The notes under the pieces: generated by a model
What the model was told of the DNA's origin: nothing
The model's input: only the letters and a program-made list of their open reading frames with translations
Databases searched by the model: none
NCBI GenBank assembly: GCA_964016885.1
Contig: OZ024741.1
Span: 406,100,001 to 406,164,000 of the forward strand
DNA length: 64,000 nt
From: Eledone cirrhosa
Taxonomy: Eukaryota
Reading direction: 5' to 3'
Translations under genes and position numbers: made by a program
In this document: positions 1-64,000 of the stretch, piece by piece
Layout: each line of letters begins with the position of its first letter
Position numbering within the stretch: position 1 is the stretch's first letter

Positions 1-3000
1 CAACCAAAATATTCACTGGGAATAGCCGGCTGTGGTTGGAGTTCATGTACTTTTGCATGTCGTTTGAGCCCTCCTGCTGATTTACATTCTCTATCACATG
101 CTTGGCAAGCATGATGAGTAGCATCTCCAACAGCAGCCTGGTAGTCAACCACTGGTCTTACTTTATGACTGCGAAGATGACTTTCGAGTCCAGCTTTGCT
201 TAGGCAGAGTCTCGCACAGACGTTGCATGTCAGCACCATAGGAGGACCCTCGCCGTCTGGAAGTGCAACAGCAAGGCCCTTCCTCACATCCCGCTTTACT
301 TTCTCGTATGCGATTCGAGATGCCTCAAAGGCAACTTTTCCCTCATATACAGTCTTTCTCCATTTATTACGGTCAGCAGCAATATTTTCCCATGTACCAG
401 CAGAGATGTTAGTGTCTTTCAAAGAGGCTTTCAAGGAATCCTTATACCTCTTTTTTGGTTTATGTGGCGGTCGTTTTCCTTTAACTAACTCTCCATAAAA
501 GAGTTGTTTTGGTATTTTAGAATCCTTCATCCTGGCAAGGTGACCACTCCAACGAAGTCGTTGCTTAAGCACAAGAGCTTCTATACTGTCACACATAGAG
601 CTTTCCAAAATCTCGACATCACTGACGTGGTCCCTCCAGTGAACGCCATGGATCCATCTGAGACACATCTGATGGAAACGCTCCAATTGCTTAAGGTGGT
701 GTCGATATGTGACCCAGGTCTTGCAGGCATAAAGAAGACAAGAGAGCACACATGCCCTGTACACCTTTACCTTTGTCTTCTTGCATATGTCTCGCCGACC
801 CCAGAGTCGCCTTTCTAGCTTTCCGAAAGCATCACTTGCTTTCCTAATCCTAAGTGAGATTTCACTATCAAGGTTGCTGTATCGATTGACAGTGCTTCCC
901 AGATAGACAAACTGATCAACCACTCCAAGTCGTTTACCATACACATAGATATTTGGTTCACTGTACTGCTTACCAGGGGCAGGTTGGTACATGACGACGG
1001 TTTTCTTGAGACTGACAGTCAATCCTAGGGCAGTGCAAGCGTCAGAAAATGCATTCAAAATGTGCTGTATATCACTCTCTGTGTGGGCTACAAGATCGCA
1101 ATCATCTGCATACGAGAGGTCTCTTATGATTGATGTAAATACTTTTGTCTTTGCAGCAAAGCGCCTGATGTTAAATATTCTGCCTGAGGTTCGATATCGG
1201 ATGTAAACACCATGCTCGCAATTCTTGAATGCAATACAGAAAACCATTGCAAAGTATATGGCAAACAGGATCGGTGCTGGAATATCCCCCTGTTTCACTC
1301 CATTTTTTACTGAGATAGTCTCCGACATGTTACCTCCGACATTAACCCAAGCCTTCATGTCGTCATGGAAAGACCTAACTAAAGCAAGGAACTTATCAGG
1401 GCAACCAAGTTTCTGGAGAACCTTCCATAATGCATTTCTGTTAACAGTATCGAAAGCTTTTGTCAGATCGACAAAAACCTGATACAGATCCAAACCTTGT
1501 TCCATGCACTTCTCCTGGAGCTCTCTAGCTGAGAAGATCATATCAGTAGTACCGCGTCCAGCACGAAAAGCAGATTGACTTTCAAGAAGAACACAATCTG
1601 CAATGTGTGTCAGCAGACGGTCCAGAAGCACCCTACATAAAACTTTCCCTACGACAGAAAGCAATGATATACCTCTGTAGTGCCCACAACATTCCTGTTA
1701 CCCTTTCCCTTGTACAAGACCACCATTACTGCAACTCTCCAGTCCTCAGGTACGGATTCATTAGCCCATATCCTGCCAAACAAAGAGTGAAGATGTTGCA
1801 GGAGTCTCTCACCACCATATTGTAGGAGCTCAGCATGTATGCCATCCATACCTGGAGACCTTCCACTGTTCAGCTTCGAGATAGCCACTGCATCCTCCAC
1901 AAGCGTCGGAGGTTCTGCGAGAGCTACTTTCACTGGACTTTCTGGAATGAGATTGAGGAAATCCTCACTGACGACAGACGGCTGATTCAAAAGATTATCA
2001 AAGTGCTCTCGCCACCTTCGTAGAATTCCTTGTGAGTCACGAAGAAGTTCTTTGCCATCCTTGCTGCGAAGCGGTGTCACCAGAGAAGAAGACGGTCCAT
2101 AAACTTCACCCAAGAGACTGTACAACAGCTTTGTGTTATTGGAATCTGACGCAGTTTGTATCTCATCAGCCTTCTCACTCCACCACTGATCCTTCATCTG
2201 AGAAAGACCCCGCCTAACACGTGATTTTACATCCTTGAGTTCCTCATGCAACGTATTCCTCTCCTGTGGTTTTGCCGTCAAGTAGCGTGACAGAGCACGC
2301 CTCTTATCAGCCAACAAGTCTTCTATATGTACATCATTCTCATCAAACCAGTCCTGATGTTTCCTCTGCGCCAATGCCAGAACACGCCTGCCTACATCAT
2401 AAACCGACTTTTTAAGGGTCGGCCAATCCTCACCAAGATCTGCAACCTGCATCCCTTCTTGCAATGTCCTCTTCACATTTTTATCCTTAAGACGAGCAGC
2501 ATTCAATCTTTTGGGCAGGGCAACACCAGGAGCCCGGATTTTACGTTTAGTGATTAGTTTCATTTTTGCGCGTACCAGGCGGTGGTCCGTCCAGCACTCA
2601 GCTCCACGAAGAGCACAAACACACAGCACATCCCGTCTGTCACGCATCCTGACTAGGACGTAGTTCAAAAGATGCCATTCCTTAGATGCAGGATGCATCC
2701 ATGTGGTCTTGAATTTGTTCTTTTGTTGGAACATGGTGTTGGTAACACACAGATCCAGCTCCTCACACATCTGCAGCAGGAGCATACCATTGTTGTTACA
2801 CTTTCCCACCCCATGCCTTCCGATTACATTCCATGTGTTAAAATCCATATCCACTCTAGCATTAAAGTCACCAAGCACGATGACTTTGTCTGCCTGAGGG
2901 ATATTTCTTAAAAGACCTTTGAAGGCATGGTAAAAGGACACTTTTTCTTCATCGACAGAATTCATAGTTGGAGCATACACACTCACCAGGGTCGCATATC

Positions 3001-3475
3001 TTCCTTTGTCCAGCGGAATTCTCATGGACATAAGACGCTCACTAATCCCAATTGGGAATTCTTCTAATTTATTCACAAGAACAATCTTAACAGTAAATGC
3101 TACCCCAGCTTCTCTTTTGGTTCCTTCATCTCTTCCTTTCCAGAAGAATGTATATTCTCCACAAAATTCTGTAAGATGACCATCTCCAGCTAACCTCGTC
3201 TCAGATAAAGCCACGATGTCAAGATCGTAACGTCGGCTCCTTTGCAACAAGAGCGGTCCTTTGTTCAGGACGCTCCAAGGAATCCCTGTCAAGCAGCGTC
3301 CGTACGTTCCAGCAGCCAAGACTAAATGCCTTGTTTGGCTCTATTACAATGGCACGATGACGAGCGGGCCCAGGCTATGATAACCTGGGGCCCCTTCCCT
3401 TATTGCCAATTATCTTTTTTGTTCCAGAACCTAAATTGCCAACTATCTCTTTTATATTGTTCTGGAACGTCATTG
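1..3475 (-). mobile_element. RTE-BovB-type LINE (APE + RT + C-terminal C2H2 fingers), frameshifted, 3' end runs out of the window
   Basis: The APE N-terminus LGCWNVRTLLD (~3290-3320) joins ORF 1649-3319 (LSETRL, GDFNARV, TDH) across a frameshift. After a second frameshift at ~1680 the frame reads FVDLTKAFDTV, GVKQG, YADD (~1101-1112), YLGS, LRWSGHLARM and stays open to base 1. Confidence 0.93.
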
Positions 3476-3517
3476 AATTGGAAAATAACAAAAAATAAAA
3501 AGTAATAATAATAGTAA

Positions 3518-3519
<2 letters not shown>

Positions 3520-3568
<49 letters not shown>
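3520..3568. repeat. (AAT)n microsatellite at the 3' junction of a Tx1 fragment
   Basis: Direct reading. Confidence 0.97.
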
Positions 3569-3569
<1 letters not shown>

Positions 3570-3571
<2 letters not shown>

Positions 3572-4305
3572 TTTCTTTATTAACCACAAGGGTTCACATA
3601 AAGTAGACATTAAGGACAGTACAGGACAATACAGGACGGTACAAATGGGCATTTCTGCGTGTAAAAAAACAGAGGTTGAAATAAAATAACAAAGAAAAAT
3701 TCCCCAATAGGGGGGAGACTTCCAAGGGACATTTGTGGAGAAAGCCCATTAAAAGACCACAGTGGCCCTGACCACCAGGGCAAGTGCCCTCTCCCAGTTT
3801 TCCACCTTTAATTTACAGACACATACTCAGAGAAGGCCCATTCATTCGGGCCATACTTGCTTCTCTCACCCATCTTTCAACAAAATGCTGGGAAGAGAGC
3901 ACTTCCCTCTCTACCCTGATTTTCCTTTTCAAATGAAATTTGAAAAAGTTAATCAGGGCATCACCGAAGAGGTAAGTGCTCGTCTTCAGCCCTTTCAAAC
4001 GTGTCCACCATACTATCTCTTTCGCCATGGCCACCAGACAGATAAAAACTGCCTGCCCTTCCAAGCTAAAGGAAGGGGGCGGGGCAATCCTCACGATGAA
4101 CTCAGCTGATAGCTGGATCCGTCCTACACGTGACAGCAGGTGTTCGACATAAACCCACAAGTCAGCAATGCTCGGACACTGGACGAGTGCGTGCAGGACG
4201 GTTTCGTCGCCCTGCGCGCATCTCGGACATGCCCGGCTGACGGCACCTCCATGCCTGTAGAGTTTATCCCGAACTGGCAAAGCTCCTCGGTAGCACTGCC
4301 AGGCC
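3570..4305 (-). mobile_element. L1/Tx1-type LINE 3' fragment (T1; zf-RVT C-terminus + 3' UTR)
   Basis: AWQCYRGALPVRDKL..CPRC..ETVLHALVQC is homologous to the end of ORF2 in the element at 6895-12790. The stop is at 3813 and an AATAAA lies near 3575. Confidence 0.9.
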
Positions 4306-4721
4306 ATAATTGATATGTCTGTTCCAATAGACAAGAATGTATCTATAAAAACATTTGAAAAATTGAGCAAGTACAAGGACCTGGAGATAGAAATTGGAAA
4401 AATGTGGAAATTGAGAACTAAAACAATACCAGTGGTTGTAGGCGCTCTGGGAATGATACCTAAGGGGTCTAATGATTACATATCGCAAATCCCAGGAAAC
4501 CCGCGTATAGGAGAAATACAAAAGATAGTATTAATGGGAACTGCCCATATACTAAGGAAGATTCTGTCAATATAAGTACATCACAAGTCTAAACACCTAA
4601 AGATGCATGTGTGTGTGTATGTATGTTCTTTCTTGAACATGGCGGACCTTGTTGTCTCTTGAGGTCACTGGTTGTGACTTGTTGATAACTCGTATGAACA
4701 TAAAGCAAGATAAATGCAACT
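4306..4721 (+). mobile_element. R4/Dong-type (RLE) LINE 3' fragment followed by a (TAA)n tract
   Basis: IIDMSVP..EKLSKYKDLEIEI..IPVVVGALG is an RLE C-terminus. (TAA)n follows at 4722-4751. Confidence 0.87.
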
Positions 4722-4722
4722 G

Positions 4723-4751
<29 letters not shown>

Positions 4752-4756
<5 letters not shown>

Positions 4757-6630
4757 TGATAAGATGGTAATGGGGAATTGCAGGAGGAGACACACTGATC
4801 TTGCCATGGGATGGATAGACTACAGAAAGGCATTTGACATGGTGCCTCATTCTTGGATCACCAAAAGCCTGGAGATCTTCAGGGTGGCAGATAACATCAG
4901 ACAGTTGCTGGGCAGGAGTATGGGGTCCTGGGAGACAGAGTTGACATCAACTGGAGTATCCTTGGGAAGCGTGAAGATCAAGAGAGGTATCTTCCAGGGA
5001 GATAGCCTGTCCCCTCTGTTGTTTGTCCTTGCCCTGATGCCCTTGACCATTATGCTGCGAAAAGTGAGAGCAGGATACAAGTTGGGAAAGGGAGAGCTTA
5101 CCATCAATCACCTCCTCTTCATGGACGATCTTAAGCTCTTCGGGAAAAGTGAGAAGGAGTTGGATGTGCTTGTTGACACTGTCCGTATTTTCAGCAGTGA
5201 TATATGTATGCAGTTTGGTATTAGTAAATGTGGAGTCATTGTGATGAGGAGGGGTAGGTTGAGCAGAAGTAACGGGATCCAGATACCAACAGGTGAGATG
5301 ATAAAGGAAATTGACTCTGAGGAAGGATACAAGTATTTGGGCGTTCTGGAGGCTGATGGCATAAAGAACAAAAAAATGAAGGAATTGTTAAGAACTGAAT
5401 ACATTCGGAGAGTAAGGAGCGTATTGAAGTCACATCTGAACAGCAGAAATGCCATAAGCGCAGTAAATTCCCGAGCTGTGTCTATTATTAGGTACAGTGC
5501 GGGAATTCTGAGATGGAATGTTGCTGAACAAAAAGAAATGGATAGGAAGACTAGGAAGCTATTGACTATCTACAACATGTTCCACAAGAGGAGTGATGTC
5601 GATAGACTCTACCTAAGGAGATCTGAGGGTGGAAGAGGTCTTATCAGCATAGAGGACTGTGTTCAGATGGAGAAAAACAACCTATACAAATACGTGACCT
5701 ATAGTAAGGAGCCAATGCTCAGAACTGTACTGAAGGAGGGGACAGTAGGCCAGGGGATGTCCAAGGAGGAAATAACATCAAGGAGGAAGAGCAGCCTTAA
5801 GGGAAAATCCCTTCATAGTACCTTCTTTGAGAAAACTGAACTTAGAGATCCACAGACATGGAACTGGTTGAGAAGAGGAGACCTCAAAAAGGCTACAGAA
5901 GGAATGCTAATGGCTGCGCAGGAGCAGGCCCTCAAAACGAAGTGGTTGAAGCACCATATTTACAAGGAGGAGGCTAGCCCACTGTGCAGGATCTGTGGAG
6001 AGAGAGAGGAGACTGTGGCTCACATTGTGTCCGAGTGTAAACACCTAGCCCAGACCCACTATAAGGGCTGGAGACACGATGTGATGGGCAGGGTGATCCA
6101 CTGGCACCTGTGCAAAGTAAACAATTTACCACATTCTGAGAAATGGTATGAGCATAGGCCAGAGGCGGTGATGGAGAACAATCAGGTGAAGGTGCTGTGG
6201 GATTTTAGGATACAGACGGACAAAAAACTGGAACACAATAGACCTGACCTGGTGGTTGTGGACAAAGAAAAAAGATCGCGTCTGATTGTGGATGTGGCCT
6301 GCCCTTTCGACACGAGAGTGCAAGAGAAGGAGAGGGAGAAAATTAACCGATACCAGGACCTAAAGTGGTAGGTGAAAAGGATTTGGAACTGCCATGAAGT
6401 CAAAGTGATCCCGATTGTCATAGGCGCACTGGGGACTATCTCCAAAAGTTTCCAGGGATGGTTAAAGAAAATCGGCCCCTTCACGCTTTTTGGAACGCTT
6501 CAAAAGGCATGCTTGCTGGGAACAGCAAGAACCCTCCGATACGTCCTGAATATCTGAGGCTGCAGGTAGTGGCTTGATATTCATTCCAACGGACTTTCCA
6601 GTTAACCAACATCAATGACTGAGATTCAAG

Positions 6631-6632
<2 letters not shown>
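4752..6632 (+). mobile_element. R4/Dong-type LINE, 5'-truncated (RT, CCHC, RLE), one in-frame stop
   Basis: ORFs 4764-6371 and 6372-6557 carry WIDYRKAFD, GIFQGDSLSP, FMDD, CRIC..H..C, RHD and PDLV..DVACP. (TAA)n flanks both sides (4722-4751, 6632-6672). Confidence 0.93.
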
Positions 6633-6673
<41 letters not shown>

Positions 6674-6860
6674 TGTTTCTACTTTTGGCACAAGGCCAGC
6701 AATTACCCAGTGTATTACTGGTACTTTATTTTATCGACCCCGTAAGGATGAAAGGCAAAGTTAACCTTGGCGGGATTTGAACTCAGGATGGCAAGGGCCG
6801 TAACTCTATGCGTCAAAGCATGGCGTCCGACCCTCTACCGATACTGCCAATCCACCGCCC
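6674..6860 (-). mobile_element. tRNA-derived SINE, family A (Meta-domain-like core)
   Basis: A box TGGCAGTATCGG, B box GAGTTCAAATCC and core CCTTTCATCCTTACGGGGTCGATAAAATAAAGTACCAGT. Many copies occur in the window. Confidence 0.88.
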
Positions 6861-6863
6861 TTT

Positions 6864-6894
<31 letters not shown>

Positions 6895-7164
6895 TTTCAT
6901 TTATTGGCCACAGGGGCCGACATATAGGGGACAATACAAAAGACTGGGACAGTGGGGTTTTACAGAAAAATCGAGTAAACAATATGAATAAACAAAGTAA
7001 CAATAACAAAGTAACAATAAAGTAACAAGAAAATTACAAGAAAACATTCCCCAATAGGGGGGATGACCACCTAGGGTTCGCTCAGGTACCCCACCAGTCC
7101 TGTTCGACACGACGCTTCGAGAGAACCCTGGAAGGGCACCCCTCTCTTCTTCAAATTTACCTAC

Positions 7165-10100
7165 CTACAGCCGCATGACCAGAGTAGGCCCACTCACACG
7201 GGCCATTCTCGCCACATTCACCCACCTTTCAGCAAATGTACTGGGGGTGGGGTGGGGGGGCAGCACTTCTCTCTCCACCCTCACCTTCCTTTCCAAGTGA
7301 AACTTGAAAAAGTTGATGAGGGATTGGCCGAAGAGAAAAGTGTCTGTCTTCAGTCCTTTCAACCTCGTCCACCATACAACCTCTTTCGCTACTGCCACCA
7401 GACAGAGGAAAATTGCCTGCCCTTCCTGGCCAAAAGAAGGCGGCGGGTCGATCTTCACTATGGACTCGGCCGATAGCCGGATCCGTTCTACACGTGACAA
7501 CAGCTGTTCAACATAACTCCACAAGTCAGTAATGCACGGACACTGGACGAGTGCGTGCAGAACTGTTTCGTCGCTCTGCGCGCATCTCGGGCAGGTCCAT
7601 CTGACAGCACTTCCGTGCCTGTAGAGTTTATCTCGGACCGGCAGTGCCCCCCGGTAGCACTGCCAAGCGAGGGATTTTTGGAAATTATCCATCGTCCCCG
7701 GCTCGAAAGTCCTCCGGTACAGACTGGTTAGTTCGACTTCGTTGACTCCCAGAGCCTCTCCGAGTGCGTCGTCGCACTTACCCACCACTAGTCCTCTATA
7801 GAACTCGAGAGTGGAAGTTCCACTGACCGCATTGCCCGCCTGGTAGAGGGCAGTGAGTGCCTGGCAACATTCCAGATGCCAGTCACCCAGTCTCGGTCTC
7901 TTCTTGACCAAGGACTGCAACTAAGTTAAAGAAACGAGCTGCGGAAAGGCCCGTCTGACAAACGGCGACCACACCTGTTCACCGTTTAGGCAGAATATCT
8001 GGAGATGCCGCAGCCTCAGTGCGTGCCTGCGCATCATTAGCCACGGCATGCCCAGCCCTCCACGTAGAGGGTGCTGGCAGCAGATGGACCGCCTCACCAG
8101 CGGAACCTGACCTCTCCACAAGAATTTGAAGAGGAGCCGCTCCAAGATGGTGAGGCGCGAACGGGGGCAAGGGACGACAGTCAGACGGTAGTAGATGACG
8201 GACGCGATGTACGCGTTCGCCACTTCCGCCCGACCTTTCAGTGATAGCTTCATCCCAGCCCATTTCTGGGTGAGACTGACTACCCTGCTCGTCACCTCGT
8301 CCCAATTCTTATCCACCTGGAGGTCTGGCCCGAACCAAACCCCTAGCAACTTTACCGGTCCGTCCGTCCAGCGCCTAACGATGCTGTTGGACGGCATGGA
8401 CTTGCCTCTCCAGGTGCCGAGTTGCAAGCCCACTGACTTTTCCGGGTTAAGTTTTGCTCCCGTCAACCTTTCATATTCCTCCAATAAGTTGCCGACCACC
8501 TCGATTTCTGAGGTGTCCGACACCATCACGGTGATGTCGTCCGCATAAGCCGACACAGCCTTTCCGCGTCCCGGTTCGAGCGGGATGCCCTGCAACAGCT
8601 CCAGCTTCCGCAGTAATGGCTCGAGAGTCAATACGTACAGAAGGGAGGAGAGAGGGCACCCTTGACGGACCGATCGGGAGACCTGAAACGGTTCCGAGAG
8701 GTGGCCATTAATTTTGACCATCGAGCAGGTGCCGCTGTGCATTGCAGTGATCCAGCTTCTGAAGACGGGGCCGAAGCCAGCCGCCTTGAGGACAGCCTCC
8801 AGGTACCGATGGTCGACCCTATCGAATGCTTTCGATTGATCTAAATTGATCAGATCCCCACTGAAGCCAGGTTTACACCTACCCTCTCTATGATGTATCG
8901 CATTAGGTGGAGGTTGTCGTGTATGGACCTGGTTGGGATTGCGCAAGTTTGCGCCTCCCCAACCAAATCCCCGACGACAAGCGCCAACCTCTTCGCTAAC
9001 ACCCTGGCCAAAATCTTAAACTCTGTGTTGAGCAGTGTTATGGGCCTGAAATTGTCTAATGTGTCCTTCTTGTCCTCGTCTTTCCTTATCAGCGTCACTA
9101 CGCCCCTGCTCACAGAACTGGGAATACTCCCGTTTTGCTGCCAGTTGCAGTAGAGGGCTTCGAGGAGATTGGAGAACAAGTCTGGCATATTTACGTAAAG
9201 CTCGTAGGGCAGACCATCCAAACCGGGTGACTTGCGCCTCATGCAGCCTACAAGCGCATCCTGAATCAGGGCTGAAGTAATTGGCTTTTCGCAGCGCCCA
9301 GAGTCAGCCATCGAGAGTTGCGGCAAGCCATCGAGGTAGGGACTGAAGTCCGCCACAATCTCTGACCCGCCACTTCCCCCGAACAACCGAGCAAAATGTT
9401 GGCATCCTCTTGGAATCGCTCAGCTCGAGCCCGTCTCGGTCTGTCAAAGACCGAATCGTGGTTTTATTACCACGCTGCGCCTCTGCCACGCGGGCCCATC
9501 GAACAGCTTTGGTTCCCTCGTTTCTCAAAGCACGCGCCTTAGCTCTGACCATGCAACCTTCGTGTTTCGCATTGAAGAAATGGTCTAATGCCATTCTCGC
9601 CGCTAGCACATCAGTTGCAATGCCACTACCAATAGCCTCGTCTAACTTATCTACCAACTCTCCCTCCTTTCTATTTTTCTCTAATGCTACTTCTTTGCTA
9701 AACTCTATCGACATTACTCTAATCTCTCTTTTGAGAGCCCCCCACCATCTATTGTTGACGACTCCCCCTGTCAACTTTTTCTTAACTAAATTGTTGACCT
9801 GGTCCTTGTAAGCCTTACGTGCCGGAAATGACATGTTTAGCTTCCAGTAACCAGGTCCTAACCTACGCGTCTTATCTAGGTCGACCATACAGATCACAAA
9901 CTTGTGATCTGAATAGGCGACCGTTTCAAAACGGGGACAGCTTACACTATTTCTGTCTATTTTCCTAATGAATATCCTGTCTATATACGATCTAGATGAC
10001 CCTATGCGGTTATCCCAGGTCCACACTGGCGCATTAGGGAAATATAGTCGGTACCTGTCAGACAGTTGGAACTGGCTTATCAGGTTCTTGAGGCTTTTGC

Positions 10101-10583
10101 ACCCCCCGCTCCTATCGGATACTCCCACACAGTCCCAGCGTGCGTCTAAGATGCCGTTCCAGTCCCCCGCTAACAGTAAAGAGCGAGACGTACCCAGAAA
10201 GGCTTCCAGGCGTCTAAAGTAGTCCGGCCGTCCTGCCCCAGTAGGAGCATAGACGGCCACCAGTCTAAAGGCACCACCTTCATTATTGTTCACGTCCAGG
10301 ACCACCAACTTCCCGTCCGGTCCCGGAAGATCGACCTTACCTCGAGATCCAGGCCTTTCCTAAACAGCACTGCCACCCCGCCTCCCATTTCCGGCTGGCT
10401 AACAGATGCAAAGATCTGATAGTCGTCGAAAATGGGGGCTAGTGCGCGCGTGTCGGAAATCCTGGTCTCGCTGACTGCAATTACATCCATTTCTATAGAC
10501 CTGAGGTCGTTGAGCAGGTGACCCTGCTTCCAGGACGATCCCAGGCCTCGAATATTTAAACATCCTACTCTTAATACGGCCAT
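7165..10583 (-). pseudogene. T2 ORF2 (APE-RT), five ORF pieces
   Basis: CLNIRGL, SET, GDWN, SDH, GYWKLN, KSPGLDGLP, RPITLLN, LDQSKAFDRV, RQGCPLS and YADD are split by frameshifts and one stop. Confidence 0.9.
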
Positions 10584-10614
10584 GTTGGCAGGTTAAACAG
10601 AGAGAGAGGAATGT

Positions 10615-12585
10615 TTACTTACCTTCCTGGCTCTTGTGAAGGTCGGGTTGTTCGACCTCCATAGTTAGTGGGGTTTCTTTTGGGAACCCCTTTAAAAGTC
10701 TTGAAGTGGGTTTTACGTTCAGGGTTCCCACGTCCCGAGGAAAGCTGTCTCGTATTTCTTTGAATATGTCGAGCGACATTCGCACCAGAACCAAATCTTC
10801 CGGCACGCGAAATGTGCTCGATTTAAACATTCCCCCCTCTTTTTGTATATTTTCACTTCGTGCTACGAGGGCCATCAGTTCCTTGTTGGCCCTCCTGACA
10901 AGCACGAAGTTTTGTATGTTTTGTTGGTGTGATTTTATTTGTTTGCGTGGCTGTGGTGGTGATGGTTTTGGTGGTGTTGTTTCGGTTGTGTCTGTGTTTG
11001 TTGTGAGTGCGGTGTCTGTGGTTTCAGATGTTTGTGTGTATATTTGTTCTTGCGTCTGTTTCGGTTGTTTGCGTTTGGGGGATTCTGGTGATGGTGATAG
11101 TGGTGTTGATGTTGGTGTTATTGGAGAGATGTTTGCGTGGATGGTGTCTGCGTTTTTTATTGTGGGTGCTTTTGTGCTTTGTTGAGTTTTTTTTTCTTTT
11201 TGTGTTTCCTTTTTTGTATTTTGGGGGATTTTGGATTTCCCTCATCTTCACTACTAGTAGATGAGGGGTCTGTGTCTGTAAGTGTGTTTGTATGTATGTT
11301 TAAGGTTTTATTGGTGTGTGTATTTGGGGGGGGGGGGGATTTGACAGCTTTCCTCGTTTCCCCCCTGGGTGGTCAATGTTGGTGGTGGTTTTTCTATTGG
11401 TGTTGTAGTTGGTGGTTTTGCCGGTGCAGGTGTTGGTTGTGGTCCTCGCTCCGGCGTCGGCAGCAGTGGAGCCTTTCGACCCCTTGCCTCTTTCAGCAGT
11501 TGAGGGCAGAAGGCTCGCAAATGGGTTTTTTTCCCACAAACAAAACACTGTGGCCTTTTGCCTTCGGTCATAATGTGAATGACAGTCCCATTCTGAAGTC
11601 GGATATGGTCTGGGATTGTCTTCACGTTCTCGGGCCTGACCTGGAGAAGGATCTCCAGGTCAACCCTGGACCAGTCCTCTCTGGCCGTTCTGGTCACTTC
11701 TATAGGGACTGTATCTGTCCCCTCCACAATCACACATCCCAGAAGCCACCACATGTCAAGTCCTGGTGGGATTCTGGGAATGCGGAGACGGGCCGTTCTT
11801 TTTCCCATGTGGGAGGGTACATTATGACCCTGTTGGTTTTGCAAGGAGTCATGGCGTGTTTCATCGCGAGGGCTTCTGACTTGAACAACACCGAAATGGT
11901 GCCGTACTGTCTGCCCCTCTCTATGTACTGGGTGTCTTCTCTGATGCACCTCAGCGCGACTTCGATATCTTCTTGTGGGATTAACGCTGCCCTTTTGGTT
12001 TGTGCTGAGATGCATCTATAATGCACCGTTCTGCGCTCCACTGCCTCAATAGCTTCTACCGGGACAGTTAAGTTGGCCCAGGTTTGCTCTTGCTTGATGA
12101 GCTTCCATGCCTGGGCCAACTTTTCATCTTTGTTTGAGAGGTCCATGTTGAAGCATGGCCCCTTTTTTGCTGCTGCCGCAGCGAAAGTGGTCTTGTTTTC
12201 GTTGGGGGTGTTGTTGACGTTGTTCTTGTTGGTGTTGTTGTTAACACTGTCGCTGTTATCATTGTTGTCTTTGTTGCCACCGTTGTTCTCGGTGCAGTTG
12301 GTATTGTTGCTGTTGGTGTTGTCGCTATTTGTTTTCATGTTAGTGGTGTTGATATTGTTGTTGTATTTGTTTTGTTTTTTTTTGTTATCTGTATTTTCGT
12401 TGTCGCTGTTACTGTCATTTTTTTCAAAATTAGAGTTCTTATTGGTATCATTGGTGTCTTTGTTTACTTTGTTTGTGGTGGTGTTTGTGTTATCAATGTG
12501 TGTTAATTTCGCTGTAGCGCTCCTCTCAACTTCTACGTCATTGTCGCACGACAGCCAACATCGCTGGGGGGCGTGGCTCAGCCAT
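10615..12585 (-). pseudogene. T2 ORF1 (N/T-rich N-terminus, single CCHC knuckle), frameshifted
   Basis: ORF pieces 11730-12338, 11308-12015 and 10615-10905. Confidence 0.8.
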
Positions 12586-13158
12586 GTTTTTTTTTCGTAA
12601 ATTTTTTAACATGTAAAAAAAAAAAGTTCAAATATTTGGGCCAAAAGGCCCAAATATTATACTTTCTCCTTCACGGGGCAAAGTCTAAGGGCTTATATCC
12701 CTTACACAACAAGAAATATTTAACAACAAATAATTTTAACAGGCAAATAAAGCGACTTACTGTGAACGAGCAAAATACATCCGCTTAGACCAATAATAAT
12801 AATAATAATAATACACTATTAATAATTATTAATTAATGCAATCGTGCAATGCCTGTGCGTGACGAATATTTTTAAAGTGAGGAAAGACTGTGCACTGAGC
12901 CAATCCCACTCTCTGAGCGACAGTAGCTATAACCCGAAAAGAAGAAAAGATCAACATCATCGGTAACTACTGAGCCGCAGGTTTTATGTCGGAGTTAACC
13001 CAGTTTCCTGAGATGCCTTCTCCTAGAAGAATGCCCTGACAAGGGCTAGGGGTTTTTCACTCCTAGTGGTTTAACTGCGCGATCGGGCATCCAGCCCGAT
13101 TATTTCTATGTCCCCGCGCAAAAAAAAAAAAAAATTATATATATATATATACATACAT

Positions 13159-13206
<48 letters not shown>

Positions 13207-13296
13207 GAAAATATAGAAATTAATGTGAGCAAGAAGCCAACAGTATTTCATAATATGTAAGTGACTATAACGTCAAAATGGAAAATAATTAACGTA

Positions 13297-13356
<60 letters not shown>

Positions 13357-13464
13357 TGTGTGTGTATACATACATATATGTATATGTGTGTGTGTGTGTG
13401 TGTGCGTGTGTCATTGTGAGTGCTTGTGTATGAGTGTATAAGTGTGTAGATATTATGAAATAAT

Positions 13465-14495
13465 AATTGTTTCTACTTTAGGCACAAGGCCAGCAATTAC
13501 CCAGTGCATTACTGGTACTTTATTTTATCGACCCCGTAAGGATGAAAGGCAAAGTCAACCTCGGCGGGATTTGAACTCAGATCGTAAAGGGACGTAACTA
13601 TGCTGGAAAGCATGGCGTCCGACCCTCTACCGATGTTTTAGGCGGAAGGTCAGCAATTTTGGGGGAAAGGGAGAATCGACCCCAGTGTATTACTGGTGGT
13701 TGATTTTATCGACCTCGTAAGGATGAAAATCAAAGCTAACCTCGGCGGGATTTGAACTCAGAACATAAAGGGCCGTAACTTTATGCCGCGAAGTATGTCC
13801 GACGCTCTACCGATTACTGCCAATCCCTTGCTACCCTAACGTGTGTGTGTGTGTGTGTGTGACAGGTATATCTCGTTGGAGGTGTCTTGGGTAGTTTAAT
13901 GATAGGGACCCCAGTCCTATCATCTCATTTCTACAGCTGAGTAAACTGGAGCAACGTGAAATAAAGTGTCTTGCTCAAGGAAACAACACATCACCCGGTC
14001 CGAGAATTGATCTCACAACGTTTCCATTGCAAGTCCAATGCTTTAACTACTAAGCCATGCGCCTTCACTAAGGTGTGTGTGTAAACTAAAAACGAGAAAG
14101 AATATCTTAATAAATATAAAATACTTTTTATGTGTAAAGACTCTTAGCAGACGACAGGATAAAAGTGAAATCAATGTTTAATATAAACATAATATAACGG
14201 TTTCTGATTTAGGCAGAAGGCCAGCAATTTTGGGGGAGGGGAAGGCGATTAAATCGACCCCAGTGTATTACTGGTATTTTATTTCCTTGTCCCCGTAAGG
14301 ATGAAAGGTAAAACTAACTTCGGCAGGCTATCTAAACGCAATATAATTGTTTATACTTTTGGCACAATTACCCAGTGCATTATTGGTACTTTATTTTATC
14401 GACCCCGTAAGCACGAAAAATAAAGTTAACCTCAGAACGCGAAGGGCCATAACTCTATGCTGCAAAGCAAGGTGTTTGATGCTCTACCGATACTA
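13465..14495 (-). mobile_element. SINE cluster: family A copies (~13465-13634, 13636-13825, 14200-14330, 14347-14495) and a CORE-type SINE (~13864-14068)
   Basis: Family A core motif is present. Family B carries CCTTGAGCAAGACACTTTATTTCACGTTGCTCCAG. The cluster is mirrored at ~19160-20195. Confidence 0.85.
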
Positions 14496-14891
14496 CCAAG
14501 CCTTCTAAAGGTAATATAATGATAACCAAAACAAGAATAGAAGATAGTAAGATACTGTGGTAGGTATTGAAGTAGCTATTAAAACTATTGCTATCATTCA
14601 ACACTTTCACATACTGGGGCCCCAAGCTTTAGGGAATTTGAGGTCCTTCTCTAAAAAAATATTATTTATATTTTCATGTTATAAAGAATAGATAGTGTGC
14701 GTGTATGTGTGTGTGTGGTGTGTGGTGTGTGGTGTGTGGGTTCATTTTATTAAGGTTAAATAATGAGTATTGTTACTCGGGCGAATCTCCAGAGTAAGAA
14801 GACTCACTATTTAGCGATAATAAAATGAATATTTAAACTCTATTCCTGTATTGAATACACTTTCCTCTCAGCCGTCACCCACATACATAAT

Positions 14892-14927
<36 letters not shown>

Positions 14928-14961
14928 GTATATATATATATTTATTAAAATAACAGATTAA

Positions 14962-15012
14962 AGTTTAAGCAAAGAATCGCTGCTTTCACCCTTAACGGGA
15001 TCTTCTGAAACT
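14962..15012 (-). ncRNA. Type I hammerhead ribozyme, CAGAAGA core (inverted pLTR copy)
   Basis: Reverse complement of 18639-18689. Confidence 0.8.
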
Positions 15013-15597
15013 AACAAAGTCAATCTGTAAACGCAGAACTGGATATTTCAAAAAACGTTGCAACCGGAGGAAGACAGGGAGACGATACTTTGGTTCGTGG
15101 AAACGTTCGCTGGCAAAGAACGGGAAAAAACGAATAATACGTCATTAATAGGAGCGGTGAAAAACAATTACGCGCAAAGACAGAACCACGTTTATGGTAT
15201 AAAAGAGGTCGTAGACTAATGTTCTCTTAGGTGGTGCATAGAGACGTTCTCTGGCAATGAACGAAAAAACGAAGATAATAAGTCGTATGTGGAGCGTGGA
15301 GAACAATAGCACGCAAAGACAATGGTATAGCAGAACAATAGCACGTAAATGGTATAGCAGAAGTCGTAGACTAAAATTAATCTCCGCTACAGAGTTAAGA
15401 ACAAAGTAAATAAATACAATACAGAAGTAATAGAAACAAATAAATACATACATGCAAACAGATACGTACATACACAAGCATACGCAAAACCTTACCATAG
15501 GCATACAAAACCACGCACATATAAATATGTGTGTGTGTGTGTATGCTTGTGTACAAATAAATAAATAATTAGAGCACTCTACTGACTTATTTTCATT

Positions 15598-17727
15598 ATG
15601 CAGAAACAACATCTGAATATTTCTACAAAGAACATACCCGTACCAAGCAGGAAAACATACCTAAAACTCCTGATACAGAAAACCGACGCGTTCATTAAAA
15701 GGTTGCGTTGGCGTGCCTTTTATTTCGATAATCCGCGAAAAACAGACAACAAACAGGATAAATTTGGATTTAAAACCTATAATAACCCTCCGTGGAACCC
15801 AGCATTGCTACCCTTCGAAAATGATGTCTTGGAACTCATTCGGAATATCAAATTTCGGAATAGGAGCAATTCCTTCCAGCAAGACCTGAAGAATAGAATT
15901 CGTTCTATTAAGGATTCTAACGCCGTGCACGTCCATTCCGACAAAACTGGCAACCTATATCAAGTGGAGCGCAGTACTTACCATCAACTAGTACATAATG
16001 CTGTAACTAAGGATTACCGTAAAACTAATCGGTGCGTCATCAATGAAATCAACGATGCTGGGTTTAAAATCACATCTGATCTCAACATCCTGGACCGGAC
16101 CGAACCTCTGGACCCTATCTCTCCCCACTTTACCATGAAGTATCACAAATCCAATTTTCCGAACAACCCCTCTATTCGGCTTATTAACCCTAGGAAGTCC
16201 GATTTAGGTAGACTTAGTAAAACGATTCTTGATAGAATTATACCTGAAATTATAAGTTTGGCCCCTCTCGCACTGTGGAACAATTCTTTCGCGGTGATTG
16301 ATTGGTTCAACGGCATATGTAACAAGGAACATTGCCGTTTTATCCAATTCGACATCAACAATTACTACTCCTCCATCACTTTACCACTTCTCCTTAGAGC
16401 TATCAATTTCGCTAAAACACTCACAGTGGTTAAGGATTTTGAAGTTGATGTCATCCTTAATGCCCGAAAGTCGGTGATTAATTTCGACGACTCTATTTGG
16501 ATTAAAAAATCCAATAGTACCCCATTCGACGTGAGTATGGGCGCCAGTGACTCTGCGGAGGTTACTGATCTTATTGGCCTTTTCCTTCTTTTCTCTATCA
16601 AGGACGAATTCCCCAACGCGGGCGGTGGTTTGTACCGTGACGATGGTGTTTTGACCATGAATAAGTGCGGACCTCGTGCTTGCGACAGGTTCAGAAAAGA
16701 ACTCACAGCCTTCTTTAAAGGCTTCAACCTCTCTATACAGGTTGAGGCCAATCTCTCGGTCGTTAATTACCTCGACGTTACCCTCAATTTATTGAATGGG
16801 TTGTATTACCCGTATAGAAAGCCGAATGATACGCTTAATTACATAAGTGAGCATTCCAACCATCCTGCCAGCATAACCAAGAACCTGGTAAGAAACGTTT
16901 CGTTGAGGCTTTCCCGTCTTTCCACCAACGAGCGCATTTTCAACGACCATTCCACTTATTACAATGAAGCTCTTGCTCGAAGTGGATTTGTCGATAAGGT
17001 AGCATATACAGAGTACGAAAATAGACCTAGAAGAAATAGATCCCGTCGCATTTGTTGGTTTAACCCACCATATAATATGGAGGTGGCCACACCATTAGCT
17101 AAGATCTTTCTTTCCCTTACTACAAAGCATTTTCCCCCTACACATAAATATAGTAAAATTTTTAATAGAAATACTATTAAAATTTCTTACTCTACGACTC
17201 CTAACCTTGCACATAACATCACAGCTTCAAATTTAGCTAAACTACCTAGCCGTAGGAACACGTGCAACCCTGTAGTTAGTACTAACTGTAATTATAGGAA
17301 TCGGGCTGATTGCCCCCTATCCGGGAAATGCCTCTCTAGTAACATTGTCTACAAATGTAAGGTTGTAACACCCACGTCCCATAGGGCCTACATAGGGTTA
17401 ACCGCCAATAGTTTCAAGCAGCGTCTTTACATGCATACCCATTCTTTTCGCTACCCTCTAAGAAGGAATATGACGTCACTTTCAGCTTATATCTGGAGTC
17501 TAAAAGATAACCACACCCAATATAAGTTACACTGGGAGATCCTAGCTAGGGCTAGATCGTATAACGGAAATAAAAGACCATGTGACCTCTGCGCCGCTGA
17601 GGCCCTGGAAATACTCTACGCCACAGACCACATCTTAAACAAAAAATCTGAGGCAATTTCGGCTTGTAAACATAAATTGCACACAACTTTCCTGTATTAC
17701 AGCCCCACGTTATACCCTAACGGATAG
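15598..17727 (+). CDS. Penelope/Naiad RT + GIY-YIG endonuclease, 709 aa, uninterrupted
   Basis: STKNIP..FIKRLRWRA, DKTGN, FDINNYY, MGA, YRDD, YLDV, Cys linker CNY..CPL..C, IVYKC..YIG..FKQR..H, CDLC..E, LNKKSE..CKH. Confidence 0.93.
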   Translation: MQKQHLNISTKNIPVPSRKTYLKLLIQKTDAFIKRLRWRAFYFDNPRKTDNKQDKFGFKTYNNPPWNPALLPFENDVLELIRNIKFRNRSNSFQQDLKNRIRSIKDSNAVHVHSDKTGNLYQVERSTYHQLVHNAVTKDYRKTNRCVINEINDAGFKITSDLNILDRTEPLDPISPHFTMKYHKSNFPNNPSIRLINPRKSDLGRLSKTILDRIIPEIISLAPLALWNNSFAVIDWFNGICNKEHCRFIQFDINNYYSSITLPLLLRAINFAKTLTVVKDFEVDVILNARKSVINFDDSIWIKKSNSTPFDVSMGASDSAEVTDLIGLFLLFSIKDEFPNAGGGLYRDDGVLTMNKCGPRACDRFRKELTAFFKGFNLSIQVEANLSVVNYLDVTLNLLNGLYYPYRKPNDTLNYISEHSNHPASITKNLVRNVSLRLSRLSTNERIFNDHSTYYNEALARSGFVDKVAYTEYENRPRRNRSRRICWFNPPYNMEVATPLAKIFLSLTTKHFPPTHKYSKIFNRNTIKISYSTTPNLAHNITASNLAKLPSRRNTCNPVVSTNCNYRNRADCPLSGKCLSSNIVYKCKVVTPTSHRAYIGLTANSFKQRLYMHTHSFRYPLRRNMTSLSAYIWSLKDNHTQYKLHWEILARARSYNGNKRPCDLCAAEALEILYATDHILNKKSEAISACKHKLHTTFLYYSPTLYPNG

Positions 17728-18095
17728 CACGACCTATACGTGGATATTTTACGTCTTGATGTGGGAGCTAAGTATATTTTTTGTTTATTCCTTTACTTAT
17801 TTTCATAGGTAAGTATATATTACCCGTATGTTTTGTGAAGGTATGTATACTTTCTCGTACGTATATTTGACTGTTATGGCGTATCATTTTTACATAGTCC
17901 GGTATTTAGGGTTTGGCTATGTGTATACGGGAGTTTCGCGTCTGCGTGACTATGCAGGTTCGTACGTATGGTGGGTGGGTGTATATGTGTACTTCTTGTT
18001 TTAGTTGACTTACGTCTCCGATCATTCGTGTATTTATATGTAGGTATGCGTGTGCGCTTGTTATATACGTATTTATTTACTTATATACATTGATA

Positions 18096-18709
18096 TAATT
18101 ATGTATTTATTTGTACACAAGCATACACACACACACACATATTTATATGTGCGTGGTTTTGTATACCTATGGTAAGGTTTTGCGTATGCTTGTGTATGTA
18201 CGTATCTGTTTGCATGTATGTATTTATTTGTTTCTATTACTTCTGTATTGTATTTATTTACTTTGTTCTTAACTCTGTAGCGGAGATTAATTTTAGTCTA
18301 CGACTTCTGCTATACCATTTACGTGGTTTTGTCTTTGCGTGCTATTGTTCTCCACGCTCCACATACGACTTATTATCTTCGTTTTTTCGTTCATTGCCAG
18401 AGAACGTCTCTATGCACCACCTAAGAGAACATTAGTCTACGACCTCTTTTATACCATAAACGTGGTTCTGTCTTTGCGCGTAATTGTTTTTCACCGCTCC
18501 TATTAATGACGTATTATTCGTTTTTTCCCGTTCTTTGCCAGCGAACGTTACCACGAACCAAAGTATCGTCTCCCTGTCTTCCTCCGGTTGCAACGTTTTT
18601 TGAAATATCCAGTTCTGCGTTTACAGATTGACTTTGTTAGTTTCAGAAGATCCCGTTAAGGGTGAAAGCAGCGATTCTTTGCTTAAACTTTAATCTGTTA
18701 TTTTAATAA

Positions 18710-18763
<54 letters not shown>

Positions 18764-20301
18764 ATTATGTATGTGGGTGACGGCTGAGAGGAAAGTGTAT
18801 TCAATACAGGAGTAGAGTTTAAATATTCATTTTATTATCGCTAAATAGTGAGTCTTCTTACTCTGGAGATTCGCCCGAGTAACAATACTCATTATTTAAC
18901 CTTAATAAAATGAACCCACACACCACACACCACACACCACACACACACATACACGCACACTATCTATTCTTTATAACATGAAAATATAAATAATATTTTT
19001 TTAGAGAAGGACCTCAAATTCCCTAAAGCTTGGGGCCCCAGTATGTGAAAGTGTTGAATGATAGCAATAGTTTTAATAGCTACTTCAATACCTACCACAG
19101 TATCTTACTATCTTCTATTCTTGTTTTGGTTATCATTATATTACCTTTAGAAGGCTTGGTAGTATCGGTAGAGCATCAGACACCTTGCTTTGCAGCATAG
19201 AGTTATGGCCCTTCGCGTTCTGAGGTTAACTTTATTTTTCGTGCTTACGGGGTCGATAAAATAAAGTACCAATAATGCACTGGGTAATTGTGCCAAAAGT
19301 ATAAACAATTATATTGCGTTTAGATAGCCTGCCGAAGTTAGTTTTACCTTTCATCATTACGGGGACAAGGAAATAAAATACCAGTAATACACTGGGGTCG
19401 ATTTAATCGCCTTCCCCTCCCCCAAAATTGCTGGCCTTCTGCCTAAATCAGAAACCGTTATATTATGTTTATATTAAACATTGATTTCACTTTTATCCTG
19501 TCGTCTGCTAAGAGTCTTTACACATAAAAAGTATTTTATATTTATTGAGATATTCTTTCTCGTTTTTAGTTTACACACACACCTTAGTGAAGGCCCATGG
19601 CTTAGTAGTTAAAGCATTGGACTTGCAATGGAAACGTTGTGAGATCAATTCTCGGACCGGGTGATGTGTTGTTTCCTTGAGCAAGACACTTTATTTCACG
19701 TTGCTCCAGTTTACTCAGCTGTAGAAATGAGATGATAGGACTGGGGTCCCTATCATTAAACTACCCAAGACACCTCCAACGAGATATACCTGTCACACAC
19801 ACACACACACACACGTTAGGGTAGCAAGGGATTGGCAGTAATCGGTAGAGCGTCGGACATACTTCGCGGCATAAAGTTACGGCCCTTTATGTTCTGAGTT
19901 CAAATCCCGCCGAGGTTAGCTTTGATTTTCATCCTTACGAGGTCGATAAAATCAACCACCAGTAATACACTGGGGTCGATTCTCCCTTTCCCCCAAAATT
20001 GCTGACCTTCCGCCTAAAACATCGGTAGAGGGTCGGACGCCATGCTTTCCAGCATAGTTACGTCCCTTTACGATCTGAGTTCAAATCCCGCCGAGGTTGA
20101 CTTTGCCTTTCATCCTTACGGGGTCGATAAAATAAAGTACCAGAAATGCACTGGGTAATTGCTGGCCTTGTGCCTAAAGTAGAAACAATTATTATTTCAT
20201 AATATCTACACACTTATACACTCATACACAAGCACTCACAATGACACACGCACACACACACACACACATATACATATATGTATGTATACACACACACACA
20301 C

Positions 20302-20352
<51 letters not shown>

Positions 20353-21345
20353 TACGTTAATTATTTTCCATTTTGACGTTATAGTCACTTACATTTTATG
20401 AAATACTGTTGGCTTCTTGCTCACATTAATTTCTATATTTTCATTTAGATATATATATATATATATATGTGTATGTATGTATGTATATATATATATATAC
20501 ATTTTTTTTTTTTTTGCGCGGGGACATAGAAATAATCGGGCTGGATGCCCGATCGCGCAGTTAAACCACTAGGAGTGAAAAACCCCTAACCCTTGTCAGG
20601 GCATTCTTCTAGGAGAAGGCATCTCAGGAAACTGGGTTAACTCCGACATAAAACCTGCGGCTCAGTAGTTACCGATGATGTTGATCTTTTCTTCTTTTCG
20701 GGTTATAGCTACTGTCGCTCAGAGAGTGGGATTGGCTCAGTGCATAGTCTTTCCTCACTTTAAAAATATTCGTCACGCACAGGCATTGCACGATTGCATT
20801 AATTAATAATTATTAATAGTGTATTATTATTATTATTATTATTGGTCTAAGCGGATGTATTTTGCTCGTTCACAGTAAGTCGCTTTATTTGCCTGTTAAA
20901 ATTATTTGTTGTTAAATATTTCTTGTTGTGTAAGGGATATAAGCCCTTAGACTTTGCCCCGTGAAGGAGAAAGTATAATATTTGAGCCTTTTGGCCCAAA
21001 TATTTGAACTTTTTTTTTTTACATGTTAAAAAATTTACGAAAAAAAAACATGGCTGAGCCACGCCCCCCAGCGATGTTGGCTGTCGTGCGACAATGACGT
21101 AGAAGTTGAGAGGAGCGCTACAGCGAAATTAACACACATTGATAACACAAACACCACCACAAACAAGGTAAACAAAGACACCAATGATACCAATAAGAAC
21201 TCTAATTTTGAAAAAAATGACAGTAACAGCGACAACGAAAATACAGATAACAAAAAAAAACAAAACAAATACAACAACAATATCAACACCACTAACATGA
21301 AAACAAATAGCGACAACACCAACAGCAACAATACCAACTGCACCG
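18096..21345. repeat. Right arm of the giant inverted repeat (pLTR + ~2.65 kb copy of the left flank, including the T2 5' end)
   Basis: Near-identical reverse complement of 12290-15571, with scattered substitutions and microsatellite length differences. Confidence 0.97.
18639..18689 (+). ncRNA. Type I hammerhead ribozyme, CAGAAGA (U4A) core
   Basis: AGTTT-CAGAAGA-t-CCC gttaa GGG-t-GAAA-GCA gcgattctt TGC-TT-AAACT. Stem I is extended by ACAGATT/AATCTGT (18623-18698). Confidence 0.82.
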
Positions 21346-21548
21346 TTTTTTGAAATATCCAGTTCTGCGTTTACAGATTGACTTTGTTAGTTTCAGAAGA
21401 TCCCGTTAAGGGTGAAAGCAGCGATTCTTTGCTTAAATTTTAATCTGTTATTTTAATAAATATTTGCTCTACGGTTCTTATATATTTGATATATATTTTC
21501 CTTATCGAGCCCTCTTTGGATTTTAGTCTTCAATTTTATTTTTATTAC

Positions 21549-21550
<2 letters not shown>
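21346..21550 (+). mobile_element. Third PLE1 pLTR 3' segment with hammerhead (21389-21439) and an extra ~90-nt tail, ending in (TA)n
   Basis: Matches 18596-18710, then continues with a tail matching the reverse complement of 62420-62505. Confidence 0.9.
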
Positions 21551-21621
<71 letters not shown>

Positions 21622-21674
21622 ATTATGTATGTGGGTTATATATATATATACATATATATGTGTGTCATTTGCTT

Positions 21675-21726
<52 letters not shown>

Positions 21727-21744
21727 AAGCAAATGACACACAAA

Positions 21745-23700
21745 TGTGGTATAGGAATGCCAGCCCAGCACTCTGTGATGAGGTGGAGTATTGTTTGTGC
21801 TATGTTCTTATTACCAACCTTTAAGAATTCCACAAGGATTCCATCTGATCCAGGTGCCTTACACGTGTTTAACTGGTTGATGGCCATTTTAACCTCATTA
21901 TAATCTGATAATCAATCCATTTTAAAATTTACAACACATTGGGGGATGCCATCTAGCACATCGGGATCAACTGATGATCGATATCAAATAAATCAGTGAA
22001 ATGTTCTTTCCAACGCTTAAGGATTTTCTCTGATTCCTTGATGATGGCAGTGTCGTCTTTGGACCTAATGGGAACAATAGACTAAGTTGGACTATATAAT
22101 GCACACAAAATACTATAAAACAGGTTTGAATGCTTTGCTTTATAAGCACTTTGAATATCTTCAGCGATTTTGAACAACCATTTATTTTTAAGCCTTCTCG
22201 GCTCAAGGTGTAAGGTGGCTTTATATTCTTTATATGTCTTTTAATAGCAATTAAATTCGTAGGGCACTCTCCCAGAAGATTGTCATGGAGAGCATGTTTT
22301 TTCTTTAATAGTCGGCTGATAACCAGATTATAATCATCAAACCAGACTTTATGTTGTTTTTTCGCCATGAATCTAAGTTCATCTGCTCCTGCTGTATACA
22401 ATTGATCCCTGAAGTTTATCCAAGTTCCATCGAAGTCAATATTATTCAAACGTTTATTCCAAGCCTCACATACCTCTTACTGTTTTAACTTTCCAACGTC
22501 AATACGCTTCAGTGTTTTGATCCCACACATACGAGATTTTTTCCGAATACGTAACTTAAACTTCCCTGAACCATTTTATGGTCTGTGCTGCATTCTGTAC
22601 TACGCATTACGCGCACATTACAGACATCATTCAGGTCACATCTCTGGGTTACTATGAAATCTATCGTGTGGCCATCTTTTGACCTTGAGTGTATCTAGGT
22701 AACTTTATGCTTCTCCTTTTGGCGGAAGAATTGCTAGGTTGAGTTCCGAACAGAGCTGGAGCACCTTCAAACCATTGGCATTCATCTTATCGATGCCGTA
22801 ATGGCCTAGTGCATCCCATGTCACGTGGTCTCTGCCAACACGGGCATTGAAATTACCAAGAATGATTACTTTTTCTTCGACTGGAGTAGATGCAATTGTA
22901 GCACGAAGGGATTCATAGAATATCATAATACTTTCTTCACTGGCCTAGAGAGTTGGAGCATAAACTGACAGAATAGTTGCACATCGCCCACATTCAAGTG
23001 GAATGCGCAACTTCAATTTACGATCATTGATTCTAGAGGGGCACTCTAAATATTGTGCTAGAGTTTCTCGCACCGTCTCACTGTTCTCCTTTTGGTTTCC
23101 CTGTCCAGAAAAGTGTGAAACCGATGATACTTCAGTCAGCTGATGATACCCTGATAGACGAGTTTCTGACAAGACTGCAATATCTATATTTAATCTTTGG
23201 AGTTCATTTGTTACCATTGCAGTTCTTCTTTCTGGTCGGTTTGATGAGTTTTGGTCCAGGAGGGTTCTGACATTCCAGCAGCAAATATTGAGTTTGATTC
23301 GATTTTTCATAAATGTTTTACTTTGCAATTCCCTTTTTCTTTTCCTGCTTGAATGAACCGCCAATAGCTGCAGTAAACTACCCAACGTTGATGTGACAGG
23401 CATGTTTCAAGGCACCTTTTCTAGCACCTTCTCAAGGATTTGAGTGAACAGTGCTCGCCCTGACTCAAACACAGGCCTCTCCAATGGAGTTAGCCCACAT
23501 AACATAAAGACATAACAACGATGTTATGATAAGACCCCTGCCGCCTATGTGTAGATTTGCAACTATATGCTTCCAACTGGTAAGGTCTGCACACGTCACC
23601 ACTCCACCATCGCCATAGGACTTTCAGCTGTAAAAATGACAGATGAGAAGATCACAAAAGAGACACCAGTACATCATTGGATTATAGTGACAAACGCTTG
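21745..23700 (-). mobile_element. Degraded RTE-BovB-type LINE, 5' part (APE to start of RT), 3' part missing
   Basis: CCWNVRTLLD..PERRTA, LSETRL, SVYAPTL, GNFNARVG and KAPGSDGI, with many frameshifts. The 5' boundary is approximate. Confidence 0.85.
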
Positions 23701-23744
23701 TACTACACGAGCCCCACTCTCTAAGGTTCAGTGATTATTGTCTT

Positions 23745-23880
23745 GTGACATACATACATACATACGTACATACATACATACGTTCGTACATACGTTCGTA
23801 CATAGATACATACATACATATATACATACATACGTTCGTACATATATACATACATACGTACGTACATACATACATACATT
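23745..23880. repeat. (TACA)n/(TACG)n microsatellite
   Basis: Direct reading. Confidence 0.93.
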
Positions 23881-23959
23881 CGCATATTTGGGCGTGGGAG
23901 ACTATTTATTAAATTTAAGATGAATACTATCTCCGACAGTAATGCCACAATTACAGTCA

Positions 23960-26462
23960 TGTTGAATAACTGGTTATTCTTCTAACTATATCTTCTGAAG
24001 ACACCTTTGAATTCGTAGAGATATCCGATTAAATGCATAATTCATTTTACCTTTGAATTCGTAGAGATATCCGATTAAATGCATAATTTATTTTACAAGG
24101 ATTTGCTACAAAAAGCATGGCTGAACATAACATCAACAACAAAATTAAGGAAGTACCGAAGACAACCAACAAGAAAGGTAAACAAACTTTATTCAGTTGT
24201 AGCTACAGAAGAGACCGAAATTATAAATCGCATTTCTCTTGGAGTTGCGAACTTAATGATGATTTATTTAATTGTTATAAAATGGCAAAAAACAATCCCT
24301 CCATTGGCTATATGAACAGAATGAGGCTACACTGGGACGAAATACACCCAGAGCTAAATTATTTCACAGCGAAACAATTACGCCAACAAGCGATGTTTGT
24401 TGAACGTAAAAATAAGATAAATATTACTAATTGTAAGTCCCCCACAACAAACATGGAATCAACAACACGTGCTACAGGTCGCATTGAAACAACTATGCCT
24501 GTAAGAAACTTGACACCACCTGTACCATCTAAGTCTACCTCGAATGCTGAGGAAAACACTATCAATAATAATAATAATCGAAAAAATTTTACACCACATT
24601 TACCATCCGAGTCTACCTCGACTGTTGTGGAAAATACTATCGATAACGATAATAATCAAAAGTATAAACAATTGAAAATTTCCCTCAACGAAATCTTCCA
24701 GAGAGAAATGAATTCATGTATAAATATCTCTCTTGCTGAACGTATTAAAACGACAATGTTTAATAAAAAACCAAATAATGAAATATTACGTGTTATTGAC
24801 GAATTAGGGGATGAATATTTACGACGGATAAAACCCCAACATTTTGGCCAATCAACGCCTGCTTATATGCCCTAGCAACGACAGTGAAGCATTATCTTGG
24901 TGATAGCAGAGATATTAACAAGAACAGAACACCACCAAAAATACCATCATATATAACTAAATTAGAAAAAAAGATTGCTGATCTACGAAAAACCATAGGA
25001 TATGTGACAATGCTCCTTACATGCAAACAAACACAAAAAAAACCTCACTCCTAACCAACAAAGAGTGAAAAATAAAATAGAGACGATGTTTGGTAACAGT
25101 AGAACCAGAACTCTTCAATATAAGCTGATCACCCTCAAACAAGAATTGAGAGCTGTTAGCGAAAAACGCCGATATTTGAAGAAGGTAGATGAGAGAAAAG
25201 TGCTTAAAAAAAGATTCAGACGAAACCAAACATCAGTCTATAGAGATATGAAGGGCAAAATAATAAGCGTCACTGAGGCCCTATCCCAGAAAGACATAGA
25301 TTCCTTTTGGAGGAAAATATGGGGTGAAAAGAAGAATTTCAACAAAGATGCAGTGTGGCTAAGAGAAATCCGAAAGAACTATTGCTCCTACACTACAACA
25401 AAAACATACGAAATAAGTGAGGGTACCCTTGAGACTGTGATAGGAAAACTCCAAGATAAGAAAATACCAGGAAGAGACATGATTGTCGGCTACTGGTACA
25501 AAAAAACTGATATTCTATCGGAGGTATCTTACTGACCTCTACCAGCAAGTTCTTAAGGGAGATACACTTATACCAGAATGGTTAACATTAACACAAACAT
25601 TACTGGTTCCCAAGAACAAAGACACCCACTTGGCAAAAAACTACCGACCCATTGTATGCCAGAACCTGATGTATAAGATGTATACAGCCTGCCTGAACCT
25701 ATTCCTCCAAGATCACTCCGAAAATAATAACATCATCACAGATGAACAAGCAGCTGGAAAGAAAGGGGTTTGGGGTGTGCTGAACAACTCCTAATCAACA
25801 AAACTGCGATGTCGGAGGTGCGACAACTTAGGAGGAATATGGCTACAGTCTGGCTGGACTACAGGAAAGCTTTCCATTCTGTTCCCCACTCTTGGATGAT
25901 AGCGGCCCTCCAACCTGCTAAAGTCCCAGACATTATTGTCAGAGCCATAGAGAAGCTGTCTTTTTCTTGGGCTACTATCCTAAGGTTAAAGACAGAGAGG
26001 GAAGACTGATAAAATAAAATATTGCAGGGGTATATTTCAGGGGGACTATCTCTCTGTGATATTGTTCATCTTGTCATTAAACCCCTTGTCCTTTATTCTC
26101 AAGAAATGTGAGGGATACATCATTGGTTCACAGGAGGACAGAAATACGAACCTAACCCATAATTTATTTGTGGACGATCTGAAACTCTAGGCCAAGAACA
26201 TGGATGGGATGAAGAAAAATCTTGACCTGGTTACAACGTTCACAAAGGATATAGGAATGGAGTTTGGCCAAGATAAATGCTCATACATGACTGTAAAGCG
26301 GGGAAAAACAACAACCCAATCTAGAAATATTTTCATCAATGGCCTAACTGTTTCACCGATATCTGATGAGGCCTGCTACAGATACCTGGGGATAGATGAG
26401 AACATATCCTATAATGGTATCTGTAATAAAGAACGCGTAACCAGGGAATACTACACCCGATT
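23960..26462 (+). mobile_element. Degraded R4/Dong-type LINE, 5' part through RT, 3'-truncated
   Basis: N-terminus W..ELN..L..CY..GYMNRM..W, then NYRPI, WLDYRKAF, GIFQGD, FVDD, FGQDKC and YRYLG. A 46-bp tandem duplication lies at ~24003-24090. Confidence 0.87.
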
Positions 26463-26806
26463 AAGAAAGCAAGGTATATATAGAGAACATGATGAATACT
26501 ATTACGGATACATTGGGGTGTTCATTATAACAACAGGAGGAAAGTGATATTTCAAGGACTGTAGTAGTAGTAAAATAATGTACTTAGAATCTATCTCTTC
26601 TCTGCTGCTGTCCAAACCACCTTTGACCAAGCAATTATATCTCACATTAGCACTCATGATCTTCAACAAATGAACTTAATTCTAAGTACATTATTTTACT
26701 ACTACTACAGTCCTTGAAATATCACTTTCCTCCTGTTGTTATAATGAACACCCCAATGTATCCGTAATAGTATTCATCATGTTCTCTATATATACTTTGC
26801 TTTCTT
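26463..26806. repeat. Inverted repeat, ~128-bp arms (26463-26590 / 26679-26806), ~90-bp spacer
   Basis: AAGAAAGCAAGGTATATATAGAG..TACTTAGAAT versus its reverse complement, about one mismatch. Confidence 0.93.
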
Positions 26807-27369
26807 TACTACTGTATTACCTGATTGCCTCTATTGTTGTTGTTATTGTTGTCTTATTCATGCACGATTTATTATTGATGCTGTGAAAGCTAAACCCCCA
26901 TGATTCGAACTAACAATCCCTACATCTAATAGAGGCCACTTAAATAACGAATCTACAACTCCACTTTACACCATATAAAAATTACCATCCTCATAACAAT
27001 GAAAATATTTTATCTGTCAGATAATAAATAAATCTTCAACTTATGGCTAGCAAACCTACAGTAAAGCAGATAGTCCATAATTCCAGGCCCCAAGTTATCC
27101 GTTTGCCACCTATGCACTATATCTAGTGTACCCCATGACAGCTTTCACATGTCAATTTCATACATCTGTATCGTATCAGATCGTTTTACATGCTAAGGTC
27201 ACCATCATACTCTATTTCTTACTTAGATTGATGTTGTGATTGTTTTAACTATTTACTATCTAGCTAATTTATTTGAGTATTGTTATTATTTATAAGTATG
27301 TATACATACATACATATATGTATACAGACATACAGTAGCATGAATATATATATACATACATGCACACAT

Positions 27370-28775
27370 ATATATATGTACGTATGGATTCACCAAACAT
27401 TTATTATAATGCTCGTATTAAGCCGTAGTGTCTAGCAACCACCGTTGCTCGTTTGTTCAACACTGACAAAGGAACGATGTACTAGTTTCAAGCTTGTTAG
27501 CTATCGTCAGCAACGTATACCTTCCTGCCAGATAGTTGTACGTCCGAAAGTATATACTTTCCTTATGCATATTAACGGCTGATATATATACACCCACATA
27601 TGTGCACACAATCATATACATATATACATATATATATATACACACACTGATACATACATATATATATGTACACACACATACATGTACACACACATACATA
27701 TATACCCACATATATATATTCCCATATCATACATACATAGATACATATATACCCATGCAATTACAGGTGGTTATGTACCTTGTTGCCTTTAGTCATTAAC
27801 GCATGAATCTAAGGAAGCTAAAAAATTAAAAGGTTAAAAAAAAAAAAAAATAAGCAGGAATCCGTATAATTAGAGGAAGGGGATACTAACAAATGTTACG
27901 TTACATAGAATTATAGTGAGTTGCTATTTAGAATATTTAATTAGGTTTATAGTACTTAAATGTTTTTCGTATACGGTGATTACAAGCTATAATCAGTTCC
28001 TGTCTTTTATTCAATAAATCGTCCTTAGATTTAGTCATTTCCAAGATCTCCCCTGAACATAATCTGCATTCTCTCCTGTTCCCAAGATATTGAGTTCTTT
28101 GTAGAATGGTGTTCCACGATAGCTTGAAATCTATTTTTTTCTTTTTATAGTTATTTACTGCTTCAGCTAAAGATGTGGTGTTAGCTAGTTTAGTATTGTT
28201 AAAGCTACTAGAGTGTGCGTAATATCTTTTCTTAAATGTGTTCGATGTATATCCTATATATGTTTTGTTGGAGTCAGTAGTAGACACAGTGCATTTAAAC
28301 ATTACATTATTAATCAAACAGTTGCCATTTAAGGGGCAAACGCTTCTATTTCTGCAATTACAACCATGCTTAAGATGGTTGTTGGGGGGTACCTACATAG
28401 TTCTCATTAATCATTGATATTGTAATTAATATTGTAATTAATGTTAGCGAGAAAATGAAGGCTGCTCTGTGGGTGGTTTAGTGCTAGGGTTGTATTGTAA
28501 TTTTGTGTTGTGTTGTTTTTGTGTTGGTGATTTGGGTGGTTGTAGTTTTCCAGGTTGAAGATTTGTATTATTTGTCCTTTTAAAAGGTGCAGTCCTATTT
28601 AAATTATGTTGTGGTGGTGTGGTCATATTATTTTTAAATTTATAAATGTTGTAGTTGCTTATTTTTTGCTGGAGATTGCTTGATGTAGAGTATGAGAATT
28701 TAACAGTATACCTGTTAAATATTTGGTGGTATCTGTGGTTTGGTGGAAAATGTTTATGTAGAATTTCGAAGAAAT
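27370..28775 (-). mobile_element. Naiad-type PLE 3' fragment (PLE3): RT thumb, GIY-YIG, 3' UTR with hammerhead
   Basis: KHFPPNHRYHQIFNR..SYSTS, CNCRNRSVCPLNGNC, YIG..FKKRYYAH, CRLC..E and LLNKRQE..CNH; stop at 27937. Confidence 0.88.
27474..27516 (-). ncRNA. Minimal type I hammerhead, canonical CTGACGA core
   Basis: ACGTTG-CTGACGA-t-AGCT aaca AGCT-t-GAAA-CTAG-TA-CATCGT, with a palindromic stem III. Confidence 0.85.
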
Positions 28776-28959
28776 TTGACTATATGACAACATGCAATTA
28801 TCTGAGTTTGATTATTTGTACAAAGACACACTTGAAAATATTTACTATTTTATATTTTAAGATGTATCATACGCTGTATTATACTATGTACCATGTACCA
28901 TACCGTACTATATTATGTTACATTATATTATTTTATTATATTATTATATTTCATTATCT

Positions 28960-29140
28960 TTGGCAGTATCGGTAAAGGGTCGGACGCCATGCTTTGCAGC
29001 ACAGTTACGTCCCTTTACGGACTGAGTTCAAATCCCGCCGAGGTTAACTTTGCCTTTCATCCTTACGGGGTCGATAAAATAAAGTACCAGTAATGCACTG
29101 AGTAATTGCTGGCCTTGTGCCAAGAGTAGAAACAATTATA
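28960..29140 (+). mobile_element. SINE family A
   Basis: A and B boxes, core motif and GAAACAATTA tail. Confidence 0.88.
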
Positions 29141-29501
29141 CTATTATAATTTTCATCTTTTAATATACTATCTTTCCTAGTCATGACCATGATTTATATT
29201 CACCTAAAAACTCCATACAACACAACTCAACATTTAATTTTTACATTCCTTTTAAACTTCACTATACCATATACATTCAACTATCAATATAACAATCCCT
29301 TTTTTCCTCATAGGTTCTTTATAGCAATTCTATTTTTAACACCTTTCAACCATTCCTTTCAAAGGGTCATGACCTCAACTAAAGGGAGTTATTTTTCATC
29401 TTAACATCATATGGGGAAAAAACAATTTGATTGGCTTGTTCTTCGGCTACCTCCAAATAAGGTCATAGAACTCAATTTACTACTGATTTTGAATAGAATT
29501 C

Positions 29502-29588
29502 TCATTGCTTTTGACAACAGCAGATGATATACATGTAACTAAGCGTACGATGTATTATTATCACCTAGAAACGATCGTAAAGCAGTGA
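29502..29588 (+). ncRNA. Type I hammerhead with U3-A8 variant core (TTGACAA), probable PLE 3' remnant ending in (TA)n
   Basis: TCATTGCTT-TTGACAA-long stem II (GATGAT/ATTATC, ATACAT/ATGTAT)-GAAA-CGATCG-TA-AAGCAGTGA. (TA)n starts at 29604. Confidence 0.68.
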
Positions 29589-29599
29589 AGTATATTTTA

Positions 29600-29667
<68 letters not shown>

Positions 29668-29840
29668 GTGTAGACAAAGTTTCATACACTTAACATGTAT
29701 GTGCATATACAGTTGAGTATATGACAGTTTGTTTTATTAAATAAGCTCCCTTCCAACAGATTGAGCAGTTTTCCAGGATTTTTCATCCACGGATTTCTAC
29801 CACCGTATATATATATAGAGAGAGAGGAGATAGATAAAAA

Positions 29841-30043
29841 ATGTTATTAGCCACAAGGGCACAAAAGAAGGGGACAAATACAAATGGGGAGTTTACATAC
29901 AGGTATATGAAAATAAAACTATTAATAAAATAACAAATAACAATTGAAATCCCCAATAGGGGAGGTGTTACACAGGAGTTGTACAGGCCCCGAAAAAATG
30001 TACAACCCTCATCTCCAGGAGTGAGTACTCCCTTCCTCTCTTC
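29841..30043 (-). mobile_element. Tx1-type 3' UTR-only fragment (T3)
   Basis: Near-identical to 39925-40137 and flanked by short GATA runs. Confidence 0.88.
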
Positions 30044-30060
30044 CTATATAGATAGATAGA

Positions 30061-33000
30061 AATGTTTCTTTTATTTGCCACCAGGGCATCAAAAGTGGGA
30101 CAAGTACAATGGGCGGAGTTTACAAAACAAGGCGTCCTCAATAAGGAGGAGGCAATAACAAAATATAAAAATAAAATAAAATATAACAGAATAAAATATA
30201 TAACAAAATCCTCAATAGAGAGGAGGCGCCTTGGGGGGGGCGCACACACCCTCGAAAAAAGTGTGCAACCCTTTTCCTCAGGAGCACAGAGAAGGGGTGC
30301 TCCCTTGGTCTTTCATCTTCCTCATCTATAGTCTGATGTAGAGTGAAGGCCCATTCACACGGGCCATTCTCGCCACTTTCACCCATCTTTCATAAAAACG
30401 GCTGGGGTGCAGCACCTCTCTCTCCATCCTGATCCTTCTTCCGAAATGATATCGGAAAAAACGGACCAGTTGTTGGCCAGGGAGAAAGGTGTCTGACCTC
30501 AGTCCTTTCAGACGCGTCCACCATACAACCTCTTTCGCCATGGCTATTACGCACAGAAACACTGCCTCTCATTCGTTTTTGAAGAGGGGAGGCGGCTTGA
30601 TCGTTACAATAGACTCGGTGGTCAACCGGATCGGTCCCACCCTTGACAGCAGTTGTTCGACATAGCCCCACAGATCAGCAATGCCCGAGAAGTGTACCAA
30701 TGCGTGTGCAACGGTTTCCTAGTCGCACACGCATCTGGGACAGATCTTTTTCGAGGGGTCCCTACCCGGGCGCCCGTGTCTGTAGAGCCTTTCTCGAACG
30801 GGCAGAGCCCTTCTGTAGCACTGCCAAGCCAGGGACCTCTGGAAGTTATTCATGGGTCCCGGGCTGAATGTCCTACCGAACAGGTTGGCCAGTTTGTCTT
30901 CCTCCATGCCTAGGGCTTCTCCGAGGGCGTCGTCGCACCTGCTAACCACCAGCCTTCTATAGAATGACGAGATGGATTCTCCACTGACAGACGGGTCCGC
31001 CTGCCAGAGGGCCGTGAGCGCATGGGCACACTCGGTGTGCCAGGCGCCCAGTTTTCTCGGTCTTTGCTTGACCCAGGATTGCAGCTCGGTGAGTGAGACG
31101 AGTCTGGGAATGGCTCGCCTCACAAACGGGGCCCACACCGGTTGACCGGAGAGGAATACCTAGAGGTGCCGTAGCCTTAATGCGTGTTTACGTATCATTA
31201 GCCACGGCATTCCCAACCCTCCTTTCGAAGGGTGTTGACAGCAGATGGATCTCCTCACCATAGGAGCCGGCTTCTTCCAAAGGAATTGGAAGAGTGCGCG
31301 CTCCATTTTGGCGAGCGTTTCCCTTGGGCAAGGCACAACGGTCAGGCGGTAGTAGATGACGGACGCTATATAAGTGCTCGCCACCTCCGCCCGACCTTTC
31401 AGGGACAGTTTGCACTCGGCCCACTTCTGGGTCAGTGCAAACACCCAGTTCATCTCCACCTGGAGGTCTGGTCCGAACCAGACCCCGAGCAACTTCACCG
31501 GGCCCTCCGTCCAGCGCCCGACGACGTCATCGGAGGGCATCGATCTGCCCCTCCACGTGTCGAGTTGCAGACCGATCGACTTGTCGCGGTTCAGCTTAGC
31601 CCCAGTAAACCTTTCGTACTCCTCCAGTAAGGTGCCGATCGCCACGATTTCCGAGGCCGTAGACACCATTACTGTTACGTCGTGGGCGTAGGCCGACACC
31701 GCTTTCCGCAATCCCGGTTCCAACGGGATGCCCTGCAACAACTCCAACTTCCGCAGCAGTGGCTCTAGAGTCATTACATACAGAAGGGAGGAGAGAGGGC
31801 ACCCTTGTCGGATGGACCGCGCGATTTCGAACGGCTCCGAGAGGTAGCCGTTCACCTTGAACCTAGAGCAGATGCGGCTGCTGTGCATGGCATTGATCCA
31901 GCCCCTGAAAACGGGTCCGAAGCCTGCCGCCGCTAGCACCGCATCCAGGTAACCATGCTCGACCCTATCGAATGCCTTAGATTGATCCAAGTTGATCAGG
32001 GCCCCACCAAAGCCGGGTTCGTTCCCAACCCTCTCTATGATGGTGGAGGTTGTCGTGGATGGACCTGGACGGGATAGCACATGTCTGCGAATCTCCCACC
32101 AGGTTGCCCACGACAAGCGCCAACCTCTTTGCTAGCACCTTGGCCAAAATCTGTAACTCTGTATTTAGCAGAGTTATGGGCCTGAAATTATTTATATCGT
32201 CCCCCTTGTTCTCGTCCTTCCTCACTAGCGTGACTACGCCCTTGGTCACAGCCAGGGAATTCTCCAGTTATGTCGCCAGTTGCAGTAGACCGCCTCGAGG
32301 AGATCGGGGAACAAGTCCGGCATAGCTAGATATAGTTCGTATGGAAGACCATCGAGACCCGGGGATTTGCGTTTGCCGCATTGGCTCAGCACGTCCTCTA
32401 TCTCAGCGGCTGAAATCGGCTCCTCGCAGGACTTCGCCTCCCTGTCCGAGAGACGCGGCAGGCCGTCGAGGTATGGACCGAAGTCCACATCCCCAACCGG
32501 CTCCCCGCCCCTTCCGAACAATCCGGCAAAGTGCTTTTGAAAAGCCTCGCACATCTGCTTAGGTTCAAGGATCACTCGTCCATCCTGGTCTCGCAAAGAT
32601 CGGATAGTGGATTTGCTCCCTCTTTTGGCTTCTGTCACGCGGGCCGAGCTAACAGCTTTGGTCCCCTCGTTTCCCAGAGCACGTATTTTGCTTCAGACGA
32701 TGCAGCCTTCGTGTTTCGCGTCGAAGAACTGGCCCAGGGCCGTTCTCGACGCTAGCACTCTGGCCACGTCGCCGCTTCTAATTGCCTCTTCTACACTATC
32801 TACCAACTCCCTTTCCTTCCTATTTCTATTTGAGGCTAACTCCTTACTAAATTCTATAGAGACTACTCTAATCTCTCTTTTGAGAGATCCCCACCACCTG
32901 CTGTTGACGATGGCGCCCATCAACCGCTCCTTAACTAAAGTGCTAATCCGGTCCCTGTAAGCCTTACTTGCCGGTAAGGACAAGTTGAGCTTCCAGTAAC

Positions 33001-35742
33001 CGGGTCCCTGTCTATGAGTTCTGTCAAGGTTGACCATGCAGGTCACTAACTTGTGGTCTGAATAGCCAACCATGCGCATTTTTGGACAACTTAAAAAGGC
33101 CTTATCCTTAATTCTAACTAAGAACCTATCTAGGTACGACCTAGATGATCCGCTATGATTTGCCCAAGTCCAGGTTGGCGCAGTCGGAAAATCTAGTCGA
33201 TATCTATCGGCCAGGTCAAATCGACCGATTAACCCTTTGAGGCTATTACACCCCTCTCTATCGGGACAGGCCCCTACGTAGTCCCAGCGTGCATCTAGGA
33301 TACCATTCCAGTCCCCCACTAATAGCAAGGAGCGGGACGTCCCTAGAAAAGTCTCCAGACGATGGAAGAAGTCCGGCCGCATTGACCCGAAAGGGCCGTA
33401 TGCGGCTACCAACCTAAACGTTCCGCCTTCACCACTGCCAAGGTCCAGAACGACTAGTCGACTCTCCGAGTCCAAATGTACCATCTGTGTTGCGAGACCC
33501 AGATGTTTTTGCAGCAGAACGACAACCCCACCCCCAACTCCGGGCTGACAGAGAGATGCGTGCATCTCAAAGTCATCAAAGGTGGGGGCCAGCTGTCGCA
33601 CGTTGCTGATCCGGGCCTCGCAAATAACCATCACATCTATACGTTGTGACCTGAGGTCATTTAGAAGCATTGCTTGCTTCCAAGTTGAGCCCAGGCCACG
33701 CGCATTTAAACGGCCTACTCTTAGCATAGCCATGTTGGTGGTGAAGAGAAAAGGCACTTACCTCTCTGCGTCCCGGGTATCGGGCTGCACAATTTCCATT
33801 AGGGTGGGGGATGGGTTGTTGAGTGGGGTGTGGTTTGTGGAAGTGTAGGGGCATCAGTGTGTTGTGTGGTTGGGGTGTTTGGAGTTGTGTGGGTGTTTGG
33901 GGAGGGGGTGGGGTAGTTTTTTTAGAAGGACGTGGTTAATGGGCCCGACGCAGGGGGGACCCACGTCCTCTTTAAAGTTGTTTTTTAAAGTTTTATAAGT
34001 GTCCTGTGGGGCCTTAATCATTTTGAGGTGTTGGAAATCCCCTGCCTGGGTGAAGTTAGGCCCTTGGGTTTTTATTGTATTGTTGTTGTACACAATGTTT
34101 AACAGTTTTTTGTTTCTTGTGTTTATGTATGTGTATGCATGTTTTTGTTTTTGTGTGGTGTTTTTTGTTTGCTGTTGTTGTGAGCTCTTTTGTGTTGGTG
34201 TCAGTGTTATGTTTTGGGGAGGGGTTGTTTTCATTTGTGTGTCTGAGGTGTGGTTTTCTTTTTTTTCTTTTGATTGTGTGGAAGTGCTCCTCCTCGTCTG
34301 ACGACGAACTAGGGTCATCTTCCGCGTTGGAGGGGAGGGGTATATTTTCGGGTTGTGTTTGCGGTACGGGTGTTTTGGAAATTGTTTTTTTTTAGTGGGG
34401 AGGATGGGTTGGACATTGTTTTATTTTGGTTTGAGCTGTGGTTGTTGTTTTTGTAGTGGTAATTGTATTGGTTGTGTCGGTTGTGCAGTTGTTGGTGGTG
34501 TAGGCAGGATTGGGGTTTTCTTATTAAGTTGGGGACAGACAGCCCTCAGGTGACCTCTGGTTCCGCAGAGGTAACACGAGGGCCGCCTACCCTCAACGGT
34601 AATGTTGATGAAAGTTTGATCCTCCAGTATGACGCGTTCAGGGATCTGGGCGATCCTTTCGGGCCTCATTTGAACTACAAGTTCGTGGCTCGTTCCACTG
34701 AACGCGTCACTCGATGCCTTTCCCATGGACACCAGCATGTCATCATCCAGGTTCAGGAAACCTGTCAAAACCCACCATATGTCCATAATCGGCAGGATGG
34801 TGTGGATTTTTATTTTTTGTGTTCTTCTACCCATGTACGTAGGGTAGAAGGTGTATGCGGTGGGTGTGATTGGTTTGATGGACAGTTTCACTGCTGTGTC
34901 CCTGTCCTTAATGAGAATGGATAGACTCCCGTAGAGTCTATCCTTCTGAATGAAGGTGATGTCTTTCATGACGTCTTTTAAAACCAGCTCTATCTCACTC
35001 TGTGATGGTTGAGCTGGTTTTTTGCTTTTATTCGAGATTGTCCTAAACATGACAGTGTTTAGGAGTCTCTGGCTTTTTAGTTCCGGGGGGAATGCATCTT
35101 GAATGAACCATTTTCCCCGTACACTATATATTTTTGCATCTGCCAATAGCTCCTTCGCTTTGGTTATATCTACTGGCAGATAGTCGAGGGTTTTCCTTGC
35201 CGTCTGGGCGAAGGAGACCCTTTCCCTGCTTGTGTTGCTGTTGTAGTTGGTGGTGTTGTTGCTATCATTGTTGTTGTTATCACAGTTATTGGTTTTGTTG
35301 TTGTTGTATTGTTATTGGTTTTGTTTTCGTCCGGCGCATTGTTGTTGTTGCCGCTGGTTCTTTGGTTTGTTGCCATGGCAACGTCAAGTTGTCGGTCAGC
35401 AGATGGAGAAAATCCTTCCTCTGGCTGACCTTTGTTTTTGACCTCTGCTACTGTGACAGTGGCAGGGGGAAGCTGTAAGTTTATCTTCCTTTTTCCTCCT
35501 TCGAATTTTGGTGAAGAAGCTTTAGCCATTTTAAAAAATGTTAACTTTTCAACAAGAAAAAAAACTTTTTTTGTTTAACTATTTCGCCTAAAGGCGTAGA
35601 ATATTTTGAGAGACTGACCAGATCAAAATTTGACCTGGCAGTCCCTCTACAAAATGGTACAAAAATTAGAGTTTACAGACAAGAATTTCTATAGAAATTT
35701 AAACAGAACTTACTCAGCAAGTTATACGCGTGTGTCCATCCC
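30061..35742 (-). mobile_element. Full-length L1/Tx1-type LINE (T4) in (GATA)n, disrupted
   Basis: ORF1 (~35529-33758) has CYLCGTRGHLRAVC. ORF2 (33733-30326) has APE, RT (YAHD in place of YADD) and zf-RVT. Confidence 0.92.
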
Positions 35743-35743
35743 A

Positions 35744-35756
35744 GAGATAGATAGAT

Positions 35757-35835
<79 letters not shown>
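35744..35835. repeat. (GATA)n microsatellite between T4 and T5
   Basis: Direct reading. Confidence 0.97.
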
Positions 35836-38800
35836 TGTTTATTAGCCACAGGGGCACAACAGAAAGGGACAAATACAAAGGGGGAAGTTTACATAGAATA
35901 AAAACGTGTAAAATATTATCACGAATGTAATTTAAAAATTAGTCGATTTTCCCCAATAGGTGGAGACATTTCATATGGGTAACACATAGCCCCGAAAAAA
36001 ATTTGCAACCCTCATCTTCAGGAGTACGAAGAGTTTGTATTCCTTTCCTCTCCTCCTCTTTTTCCTCAACCTACAGGCTGATATAGAGAGAAGGCCCATT
36101 CACTCAGGCCATTCTCACCACTTTCACCCACCTTTCATAAAACTTGCTGCGGTACAGCACCTCTCTCTCCATCCTGATTTTTATTCCAAAGTGGTATTTG
36201 AAAAAAAGAATCAATTGTTGGCGGGAGAGAAAGGTCTCTGAACTCAACCCTTTCATCCTTGTCCACCATACAACCTCTTTCGCCATAGCTATCACACAAA
36301 GGAAAACCGCCTTCCTTCGTTTTTGAAGGAGGGTAGCGGTTTGATCATGACAATGGACTCAGTGGTCAACCGGATTGGTCCCACCCGCGAAAATAGTCGA
36401 TCTACATAGCCCTACAGGTCGGTGACGCCCGGGCAGTGTATGAATGCGTGCGTGACGGTTTCTTCGTCTCGCACGCACCTCAGACAGATCTTTTTTTGGA
36501 GAGTCCCTGCTCGGGCGCCCATGTCTGTAGAGCTTTCTCGAACTGGTAGAGCTCCTCGGTAGCACTGCCAGGACAGTGACTTTTGGAAGTTGTCCATCGG
36601 TCCTGGGCGGAAGGTCCTACGGAACAGACTGTTCAGTTCGTCTTCCTCTACGCCCAGAGTTTCACCGAGCACGTCGTCGCACTTGCTGCGGATCAACCCT
36701 CTATAGAATAACGAAGTGGAGTCACTAATGACCGCCGGGTCCGCCTGCCAGAGGGCTGTGAGCGCCTGAGCACATTCGATGTGCCAGTCGCCCATTTTCC
36801 TCGGTCTTTGCTTGACCCAGGACTGCAGCTCGGTCAGCGAGACGAGTCGTGGCAACGTTGTCTGGTGAGGAATACGTGGAGATGCCGCAGCCTGAGCGCG
36901 TGTTTGCGCATCGTCAGCCACGGCATCCCCAGCCCCCCATTGGAAGGGCGTTGGCAGCAGATGCATGTTCTCACCAAAGGAGCCCGCCTCTTCCAAAGGA
37001 ATTGGAAGAGCGCGCGCTCCATTTTGGCGAGCGTTTTGGCTGGACAAGGCACGACGGTCAAGCGGTAGTAGATGGCGGACGCTATAAAAGTGTTCGCCAC
37101 CTCCGCTCGACCTTTCAAGGATAGTTTGCACTCGGCCCACTTCTGGGTGAGTGCAAACACCTTGGCCGACACCGCGTTCCAGTTCTTCTCCACCTGGAGG
37201 TCCGGACCAAACCAGACCCCGAGCAGCTTTACTGGTCCTTCCGTCCAGCGTCCGACGACGCCATCAGAAGGCATCGGTTTGCTTCTCCACGATCCGAGTT
37301 GCAAACCGATGGATTTGTTCCGGTTCAGCTTCGCTCCTGTGAACCTTTCGTATTCCTTCAGTAAGGTGCCGACTTCCTCGATTAGCGAGGCGCTCGACAC
37401 TATTACTGTCACGCCGTCGGCGTAGGCTGACGCCGCTTTCCGCAGTCCCGGTTCCAGAAGGATGCCCTGCTAAGAATAGCTCCAACTTATTATAATAGCT
37501 CCAACTTATATTATAATAGCTCCGCTGTAGTGGCTCGAGAGTCAATACGTACAGAAGGGAGGAGAGAGGGCATCCCTGTCGAATGGATTGCGTGATATGG
37601 AACGGCTCCGAGAGGTAGCCGTTCACCTTAACCCTTGAGCAGATGTTGCTGTTATGCATTGCAGAAATCCAGCCCCTGAACACGCGTCCGAAGCCTGCCG
37701 CCTCGAGCACCGCATCCAGGTAACGATGGTCAACCCTATAAAAAGCCTTAGACTGATCCAAGTTGATCAGGGCCCCACCGAAGCCGGGTTTACACCCTAC
37801 CCTCTCTATGATGTATCGCATGATGTGGAGGTTGTCGTGTATGAACCTGGTCGGGATTGCCCATGTCTGCGCTTCTCCCACCAGGTTCTCGACAAGCGCC
37901 AGCCTCTATGCCAACGCCTTGGCCAAAATCTGTAACTCTTTGTTTAGCAGGGTTATGGGGCGGAAGTTGCCTATGTCATCCCCCTTATTCTCGTCCTTCC
38001 TGACTAGTGTGACTTCGCCCGCGGTCACAGAACTGGGAATTTTCCCGTTCTGTTGCCAGTTGCAGTAGACCGCTTCCAGGAGACCGGAGAATAAGTCGGG
38101 CATTGCTACGTAAAATTCGTAGGGTAGACCGTCGAGACCTGGAGATTTGCGTTTGCCGCATTGGCTCAACGCGTCCCCTATCTCAGCGGCTGAAATCGGC
38201 TTTTTGCAGAACTTTGCCTCGCTGTCCGAGAGTCGCGGTAGGCCGTCGTGGTATGGACCAAAATCCAAAGCCCCTCCCGGCGCACCGCCCTTCCCGGACA
38301 GCCGAGCAAAGTGCCGCTGAAAGGCCGCACACATCTGCTTCGGCTCACGTATCACGCGTCCGTTTTGGTCCTTCAAAGACCGAAGCGTAGACTTGTTGCC
38401 ACTTTTTGCCTTCGTCACTCGGGCCCAGCTAACAGCTTTGGCTCCCTCCTTTCCTAGAGCACGTATTTTGCTTCTGACAACGCAGCCTTCATGCTTTGCG
38501 TCGAAGAACTGGTCTAAGGCCGTTCTCGCTGCTAGCACGCTGGCTACGTTGCCACTTCTAATTGCCTCTTCTACTTTATCTACCAGTTCCTTCTCGGTTC
38601 TATTTCTATCTAACGCTAATTCTTTACTAAAAACTAACGAGTCTAATCTAACTGCTTTCTTGAGAGAGTACCACCATCTGTTGTTGACAATGGCCCTTGT
38701 CAAGTGCTGTTTAACTAAAGTGCTAATCCGTCTACTGTAGGCTTTGCATGTCGGTAACAACAAGTTCAGCTTCCAGTAGCCGGGTCCTTGTCTATGGGTT

Positions 38801-39915
38801 CTATCAAGGTTGACCATGCAGGTCACTAGTTTGTGATCTGAATAGGCAACCATGAACATTTGTGGACAGCTTAACATGTCCCTATCCTTATTTCTAACTA
38901 GAACCCTATCTAGGTACGATCTAGATGTTCCGCTATGATTAGTCAACGTCCACAGTGGCACAGTCGGAAAATCTAGTCGATATCTATCGGCCAGGTCAAA
39001 TCGGCTGATTAACTGTTTGAGGATGTTACCCCCCCCCCCTTTTTCGGGACATGCTCCCACATAGTCCCAACATGCATCTAGGATTCCATTCCAGTCCCCC
39101 ACTAAAATCAAGGAGCGGGACGTTCCCAGAAAAGTCGCTAGACGTTTGAAGAAGTCTGGCCGTGGTGTCCCGGATGGGGCATATGCGACCACCAGCCTGA
39201 AGGCTCCACCTTCACTACCATCAACGTCGCAGACCACCAGTCGATCCCCCGGGTCCAGATATACCGTCTGTGTTACGAGGCCCAGGTGTTTCTGCAGCAA
39301 AACGGACCCCCGTCCCACCCATCCCGGCTGACAGAGAGATGCGTAGATCTCAAAGTCATCGAAGATGGGGGCTAGCTGTCGCTCGCTGTGGATCCCGGAC
39401 TCGCCAATTGCTACTACATCCATACTGTGCAACTGAACTGAGGTCGTTTAAGTGTTTGCCCTGTTTCCAGGGCATCCCCAGGCCGCGTACATTCACACAG
39501 CCAACTCTTATATTAGCCATGTTGGTTCTGAAAAGTTAAAAGAGGAGAAAAAACACTCACCTCTTCGTCTCCCGGGGATCAGGCCGCACGGTTTCCATGG
39601 GGGTGTTAGAGGATTTGTCTGGGTGGGTGGTTGTTTCCGGCGGGGTGGGGACGGAGATGTTTGGTGGGGTGGGGGTATCTGGGATGAGGGTGGGGAAACT
39701 TTTTTAAAGGACGTGGTTAATGGGTTTAACACAAAGATTACCCACGTCCTTAGGAAAGTTTTCCTTTAAAGACTTATAGGTGTCCGTAGGGACCCTAATC
39801 ATCTTTAAATTAGGTTTGTCTACACAGTTCGAAAAAGTTTTCATTGGATATGACCTCCATTAAAGTTTTGTTTTTACTGTTTATGTATGTGTAATGTTCT
39901 TGTTGTGTTGCGGTG
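35836..39915 (-). mobile_element. L1/Tx1-type LINE (T5), 5'-truncated within ORF1, disrupted
   Basis: ORF2 (39520-36071) is in pieces and the ORF1 C-terminus is at 39915-39557. Confidence 0.92.
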
Positions 39916-39919
39916 ATAA

Positions 39920-40439
39920 ATTTCTTTATTAGCCACAAGGGCACACAAGAAGGGGACAAATACAAATGGGGAGTTTACATACAGGTATATGAAAATAAAA
40001 CTATTAATAAAATAACAAATAACAATTGATATCCCCAATAGGGGGAAGGTGTTACACAGGGGTTGTACACAACCAGAAAAAATGTACAACCCTCATCTCC
40101 AGGAGCACCAAGAGTGAGTACTCCCTTCCTCTCTTCCTCTTTTTTTTCTCAACCTACAGGCTTATATAGAGAGAAGGCCCAACCACTCGGGCCATCTTTG
40201 CCACATTCACCCACCTTTTATAAAATTTTCTGGGGTACAGCACCTCTCTCTCCATCCTGATTCTTCTTCCAAAATGATATTTGAAAAAACGAATCAGTTG
40301 CTCGCCGGAGAGAAAGGTGTCTGACCTCAGACCTTTTAACCTCGTCCACCATATAACCTATTTCACCATAGCCATAACACATAGGAAAACCGCCTCTCCC
40401 TCGTTTTTGAAGGAGGGTGGCGGTTTGATCATGACAATG

Positions 40440-40440
<1 letters not shown>
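39920..40440 (-). mobile_element. Tx1-type 3' fragment (T6)
   Basis: ORF2 C-terminus (stop 40154) plus 3' UTR. The truncated 5' end abuts (GATA)n. Confidence 0.9.

Positions 40441-40492
<52 letters not shown>
40440..40492. repeat. (GATA)n microsatellite between T6 and T7
   Basis: Direct reading. Confidence 0.97.
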
Positions 40493-40494
<2 letters not shown>

Positions 40495-43400
40495 TTCTAT
40501 TTATTTGCCACGAGGGCACAAAAGAAGGGGACAAATACACAGGGGGGAGTTTACATAAATGCGAGTAAAGAAAAAAAGGAATAACAATAAGAATAATATA
40601 ATAATAAAAAGTCCTCAAAAGGGAGGGGGGTGTTGGGGATTGCACATACCCCCGAAAAGTGTGCAACCCTTTTCCCGGGGGAAGCCCAGAGAGGAGGCGC
40701 TCCCCCTTTCCACTTCACTTCTTCACCTACAGAACAATTTAGAGAGAAGGCCTATTTACACGAGCCATTCTCGCCTCTTTCACCCACCTTTCATAAAACT
40801 GTCTGGGGCCAAGCACTTCTCTCTCCATCCTGATCCTTCTTCCGAAGTGGTATCGGAAGAAGTAAACCAGGTGTTGGCCGGAGAGAAAGTCACCCGACCT
40901 CAGACCTTTCAGGCGCGTCCACCACACAACCTCTTTCATCATGGCTATTACGCACAGAAAGACTGCCTCTGCTTCATTTCTGCAGGGAGGAGGCGGCTTG
41001 ATGTTCACCACGGACTCGGCGGCCAATCGAATCGGCGCCACACGCGACAGCAGTCGTTCGACGTAGCCCCACAGATCGGCAACGCCCGGGCAGTGTACCA
41101 GTGCGTGCGCAACGGTTTCCTCGTCGCGCACGCATCTGGGACAGATCTTTTTCGCGGGATCCCTGCCCGGGCGCCCGTGTCTGTAGAGTTTTTCTCGAAT
41201 GGGCAGAGCCCCCGGTAGCACTGCCAGGCTAGGGACCTCTGGAAGTTGTCCATGGGTCCCGGGCCGAAAGTTCTACCGAACAGGCTGGCCAGTTCGTCCT
41301 CCTCCATGCCTAGCGACTCTCCAAGGGTGTCATCGCCCCTGCTAGCCACCAGCCCTCTATAGAATGTCGAGGTGGATTCTCCACTGATAGTCGGGTCCGC
41401 TTGCCAGAGAGCCGTGAGCGCCTAGGCACACTCGGTGTGCCAGTTGCCCAGTTTTCTCGGTCTTTGCTTCACCCAGGATTGCAGCTCGGTGAGCGAGACG
41501 AGCTGTGGGAAGGCTCGCCTCACAAACGGGGCCCACACCGGCTGACCAGTGAGGAATACCTGTAGATGCCGTAGCCTCAATGCGTGCCTACGCATCAACA
41601 GCCACGGCATACCCAGCCCTCCTTTCGAAGGGTGCTGGCAGCAGATGTATCTCCTCACCATGGGAGGCCGCTTCTTCCAGAGGAACTGGAAGAGCATGCG
41701 CTCCATGATGGTGAGCGTTTCCTTAGGGCAAGGCACGACGGTCAGGCGGTAGTAGATGACGGACGCTAGGTAAGCGTTCTCCACCTCCGCCCGACCTTTC
41801 AGTGATAGTTTGCACTTGGCCCACTTCTGGGTCAGCGCAAACACCCTGCTCGTCACCTCCCCCCAATTCTTCTCCACCTGGAGGTCCGGTCCGAACCAGA
41901 CCCCGAGCAGCTTCACCAGGCCCTCCGTCCACCGACACCGTCTAACGGCATCGGTTTGCCCCTCCACGTTCCGAGTTGCAAACCGACTGACTTGTCCCGG
42001 TTCAGCCTAACCCCCGTCAGCCTTTCGTATTCCTCCAGTAGGGTAGCGATCGCCCCGATTTCCGAGGCGTCCGCCAACATTACTGTTACGTCATCGGCAT
42101 AGGCCGAGACCGCTTTGTGCAATCCCGGTTCCAAGGGTATGCCCCGCAGCAACTCCAACTTCCACAGCAGTGGCTCGAGAGCCAATACGTACAGAACGGA
42201 GGAGAGGGGGCGCCTCTGCCTGATGGACCGGGTGATTTGAAACGGCTCCGAGAGGTAGCCGTTTACCTTAACCCTAGAACAGACGTTGCCACTGTGCATG
42301 GCAGAAATCCAGCCCCTGAAAACGGGTCCGAAGCCCGCCGCCGCTAGCACCGCATCCAGGTAACCATGGTCGACCCTATCGAACGCCTTAGATTGATCTA
42401 AGTTGATCAGGGCCCCACCAAAGTCGGGTTCGTTCCCAACCCTCTCTACGATGTATCGCATGAGGTGGAGGTTGTCGTGAATGGACCTGGACGGGATAGC
42501 GCATGTCTGCGCGTCTCCCACCAAGCCATCCACCACAAGCGCCAACCTCTTCGCTAACACCTTGGCCAAAATCTGTAACTCTGCATTCCGCAGAGTTATG
42601 GGCCTAAAGTTACTTATGTCGTCCCCCTTGCTCTCGTCCTTCCTCACTAGCGTGACTACGCCCTTGGTCACAGAACAGGGAATTCTCCCGTTCTGTTGCC
42701 AGTTGCAATAGACAGCCTCGAGGAGATCGGAGAACAAGACCAGCATAGCTAAATAAAGTTCGTATGGTAAACCATCGAGACTCGGAGATTTGCGTCTGCT
42801 GCATTGGCTGAGCGCTTCCCCGATTTCAGTGGCTGTGATTGGCCTTTCGCAGCACTCCGCTTCGCCGCTCGAAAGACGCGGTAGACCGTCGAGGTATGGA
42901 CCGAAGTCCACATCCCCGTCCGGCCCCCCGCCCCCTCCGAACAGTCGAGCAAAGTGCCTTTGAAAGGCCTCGCACATCCGCTCAGGTTCAAGGATCACCC
43001 GTCCATCCTGGTCTCGCAAAGACTGAATGGTGGATTTAATCCCACTCTTGGCTTCTGTCACGCGGGCCCAGCTAACAGCTTTGGTCCCCTCGTTTCCTAA
43101 AGCACGTATTTTACTTCGGACAACGCAGCCTTCGTGCTTCGCGTCAAAGAACTGGCTCAACGCCGTTCTCAACGCTAACACTCTGGCCACGTCTCCGCTC
43201 CTAATCGCCTCTTCTAGTTTATCTGTTAACTCCCTTTCCTTCCTATTTCTATTTGCCGCTAGTTCCTTACTGTAACCTATCGAACTTACTCTTATCTCTC
43301 TCTTTAGAGATACCCACCACCTGCTGTTGACGATCACTCCCGTCAACCGCATATTAACTAAGCTACTAATCCCGTTCCTGTAAGCTTCCTTTGCCTGCAA

Positions 43401-46382
43401 GGACAAGTTCATCTTCCAGTAACCGGGACCCTGTCTATGCGTTCTATCAAGGTTGACCACGCAGGTCACTAATTTGTGATCTGAATAGCCAACCATGAGC
43501 AATTCTGGACAACTAAATACGTCGCTATCCTTACTCCTAACCAAAAACCTATCTAGGTACGATCTAGATTGACCAGTGCGGTTTGCCCAAGTCCAGGTTG
43601 GCACAGTTGGAAAATCTAGTCGAAATCTATCGACCAGATCGAATCGATCGAGTAACCCCTTGAGGCTGCTACACCCCCCTCTATCGGGACATGCCCCTGC
43701 ATAGTCCCAACGCGCATCTAGGATTCCATTCCAGTCCCCCACTAAAAGCAGGGAACGCGACGTTCCTAGAAAAGTCTCCAGACGCTGGAAGAAGTCGGCT
43801 CTTTCAGCCCCGAAGGGGGCATAAAGACCGACCAGTCTGAAAGCCCCGCCTTCACCGCCTCCGACGTCCAGCACCAGTAATCGACCCCCCGGATCCGAGT
43901 GAACAATCTGTACGTCGAGAGCCAGACGTTTATCCAGCAGTACGGCAACCCCACCCCTACTTCCGGGTTGACAGAGAGATGCGTGCATCTCAAAGTCATC
44001 GAAGGCAGAAGCCAGCTGTCGCACGCTGCTGATCCGACTCTCGCAAACAACCATCACATCTATACTTCGTGACCTGAGGTCACTTAGAAGCTTTGCTTGC
44101 TTCCAAGCTGAGCCCAGGCCACGCGCATTCAAACAACCAACTCTCAATTGATCTATTTTGGTGTTGAAAGTGAAGAAAGAAAAGCACCTACCTCTCCGGG
44201 TTGTGCAATTTCCATGGGGTCGGGTGTGAGTGTGGTGGGGTTGGGGTATTTGGAGTTGTGTCAGGGAGAGGGGAGGTTATGGGGAAATCTTTCAAGAGGA
44301 CGCGATTTAACGGTTTTAAACAGGGAGGGGGGGGATCACGTCCTGTTTAAATTGTTCTTTTAAGGAACGATAAAGGTCCAGAGGAACCTTTATCATTTTT
44401 AAATGGGTGAAGTTCTCTGTTGAGATAAAGTTTGGCCCTTCGGTCTGCACCAAAGGGCTATTGTTTATTAATTTAAACAGTTTTTTTGTTTTCTTTATTT
44501 ATATATGTGTATTGTAAAGTCTTTTTTTGTGATGCTGTCAATGTTTCGAAGGGGGGAGGCGCAGATTTATTTTTGTTTGTCGAGGGTGGGGTGTTTTTGA
44601 TTGGAGTTGGTGTTTGTGTGTGGGTTATTTGTTGTTGTGGTGTGCTGGGTGTGTGCTTTCGTTTTTTCCTTTTAACTTGTCTGAAGGCTTCTCCTCCTTC
44701 TTCTTCAGAAGTTGGGGGAAACTCTTCAGCGCTAGGTGGGAGGGAGGTGGTGTCTGGTTGTTGTTTTTTTGCGGGAGGGGTAGAATTGTTGCTGTTTTTT
44801 TTATTATTTGTTTGGAATGTGTTTTGTGGTGGTGGTGGTGGTGATGTTTGTGTCGTGCTTGTGGTTGGTGATGGTGGTGGTGATGTTTGTGTTGTGCTTG
44901 TGGTTGGTGATAGTGGTGGTGATTTTGTGTCGTGCTTGTGTTTGGTGCTGGTGGTGGTGATGTTTGTGTTGTGCTTGTGGTTGGTGGTGTCTGTATGTTG
45001 TTTGCTGTGTGTGTTGGTGGTGTTAGTGTATTTTTGGAGGTGGGTGGTGTTGGTGTACTGTTTGTGGTGGGTGTGGGCAATAGTCCTTTTGGGGGGATAC
45101 GATTCGGGCAGTTAGCCTTAACGTGTCCCCTTTCCATGCATGAATAGCATGCTGGTCTTCTCCCCTCTACAATTATATATATTGGGGTGAGGTCATCCAG
45201 CCAGATGCGGTCCGGGATTTGCGCTATTCTTTCGGGCCTCATTTGTACTAGTAGGTCGAGGCCCATTCCCAGGAACGTATCTCCAGATGCCTTCCCCATT
45301 GACAGCACTGTGTCCTCGCCCATGTCTATGAAGCCAGCAATAGCCCACCAGAAGTCCATTGTGGGCAGCATTGTCTGTATTTTGATTCTCTGAGTTCTTC
45401 TACACATGTAGGAGGGATAGAAACTGTATGCTGTTGATGTAAGTGGGCTTAGGGAAAGCCTCTGTGCTGTTTCTTTGTCTTTTTTACAAACAGAAATGCT
45501 GCCATAGAGTCGGTCCTTTCGTATGAAGAGAATATTCTTCATATGGTCTTTTAGGACCAACTCTATTTCCGTTTGGGTGGGCTGAGCTGGTTTCCTTGTG
45601 TTGTTTAGGACTGTTCTAAACAGAACAGTGTTTTCTTGTCTCGTTTTCTTGAATTCTGGGGGGGGGGGGGGGGGAATTAATGGAAAACATTCCGTTCTCC
45701 CCCAAGACTATGTGCTTTTTTGCTTCTGCCAGTTTCTCTCTGGCGGCAGTTAAGTCAATAGGTGTATATGTGATAGATGTTTTTGTTGTCTGGGCGAAAG
45801 TTGTTTTTGTTGTGTTTGTGTTATTTATGATGGTGTATTCGTTCACATTTTTTTTTCCTTTGGGGTTAGACTCCATTTTTTCAAAATCTTCACTTATATT
45901 TTCATTATCCTCGAGACTTGTAGTCACAGCTACTACTTCTCTTTCACCTTTGCTGGTGGGCGTGGCGCCGTGAAAAGTCGAAACGTCATCCATTAATTTG
46001 GCAATTTCTCCGAGTTAATTTTTTTCACATTTTTTTTTCATTAGGATTAGGTTCCATTTTTTCAATGTTTCTAATAATCATTATTCTTTCAGTAGAGTGG
46101 CTTGTTGCCTCAGCTACCCGCTCTCCTTTAGTTTGTTTAGTGGGGGTGTCATCGTTAGCTGTGGTAATGGCTTCCATTACCACTAGCGTAGAGACAATTG
46201 CAAGATTTTTAGGATGAAAAATTTCACCCCAAAAGGGGTGAAATAAATTAACCCTAATGTCCGAAGACCCAGGCAAGGGGGTTAATTAACACAATAACGC
46301 AAGAATACAGACAAACACTTACTGTTAACACGTAGTATCTCCAATAACCGCGGAGCCGATGTGAAGCACGTCTATGCCATCC
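40493..46382 (-). mobile_element. Full-length L1/Tx1-type LINE (T7) in (GATA)n, disrupted
   Basis: ORF1 (~46177-44188) has CYSCMERGHVKANC. ORF2 (~44156-40727) includes a 744-aa piece with APE and RT (YADD). (GATA)n lies at 46384-46405. Confidence 0.92.
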
Positions 46383-47929
46383 GGAGATAGATAGATAGAT
46401 AGAGATACATTTATATTTGGGTGCGTGTGCGTGTGCGCGTGTGTGTGTGTGTGTACATGTCTGTCTCTATGTGTCCTTGTATCTAAATGGGTGTTTAAAG
46501 ACAGAAAGAAAACCAAATGGAAGGAAAAATAAACAGGATCTTACGCTGAATAGGCAATCATTTACGGATGACTAGGTTTTCTGCCAGAGCAGATATCTAG
46601 TGCTTTGTTAATTTACTTAAGGCCGCTTTAAATGGCTGGGAAATGAAACGACACTTAAAATAATAAGCGAGAGAGAGAGAGAGCGGGGGAGAGAGGAGGG
46701 GGTAAAAAGTGGAAGAAGGTGGAGAATGTGAGAGAGGGTGAGGGAAAGGGGTTGCGTCTGTTTAATGGCGCAGATAAACACCATGTGTGATGTCCTTAAC
46801 AACATAAAAGAGGACATCACCAATAATGAGATTTAAATGATGAATGTTGCCTGTTTTCATTAATTACTAAGATTGCATATAAACTAAAGATTTTGTCAAC
46901 TTAACAGCTACTCTGTCGGCTATAAATAGTTATCAAATCTCAATAGATCTTTCTAATAAAACCGTTTATTGTCTGAAATACGTGAACACTGGATAAAATA
47001 CTTAGTTCTGGATTTCTATATTTTGAGTGGTCGTGATTAGCATTGATTTAAGGTCTAATTTTCTAGGTTCGATATAATTAGTAGAGCTGGTCACGTACAG
47101 GGATCAATTTAAAGTGATGACAAATTGGCAGGGTTTTTAGATCCCAGGATAAAATGATTCTGTATCCCAAAACCCAATATCCACCAAGGATATATCCGAA
47201 ACCTAAAATAATCACTCCATATATCGATAACATAGAGGCTCATGTTTCGTGTGAAGTATGATCAACAATAGAGACGCCGAATTGGGTCGTTAAAACGTAG
47301 GATAGAATGCTTTGCGGTATTTTGACTCTCTGCTCTTTGAGTTCAAATCCCACCGAGGTCAACTTTGTTATTCATCCTTTCGAAGTTGATAAAAAAGTAC
47401 CACTCCAGTACTGTGAAGATTTTCCCTTTTTATCCCTTTCTCACTTCATTTCTTTCACTCTATCTCCCCAATTCTCTGGAAGACATCTGTTGTGTTCATG
47501 GGTTCCAAGCCTCACAGGATGAAAGACGAACATTATCCTTACTCTGTGACGTGACCCAACTACTTGCAACAGAGTGAATTCTGCTATACGCAACCAAGGG
47601 TAGGGTTTCGGTGTTAAACTGTGTGATTGAATAATTAAGTCTACTACTCAAGACCTCAAAAAACAGCCAAAGAAAATATCACAAGGCATCTGATACGACT
47701 CTAACAACTCTGCTAGTACTCCACCCTGGAATGGTATTTTATTTTGTCAACCTCGAATGTACGAAAGAAATATTTGACTTCACTGGGATTTGAACTCAGA
47801 GTACAGAAAACCAGAAATATGACAAAAAAGATTTTTATCAGTGACAACCTAGTGTAGCCCTGTCTTACTACCATTTTATGTAGATCTGAAAATCTCACAA
47901 CCATAAATTTGATCGTGGTTAGAATGTCT

Positions 47930-48130
47930 CAAGAAAGAATCGCTGGACAACCATCTTACTCGGGTAGACCCCGAGCAAGATGGTTGGATAACATCCATGA
48001 ACTTGGCTGGTCACGATTGGGGATCCAGCCGGGTCAGTTGAAGTCGGTTGCTTCTGACAGGACCCGATGGAAAGGGTGTTTCAGGACTCTACTTCCATGA
48101 CCCTCGCAGGAATAAGTGGGGGGAGAAAAA
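47930..48130 (+). mobile_element. RTE-type LINE 3' relic
   Basis: GRPRARWLDNI..ASDRTRWK is a typical RTE C-terminus. Confidence 0.6.
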
Positions 48131-48384
48131 GAATTAGGCCAGTGGAGCCGTTATGTCTTAGGTTATAATTTGTAACTGCCATGATGTACGTGAAGTAAAA
48201 TACAGAGTGTGAATATTTAAGAGTGTCTATATTTTTAGAGATACACTGTAGAAGTAACATGAGATAAGATCTATGTCAGCGTGACATCGCCATATTCTAT
48301 TGTCCTTCAGTACAGAGCTTCTGTTACAGTTTAGTGGTTGGGGGCTCAAGTATATATACTGTACATCTGTATTATCATTATTTG

Positions 48385-48890
48385 GATTGGCAGTATCGGT
48401 AGAGGGTCGGACACCATGCTTTGACTCATAGAGTTATGGCCCTTTATGGTCTGAGTTCAAATCCCGCCGATGTTAACTTTGCCTTTCATCCTTACGGAGT
48501 CGATAAAATAAAATACCAGTAATGTACTGGGTAATTGCTGGCCTTGTGCCAATAGTAGAAACAATAGTAGAAACAATTATTAGTTCACGCTAGGGCGGTG
48601 GATTGGAAGTATCGGTAAGGGTTGGACGCCATGCTTTGCTGCAAAGAGTTACGCCCCATTACCCTCTGAGTTAAAATCCCACTGAGGTTAGTTTTACCTT
48701 TCATCCTTAAGGGGTCGATAAAATAAAGTACCGCTGGGGGTCGATTTAATCGACTTTCCCCTTCCCCAAAATTGTTAATTATGTACCGCCGAGGTTAACT
48801 TTGCCTTTCATCCTTACGGGGTCGATAAAATAAAGTACCAGTAATGCACTGGGTAATTGCTGGCCTTGTGCCAAAAGTAGAAACCATTAT
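48385..48890 (+). mobile_element. Three tandem SINE family A copies
   Basis: Core motif at ~48480, ~48700 and ~48810. Confidence 0.87.
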
Positions 48891-49102
48891 TAGTTCACAC
48901 ATCTTTATCACCAATATGAGACCAAGAAAGAAATTACAAACATGATAATACTAACATATTTAGAGTCAACAGAAAATCAATGTAGTAAAAACTAAACATT
49001 AAGTATATTGAAATAAATTATTGGAGAGAAAACCCGTTAGTGCTGGGAGGCTTGTAAATGACACAATTGAGAATTAATGGTGACACAGCTGAGTGTATGA
49101 TG

Positions 49103-49289
49103 CAGACCTGTCAACTCTTCCCGTCCGACGGGGGAGATCTCCCACCCACTTTGGGGTGGCAGAGAGGTGTCTTCTCTTGTGAAAATGAGTATAGCTTTCA
49201 TTATGTAAAATCTCCCCACTTTGCCTCATTTCTCCCCGTTTTGGGAGACTTTTCTTCATGGTACTCCCCGTTTCAGGTTATCAGGTCTG
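49103..49289. mobile_element. MITE, copy 1
   Basis: Imperfect TIRs CAGACCTGTCAAC / GTTATCAGGTCTG; homologous to 55160-55354. Confidence 0.75.
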
Positions 49290-49614
49290 ATAATATATTA
49301 AACTAGCTGACTAATCGGTTCAAATATTGTCGTCATTTTGGTGTCTTTCTCGACTCTATTTTATTACCTCAGTTGCCGAACTATCGATAATAATTCCTCA
49401 ATTTACGGACACGTCATATTTATTATCAGCTCAGTGAATAGTGTTGTTTAGCCATTTTCTCTATACACTGGTTCTGATTATTGGCTGGTGATCAATAATC
49501 AATTATATGATAAACTGATCGTTCTTATATTCTTTTCCTATCAGCTACAGTTGATTCTCACCAACATAATAAGGGAAGTTGAACTGAGTCACTGAATTAA
49601 GATTAAGATATAAT

Positions 49615-50245
49615 GGGTTCTGACTTAGGAACAAGACCAACAACTTTGGTGGGGGGAGTCGATTATATCCACCCCAGTGCATTACTGGTACTTTATTTTA
49701 TCGACATCGTAATGATGAAAGGTAAAATTAACCTCGGCGGGATTTGAACTCAAAACGTAAAGGGAGTAACTCTATGCCGTAAAGTATGGAGCCAGACGCT
49801 CTACCGACACTGCCAATCTACCGCAATAAATAATGGTTTCTACTTTTATCACAAGGCCAGCGATTATCCCAGTACATTACTGGTACTTTATTTTATCGAC
49901 CCCGTAAGGATGAAAGGCAAAGTTAACCTCGGTGGTATTTGAAGTCAGACCATAAAGGGACGTAACTCTGTGCTACAAAGCATGGTCTCAGACGCTCTAC
50001 CGACACTGCCAATCCACCGCAGTAAATAATGGTTTCTGATTCAGGAACAAGGCCAATAATTTTGGGGGAGAGGAAAGTCGATGAAATCCCACCAGTGCAT
50101 TACTGGTACTACATTTTATCGACACTGTAAGGATCAAAGGTAAAATTAACCTCAACGGGATTTGAACTCAGAACGTAAAGGGCCGTAACTCTGTGTCACC
50201 AAGCATGTTGTGCGACGCTCTACCAATTATTGCCAATCCACCGCT
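49615..50245 (-). mobile_element. Three tandem SINE family A copies
   Basis: Head-to-tail copies at ~49615-49825, 49833-50020 and 50030-50245. Confidence 0.87.
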
Positions 50246-51109
50246 CTGGGATTAAGAAATAATCAAACAGATACTAAAGTCACATGATATCTACAAATAA
50301 ATTCATTTTCGAAATAAATCTTTTAATCTTATTTCAAATATGGAAAATTGATTTAAACAAGCTTAAAATTTAAACTTGGCAAGACATACAATGTTTTCTT
50401 GTAGTTTTTGAAAGCTTTTAGTTTATATTTTGATTTTCATGTCACTAACGTGGCTAAAGATATGTGATGCTTTCAAAAAAACATTTTATTGTTTGAAGAT
50501 ATTTATATTCTGAATATAGGCGGCGAATTCGCAGAGTCGTTAGAATGTCGGACAAATTGTTTGGTGGTATTCTCGTCGGCTTTGTACTCTCTGAGTTCAA
50601 ATCTCGCCGAGGTCAACTTTGCTTTTCGTTCTTTCGAGTTAGATAAAAAAAAAAAGTACTAGTCAAGTATTGGGTCGATTCTTCCTGCATATCTCTTTCT
50701 CACTTCCGTTCTCTCACTCTCAAAAGCCTTCTCTAAAAGAAATATTTTGTAATTCAGACCTGGAGAGGAGATGGGGACCGTCAGGTTTTAAAATGCCCAA
50801 GAAACACGGCACCCCCTACGTATGTCAAAACGGCACCCCTACGACTCCCTCATCAGCTACGGAGCCACACATATAAATATAAGTTAGGCAGAATTTTCTC
50901 TAGCTCTTTACGTCCATTCAAATAACCGCCCAAGTCGGTTTAGCTTTTCATCCTTATAGGTGTCGATAAAATTATTTCCATTATGCCTAAATCGATATTA
51001 TGAATTTAAATTTAAATGTCTATTTCTATTTCAATTGAGTTATTCAACAAATTTTCTATTTTTCTATTCAGCTTTATACGACGCTTCGAAATAATTTTAT
51101 TAATAATGA

Positions 51110-51780
51110 TTCCTAGTATAGGCACAAGGCCAGTAATTTTGGGGGAGGGAAAAGTCGATTAAATCGACCCCAGTATGTTACTAGTGTTTTATTTTATCAA
51201 CCCCGTAAGGATGAAAGGCAAAGTTAACCTTGGTGGGATTTGAACTCAGACCGTAAAGAGACTAACTTATTAATAATTGTTTCTACTTTTGGCACAAGGC
51301 CAGCAATTACCCAGTGCATTACTGGTACTTTATTTTATCAATCCCGTAAGGATGAAAGGCAAAGTTAACCTCGACGGGATTTGAACTCAGACCGTAAAGG
51401 GACATAACTATGCTAGAAAGCATGGTGTCTAACCCTCTACCGATACTGCCAATTCTCCGCCCTTATTAATAGTGGTCACCGCTATGTGGAAAGGATCCTG
51501 GAAGGGGTCGGAAGGAAGCAAACCTTCACAATGAATTACCATTTCAGAAAACTTAATAAAAACTCGATAAAAATTGGTGTCAAATGTTTTGGTTACTGTT
51601 ACACTTTTACCTCGGTCAACCATGATTGAGCAAACATATAGTAACCATACTATGTAGGGGTAACTACGACTACATTAAATGGCTTCTCATTTAGGCACAA
51701 GGCAAACAAATTTGGGGTGGAAGGGAAAGTTGATTAAATCGACCCCAGTGCGATTCTGGTACTTTATTTTATCGATTCCG
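51110..51780 (-). mobile_element. SINE family A copies (~51110-51260, 51278-51462, 51680-51780)
   Basis: Core motif and B box. Confidence 0.83.
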
Positions 51781-51907
51781 TAGTTGGAGCCATTTCATTT
51801 CACTTTAGAAAAGCATGAATCTCACAGTTTATTACAGTGTCATGCCATTCATTAGCTTGACCTTTTGAGATCAGTGATATCCATGAATGGGTGATTAGCT
51901 TCATTGA

Positions 51908-51991
51908 TTTGTATACAAGTGTATACAATTTGTATACATGTGTATACATGTGTATACAAAGTATATACATTTGTATACACTTTGTATACAT
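51908..51991. repeat. 10-bp minisatellite of the palindrome TGTATACA
   Basis: About eight units of TGTATACAnn. Confidence 0.85.
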
Positions 51992-52200
51992 GTGAAGGCG
52001 CATGGCTTAGTAGTTAAAGCATTGGGCTTGCAATCGAAAGGTTGTGAGTTCAGTTCTCGGACCGGGTGATGTGTTTTTTCCTTGAGCAAGACACTTTATT
52101 TCACGTTGCTCCAGTTTACTCAGCTGTAGAAATGAGATGATAGGACTGGGGTCCCTATCATTAAATCACCCAAGACACCTCCAACGAGATATACCTTGGA
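51992..52200 (+). mobile_element. CORE-type tRNA SINE (family B)
   Basis: tRNA-like head plus CCTTGAGCAAGACACTT; matches the reverse complement of 13864-14068. Confidence 0.85.
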
Positions 52201-52937
52201 GGAGGCCAGCTAAACCTGCATAGGTGTGAGTTGTCACACACAACACTCCCATAGGTGTGAGCTGTCACACACACACACACATACAAGAGCGTCAGAAGGA
52301 ACATAAATTTGTGTCTGGCTGCACTCGCTAGAAATTTAAGCAAAGATTACCTTGCTGCTAAAGATAGAGTACTATACATAAACATATTTCTCAAACAGTA
52401 ATAATATTATCTACATATTTCCAAAAGAAAGGATTTATTGCCAATTTACTATAATATCCTAAGTAAGGGGCAACTGTGTCGATAAGCCGCCTGTCAGCTA
52501 AATATATAGATGGGGGCGAATGATGGCTTTTATGCTGAAATTGGCGCTGTTCAGTGGGATAAAGCAAAGATATTAAACACCCAGTATTCCAATCATGTAA
52601 TAAGGAGAACGGCTTATAATGTATAATTAAGGAGTGAACCATTAACTTACAGTGGTGAATTGAATTCCCTGACCAGATTAACATAGATTTGAAAGGGAAG
52701 AGTTGGATCAAGCTGACATTTCATAGATTCACTACATGAAGACAAAGTATTTGTTGATATCAAGTTGATCCAATGATTATTCAGAATTTATCTTTGCCAA
52801 TATTTTGTATTGCTTTCTTAACCAAACAATAAAGAATTCCTGGATAGATATTCATCTAAAAGTAATAAGAATCCATCTTTTCTTTCAGAACACTCTTCTA
52901 TGCGAAAATAACGTCCTTCGATTGAAATAAATAAAGG

Positions 52938-54175
52938 CAATCTCAATTTATCAGATTACTAAACATAAAATGACTGTAGATTTCTCAAATTACCACAATA
53001 CTCAGATGCCATTTTCTCATTCACGAGCGTCGTGAGGAATTTTCTCTTTTATTACACAGAATATTTGCCAGGTTACCAATAGACATTTTTAGCGATTAAA
53101 AAGGCTAGAATTGATTTATCGTAAAAAGTTAGTGGTCGTTTTAGACAATTGCTATTCGACATTCTTCAGCTACATTCCCGCTGATATAAAATTCTAAGTA
53201 AATCAATATTATTTCCGTATATATCTTGCTGATGATCGAGGAGGAAAGGTATGTCAAAGAAATATGTAGTTTCTCTTAATATATTATTTAACTTAGCTTA
53301 AGAGAAAAGAAATATGAAAAGTAACGCATTCCTTGGAAAGAGAAAAACCTACAAACGTGGGCGCAATCATAGCTGTGTGGTTAAGCAGATAGCTTCGCAG
53401 TCACCTAGTTGAGGGTTCTATCTAGGATGACTGATGCTATATGAGGGGAATTTGGTAAACTGAAATCACTATAGACGATTAATCATTTACTGTTCTTGGA
53501 AAGTCAAGTATTTGGCATGACATGCGGCGAATTGGCAGAATCGTTAGAGCGTCTGATGGAGTGCTTTGCGCTGTTCGTTTCGACTCTCTGCACTCTGAGT
53601 TCAAATTCATCTAAGGTCAACTTTGCTTTTCATCCATTTGTGGTCGACAAAAATATACCCCAGGAGTAACGGGACCATGTATGCCTTCAACTCTACGTCA
53701 ACTCTACTCCAATTCCACATCCAGTGACACTGCATCAGTCACTCCAATCTATTTCAATTTATCAGATTACTAAACATAAAATGACTGTAGATTTCTCAAA
53801 TTACCACAATACTCAGATGCCATTTTCTCATTCACGAGCGTCGTGAGGAATTTTCTCTTTTATTACACAGAATATTTGCCAGGTTACCAATAGACATTTT
53901 TAGCGATTAAAAAGGCTAGAATTGATTTATCGTAAAAAGTTAGTGGTCGTTAGTGGCGAATTGGCAGAATCGTTAGAGCGTCTGATGGAGTGCTTTGCGC
54001 TGTTCGTTTCGACTCTCTGCACTCTGAGTTCAAATTCTTCTAAGGTCAACTTTGCTTTTCATCCATTTGTGGTCGACAAAAATATACCCCAGGAGTAACG
54101 GGACCATGTATGCCTTCAACTCTACGTCAACTCTACTCCAATTCCACATCCAGTGACACTGCATCAGTCACTCCA
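52938..54175 (+). repeat. Local duplication A-X-B-A'-B'
   Basis: A 52943-53140 matches A' 53754-53951, and B 53526-53746 matches B' 53955-54175. Confidence 0.92.
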
Positions 54176-55159
54176 CTTTTATAGAAGAGGACAGCAGTTC
54201 GAAAACCTAGGACATCAGAATGAAATCAATATTGATTTGAAAGTGCGCAGTGGATTGTCAGAACCGGTAGAGTGTCGGTGAAAATGCCTTGCGTAGTTAA
54301 TTGTGACTTCTTAAGCTCTGACTTCAAAACCCGCCATATAAACTCTGTTTTTCATCCTACGAGGGTCGATAAAATAAAATATCAATCAAGTACTGTTATA
54401 GATTTAATTTTAATCGATCACAGCCTTCTCACTATATTTGTAACTATATTATAATCAATAATACTTTCAAGTACGAAGTAGAATATCTCACGGGCGAATC
54501 ACCTCACAGACTGGGCTGTAGAGCCTGTCCCTCCCTTGTATATTGTATCATAATTAGATATTTATTTCATGTTTTATACAATATATCGCAATAAAACTTA
54601 ATTTATAGATATTAGTGAAATTTTCAAATTATAATTACAAACCATTTTATTAATTTAATATAAGAAAAAATAATATGATTTTATATTGTTTTTATTTTTG
54701 AAATTCAATAGATTGATATAAATGACTTGACTAAGCAATGATAATATTCTGACTTTTAATCAGCTACATAAGATATCGAGAGATATACACTCGTATGGGT
54801 TCCTTATCATGTAGAAAGAATAATCTTCTTAGTACGCACACAGTAGCGTGTGATTGTGTATAACAAACTAAAATAGACTCAAGTACTTAAAATAATTGTT
54901 TCTACTATTGGCATAAGGCCAGCAATTACCCAGTACATTACTGGTACTTTATTTTATCGACCCCGTAAAGATGAAAGGCAAAGTTAACCACGGCGGGATT
55001 TGAACTCAGAATGGAAAGGGCTGTAACTCTTTGTATCAAATAATGTTCTCAAGTCAAGTTCTCATATTGACATTTTCTTACTTTTTATAAGAATGATACT
55101 CTCTCCAAATGCCTTTGTACCTCTATCAAGATTTTGATTTCAAAATCACAGTTTATACC

Positions 55160-55354
55160 CAGACCTGTCAACCCTCCCCGTCCAATAGGGACATCTCCCA
55201 CCCACTTTGAGGTGGGTGACAGATGTCTTCTCTTGTGAAAAGGGTATAGTTTTCATTATGTAAAATCTACCCATTTTGCCTCAATTTCACCTCGTTTTAG
55301 GGTACTTTTTTTCATGGTACTTCCCGTTTGGGTTTTTATAGGTTGTCAGATCTG
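55160..55354. mobile_element. MITE, copy 2, with 7-bp TSD TTATACC
   Basis: TTATACC|CAGACCTGTCAAC...GTTGTCAGATCTG|TTATACC. Confidence 0.8.
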
Positions 55355-56448
55355 TTATACCAGTATTCATTCTGATCATTTTTGTCAAGATCTTTATTTC
55401 TGCCCGTCTGCGCTACCTACTTACTGATGGTTACCAAAATAAAAGTTTCGGAAACCAGTTGGTCCCGAGCCCTATGACAACGGCCAGCAAAACGTAATCT
55501 TCTCTGTTGTCTGAAATATAATTAAAACAAAAAAAGAACATTTTCAGAACATAGTGATTTCCAATTTAGGAACATGGCCAGCAATATTTCGTTTCTTTTT
55601 TTTTGGGGGGGGGGGGGGGGGGGCAAAATTGATTACATCAACACCAGTAGTTGACTGGTACTTTATTTTATCAACTGCGGAAGGCGGGTGGCTGAATGGT
55701 AAGAGAATTGGATTCGCAATCGTGAGGTTGTGATTTCGATTTCCTGATCGGATGATACGTTATGTCCGTGAGCAAGACACTTTATTTCACGTTGCTCCTT
55801 CTTCATGGAGTTGCGACCGATAATAGCAATTAGAAAGACCCATAGAAACATTGTTTCCTCGGTCTGATTTGACGAAAGTCGATTGACTGACGAAGGATGA
55901 AAAACACAGTTAACCTTGGCAAGATTTAAACTAACTAAAGTCTATTAAACTATATATAGTAGCGAAGCCAGCGGAAACCCCTTTACAATCTATCATGAAA
56001 TATCTATATGTTAACACCTGGTTGTTGATTAGACGGGGGTCTTTTTGAGGAATTTGATTGATAATAAGAAGATATCGACTTCATCGGTTCAGGAAATTAA
56101 AACCAACATTTCTTTAATGGAAAGATATTGGAAGTAATTTTAAGATTACTATCTTTTATAATGTTACGTTAGTTATTGACACTACTTCATCTAGATACTA
56201 GCTTAATTATATTTTTAGAAAATTGTGTAAAAGAAGGCTTTCTTGAAATTTGTTGCTATGTTATTTAAGTGGTATGACGTTTTAGAGTTGTTAGTTTGGC
56301 ATCGATGATAAAGTTTGGATCGAAAGTTTATTCAAATGTCTAAGATAAATACATTTGAAAGCTATAATCTTAAATATTTCCTTCGTTGCTATAGTAACAA
56401 ACTTTTTTCAGAGAAACAGTTTCTTAGATGATAATCCCTGAAAGACAA

Positions 56449-56519
<71 letters not shown>

Positions 56520-56568
56520 ATGAAATATATGAAATATAAGAATCAAAGAACTGTTCAAAACATTGTTG

Positions 56569-56615
56569 TGCTTACAGCTGTTTCCTCCAAACCGAGGTTT
56601 GGATTCTTCCGAGCA
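56569..56615 (-). ncRNA. Minimal type I hammerhead, CGGAAGA (U4G) core
   Basis: TGCT-CGGAAGA-a-TCCAAAC ctcg GTTTGGA-g-GAAA-CAGCTG-TA-AGCA. Confidence 0.82.
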
Positions 56616-58063
56616 ATTTATTAATGAATGGACAGTTATATGACCTCCTTTTCAGCCAAGAGACATACCGATACATATGCAAATATTGTGGGTCAACATT
56701 CATTACAGCATTTAGAGTGGCAGTACACACTTCGAGATTACATTCATATTAAAAGGTACAATCAAAAATCAAAAATACAGGTTAAAATACAACATGAAGA
56801 TAAGCGGTTATATAATGCAAATGTTATATGTGTGGCAAGCACGTGCGTCTTGTTTATATAGTGTGGCAGAGAGTTACGTGTAGTAGGGGCACTTAGGTAG
56901 GTGAACAAGAATGTTAGGTTGGTTGATCTGGTGGCAAATTCTTTATATGATTGTTATAGTCTGTGTGTGGAGAAATGATATAAGCATTAAAAATAGTGCA
57001 AGCATTAAAAATATTAAAAGTATTGGAGATGCACAGCGAAGGGATGACAAGTACTTCATGTACTTCGACATTTTCATGGTCAGGGGAGTGTATTTTTCGA
57101 TTATATGCCCCTCACATAATCCACGACAATTCGATATTGAGCGTTTGACAATCCAGTTAGAGAATCGTAGTCTGATGTTCTTTAGTTCAATACAGGAGGC
57201 TGTTACGTTTCGAGAAACGACATTGAATACTACCCGGAAGTGTGTGTGTGGCTAAGGGGAGTTAATGCATGAGGGGAGGTAACTCCGGGGTTTCCATACC
57301 TAGCTATTGAAATGTGTCTCAATATAGACCCTAATTTCTATGGTTATGCGCAACTTCCAAAAAATTTCTAAAGCATAAAGTGTTTTAACTATAGAGTAGT
57401 TTATTAAGTTGTGCTGAAGGTGTTCGTATTATTATGGTGAATTAACCCCCATCGTAGGGTGCCACAAATGAATATTATAGACGATGAGCGAGGATTCTAA
57501 ATTAATGATCTCTGTGATTGTAGTCTACTCATAGGACCAGGCGCGGTGATTGCAGAATCACTTCAAGACACAATGATCTCTGGTAAGTTCTGGGTCATCG
57601 CTTGCTACATTGGATGTCGAAAGATAAACATCACCAGGGCCGGCCAGAGGTCAATCCGCAGTCCTCATGACCCCTCTCTGACCGTCAAATCATCCATATA
57701 TATACAACCCGCACGCCAGTTGCAATAATTCATTCTCTGCACTCAGCGTCCTGGTCCTACTGCTCAACAGCGTTACTAGATTAAATCGTTTTTCATCTGT
57801 CTAAGGAAGGCACATCCTCCGCACAACACTACCAAACCAATCAATTCATGCTTAAATTACCTATAGAGCGGTGTAGTGCAGTTCAAGTGGGTGGATGTTG
57901 TCACACTTAACGTAGAGGTATAAATGGGTATTCTCCCTGCGGAGGATTCCAGAGGGATGTCGTTGTTTGTGTTATATTAGATCAGTTAGTGTTGGGTATG
58001 TGGTATAAGGTGTGCCCCTGGTGTTTGATGCTAGATGTGGTGTTTGGTTCAAGTCCGACATTG

Positions 58064-59852
58064 CTATATATTGGGCTTAAAGTTTTGGAAGGAATGTCTG
58101 AAGCGGTGCTGGCAAGTTGCAAACACCTCAGATTTTTTGTTAAGTAGGTTACGGTTGGAGAAGATAATATTGTGGGTCTCTAGTATACAGAGGTTACAAA
58201 ATTTATTAGGTGGTTTGTACGAAGTCGCGCTGCCTATCACTTCCCATTTGAGTGTGTATGGTTTATTTTTAGTTTTTAGATAGTGTATGTAGCTAGATAG
58301 TGAGGTGGAGTTGGCTAGGCTGTGCTTTTTGAACGAGTGGATGTGCGAATTATATCTGATTTTGAAGCAGTTAGAAGTGGATCCTACATAGGTTTCTGAA
58401 GAGTTGCTAGTTGTGACGGTGCATGAGTATATGATATCCTTGGTTAGGCATGTTTTATCTAAAGGGGAGGTTCTATTAGCTCTACAGTTACAATTATCCT
58501 GTGTGTTTGTCTGCTGGTTATAATGCAGTGCGGAAGTCTGGGTGGTAGCTATAGGATTTTGGACATTCGGGTTGTCAGCCCCGGTGTTATTTCTTATACT
58601 AGTGTTATTTCTATTGTTACTGCCGTTACTATGGCTGCTTGCTACAGAGGTATTTAGAAGGTTTGCATCCTGTTGTGATTTCGTTTGTTGGAAGTAAGAA
58701 TTAATTTTACTTTTATTGCTGCTAGTTATGTGGTATGCTAAGTTAGGCGTCGTAGAGTATGAGATTTTAATAGTGTTTTTGTTTAACAGGTTGTGGTACT
58801 TGTGTCCTAGAGGGAAGTTTTTATCTAGTAGTGGGAAGAAAGCCCTAGGTATGTTGGTGGAGACATTTAGGTTGAAAGGAGGGTTGAAAAATGAATTATT
58901 TCTTTTTCTATTTTTGTTTTTAGTGTTTGGTGTGTTGTTTCTTCCTAAGGCACCACAGTAGTTTCCGTGGTAATGGTTACTTCTGGTGGCACCCTCCGCT
59001 TTGGTGTACTTGTGGTCGCTATTCCTATTATTAGGTTTCCACATGGACATGTTGTGCGAGATGATGTTGTAGCTATGTGTTTTCTTAGGTAGGAACTCAA
59101 TTTCTATATTATGGCCGGATCTAGCTAATGCCTGATTGTAATATTGTGAGTTTTTGCTAAATATGTTTGCGTCATAGGACAGACTAGAGATTCTATTGGA
59201 TACCCCCTTAGAGATAGAGTTTAATATTGATCTAGGGTGATTAGACTTGGTATCTACGTAAATGAGTTTTTCGTTAGGCTTATGGAAAGGTGTATATATT
59301 TTTGAGTCTAGGTATAGTGTGGCGTCTAGGAAGTTAACATTTTTAGTGTTTTTGTCCATGGTGATACTAAGGTTAAAGTTTTTGAATGTCTTATGCAATT
59401 GTTTTCTAGTTCTTTCTATATTAATTTTTTTATATTCTATAAGTAGAAGTGCATCATCGCGGTACAAACCACCGTTGAGGTAAGGGAGGTCCTTATGGAT
59501 TTCAATGAGAAGGTATAGACCGACCAAATCAGTGACCTGCGCCGAGTCACTAGATCCCATGGTTATGTCGAAGTTGTTGTGCGTATCCTTGCGTGTCCAT
59601 AGTTGGTCCTCGAAGGTGATTATGGTTTTACGGGCCGCAAGGATGACATCAATCTGGGCTCTAGTCAGGTCGCTATTGTTCATGGCCATGATAAGTGCCT
59701 TATTTAATAGGATAGGGGAAATAGAGGTGTAGTATGAATTGATATCAAATTGAATAAATTTTTTGTCCTTATTATTCTTGATATCTTTGAACCATTCAAT
59801 CACTTCACCCGTATTTCCCCATTGTTTAAGGTGTATCTTGTGTTTAATTTGT
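58064..59852 (-). CDS. PLE2 RT + GIY-YIG, N-terminally truncated at the inversion junction
   Basis: FDINSYY, MGS, YRDD, FLD, CNC, IIYSC..YVG..FKIRY..H, CNLC..E and LLNKKSE..CQH. Homology continues upstream of 59803 (KQWGNTGEVIEWF). Confidence 0.9.
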
Positions 59853-60472
59853 GGGTAGTATTCAATGTCGTTTCTCGAAACATAACAGCCTCCTGTATTG
59901 AACTAAAGAACATCAGACTACGATTCTCTAACTGGATTGTCAAACGCTCAATATCGAATTGTCGTGGATTATGTGAGGGGCATATAATCGAAAAATACAC
60001 TCCCCTGACCATGAAAATGTCGAAGTACATGAAGTACTTGTCATCCCTTCGCTGTGCATCTCCAATACTTTTAATATTTTTAATGCTTGCACTATTTTTA
60101 ATGCTTATATCATTTCTCCACACACAGACTATAACAATCATATAAAGAATTTGCCAACAGATCAACCAACCTAACATTCTTGTTCACCTACCTAAGTGCT
60201 CCTACTACACGTAACTCTCTGCCACACTATATAAACAAGACGCACGTGCTTGCCACACATATAACATTTGCACTATATAACCGCTTATCTTCATGTTGTA
60301 TTTTAACCTGTATTTTTGATTTTTGATTGTACCTTTTAATATGAATGTAATCTCGAAGTGTGTACTGCCACTCTAAATGCTGTAATGAATGTTGACCCAC
60401 AATATTTGCATATGTATCGGTATGTCTCTTGGCTGAAAAGGAGGTCATATAACTGTCCATTCATTAATAAAT

Positions 60473-60519
60473 TGCTCGGAAGAATCCAAACCTCGGTTTG
60501 GAGGAAACAGCTGTAAGCA
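60473..60519 (+). ncRNA. Hammerhead, inverted copy of 56569-56615
   Basis: Identical motif on the + strand. Confidence 0.82.
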
Positions 60520-60724
60520 CAACAATGTTTTGAACAGTTCTTTGATTCTTATATTTCATATAACTGTTCTGTAAATCATCTGATGTTTTTACATTGAGCT
60601 ACTTAACTTACTGGTAATAAGGTAGTAATACATTACTGCCTACCACTATTTAGGGTTTGTATAAAAAATACATATTAACTGCAAAAGGTTTTTGTATTTA
60701 CATAACCATAAATAGTATAATTAA

Positions 60725-60780
<56 letters not shown>

Positions 60781-61181
60781 GAAATAAAAAATCTTTCAAG
60801 ACAACACAACTTTATTGGGTTTCTATAAAGGTAGAGGCAAATGAACAGGATGTCTGTATTATTAAATGATATTGTGATTGTTTGATATGGATATATCGAT
60901 GTTATAAAACGGTGTTTCTTTCTCTGCAGACTAAAGTGCGGTGGTGGTGGTGGTGGTGTAGGAGGTGTAGTAGTCGGTGCTGGACGTAAACAAGTCACGT
61001 AGAACACTTCAAGTGGCGCCATCAACGTGAGAAGAATTGTTCGGATAAAAGCGTTTGAAATACAACACTGAAAAGAGACAAGAAAACAGAAGTACAAAGG
61101 TTAAACAATAAATATATATATATATTTTTTTTTTGCAAGCCACAATAATTATTTATTTACAATAGTTTATAACTTTGCCTA

Positions 61182-61440
61182 TTAATCCGTATGGTGAGCA
61201 AATGGGGTCCCACGTGACAGGATGGAGAAGGCGTTTCCCGGCGGACAGGATGGAGAAGGCGTTTCCCCGGAGGATGGTAAGGGAGATACGCTGGAAGAGC
61301 CATTCCAACTCGCGAGCTCACACCTTCGGCTGGCTAGCTCAGCGCCTATGATGGTGAATAGGGAGGTAGCCCTAGGGTCAAGGATACCAGAAGTCTCCAC
61401 TACCAAGGGCACCACCGCGAACCTGTCGGAGAGCGACCGA
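61182..61440 (-). mobile_element. CRE-type (RLE) LINE 3' relic
   Basis: FAVVPLVVETSG..IG followed, across a frameshift, by LEWLFQRISLTILRGNAFSIL. An internal ~27-bp duplication is at 61218-61270. Confidence 0.72.
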
Positions 61441-61694
61441 AAAACTGTCGTTGTTGAGTTAATATTTTTTATATTATATTTGAATTTTGTCACGTTTTAA
61501 ATTAAATGAAAAAGAGTATTTTGTCTGGTATATATTTTAATTGTAATGGACACTTTAGTAAGTTTAATAGCCACTACTATTGATATTTATAATAGACCAA
61601 GTAGAAAGTAATTTTAGAAAATGTCGGAATTATGCATTGTTAAAAGCATAGGAAAATCACAGAATTGTATCATATTTATATACACATACACATG

Positions 61695-61767
<73 letters not shown>

Positions 61768-61792
61768 GTATATATATGTATATATATGTATA

Positions 61793-62256
<464 letters not shown>

Positions 62257-62287
62257 GATAGAGAATATCGATACACACACACACACT

Positions 62288-63418
<1,131 letters not shown>

Positions 63419-63515
63419 TTGAGGTTGGTAATGGCACATGGAATATATAAGAGACAGAATACTTTTTTGTGAAAAAACATAATTTTATAAGGTAAGGAAA
63501 TAATAAAGGGTATAA

Positions 63516-63563
63516 AAAATGACCGGTTTCGATGGGTCTGCAAAAGCCATCTTTTCAAATGTT
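63516..63563 (-). ncRNA. Minimal hammerhead with U3-A8 variant core (TTGAAAA)
   Basis: AACAT-TTGAAAA-GATGG..CCATC-GAAA-CCGG-TC-ATTTT, with one mismatch in stem I. Confidence 0.65.
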
Positions 63564-63604
63564 GATTAATATTAAGAAAAATTAATAATACGAAGAGTTA
63601 AAAT

Positions 63605-64000
<396 letters not shown>

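Follow-up and report, generated by a model that had tools for sequence, protein, structure and literature searches.

Splice-donor-like sequences at the ORF ends of Tx1-type LINEs in Eledone cirrhosa and related families

Introduction

In textbook accounts, LINE RNAs are bicistronic and remain unspliced, and the excess of ORF1p is regarded as being set at translation. The published systems closest to the elements described here are summarised below from excerpts of the respective papers, and statements about them refer to these excerpts.

In the Ty1/Copia element EVD, a conserved donor lies near the end of gag, splicing produces shGAG, and U1 has a dual role (PMC5580714). The short spliced RNA gives the structural protein, while the unspliced RNA supplies the enzyme and the template (PMC5580714). 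BARE is reported to be a further copia case (PMC3735527).

Human L1, with its SpIREs and SpORF2, is an L1-group LINE with conserved splice sites, including a donor in the 5' UTR close to where the element begins (PMC5860796, PMC2896524). Its donors are located in the 5' UTR, and their use removes the promoter or ORF1, resulting in ORF2-only or dead-end RNAs; spliced retrocopies are rare (~2%), and the excerpts describe neither a donor at the ORF1 stop nor an ORF1-only spliced RNA (PMC5860796, PMC2896524). L1 splicing is portrayed as a dead end, and the main, conserved L1 donor has been explained by an overlapping RUNX3 site rather than by splicing (PMC5860796). The Tx1 elements Kibi, targeting (TC)n, and Koshi, targeting (TTC)n, as well as crocodilian Tx1, have two ORFs, an AP endonuclease, a reverse transcriptase (RT) and a zinc finger, and insert into microsatellites; splice signals at ORF ends are not mentioned in the excerpted text (PMC4494074). 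For an octopus assembly, 80 L1-Tx1 families have been catalogued, 13 of which were active recently (PMC13282606). TART is another non-LTR element with conserved splice sites, its introns being antisense, located in UTRs and without a protein product (PMC1636488). Our literature search, which covered mainly open-access papers, brought up no report of a LINE with a donor on its ORF1 stop.

Here, a stretch of 64,000 nucleotides of Eledone cirrhosa (contig OZ024741.1, positions 406,100,001 to 406,164,000; "the window") is analysed. Its LINEs resemble EVD in that a strong, conserved donor lies close to where the structural gene ends; in both systems the donor is better conserved than the acceptor, and a stop follows directly after the junction, which is putative in the window elements (PMC5580714, excerpt). 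For the window elements, the copia scheme of a spliced structural and an unspliced enzyme message is a proposal. Copia elements, however, carry LTRs and a single gag-pol frame, with a short intron followed by early polyadenylation (PMC5580714, excerpt), whereas the window elements are non-LTR, bicistronic LINEs with the donor overlapping or following the natural stop of ORF1 and extra donors at the ORF2 end and in the 5' UTR. At most, they would work like copia without being members of that group. From Kibi and Koshi they differ in their targets, which are (ATT)n and (ATCT)n instead of (TC)n and (TTC)n (PMC4494074, excerpt).

Results

The window contains the following copies and fragments:

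3560..4310, minus strand: T1, 3' fragment ahead of (ATT)n; ORF2 stop TAA, without AG
6863..12790, minus strand: T2, full-length decayed Tx1-type LINE, (ATT)n tracts on both sides; ORF1 ATG at 12585, ORF2 10583-7165
29830..30045, minus strand: fragment of the 3' UTR only, 92% like T6
30050..35745, minus strand: T4, full-length decayed copy, (ATCT)n tracts on both sides; ORF1 ATG at 35529, ORF2 33733-30326
35835..39915, minus strand: T5, 5'-truncated copy keeping the last 355 nt of ORF1; ORF2 39520-36071
39915..40441, minus strand: T6, 3' fragment
40490..46385, minus strand: T7, full-length decayed copy, (ATCT)n tracts on both sides; ORF1 ATG at 46177, ORF2 44156 (ATA, not ATG)-40727

The ORF2 frames match Pfam PF03372, PF00078 and PF13966, in keeping with an AP endonuclease, an RT and a zinc finger at the C-terminus, and the only PDB match is 2v0s, an L1-type endonuclease structure. 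ORF1 is separate and upstream, with a CCHC knuckle (C-x2-C-x4-H-x4-C) in T2, T4 and T7; it has no Pfam match, and its homologues carry names of CCHC-type proteins of Octopus. T1 and T2 end in (ATT)n, while T4, T5, T7 and the fragment at 29830 end in ATCT repeats. The start of T2, T4 and T7 also lies within the element's own type of end repeat, and T6 abuts T5 directly. The copies terminate in AATAAA and a microsatellite, without poly(A). On the basis of structure, targeting and background knowledge of the clade, we take these elements to be Tx1. In a quick tree without named references, the window and sister families form a well-supported clade of 22 rows. T4, T5 and T7 belong to a single lineage (DNA identity 76-83%), and the window thus provides two independent cases of the donor, not four.

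Rfam and tRNA scans gave nothing beyond two chance-level matches. A word search for ORF1 yielded none out of 2461 candidates, a search with its C-terminus returned four proteins, three of them already known, and none of nine candidates from viral contigs was confirmed.

An earlier inspection of this DNA (the original prediction) had proposed that ORF2 is bracketed as an intron, with a conserved donor on the ORF1 stop and an acceptor-like site on the ORF2 stop. The donors lie on the minus strand exactly where it had placed their GT-containing halves (T2 10617-10622, T4 33756-33761, T5 39555-39560, T7 44186-44191), at 39, 28, 40 and 35 nt upstream of the ORF2 start, respectively (the slash marks the putative exon end):

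10617..10625, minus strand: T2, AAG/GTAAGT on the ORF1 stop, phase 1 (E/G-K-stop), followed by a pyrimidine-rich run; rank 1/318
33756..33764, minus strand: T4, GAG/GTAAGT on the ORF1 stop, phase 2 (/R-stop); rank 1/281
39555..39563, minus strand: T5, GAG/GTGAGT on the ORF1 stop, phase 2 (/R-stop); rank 1/220
44186..44194, minus strand: T7, GAG/GTAGGT on the ORF1 end, behind a short deletion; rank 2/286

Ranks are among the sense GT sites of each copy, and the donor matrix, like all splice matrices used, is approximate. The deletion in T7 is a gap of 16 alignment columns relative to T4 just upstream of the donor, and one T7 frame reads R-stop. The window donors are beyond chance: when each 70-nt junction was resampled 20,000 times under a Markov model, their scores were reached with P 0.0009-0.0035 (T2, T4, T5, T7). 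The donor is kept in both T2 and T4 despite the change of phase, and only 67 of 118 four-fold sites are identical between these two copies. Among ORF1 homologues with the C-terminal domain, two of six end in GK or GKS (P0198; P0194, from Argonauta), which is the phase-1 signature of T2. A short intron within the spacer was rejected, as its AG, a CAG with a pyrimidine run 33 nt past the donor (39528), occurs in T5 alone.

The sister family (G001) shares 42% ORF2 identity with the window elements. In all 65 copies, counted in tandem arrays that represent perhaps 8-10 independent subfamilies, AAG/GTAAGT lies one base past the ORF1 stop and the following two bases vary. This donor is the best-scoring site in 13 of the 14 main-family contigs listed (resampling P 0.002). 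Because it lies wholly outside the ORF1 frame, coding does not explain the motif, as the original prediction had argued for the window copies. Within this family alone, the invariance of seven bases is not significant (P ~0.25; 90 of 495 four-fold sites vary). The arrays consist of young, intact copies, and a single TA tract is the only repeat that their host has in common with the window. In an older relative (L104), GAG/GTAAGT persists although the stop codon, the spacing and the spacer are different. Across the families, AG/GTRAGT remains constant while the phase, the stop position and the distance to the ATG (11-40 nt) vary. As a general feature of Tx1 or L1 the donor was rejected: with L104 set apart as a sister lineage, none of 20 distant ORF2 starts scores at least 9 and one scores at least 7, against backgrounds of 1.3% and 6.7%.

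Full-length copies have a third donor-like GTAAGT in the 5' UTR:

12755..12763, minus strand: T2, ACA/GTAAGT, 30 nt from the element start
35708..35716, minus strand: T4, TGA/GTAAGT, 32 nt from the element start
46317..46325, minus strand: T7, ACA/GTAAGT, 63 nt from the element start

The ORF2 stop reads as follows:

7157..7170, minus strand: T2, CTGTAG/GTAGGTAA; scores 3.7 as an acceptor (weak) and 8.9 as a donor (good, rank 6/318)
30318..30331, minus strand: T4, TAG/ATGAGG in the window copy
36063..36076, minus strand: T5, CTGTAG/GTTGAG; weak acceptor (3.1), weak donor (0.1)
40154, minus strand: T6, CTGTAG/GTTGAG
40719..40732, minus strand: T7, CTGTAG/GTGAAG; acceptor 4.4, donor 6.1

The TAG at 7165, 30326, 36071, 40154 and 40727 and the TAA in T1 were present as described, but the likeness to an acceptor is within chance. 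Among the AGs downstream of the donor, the ORF2-stop AG ranks 26/269 in T2, 108/255 in T4, 34/259 in T5 and 18/265 in T7, and it is the 13th of 89 AG columns common to all four copies. Synonymous recoding of the last eight ORF2 codons gave equal or better scores with P 0.32, 0.80, 0.79, 0.95 and 0.055; the codons account for the pyrimidine run, and a selected tract on the ORF2 stop was rejected. T1 and a third family lack the AG (both TAA), as do 7 of 61 sister copies (TCG); another AG lies 7 nt upstream of it in T4, T5 and T6. A common related family (loose end at 30347) has a poor tract followed by TAG/GC. In relatives of T4, a G at 30325 creates TAG/GT with a donor score of 9.2, accounting for 214,725 of 214,821 of the summed depth.

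On the ORF2 stop or directly behind it, the sister families carry a clear donor instead of an acceptor. In G001 this second donor is intact in 61/61 copies, none of which has lost it through splicing, and its position +3 varies between A and G, both of which fit the consensus. The best non-coding acceptor candidate of G001 is a conserved pyrimidine run with TAG ~240-260 nt into the 3' UTR (mean score 8.8, third of 209 shared AGs, in 59/61 copies). The window families have no conserved acceptor in the 3' UTR and no conserved strong acceptor.

Joining the donor to the ORF2 stop remakes the ORF1 end, changing GK-stop to GR-stop in T2 and retaining R-stop in T4 and T7. For this reason, the ORF2-stop AG is still a candidate acceptor in the window families, albeit a mediocre one. 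The new basic C-terminus suggested earlier arises in T5 alone, one of four copies, and is not the rule. The donor half of the original prediction is thus strengthened by the sister family, while the acceptor at the ORF2 stop is no clade-wide feature.

Precise ORF2-less retrocopies, a search for which had been suggested, were absent from the 65 ORF1 ends of G001 and from the 61 copies scored at its second donor, small samples for a class of ~2%. The best 15 of 312 joints also contained no donor-to-ORF2-stop joint; these contigs, from three runs of one sample, look genomic, with a 3'-heavy depth like that of genomic DNA. A junction deletion (G002:C16:419553) was rejected as a spliced copy because its end is not at an AG. 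Another rejected reading takes the tail of P0195, an O. sinensis model known from its protein alone, as a spliced exon.

Discussion

The reading that we favour, with a probability of roughly 0.45, is that the ORF ends carry U1-binding sites and that a fraction of the RNA is likely spliced at the ORF1-stop site, yielding a message with ORF1 only. Selection would maintain the ORF1-stop donor as a U1 snRNP site. Partial splicing at this site would produce the ORF1-only mRNA, and the unspliced RNA would serve as ORF2 message and copying template. With the junction on the stop codon, ORF1p would remain whole and, given the 50-nt rule, the mRNA would escape junction-dependent decay. An RNA lacking ORF2 could not copy itself in cis, so the donor would not be purged by retrotransposition. 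At the second donor, a spliced message could copy itself minus the intron, and the integrity of that site in all 61 sister copies suggests that it is seldom spliced. As in EVD, U1 may act both in splicing and in suppressing early polyadenylation.

A more ambitious version is a programmed, clade-wide splicing switch, in which the ORF1-stop donor removes ORF2, giving a decay-proof ORF1-only mRNA, and competes with the ORF2-stop donor. The LINE would then set its ORF1p:ORF2p ratio and template supply via U1 in a retrovirus- or copia-like manner, and the window ORF2 stop would be a joined acceptor-donor that rebuilds the ORF1 stop. We consider this version doubtful.

U1 might instead dock while splicing is rare or absent. 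This alternative, already named in the original prediction, remains a serious rival, although its odds are rather low. The sites by the 5' end, the ORF1 stop and the ORF2 stop would aid transcription and restrain polyadenylation along an intronless 6-kb RNA, and the last site might weaken the AATAAA of the element itself, with read-through into the microsatellite target. U1 anti-termination has been demonstrated for EVD (PMC5580714, excerpt). The three donor-like sites occupy the only non-coding places, and most are followed by U- or pyrimidine-rich runs. The unspliced second donor of G001, the lack of a conserved strong acceptor in the window families and the AATAAA-microsatellite ends without poly(A) also agree with docking. 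However, G001 keeps its good 3' UTR acceptor candidate, and the restored stop in T2 follows the phase of T2. Moreover, when acceptors lie downstream, a perfect donor in a Pol II transcript is usually spliced to some extent.

It is unlikely that U1 has no role and that the motif is an inherited stop context combined with an ORF2-translation signal or a DNA-binding site, its likeness to a donor being accidental. TAA and TGA supply half of GTRAGT, so that donors on stops arise easily, and the window represents two lineages only. L018, a decayed distant element, has the surrounding motif without the GT (AAG CTAAGT, a pyrimidine run and CAAC ATG). A third family with overlapping ORF1 stop and ORF2 start (C13) is intact without the donor, and the site is therefore dispensable in the clade. 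The RUNX3 site of human L1 provides a precedent (PMC5860796, excerpt). Nevertheless, the full match past the stop in G001, the constancy of AG/GTRAGT despite shifting phase and stop and ATG positions, and the consensus-preserving variation at +3 of the second donor argue against this view.

Quite improbable is the exact original form, a sub-case counted within the 0.45, in which the ORF2 TAG is the acceptor of the window families, ORF2 is removed precisely and the next bases rebuild the ORF1 stop: TAG/G in T2, T5, T6, T7 and the T4 relatives and the phase-appropriate ends (GR-stop in phase-1 T2, R-stop in phase-2 T4 and T7) agree with it, but the AG ranks poorly behind codon-explained pyrimidines, is preceded by another AG in T4, T5 and T6, is lost in T1, is followed by GC behind a poor tract in the frequent related family and gives way to a donor in the sister families, while a donor-like GTRR alone produces the phase-2 stop.

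Conclusion

If selection holds the ORF1-stop donor across 42% ORF2 identity, as the reading with partial splicing supposes, a LINE would be using the spliceosome or U1 purposely, convergent with copia. Even if U1 merely docked wherever an ORF ends, which is the weaker reading, this would be relevant to the way in which long retroelement RNAs without introns avoid being terminated early.

Genomic setting of the elements

The window is AT-rich animal DNA containing microsatellites and SINE copies; its minus strand carries a cluster of decayed LINEs with two ORFs each. ORF2 of these LINEs encodes endonuclease, reverse transcriptase (RT) and zinc-finger domains, with the nearest named proteins found in Argonauta (61-64% identity), and the ORF1 homologs are named proteins of Octopus species, which makes an octopod the likely host. 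T1 and T2 are found at (ATT)n, with T4, T5 and T7 at (ATCT)n, the behaviour expected of microsatellite-targeting Tx1 families (PMC4494074). Between 29830 and 46385, five Tx1 pieces of different subfamilies follow one another head to tail on the same strand, separated by ATCT repeats or by nothing (T6 into T5); this row is a targeting pile-up. Neighbouring pieces, which we take from their motifs to be RTE-, Dong/R4- and Penelope-like, are included in the following list.

Features of the window
1-3340, minus strand: presumed RTE-like element, in the same microsatellite cluster as T1 and T2
4704-6371, plus strand: presumed Dong/R4-like RT fragment in (TAA)n, same cluster
12290-15571 and 18096-21345: arms of a 3.3-kb inverted duplication (98% identity), which includes the 5' 500 nt of T2
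15586-17727: presumed Penelope-like ORF (713 aa, labelled from its motifs, no Pfam match) between the arms of the 3.3-kb duplication
56526-57235 and 59853-60562: arms of a 710-nt inverted duplication (99.4% identity) that surrounds a second presumed Penelope-like ORF (58064-59902)
3590, 6914, 29857, 30084, 35852, 39939 and 40514, minus strand: Tx1 3' ends with hairpin
6694, 13488, 20167, 29114, 48543, 48865, 51128 and 51298: SINE copies with flipped stem

An inverted duplication bracketing a Penelope-like ORF is present twice.

Animal DNA was also encountered inside bacterial reference genomes, namely contigs C3-C19 of G001 (a bin listed in GTDB as uncultured Arenicella sp.) and contig C16 of a second bin, G002. 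G001 holds about half a megabase of intact elements in head-to-tail tandem arrays, with 54 intact ORF2s and 42% ORF2 identity to the Tx1 elements of the window; its subfamilies share a common ORF2 (92-97%) and have swapped 5' UTR and ORF1. The copies in G002 are decayed.

A small hairpin (C-Y-N-G-T loop, 3-4 bp stem) directly precedes AATAAA at 7/7 Tx1 3' ends in the window and is likely an RT-recognition stem-loop. The stem is flipped (GGC..GCC) in the G001 families and in eight window SINE copies, a possible link between LINE and SINE partners.

A donor at the ORF1 stop

The original prediction placed a splice donor on the ORF1 stop and an acceptor on the ORF2 stop, so that ORF2 would be removed as an intron. 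The donors are exactly as it described them: AAG/GTAAGT in T2, GAG/GTAAGT in T4, GAG/GTGAGT in T5 and GAG/GTAGGT in T7. Scored with an approximate matrix, they rank 1/318 (T2), 1/281 (T4), 1/220 (T5) and 2/286 (T7) among the GT sites of each element, and resampling of the 70-nt junction gave P values of 0.0009-0.0035. The T2 donor is in phase 1 and reads E/GK-stop, those of T4 and T5 are in phase 2 and read /R-stop, and T7 has a short deletion upstream. As T4, T5 and T7 are close to one another, the window represents two lineages for this site; between them, 67 of 118 four-fold sites are identical, and AGGTAAGT is identical despite the phase change.

The main family of G001 served as an independent test. 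AAG/GTAAGT occurs in 52/52 intact copies and 65/65 ORF1 ends, beginning one base past the ORF1 stop and 13 nt ahead of the ORF2 ATG. The next two bases vary, the intron side is entirely non-coding, and the site is the top-scoring donor in 13 of the 14 contigs listed. Conservation within this family alone is not significant (P about 0.25); the evidential weight lies in the same putative donor recurring in a separate lineage. Among three decayed G002 junctions, one retains the donor with another stop and spacing, one lacks the G and one is deleted. C13, a third intact family (two copies), is the one family without a junction donor, an overlapping stop/start TAATG replacing the spacer. In a quick tree it is sister to the G001 main family, with the window families outside both, so the donor was lost once or gained twice.

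Of 20 distant ORF2 starts, a set without the sister-lineage member L104, none scores 9 as a donor and one scores 7 or more. Six ORF1 homologs extend over the C-terminal domain, and two of them end in GK or GKS, as T2 does. Among distant elements, L018 (7780-7815) has AAG CTAAGT, a pyrimidine run and CAAC ATG, resembling the T2 spacer minus the GT; in L010 (about 2775), a pyrimidine run followed by CAG resembles an acceptor and lies 14 nt ahead of the ORF2 ATG.

The ORF2 stop

The proposed acceptor proved ordinary, ranking 26/269, 108/255, 34/259 and 18/265 among AGs, and its AG is 13th of 89 AG columns common to the copies. The pyrimidine run read as its tract consists of codons for a conserved G-P-S/T-L end, present also in homologous proteins, and recoded codons score equally well. 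ORF2 ends without AG in T1 and C13 (TAA) and in 7/61 G001 ends (TCG). The sister families instead retain a donor at this place: GTRAGT stands 14 nt past the ORF2 stop, or on it where the frame is longer, in 61/61 G001 ends; C13 has CAG/GTAAGT 40 nt past the stop, and 3/4 decayed ORF2 ends in G002 have such a site. Donor scores in the window are 8.9 for T2, 9.2 for T4 relatives (computed with the G observed at 30325), 6.1 for T7 and 0.1 for T5/T6. By parsimony, the site would be a second donor rather than an acceptor.

One result favours the predicted acceptor: joining in silico at the ORF2 stop would restore ORF1's own end in T2 (GR-stop for GK-stop), T4 and T7 (R-stop). The new basic C-terminal tail predicted along with it arises in T5 and is absent from T2, T4 and T7. 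In T4 and T7, the donor-like GTRA alone yields the R-stop, and the T2 join also requires an extra TAA, by our estimate roughly a one-in-five coincidence.

Sites in the 5' UTR

GTAAGT lies 30, 32 and 63 nt from the 5' ends of T2, T4 and T7, and AAA/GTAAGT is present in the 5' UTR of 8 of the 14 G001 main-family contigs listed. GTRAGT is scarce on the sense strand (four in T2, two in T4, one in T5, two in T7), so that the 5' end and the ORF1 stop together account for 6/9 hexamers. Ahead of the ORF1 ATG, the 5' UTR of G001 contigs C3, C5, C8 and C12 (e.g., L060, 10280-10462) has a G/GTAAGA donor and a conserved T-rich CAG/GGGTTC acceptor, which may delimit an intron within the 5' UTR of these subfamilies.

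Search for spliced products

No joint between the donor and the ORF2 stop was found among the 15 best of 312 joints (contigs of three genomic-looking runs compared with T4). In G001, no copy lacks ORF2 behind the ORF1-stop donor (0/65). This absence is weak evidence, because an ORF2-less RNA relies on copying in trans and the share of spliced copies in L1 is about 2% (PMC5860796). The absence of G001 copies lacking the stretch behind the second donor (0/61) is more telling; a pyrimidine run plus TAG is retained 236-263 nt past this donor in 59/61 ends. A message spliced at the second donor would still encode both proteins and should soon lose the intron, which makes it probable that splicing at this site is rare or that the stretch behind it is needed. 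U1 docking without useful splicing is possible, if rather improbable, as an account of the sites.

Putative mechanism and relation to known systems

Spliced LINE RNAs are already known (L1 SpIREs, SpORF2, TART antisense), as is the gag-type logic from copia. Searches of open-access papers, and passages on octopus and bivalve repeats, showed no LINE clade in which a donor is conserved at the ORF1 stop; subscription papers may describe one. The donor reported here is a solid sequence signal with a putative mechanism. We assign a probability of about 0.45 to the reading that these are U1 sites, that the ORF1-stop donor binds U1 and is spliced in a fraction of the RNA, yielding a message for ORF1 alone, and that U1 would also guard full-length RNA by analogy with copia EVD, where such guarding was demonstrated (PMC5580714). 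As a candidate acceptor, the exact predicted site at the ORF2 stop carries somewhat less than half of this probability. A cause of the motif other than U1 appears unlikely. Splicing of this kind may bear on ORF1p:ORF2p stoichiometry. With the junction on the stop codon, ORF1p would stay whole and junction-dependent decay would be avoided under the general rule for such decay.

Follow-up and report, generated by a model that had tools for sequence, protein, structure and literature searches.

A 2.65-kb inverted copy of host flank at a Hydra-clade Penelope-like insertion in Eledone cirrhosa

The window analysed here, a stretch of 64,000 nucleotides from Eledone cirrhosa (contig OZ024741.1), contains two inverted arms, 12290-15571 and 21345-18096, which are 98.1% identical over 3286 columns in a self-BLAST (E=0) and enclose an intact ORF, as the first-pass annotation had described. 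The left arm is 3282 bp long, the right arm 3250 bp, and they are separated by a spacer of 2524 bp, thus the structure is an interrupted inverted repeat. The left arm consists of 2648 bp of host flank (12290-14937, forward strand), ending in a (CA)n(TA)n target, and 634 bp of pLTR A (14938-15571, reverse strand), an inverted, 5´-truncated short end without tail; the annotation had correctly taken most of the arm to be flank (~2.65 kb) and had put its pLTR part at ~620 bp. The flank is composed of the 5´ end of an older Tx1-like LINE (T2, 5´ part at 11730-12790, reverse strand), another high-copy repeat, SINE-like blocks and microsatellites. A T2 5´ UTR extending to 13115 was considered and dropped; read depth shifts near 20800-20870, and because of this change 20520-20800 is assigned to another repeat. 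The duplicated flank holds repeats only and no effect on a host gene is evident. A search with Rfam over 12000-22000 gave only matches below the gathering scores, on simple repeats, and a tRNA search found none.

The spacer begins with a leader of 26 nucleotides (15572-15597, forward strand). Its first letters, GAGCAC, are the 3´ strand of the stem in Hydra tails; downstream of these letters it departs from the tail of pLTR C. The leader is followed by an open reading frame of 709 amino acids (15598-17727, forward strand). Beyond the spacer lie pLTR B (18096-18713, forward strand), again a short end without tail, the inverted copy of the left flank (18714-21345, reverse strand) and pLTR C (21346-21548, forward strand), which is 5´-truncated, carries a long tail and is joined to (TA)n. 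pLTR A has a 16-bp slippage insert near 15323-15341 that is missing from pLTR B. The ORF is present once and the flank twice; only a 125-bp pLTR piece occurs in three copies. Beyond 21550 the right end holds two further short inverted pieces, which had not been listed in the first pass: 23 nucleotides from the end of the left flank (21614-21636, reverse strand; exact match to 14877-14899 and 18756-18778) and a perfect 83-nt hairpin (21659-21742), in which ~20 nucleotides of right flank are followed by their inverted copy around (TA)n. A hairpin scan around 55 (TA)n tracts returned one weak match and missed this known hairpin, so that the scan cannot tell whether such hairpins need a Penelope-like element (PLE).

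Judged by domain order and motifs against the definitions of Craig et al. 2021 (PMC8557442), the element is a Hydra-clade PLE. The reverse transcriptase (RT) comes first in the ORF, with the motifs RWR (residues 37-39; K or R across 22 aligned proteins), DKT (115-117), FD and YRDD (residues 115-349 are given for the RT motifs), and a GIY-YIG nuclease is located C-terminally at residues 585-692 (VY585..YIG600, R609, E668, N681). Its CDLC..E..N..CKH at 662-692 provides the CxxC and CxH around E and N. The family alignment contains no CCHH, only a KCK site, with no two other cysteines between VY and YIG. All these features agree with the clade, as do a size below 3.2 kb, the single ORF, the (TA)n target, the inverted 5´-truncated pLTR and the tail at one border. 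In the CxCx5C linker, C564 and C572 are present, but the second cysteine is replaced by tyrosine (position 566; Cys in 20/21 aligned homologues), and the tails are about 55-150 nucleotides long compared to the 30-40 bp given for PLEs. The main difference to the described elements is that the inverted arm runs 2648 bp into the host flank and that a third pLTR piece is present. The label Naiad used in the annotation had to be given up: Naiad elements share the (TA)n target and complex tandem and inverted insertions, but have an N-terminal nuclease, CxC, DKA in place of DKG and CCHH in the nuclease (PMC8557442), none of which is found in this ORF with its C-terminal nuclease and DKT. There are 385 homologues equal in size to the 709-aa ORF; a Pfam search with the ORF (E 0.01) assigned no family, and no relative was found in the viral contigs searched.

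Within the window, each of the family's five pLTR ends adjoins (TA)n. A hammerhead-like core is located at 18644 in pLTR B (CAGAAGA..GAAA), with three short stems recognised by eye and A at the position of U4; Rfam gave no hammerhead match in the pLTR at E up to 1 and the folding z was about 0. Separately, a covarying RNA stem-loop with a GCTC/GAGC stem was observed in Hydra tails. Single-sequence folds of ribozyme and tail were mostly no better than shuffles.

Which of the two flank copies is the original can be read from T2. Its frame 11730-12605 (reverse strand) remains open across 12290, and the copy of this frame in the right arm is cut at 21345, where it enters the pLTR and stops. Thus the left copy is the original, as first proposed. 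In addition, at six positions (20571, 20580, 20869, 20968, 21078, 21095) both arms carry a letter other than the family letter of the public runs, showing that the right arm was copied from this very locus; three further letters set the right arm alone apart from the public runs.

At the return junction (21339-21345, forward strand) the flank copy ends with TGCACCG, where the pLTR reads TGCAACG (18589-18595), a 6/7 match that was noticed in the first pass and is expected by chance at a given place with a probability near 0.0009. From there 21346-21463 repeats 18596-18713 with one difference, followed by the long tail (about 21464-21548), which contains the GCTC/GAGC stem, and by (TA)n. The junction retains the C of the flank and not the A of the pLTR. 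This flank letter favours a fold-back in which the flank copy served as primer, although mismatch repair or a later mutation could also have set it. Synthesis in the opposite direction would start with a right-end-primed cDNA that copies the tail and pLTR (~200 nucleotides), jumps to the bottom strand of the left flank at 12290, runs to the cut (TA)n end and begins anew on RNA at the short start. On the bottom strand, the right border indeed reads as a snap-back, the 23-nt left-flank piece, RNA, 2.65 kb of left flank and RNA again, and L1 ORF2p is able to copy DNA templates near the cut (PMC11702581). A pLTR-derived primer should however have left TGCAACG; with TGCACCG, the homology used would shrink to two nucleotides and TGCA would match by accident. 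Moreover, resection removes the bottom strand at the left end. We therefore regard this direction as improbable.

To learn whether the long arm could be a library or assembly artefact, caused by a chimeric read or by the joining of two haplotypes, four of 13 listed public runs were compared with 20520-21545, a high-copy repeat stretch; the small-share rows X2-X6 were left aside. Among the pieces listed, none bridges 21339-21345, and the best runs contain 0.71-0.77 of the sampled words, close to the value of about 0.77 expected if words specific for the right arm are missing. These results would be in line with an artefact, but the runs probably do not contain this locus at all: at 20580, 20869 and 21095 some of them lack even the letters common to both arms, and these runs therefore probably do not carry it. 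Family-wide, 1520 reads stop at 21463 in (TA)n, and many opposite-strand joints fall within 21368-21501; both count in favour of the integration model given below. The arms themselves differ by 14 substitutions (eight of them transitions) and by indels, with derived changes on both arms. This speaks against an artefact, although differences of ~0.5% recur in other local duplications of the window (4/710 between the arms of the insertion PLE2, 1/221 at 53526-54175), so that part of the arm divergence could represent a floor of polishing or heterozygosity. An artefact would also have to account for the 2.5-kb spacer, for a second junction without homology at which the sequence regains the forward strand, and for the normal short and tailed ends at the borders. 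We consider it very unlikely and the observation probably real.

The comparison of pLTR and flank divergence suggested with the annotation gave equal values: 11/2176 unmasked sites in the flank (0.51%, CI 0.25-0.90) and 3/548 in the pLTR (0.55%, CI 0.11-1.60; Fisher p=1, low power). This is compatible with one event, but with only three pLTR substitutions the timing test is weak and would also allow a duplication several times younger than the insertion. A later event is the main competitor of an origin during integration. In an ordinary insertion with a short and a tailed end, fork or break repair could have used the homology between pLTR B and the inverted pLTR A for a switch from the former to the latter, copied 2.65 kb of flank backwards and come back by microhomeology at a point lying 125 bp upstream of the pLTR end, the element supplying nothing but the inverted repeat. 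Such a replication-fork switch would give the identical product; two short ends and a junction with the flank letter are expected from it as well. It agrees with the missing insert in pLTR B, by which the inner pLTR was not copied from A, and the confidence interval permits the younger age; the point estimates, on the other hand, are equal. The second inverted piece of the left-flank end also argues against it: it sits at the right border, now 6.7 kb off, at a place that was adjacent when the target was cut.

A survey of two-armed Hydra insertions with both ends visible gave nine cases, this locus included, after four of 13 pairs had been dropped. Two candidates (L041, L165) were left out as chance matches to the ribozyme pattern, a third (L169, 13314/14411) as a member of another family whose right end is lost at the contig end, and the A/C pair of the window as the same insertion as A/B. 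The right end of PLE2 was counted as tailed in view of its long tail (69 vs 220 nucleotides to (TA)n), though the script scored it as short. Seven of the nine have one short and one tailed end, and their arms stop at the pLTR. Both insertions with two short ends, this locus and L085, a sequence from another animal, carry an inverted copy of the left flank. The borders of our locus are those of ordinary insertions of the clade, short on the left and tailed on the right; what it has in addition is the short end B with flank behind it. The layout of L085 is the same. Its flank copy is much shorter (210 columns with two substitutions and a 31-bp indel), is interrupted in one arm only by a nested pLTR pair of another family, which is again not expected from an artefact, and leads back into another repeat than here, a truncated one of another family that ends in (TA)n. 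This junction fits the capture of a second cDNA and thus argues against a later switch, although a deletion could also explain it. L085 is a single case among eight unselected insertions. The 79 metagenome loci were mostly short contigs ending at the element, and only L072 showed both ends.

Taken together, we favour, with a probability of roughly 60%, a single Hydra-clade insertion into (TA)n in which the inverted 2648-bp flank copy of the right arm arose from a strand folded back on the element's own inverted pLTR during integration. Both cut ends would prime reverse transcription, the left one at the short start (A) and the right one at the tail start (C side); in vitro, a PLE protein cuts both target strands and extends them from two RNA starts (PMC11167929). 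The top strand would then join the right-hand cDNA at 15571/15572 and copy the ORF and pLTR. At some point within 18329-18713 its 3´ end would pair with A, which lies on the same strand and would still be single-stranded, and copying would proceed through the end of A into the left flank, probably exposed by 5´ resection. Displaced after 2.65 kb, the strand would re-anneal to the right-hand cDNA at TGCA(C/A)CG and finish through the tail. The two short inverted pieces at the right border may stem from ends that folded back in a similar way. As for the first-pass proposal, its sequence of fold-back, read-through and a second switch fits the anatomy, the retained flank letter and the layout of L085.

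Analogues of such a process are already known from L1 insertions and from template switches driven by inverted repeats; in the literature searched, no report on PLEs describes such an inverted flank copy. The L1 inverted-duplication and templated target-DNA insertions depicted in Figs S9C and S10 of PMC11702581 share fold-back of the cut end, flank synthesis, displacement (Fig. S9C) and joining to the cDNA end. There, L1 fold-back relies on short homology that the host end offers by chance, whereas we propose an element-made inverted pLTR of 0.6 kb, and the product here is germline and aged. In human disease-locus rearrangements of the DUP-TRP/INV-DUP family (PMC11293582), the first switch occurs inside an inverted repeat pair, replication proceeds in reverse and a second switch uses microhomology or microhomeology; one junction is hidden in the inverted repeat and the other shows 1-9 bp of microhomology or microhomeology. 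The two junctions found here carry this signature, as a later switch would require. The event here is of kb size, against tens of kb to Mb there, a retroelement end serves as the repeat, and the flank is duplicated once around a single-copy middle, with no inverted triplicated host segment. Furthermore, recurrent human cases favour repeats of more than 10 kb (PMC11293582), compared to 0.6 kb here. We thus consider a later switch rather unlikely, though clearly ahead of the other alternatives.

In Adineta vaga, Penelope elements capture host DNA framed by pLTRs and form inverted structures via self-priming and template jumps (PMC3846280); there the captured DNA was moved from elsewhere or is a unique spacer, and the main text does not describe an inverted copy of adjacent flank. 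Since PLEs are able to move host DNA between pLTRs and 18096-21548 has the form pLTR, flank, pLTR, a transcript reading through from pLTR A into the flank could have been reverse transcribed and reinserted at the same site. This local 3´ transduction would need two hits at one and the same base, the second on an insertion already present there, with only one ORF retained, and it conflicts with the missing insert in B and the equal divergences; it is the least probable of all explanations.

If the fold-back took place during integration, this locus and L085 look like trapped intermediates, which bear on how PLEs finish integration and why their inverted arms have a tail at one end only (PMC8557442, PMC11167929), and provide a step order, a direction of synthesis and a countable marker, the two short ends. 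The covarying tail stem-loop is a candidate RNA site for setting the two reverse-transcription starts in the clade. PLEs may be a recurring source of inverted duplications. Only tentatively, we suggest that Hydra-clade integration regularly takes a side path with fold-back on the fresh inverted pLTR. About one in ten two-armed insertions would then copy the resected left flank in inverted form, marked by two short ends and with a copy length equal to the extent of resection, and inverted duplications seeded in this way would number in the thousands in animal genomes rich in (TA)n. Should such events be common, host DNA would be duplicated in inverted form at the kb scale by PLEs. With regard to the long dsRNA and fragile sites envisaged in the first pass, these duplications may give rise to hairpin RNA directed at adjacent repeats and may make their surroundings unstable.

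Self-comparison of the window revealed two inverted arms, 12290-15571 and 18096-21345, which are 98.1% identical over 3286 columns and are separated by a spacer of 2524 bp. Near-identical arms around a PLE ORF had been claimed in the first-pass annotation, and with high probability this structure is real. The left arm consists of 634 bp of pLTR (copy A, 14938-15571, inverted) and 2648 bp of flanking DNA. The left flank is the original, as had been proposed, since the frame of an older Tx1-like LINE (11730-12605, minus strand) runs uninterrupted through 12290, whereas its copy in the right arm enters the pLTR and then meets a stop. The right copy ends with TGCACCG, where the corresponding pLTR letters are TGCAACG, and the junction indeed reads as a return to the pLTR: 21346-21463 repeats 18596-18713 with one difference and is followed by the long tail and (TA)n. 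Two additional inverted segments lie beyond the coordinates annotated previously: at 21614-21636, 23 nt from the end of the left flank, and at 21659-21742, a hairpin of 83 nt made of right-flank sequence. Further Tx1-like LINEs, 76-83% alike, form a tandem cluster of three at 30045-45707 (minus strand).

The spacer contains an open ORF of 709 aa (15598-17727) that had been assigned to a Naiad. Naiads are described in passages of PMC8557442 as carrying an N-terminal nuclease and DKA; in our ORF, however, the RT comes first and GIY-YIG last, and a protein alignment (22 of 386 available proteins) showed RWR, DKT, YRDD, VY..YIG, R, E, N, CxxC and CxH but no CCHH. This domain order and these motifs, with CCHH lacking, are Hydra-clade features according to the same paper, and on these grounds we assign the element to the Hydra clade and not to the Naiads. 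A Pfam search of the ORF named no family. The ORF had also been called intact; tyrosine replaces the second cysteine of its CxCx5C linker, so the word denotes an open frame with catalytic residues and not demonstrated activity. A hammerhead-like core at 18644 was recognised by eye and had no match in an Rfam search. The leader that precedes the ORF (15572-15597) begins at the 3´ strand of the tail stem; beyond it, the leader differs from the tails of pLTR copy C (21507-21548) and of a copy at 62420, which may mean that ORF and 3´ pLTR are derived from different subfamilies. A second Hydra-like PLE (56526-60730, minus strand) has a 5´-truncated ORF (58064-59902), inverted arms of 710 bp with 4 differences that end at the pLTR, a tail of about 150 nt and, at 60477, a hammerhead-like motif clearer than the core at 18644. 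PLE remnants are located at 27937-28392 (minus strand; a GIY-YIG fragment with CxCx5C) and 61890-62110 (a small inverted pair adjoining (TA)n).

Copies of this family terminate at either of two positions roughly 85-90 nt from each other, a short end (14938 in A, 18713 in B and 63364) or a tailed end (near 21548 in C and 62420). The ends at 62420 (left, tailed) and 63364 (right, short) belong to a head-to-head pLTR pair of the same family without ORF. Both ends are present family-wide in public runs; head-to-head joints are also numerous there, within the final 130 bp. In the textbook form, as outlined in parts of PMC3846280 and PMC8557442, PLEs have a tail on one border only. The outer borders of the studied insertion (A short, C tailed) are normal, and the anomaly is the short end of B (18096-18713) followed by flank. 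For a Poseidon PLE, sections of PMC11167929 report that both target strands are cut and extended in vitro, from two RNA starts.

We consider it moderately probable (about 0.6) that cDNA was primed from both cut ends and that the top strand, having copied ORF and pLTR, folded back onto the single-stranded inverted pLTR. It would then have used a resected left flank as template, been displaced from it and been rejoined to the right-hand cDNA. This largely keeps the mechanism of the first-pass annotation (fold-back, read-through into flank, return to the pLTR), with a Hydra-clade element in place of a Naiad. Jumps of the bottom-strand cDNA fit the structure less well and seem unlikely; local transduction, likewise a poorer fit, is the least probable reading. 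After masking of microsatellites, the flank portions of the arms show 11 differences in 2176 sites (0.51%) and the pLTR portions 3 in 548 (0.55%; Fisher p=1), which is compatible with a single event, although the pLTR interval of 0.11-1.60% also permits a younger duplication. The main rival, possible but doubtful, is a replication switch after the insertion, in which the two pLTRs served as inverted repeats; inverted-repeat rearrangements with two switches are known (parts of PMC11293582 and PMC10766186). Comparable divergence was found in other local duplicates of the window, for example 4/710 in the arms of the second PLE. Other duplications include an inverted pair at 26463-26806 (128 bp, 99%, 88-nt spacer) cutting into RT-like sequence, and recent direct local duplications at 52940-54175 (201 and 221 bp, one difference each) with a templated-insertion pattern.

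Ten places in the arms were polarised by family letters from public runs. At six of them both arms share a non-family letter, showing that the right arm was copied from this locus and did not arise by these repeats inserting a second time; at three the right arm alone differs, and at one the left-arm letter is unlisted for the family. Copy A has a 16-bp slippage insert that is lacking in B; if it dates from the insertion, the fold-back point lies within 18329-18713. The 7-bp return junction, a 6/7 match with a chance of about 0.0009 at a given place, retains the flank letter. If all seven bases annealed, the flank copy was the primer and the pLTR the template, in agreement with the direction proposed earlier; this signal could be obscured by mismatch repair or by a mutation acquired afterwards.

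The best public runs contain 0.71-0.77 of the sampled words from 20520-21545, with 0.77 expected if right-arm-specific words are missing, and none of the pieces listed bridges the junction (a further 38,080 pieces lay outside the list). Some runs lack letters common to both arms at several places in this interval, thus the runs probably stem from individuals without the locus. The structure is that of the assembly. An artefact is unlikely, given that each arm has derived changes of its own and that a spacer, a second junction and a similar insertion at another locus, L085, are present.

We surveyed 95 related loci and 20 further regions taken from two binned genomes with animal-like contigs. 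Such contigs, in genomes filed as prokaryotic (L080-L095, G001, G002), contain dozens of PLE matches, 54 of them in G001, and are probably host contamination. Of 13 pairs listed, four were excluded, leaving nine two-armed Hydra insertions with both ends visible (G001, five; the window, three; L072, one). In seven of them a short end is combined with a tailed one and the arms end at the pLTR; the studied locus and L085 have two short ends. In L085 (7949-12700), the 3´ pLTR is followed by roughly 200 bp of left flank in inverted form (2 substitutions and a 31-bp indel in 210 columns), and the pLTR arms show no substitution in 249 columns. The left copy runs on into an old host repeat, other copies of which are 67-91% alike; the right one adjoins a (TA)n-ended repeat that is truncated. 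In one arm, the flank copy is interrupted by two nested pLTRs, a pair belonging to a different family. Leaving aside the studied locus, which was selected, one of eight insertions carries a flank copy. Both inverted pLTRs and pLTRs that enclose host DNA have been described before (parts of PMC3846280), as have L1 insertions with inverted duplication via displaced fold-back synthesis (parts of PMC11702581). We found no report, in mostly open literature, of PLE arms running into adjacent flank; early Drosophila virilis Penelope papers, outside this scope, may describe such copies.

Between the two insertion ends, the tail of Hydra-clade PLEs carries an RNA stem-loop (GCUC/GAGC, a 2-nt bulge and a variable upper stem) at 21466-21512, at 62449-62519 (minus strand) and in 39 related loci. 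GCTC..GAGC(A/G)C directly follows the short end at 59 of 248 ribozyme-like sites (0.4 in shuffles). An alignment of 41 tails comprised two from the window and 39 of the 44 listed; four base pairs are constant in it because the tails had been selected for them. The two unselected upper pairs past the bulge are paired in 40/41 and 36/41 tails, with 12 and 18 double changes; overall, 97.6% of cells are paired and 30 are compensatory. The upper-pair score was matched by none of 500 shuffles nor by slid controls, with relatedness of the sequences uncontrolled. By this alignment, the Hydra tail stem-loop is conserved and covarying. The words hairpin and stem-loop were not found in the supplement text of PMC8557442. 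The stem-loop is a candidate signal for RT binding or initiation, and it may correspond to the one located where reverse transcription starts in the Poseidon element.
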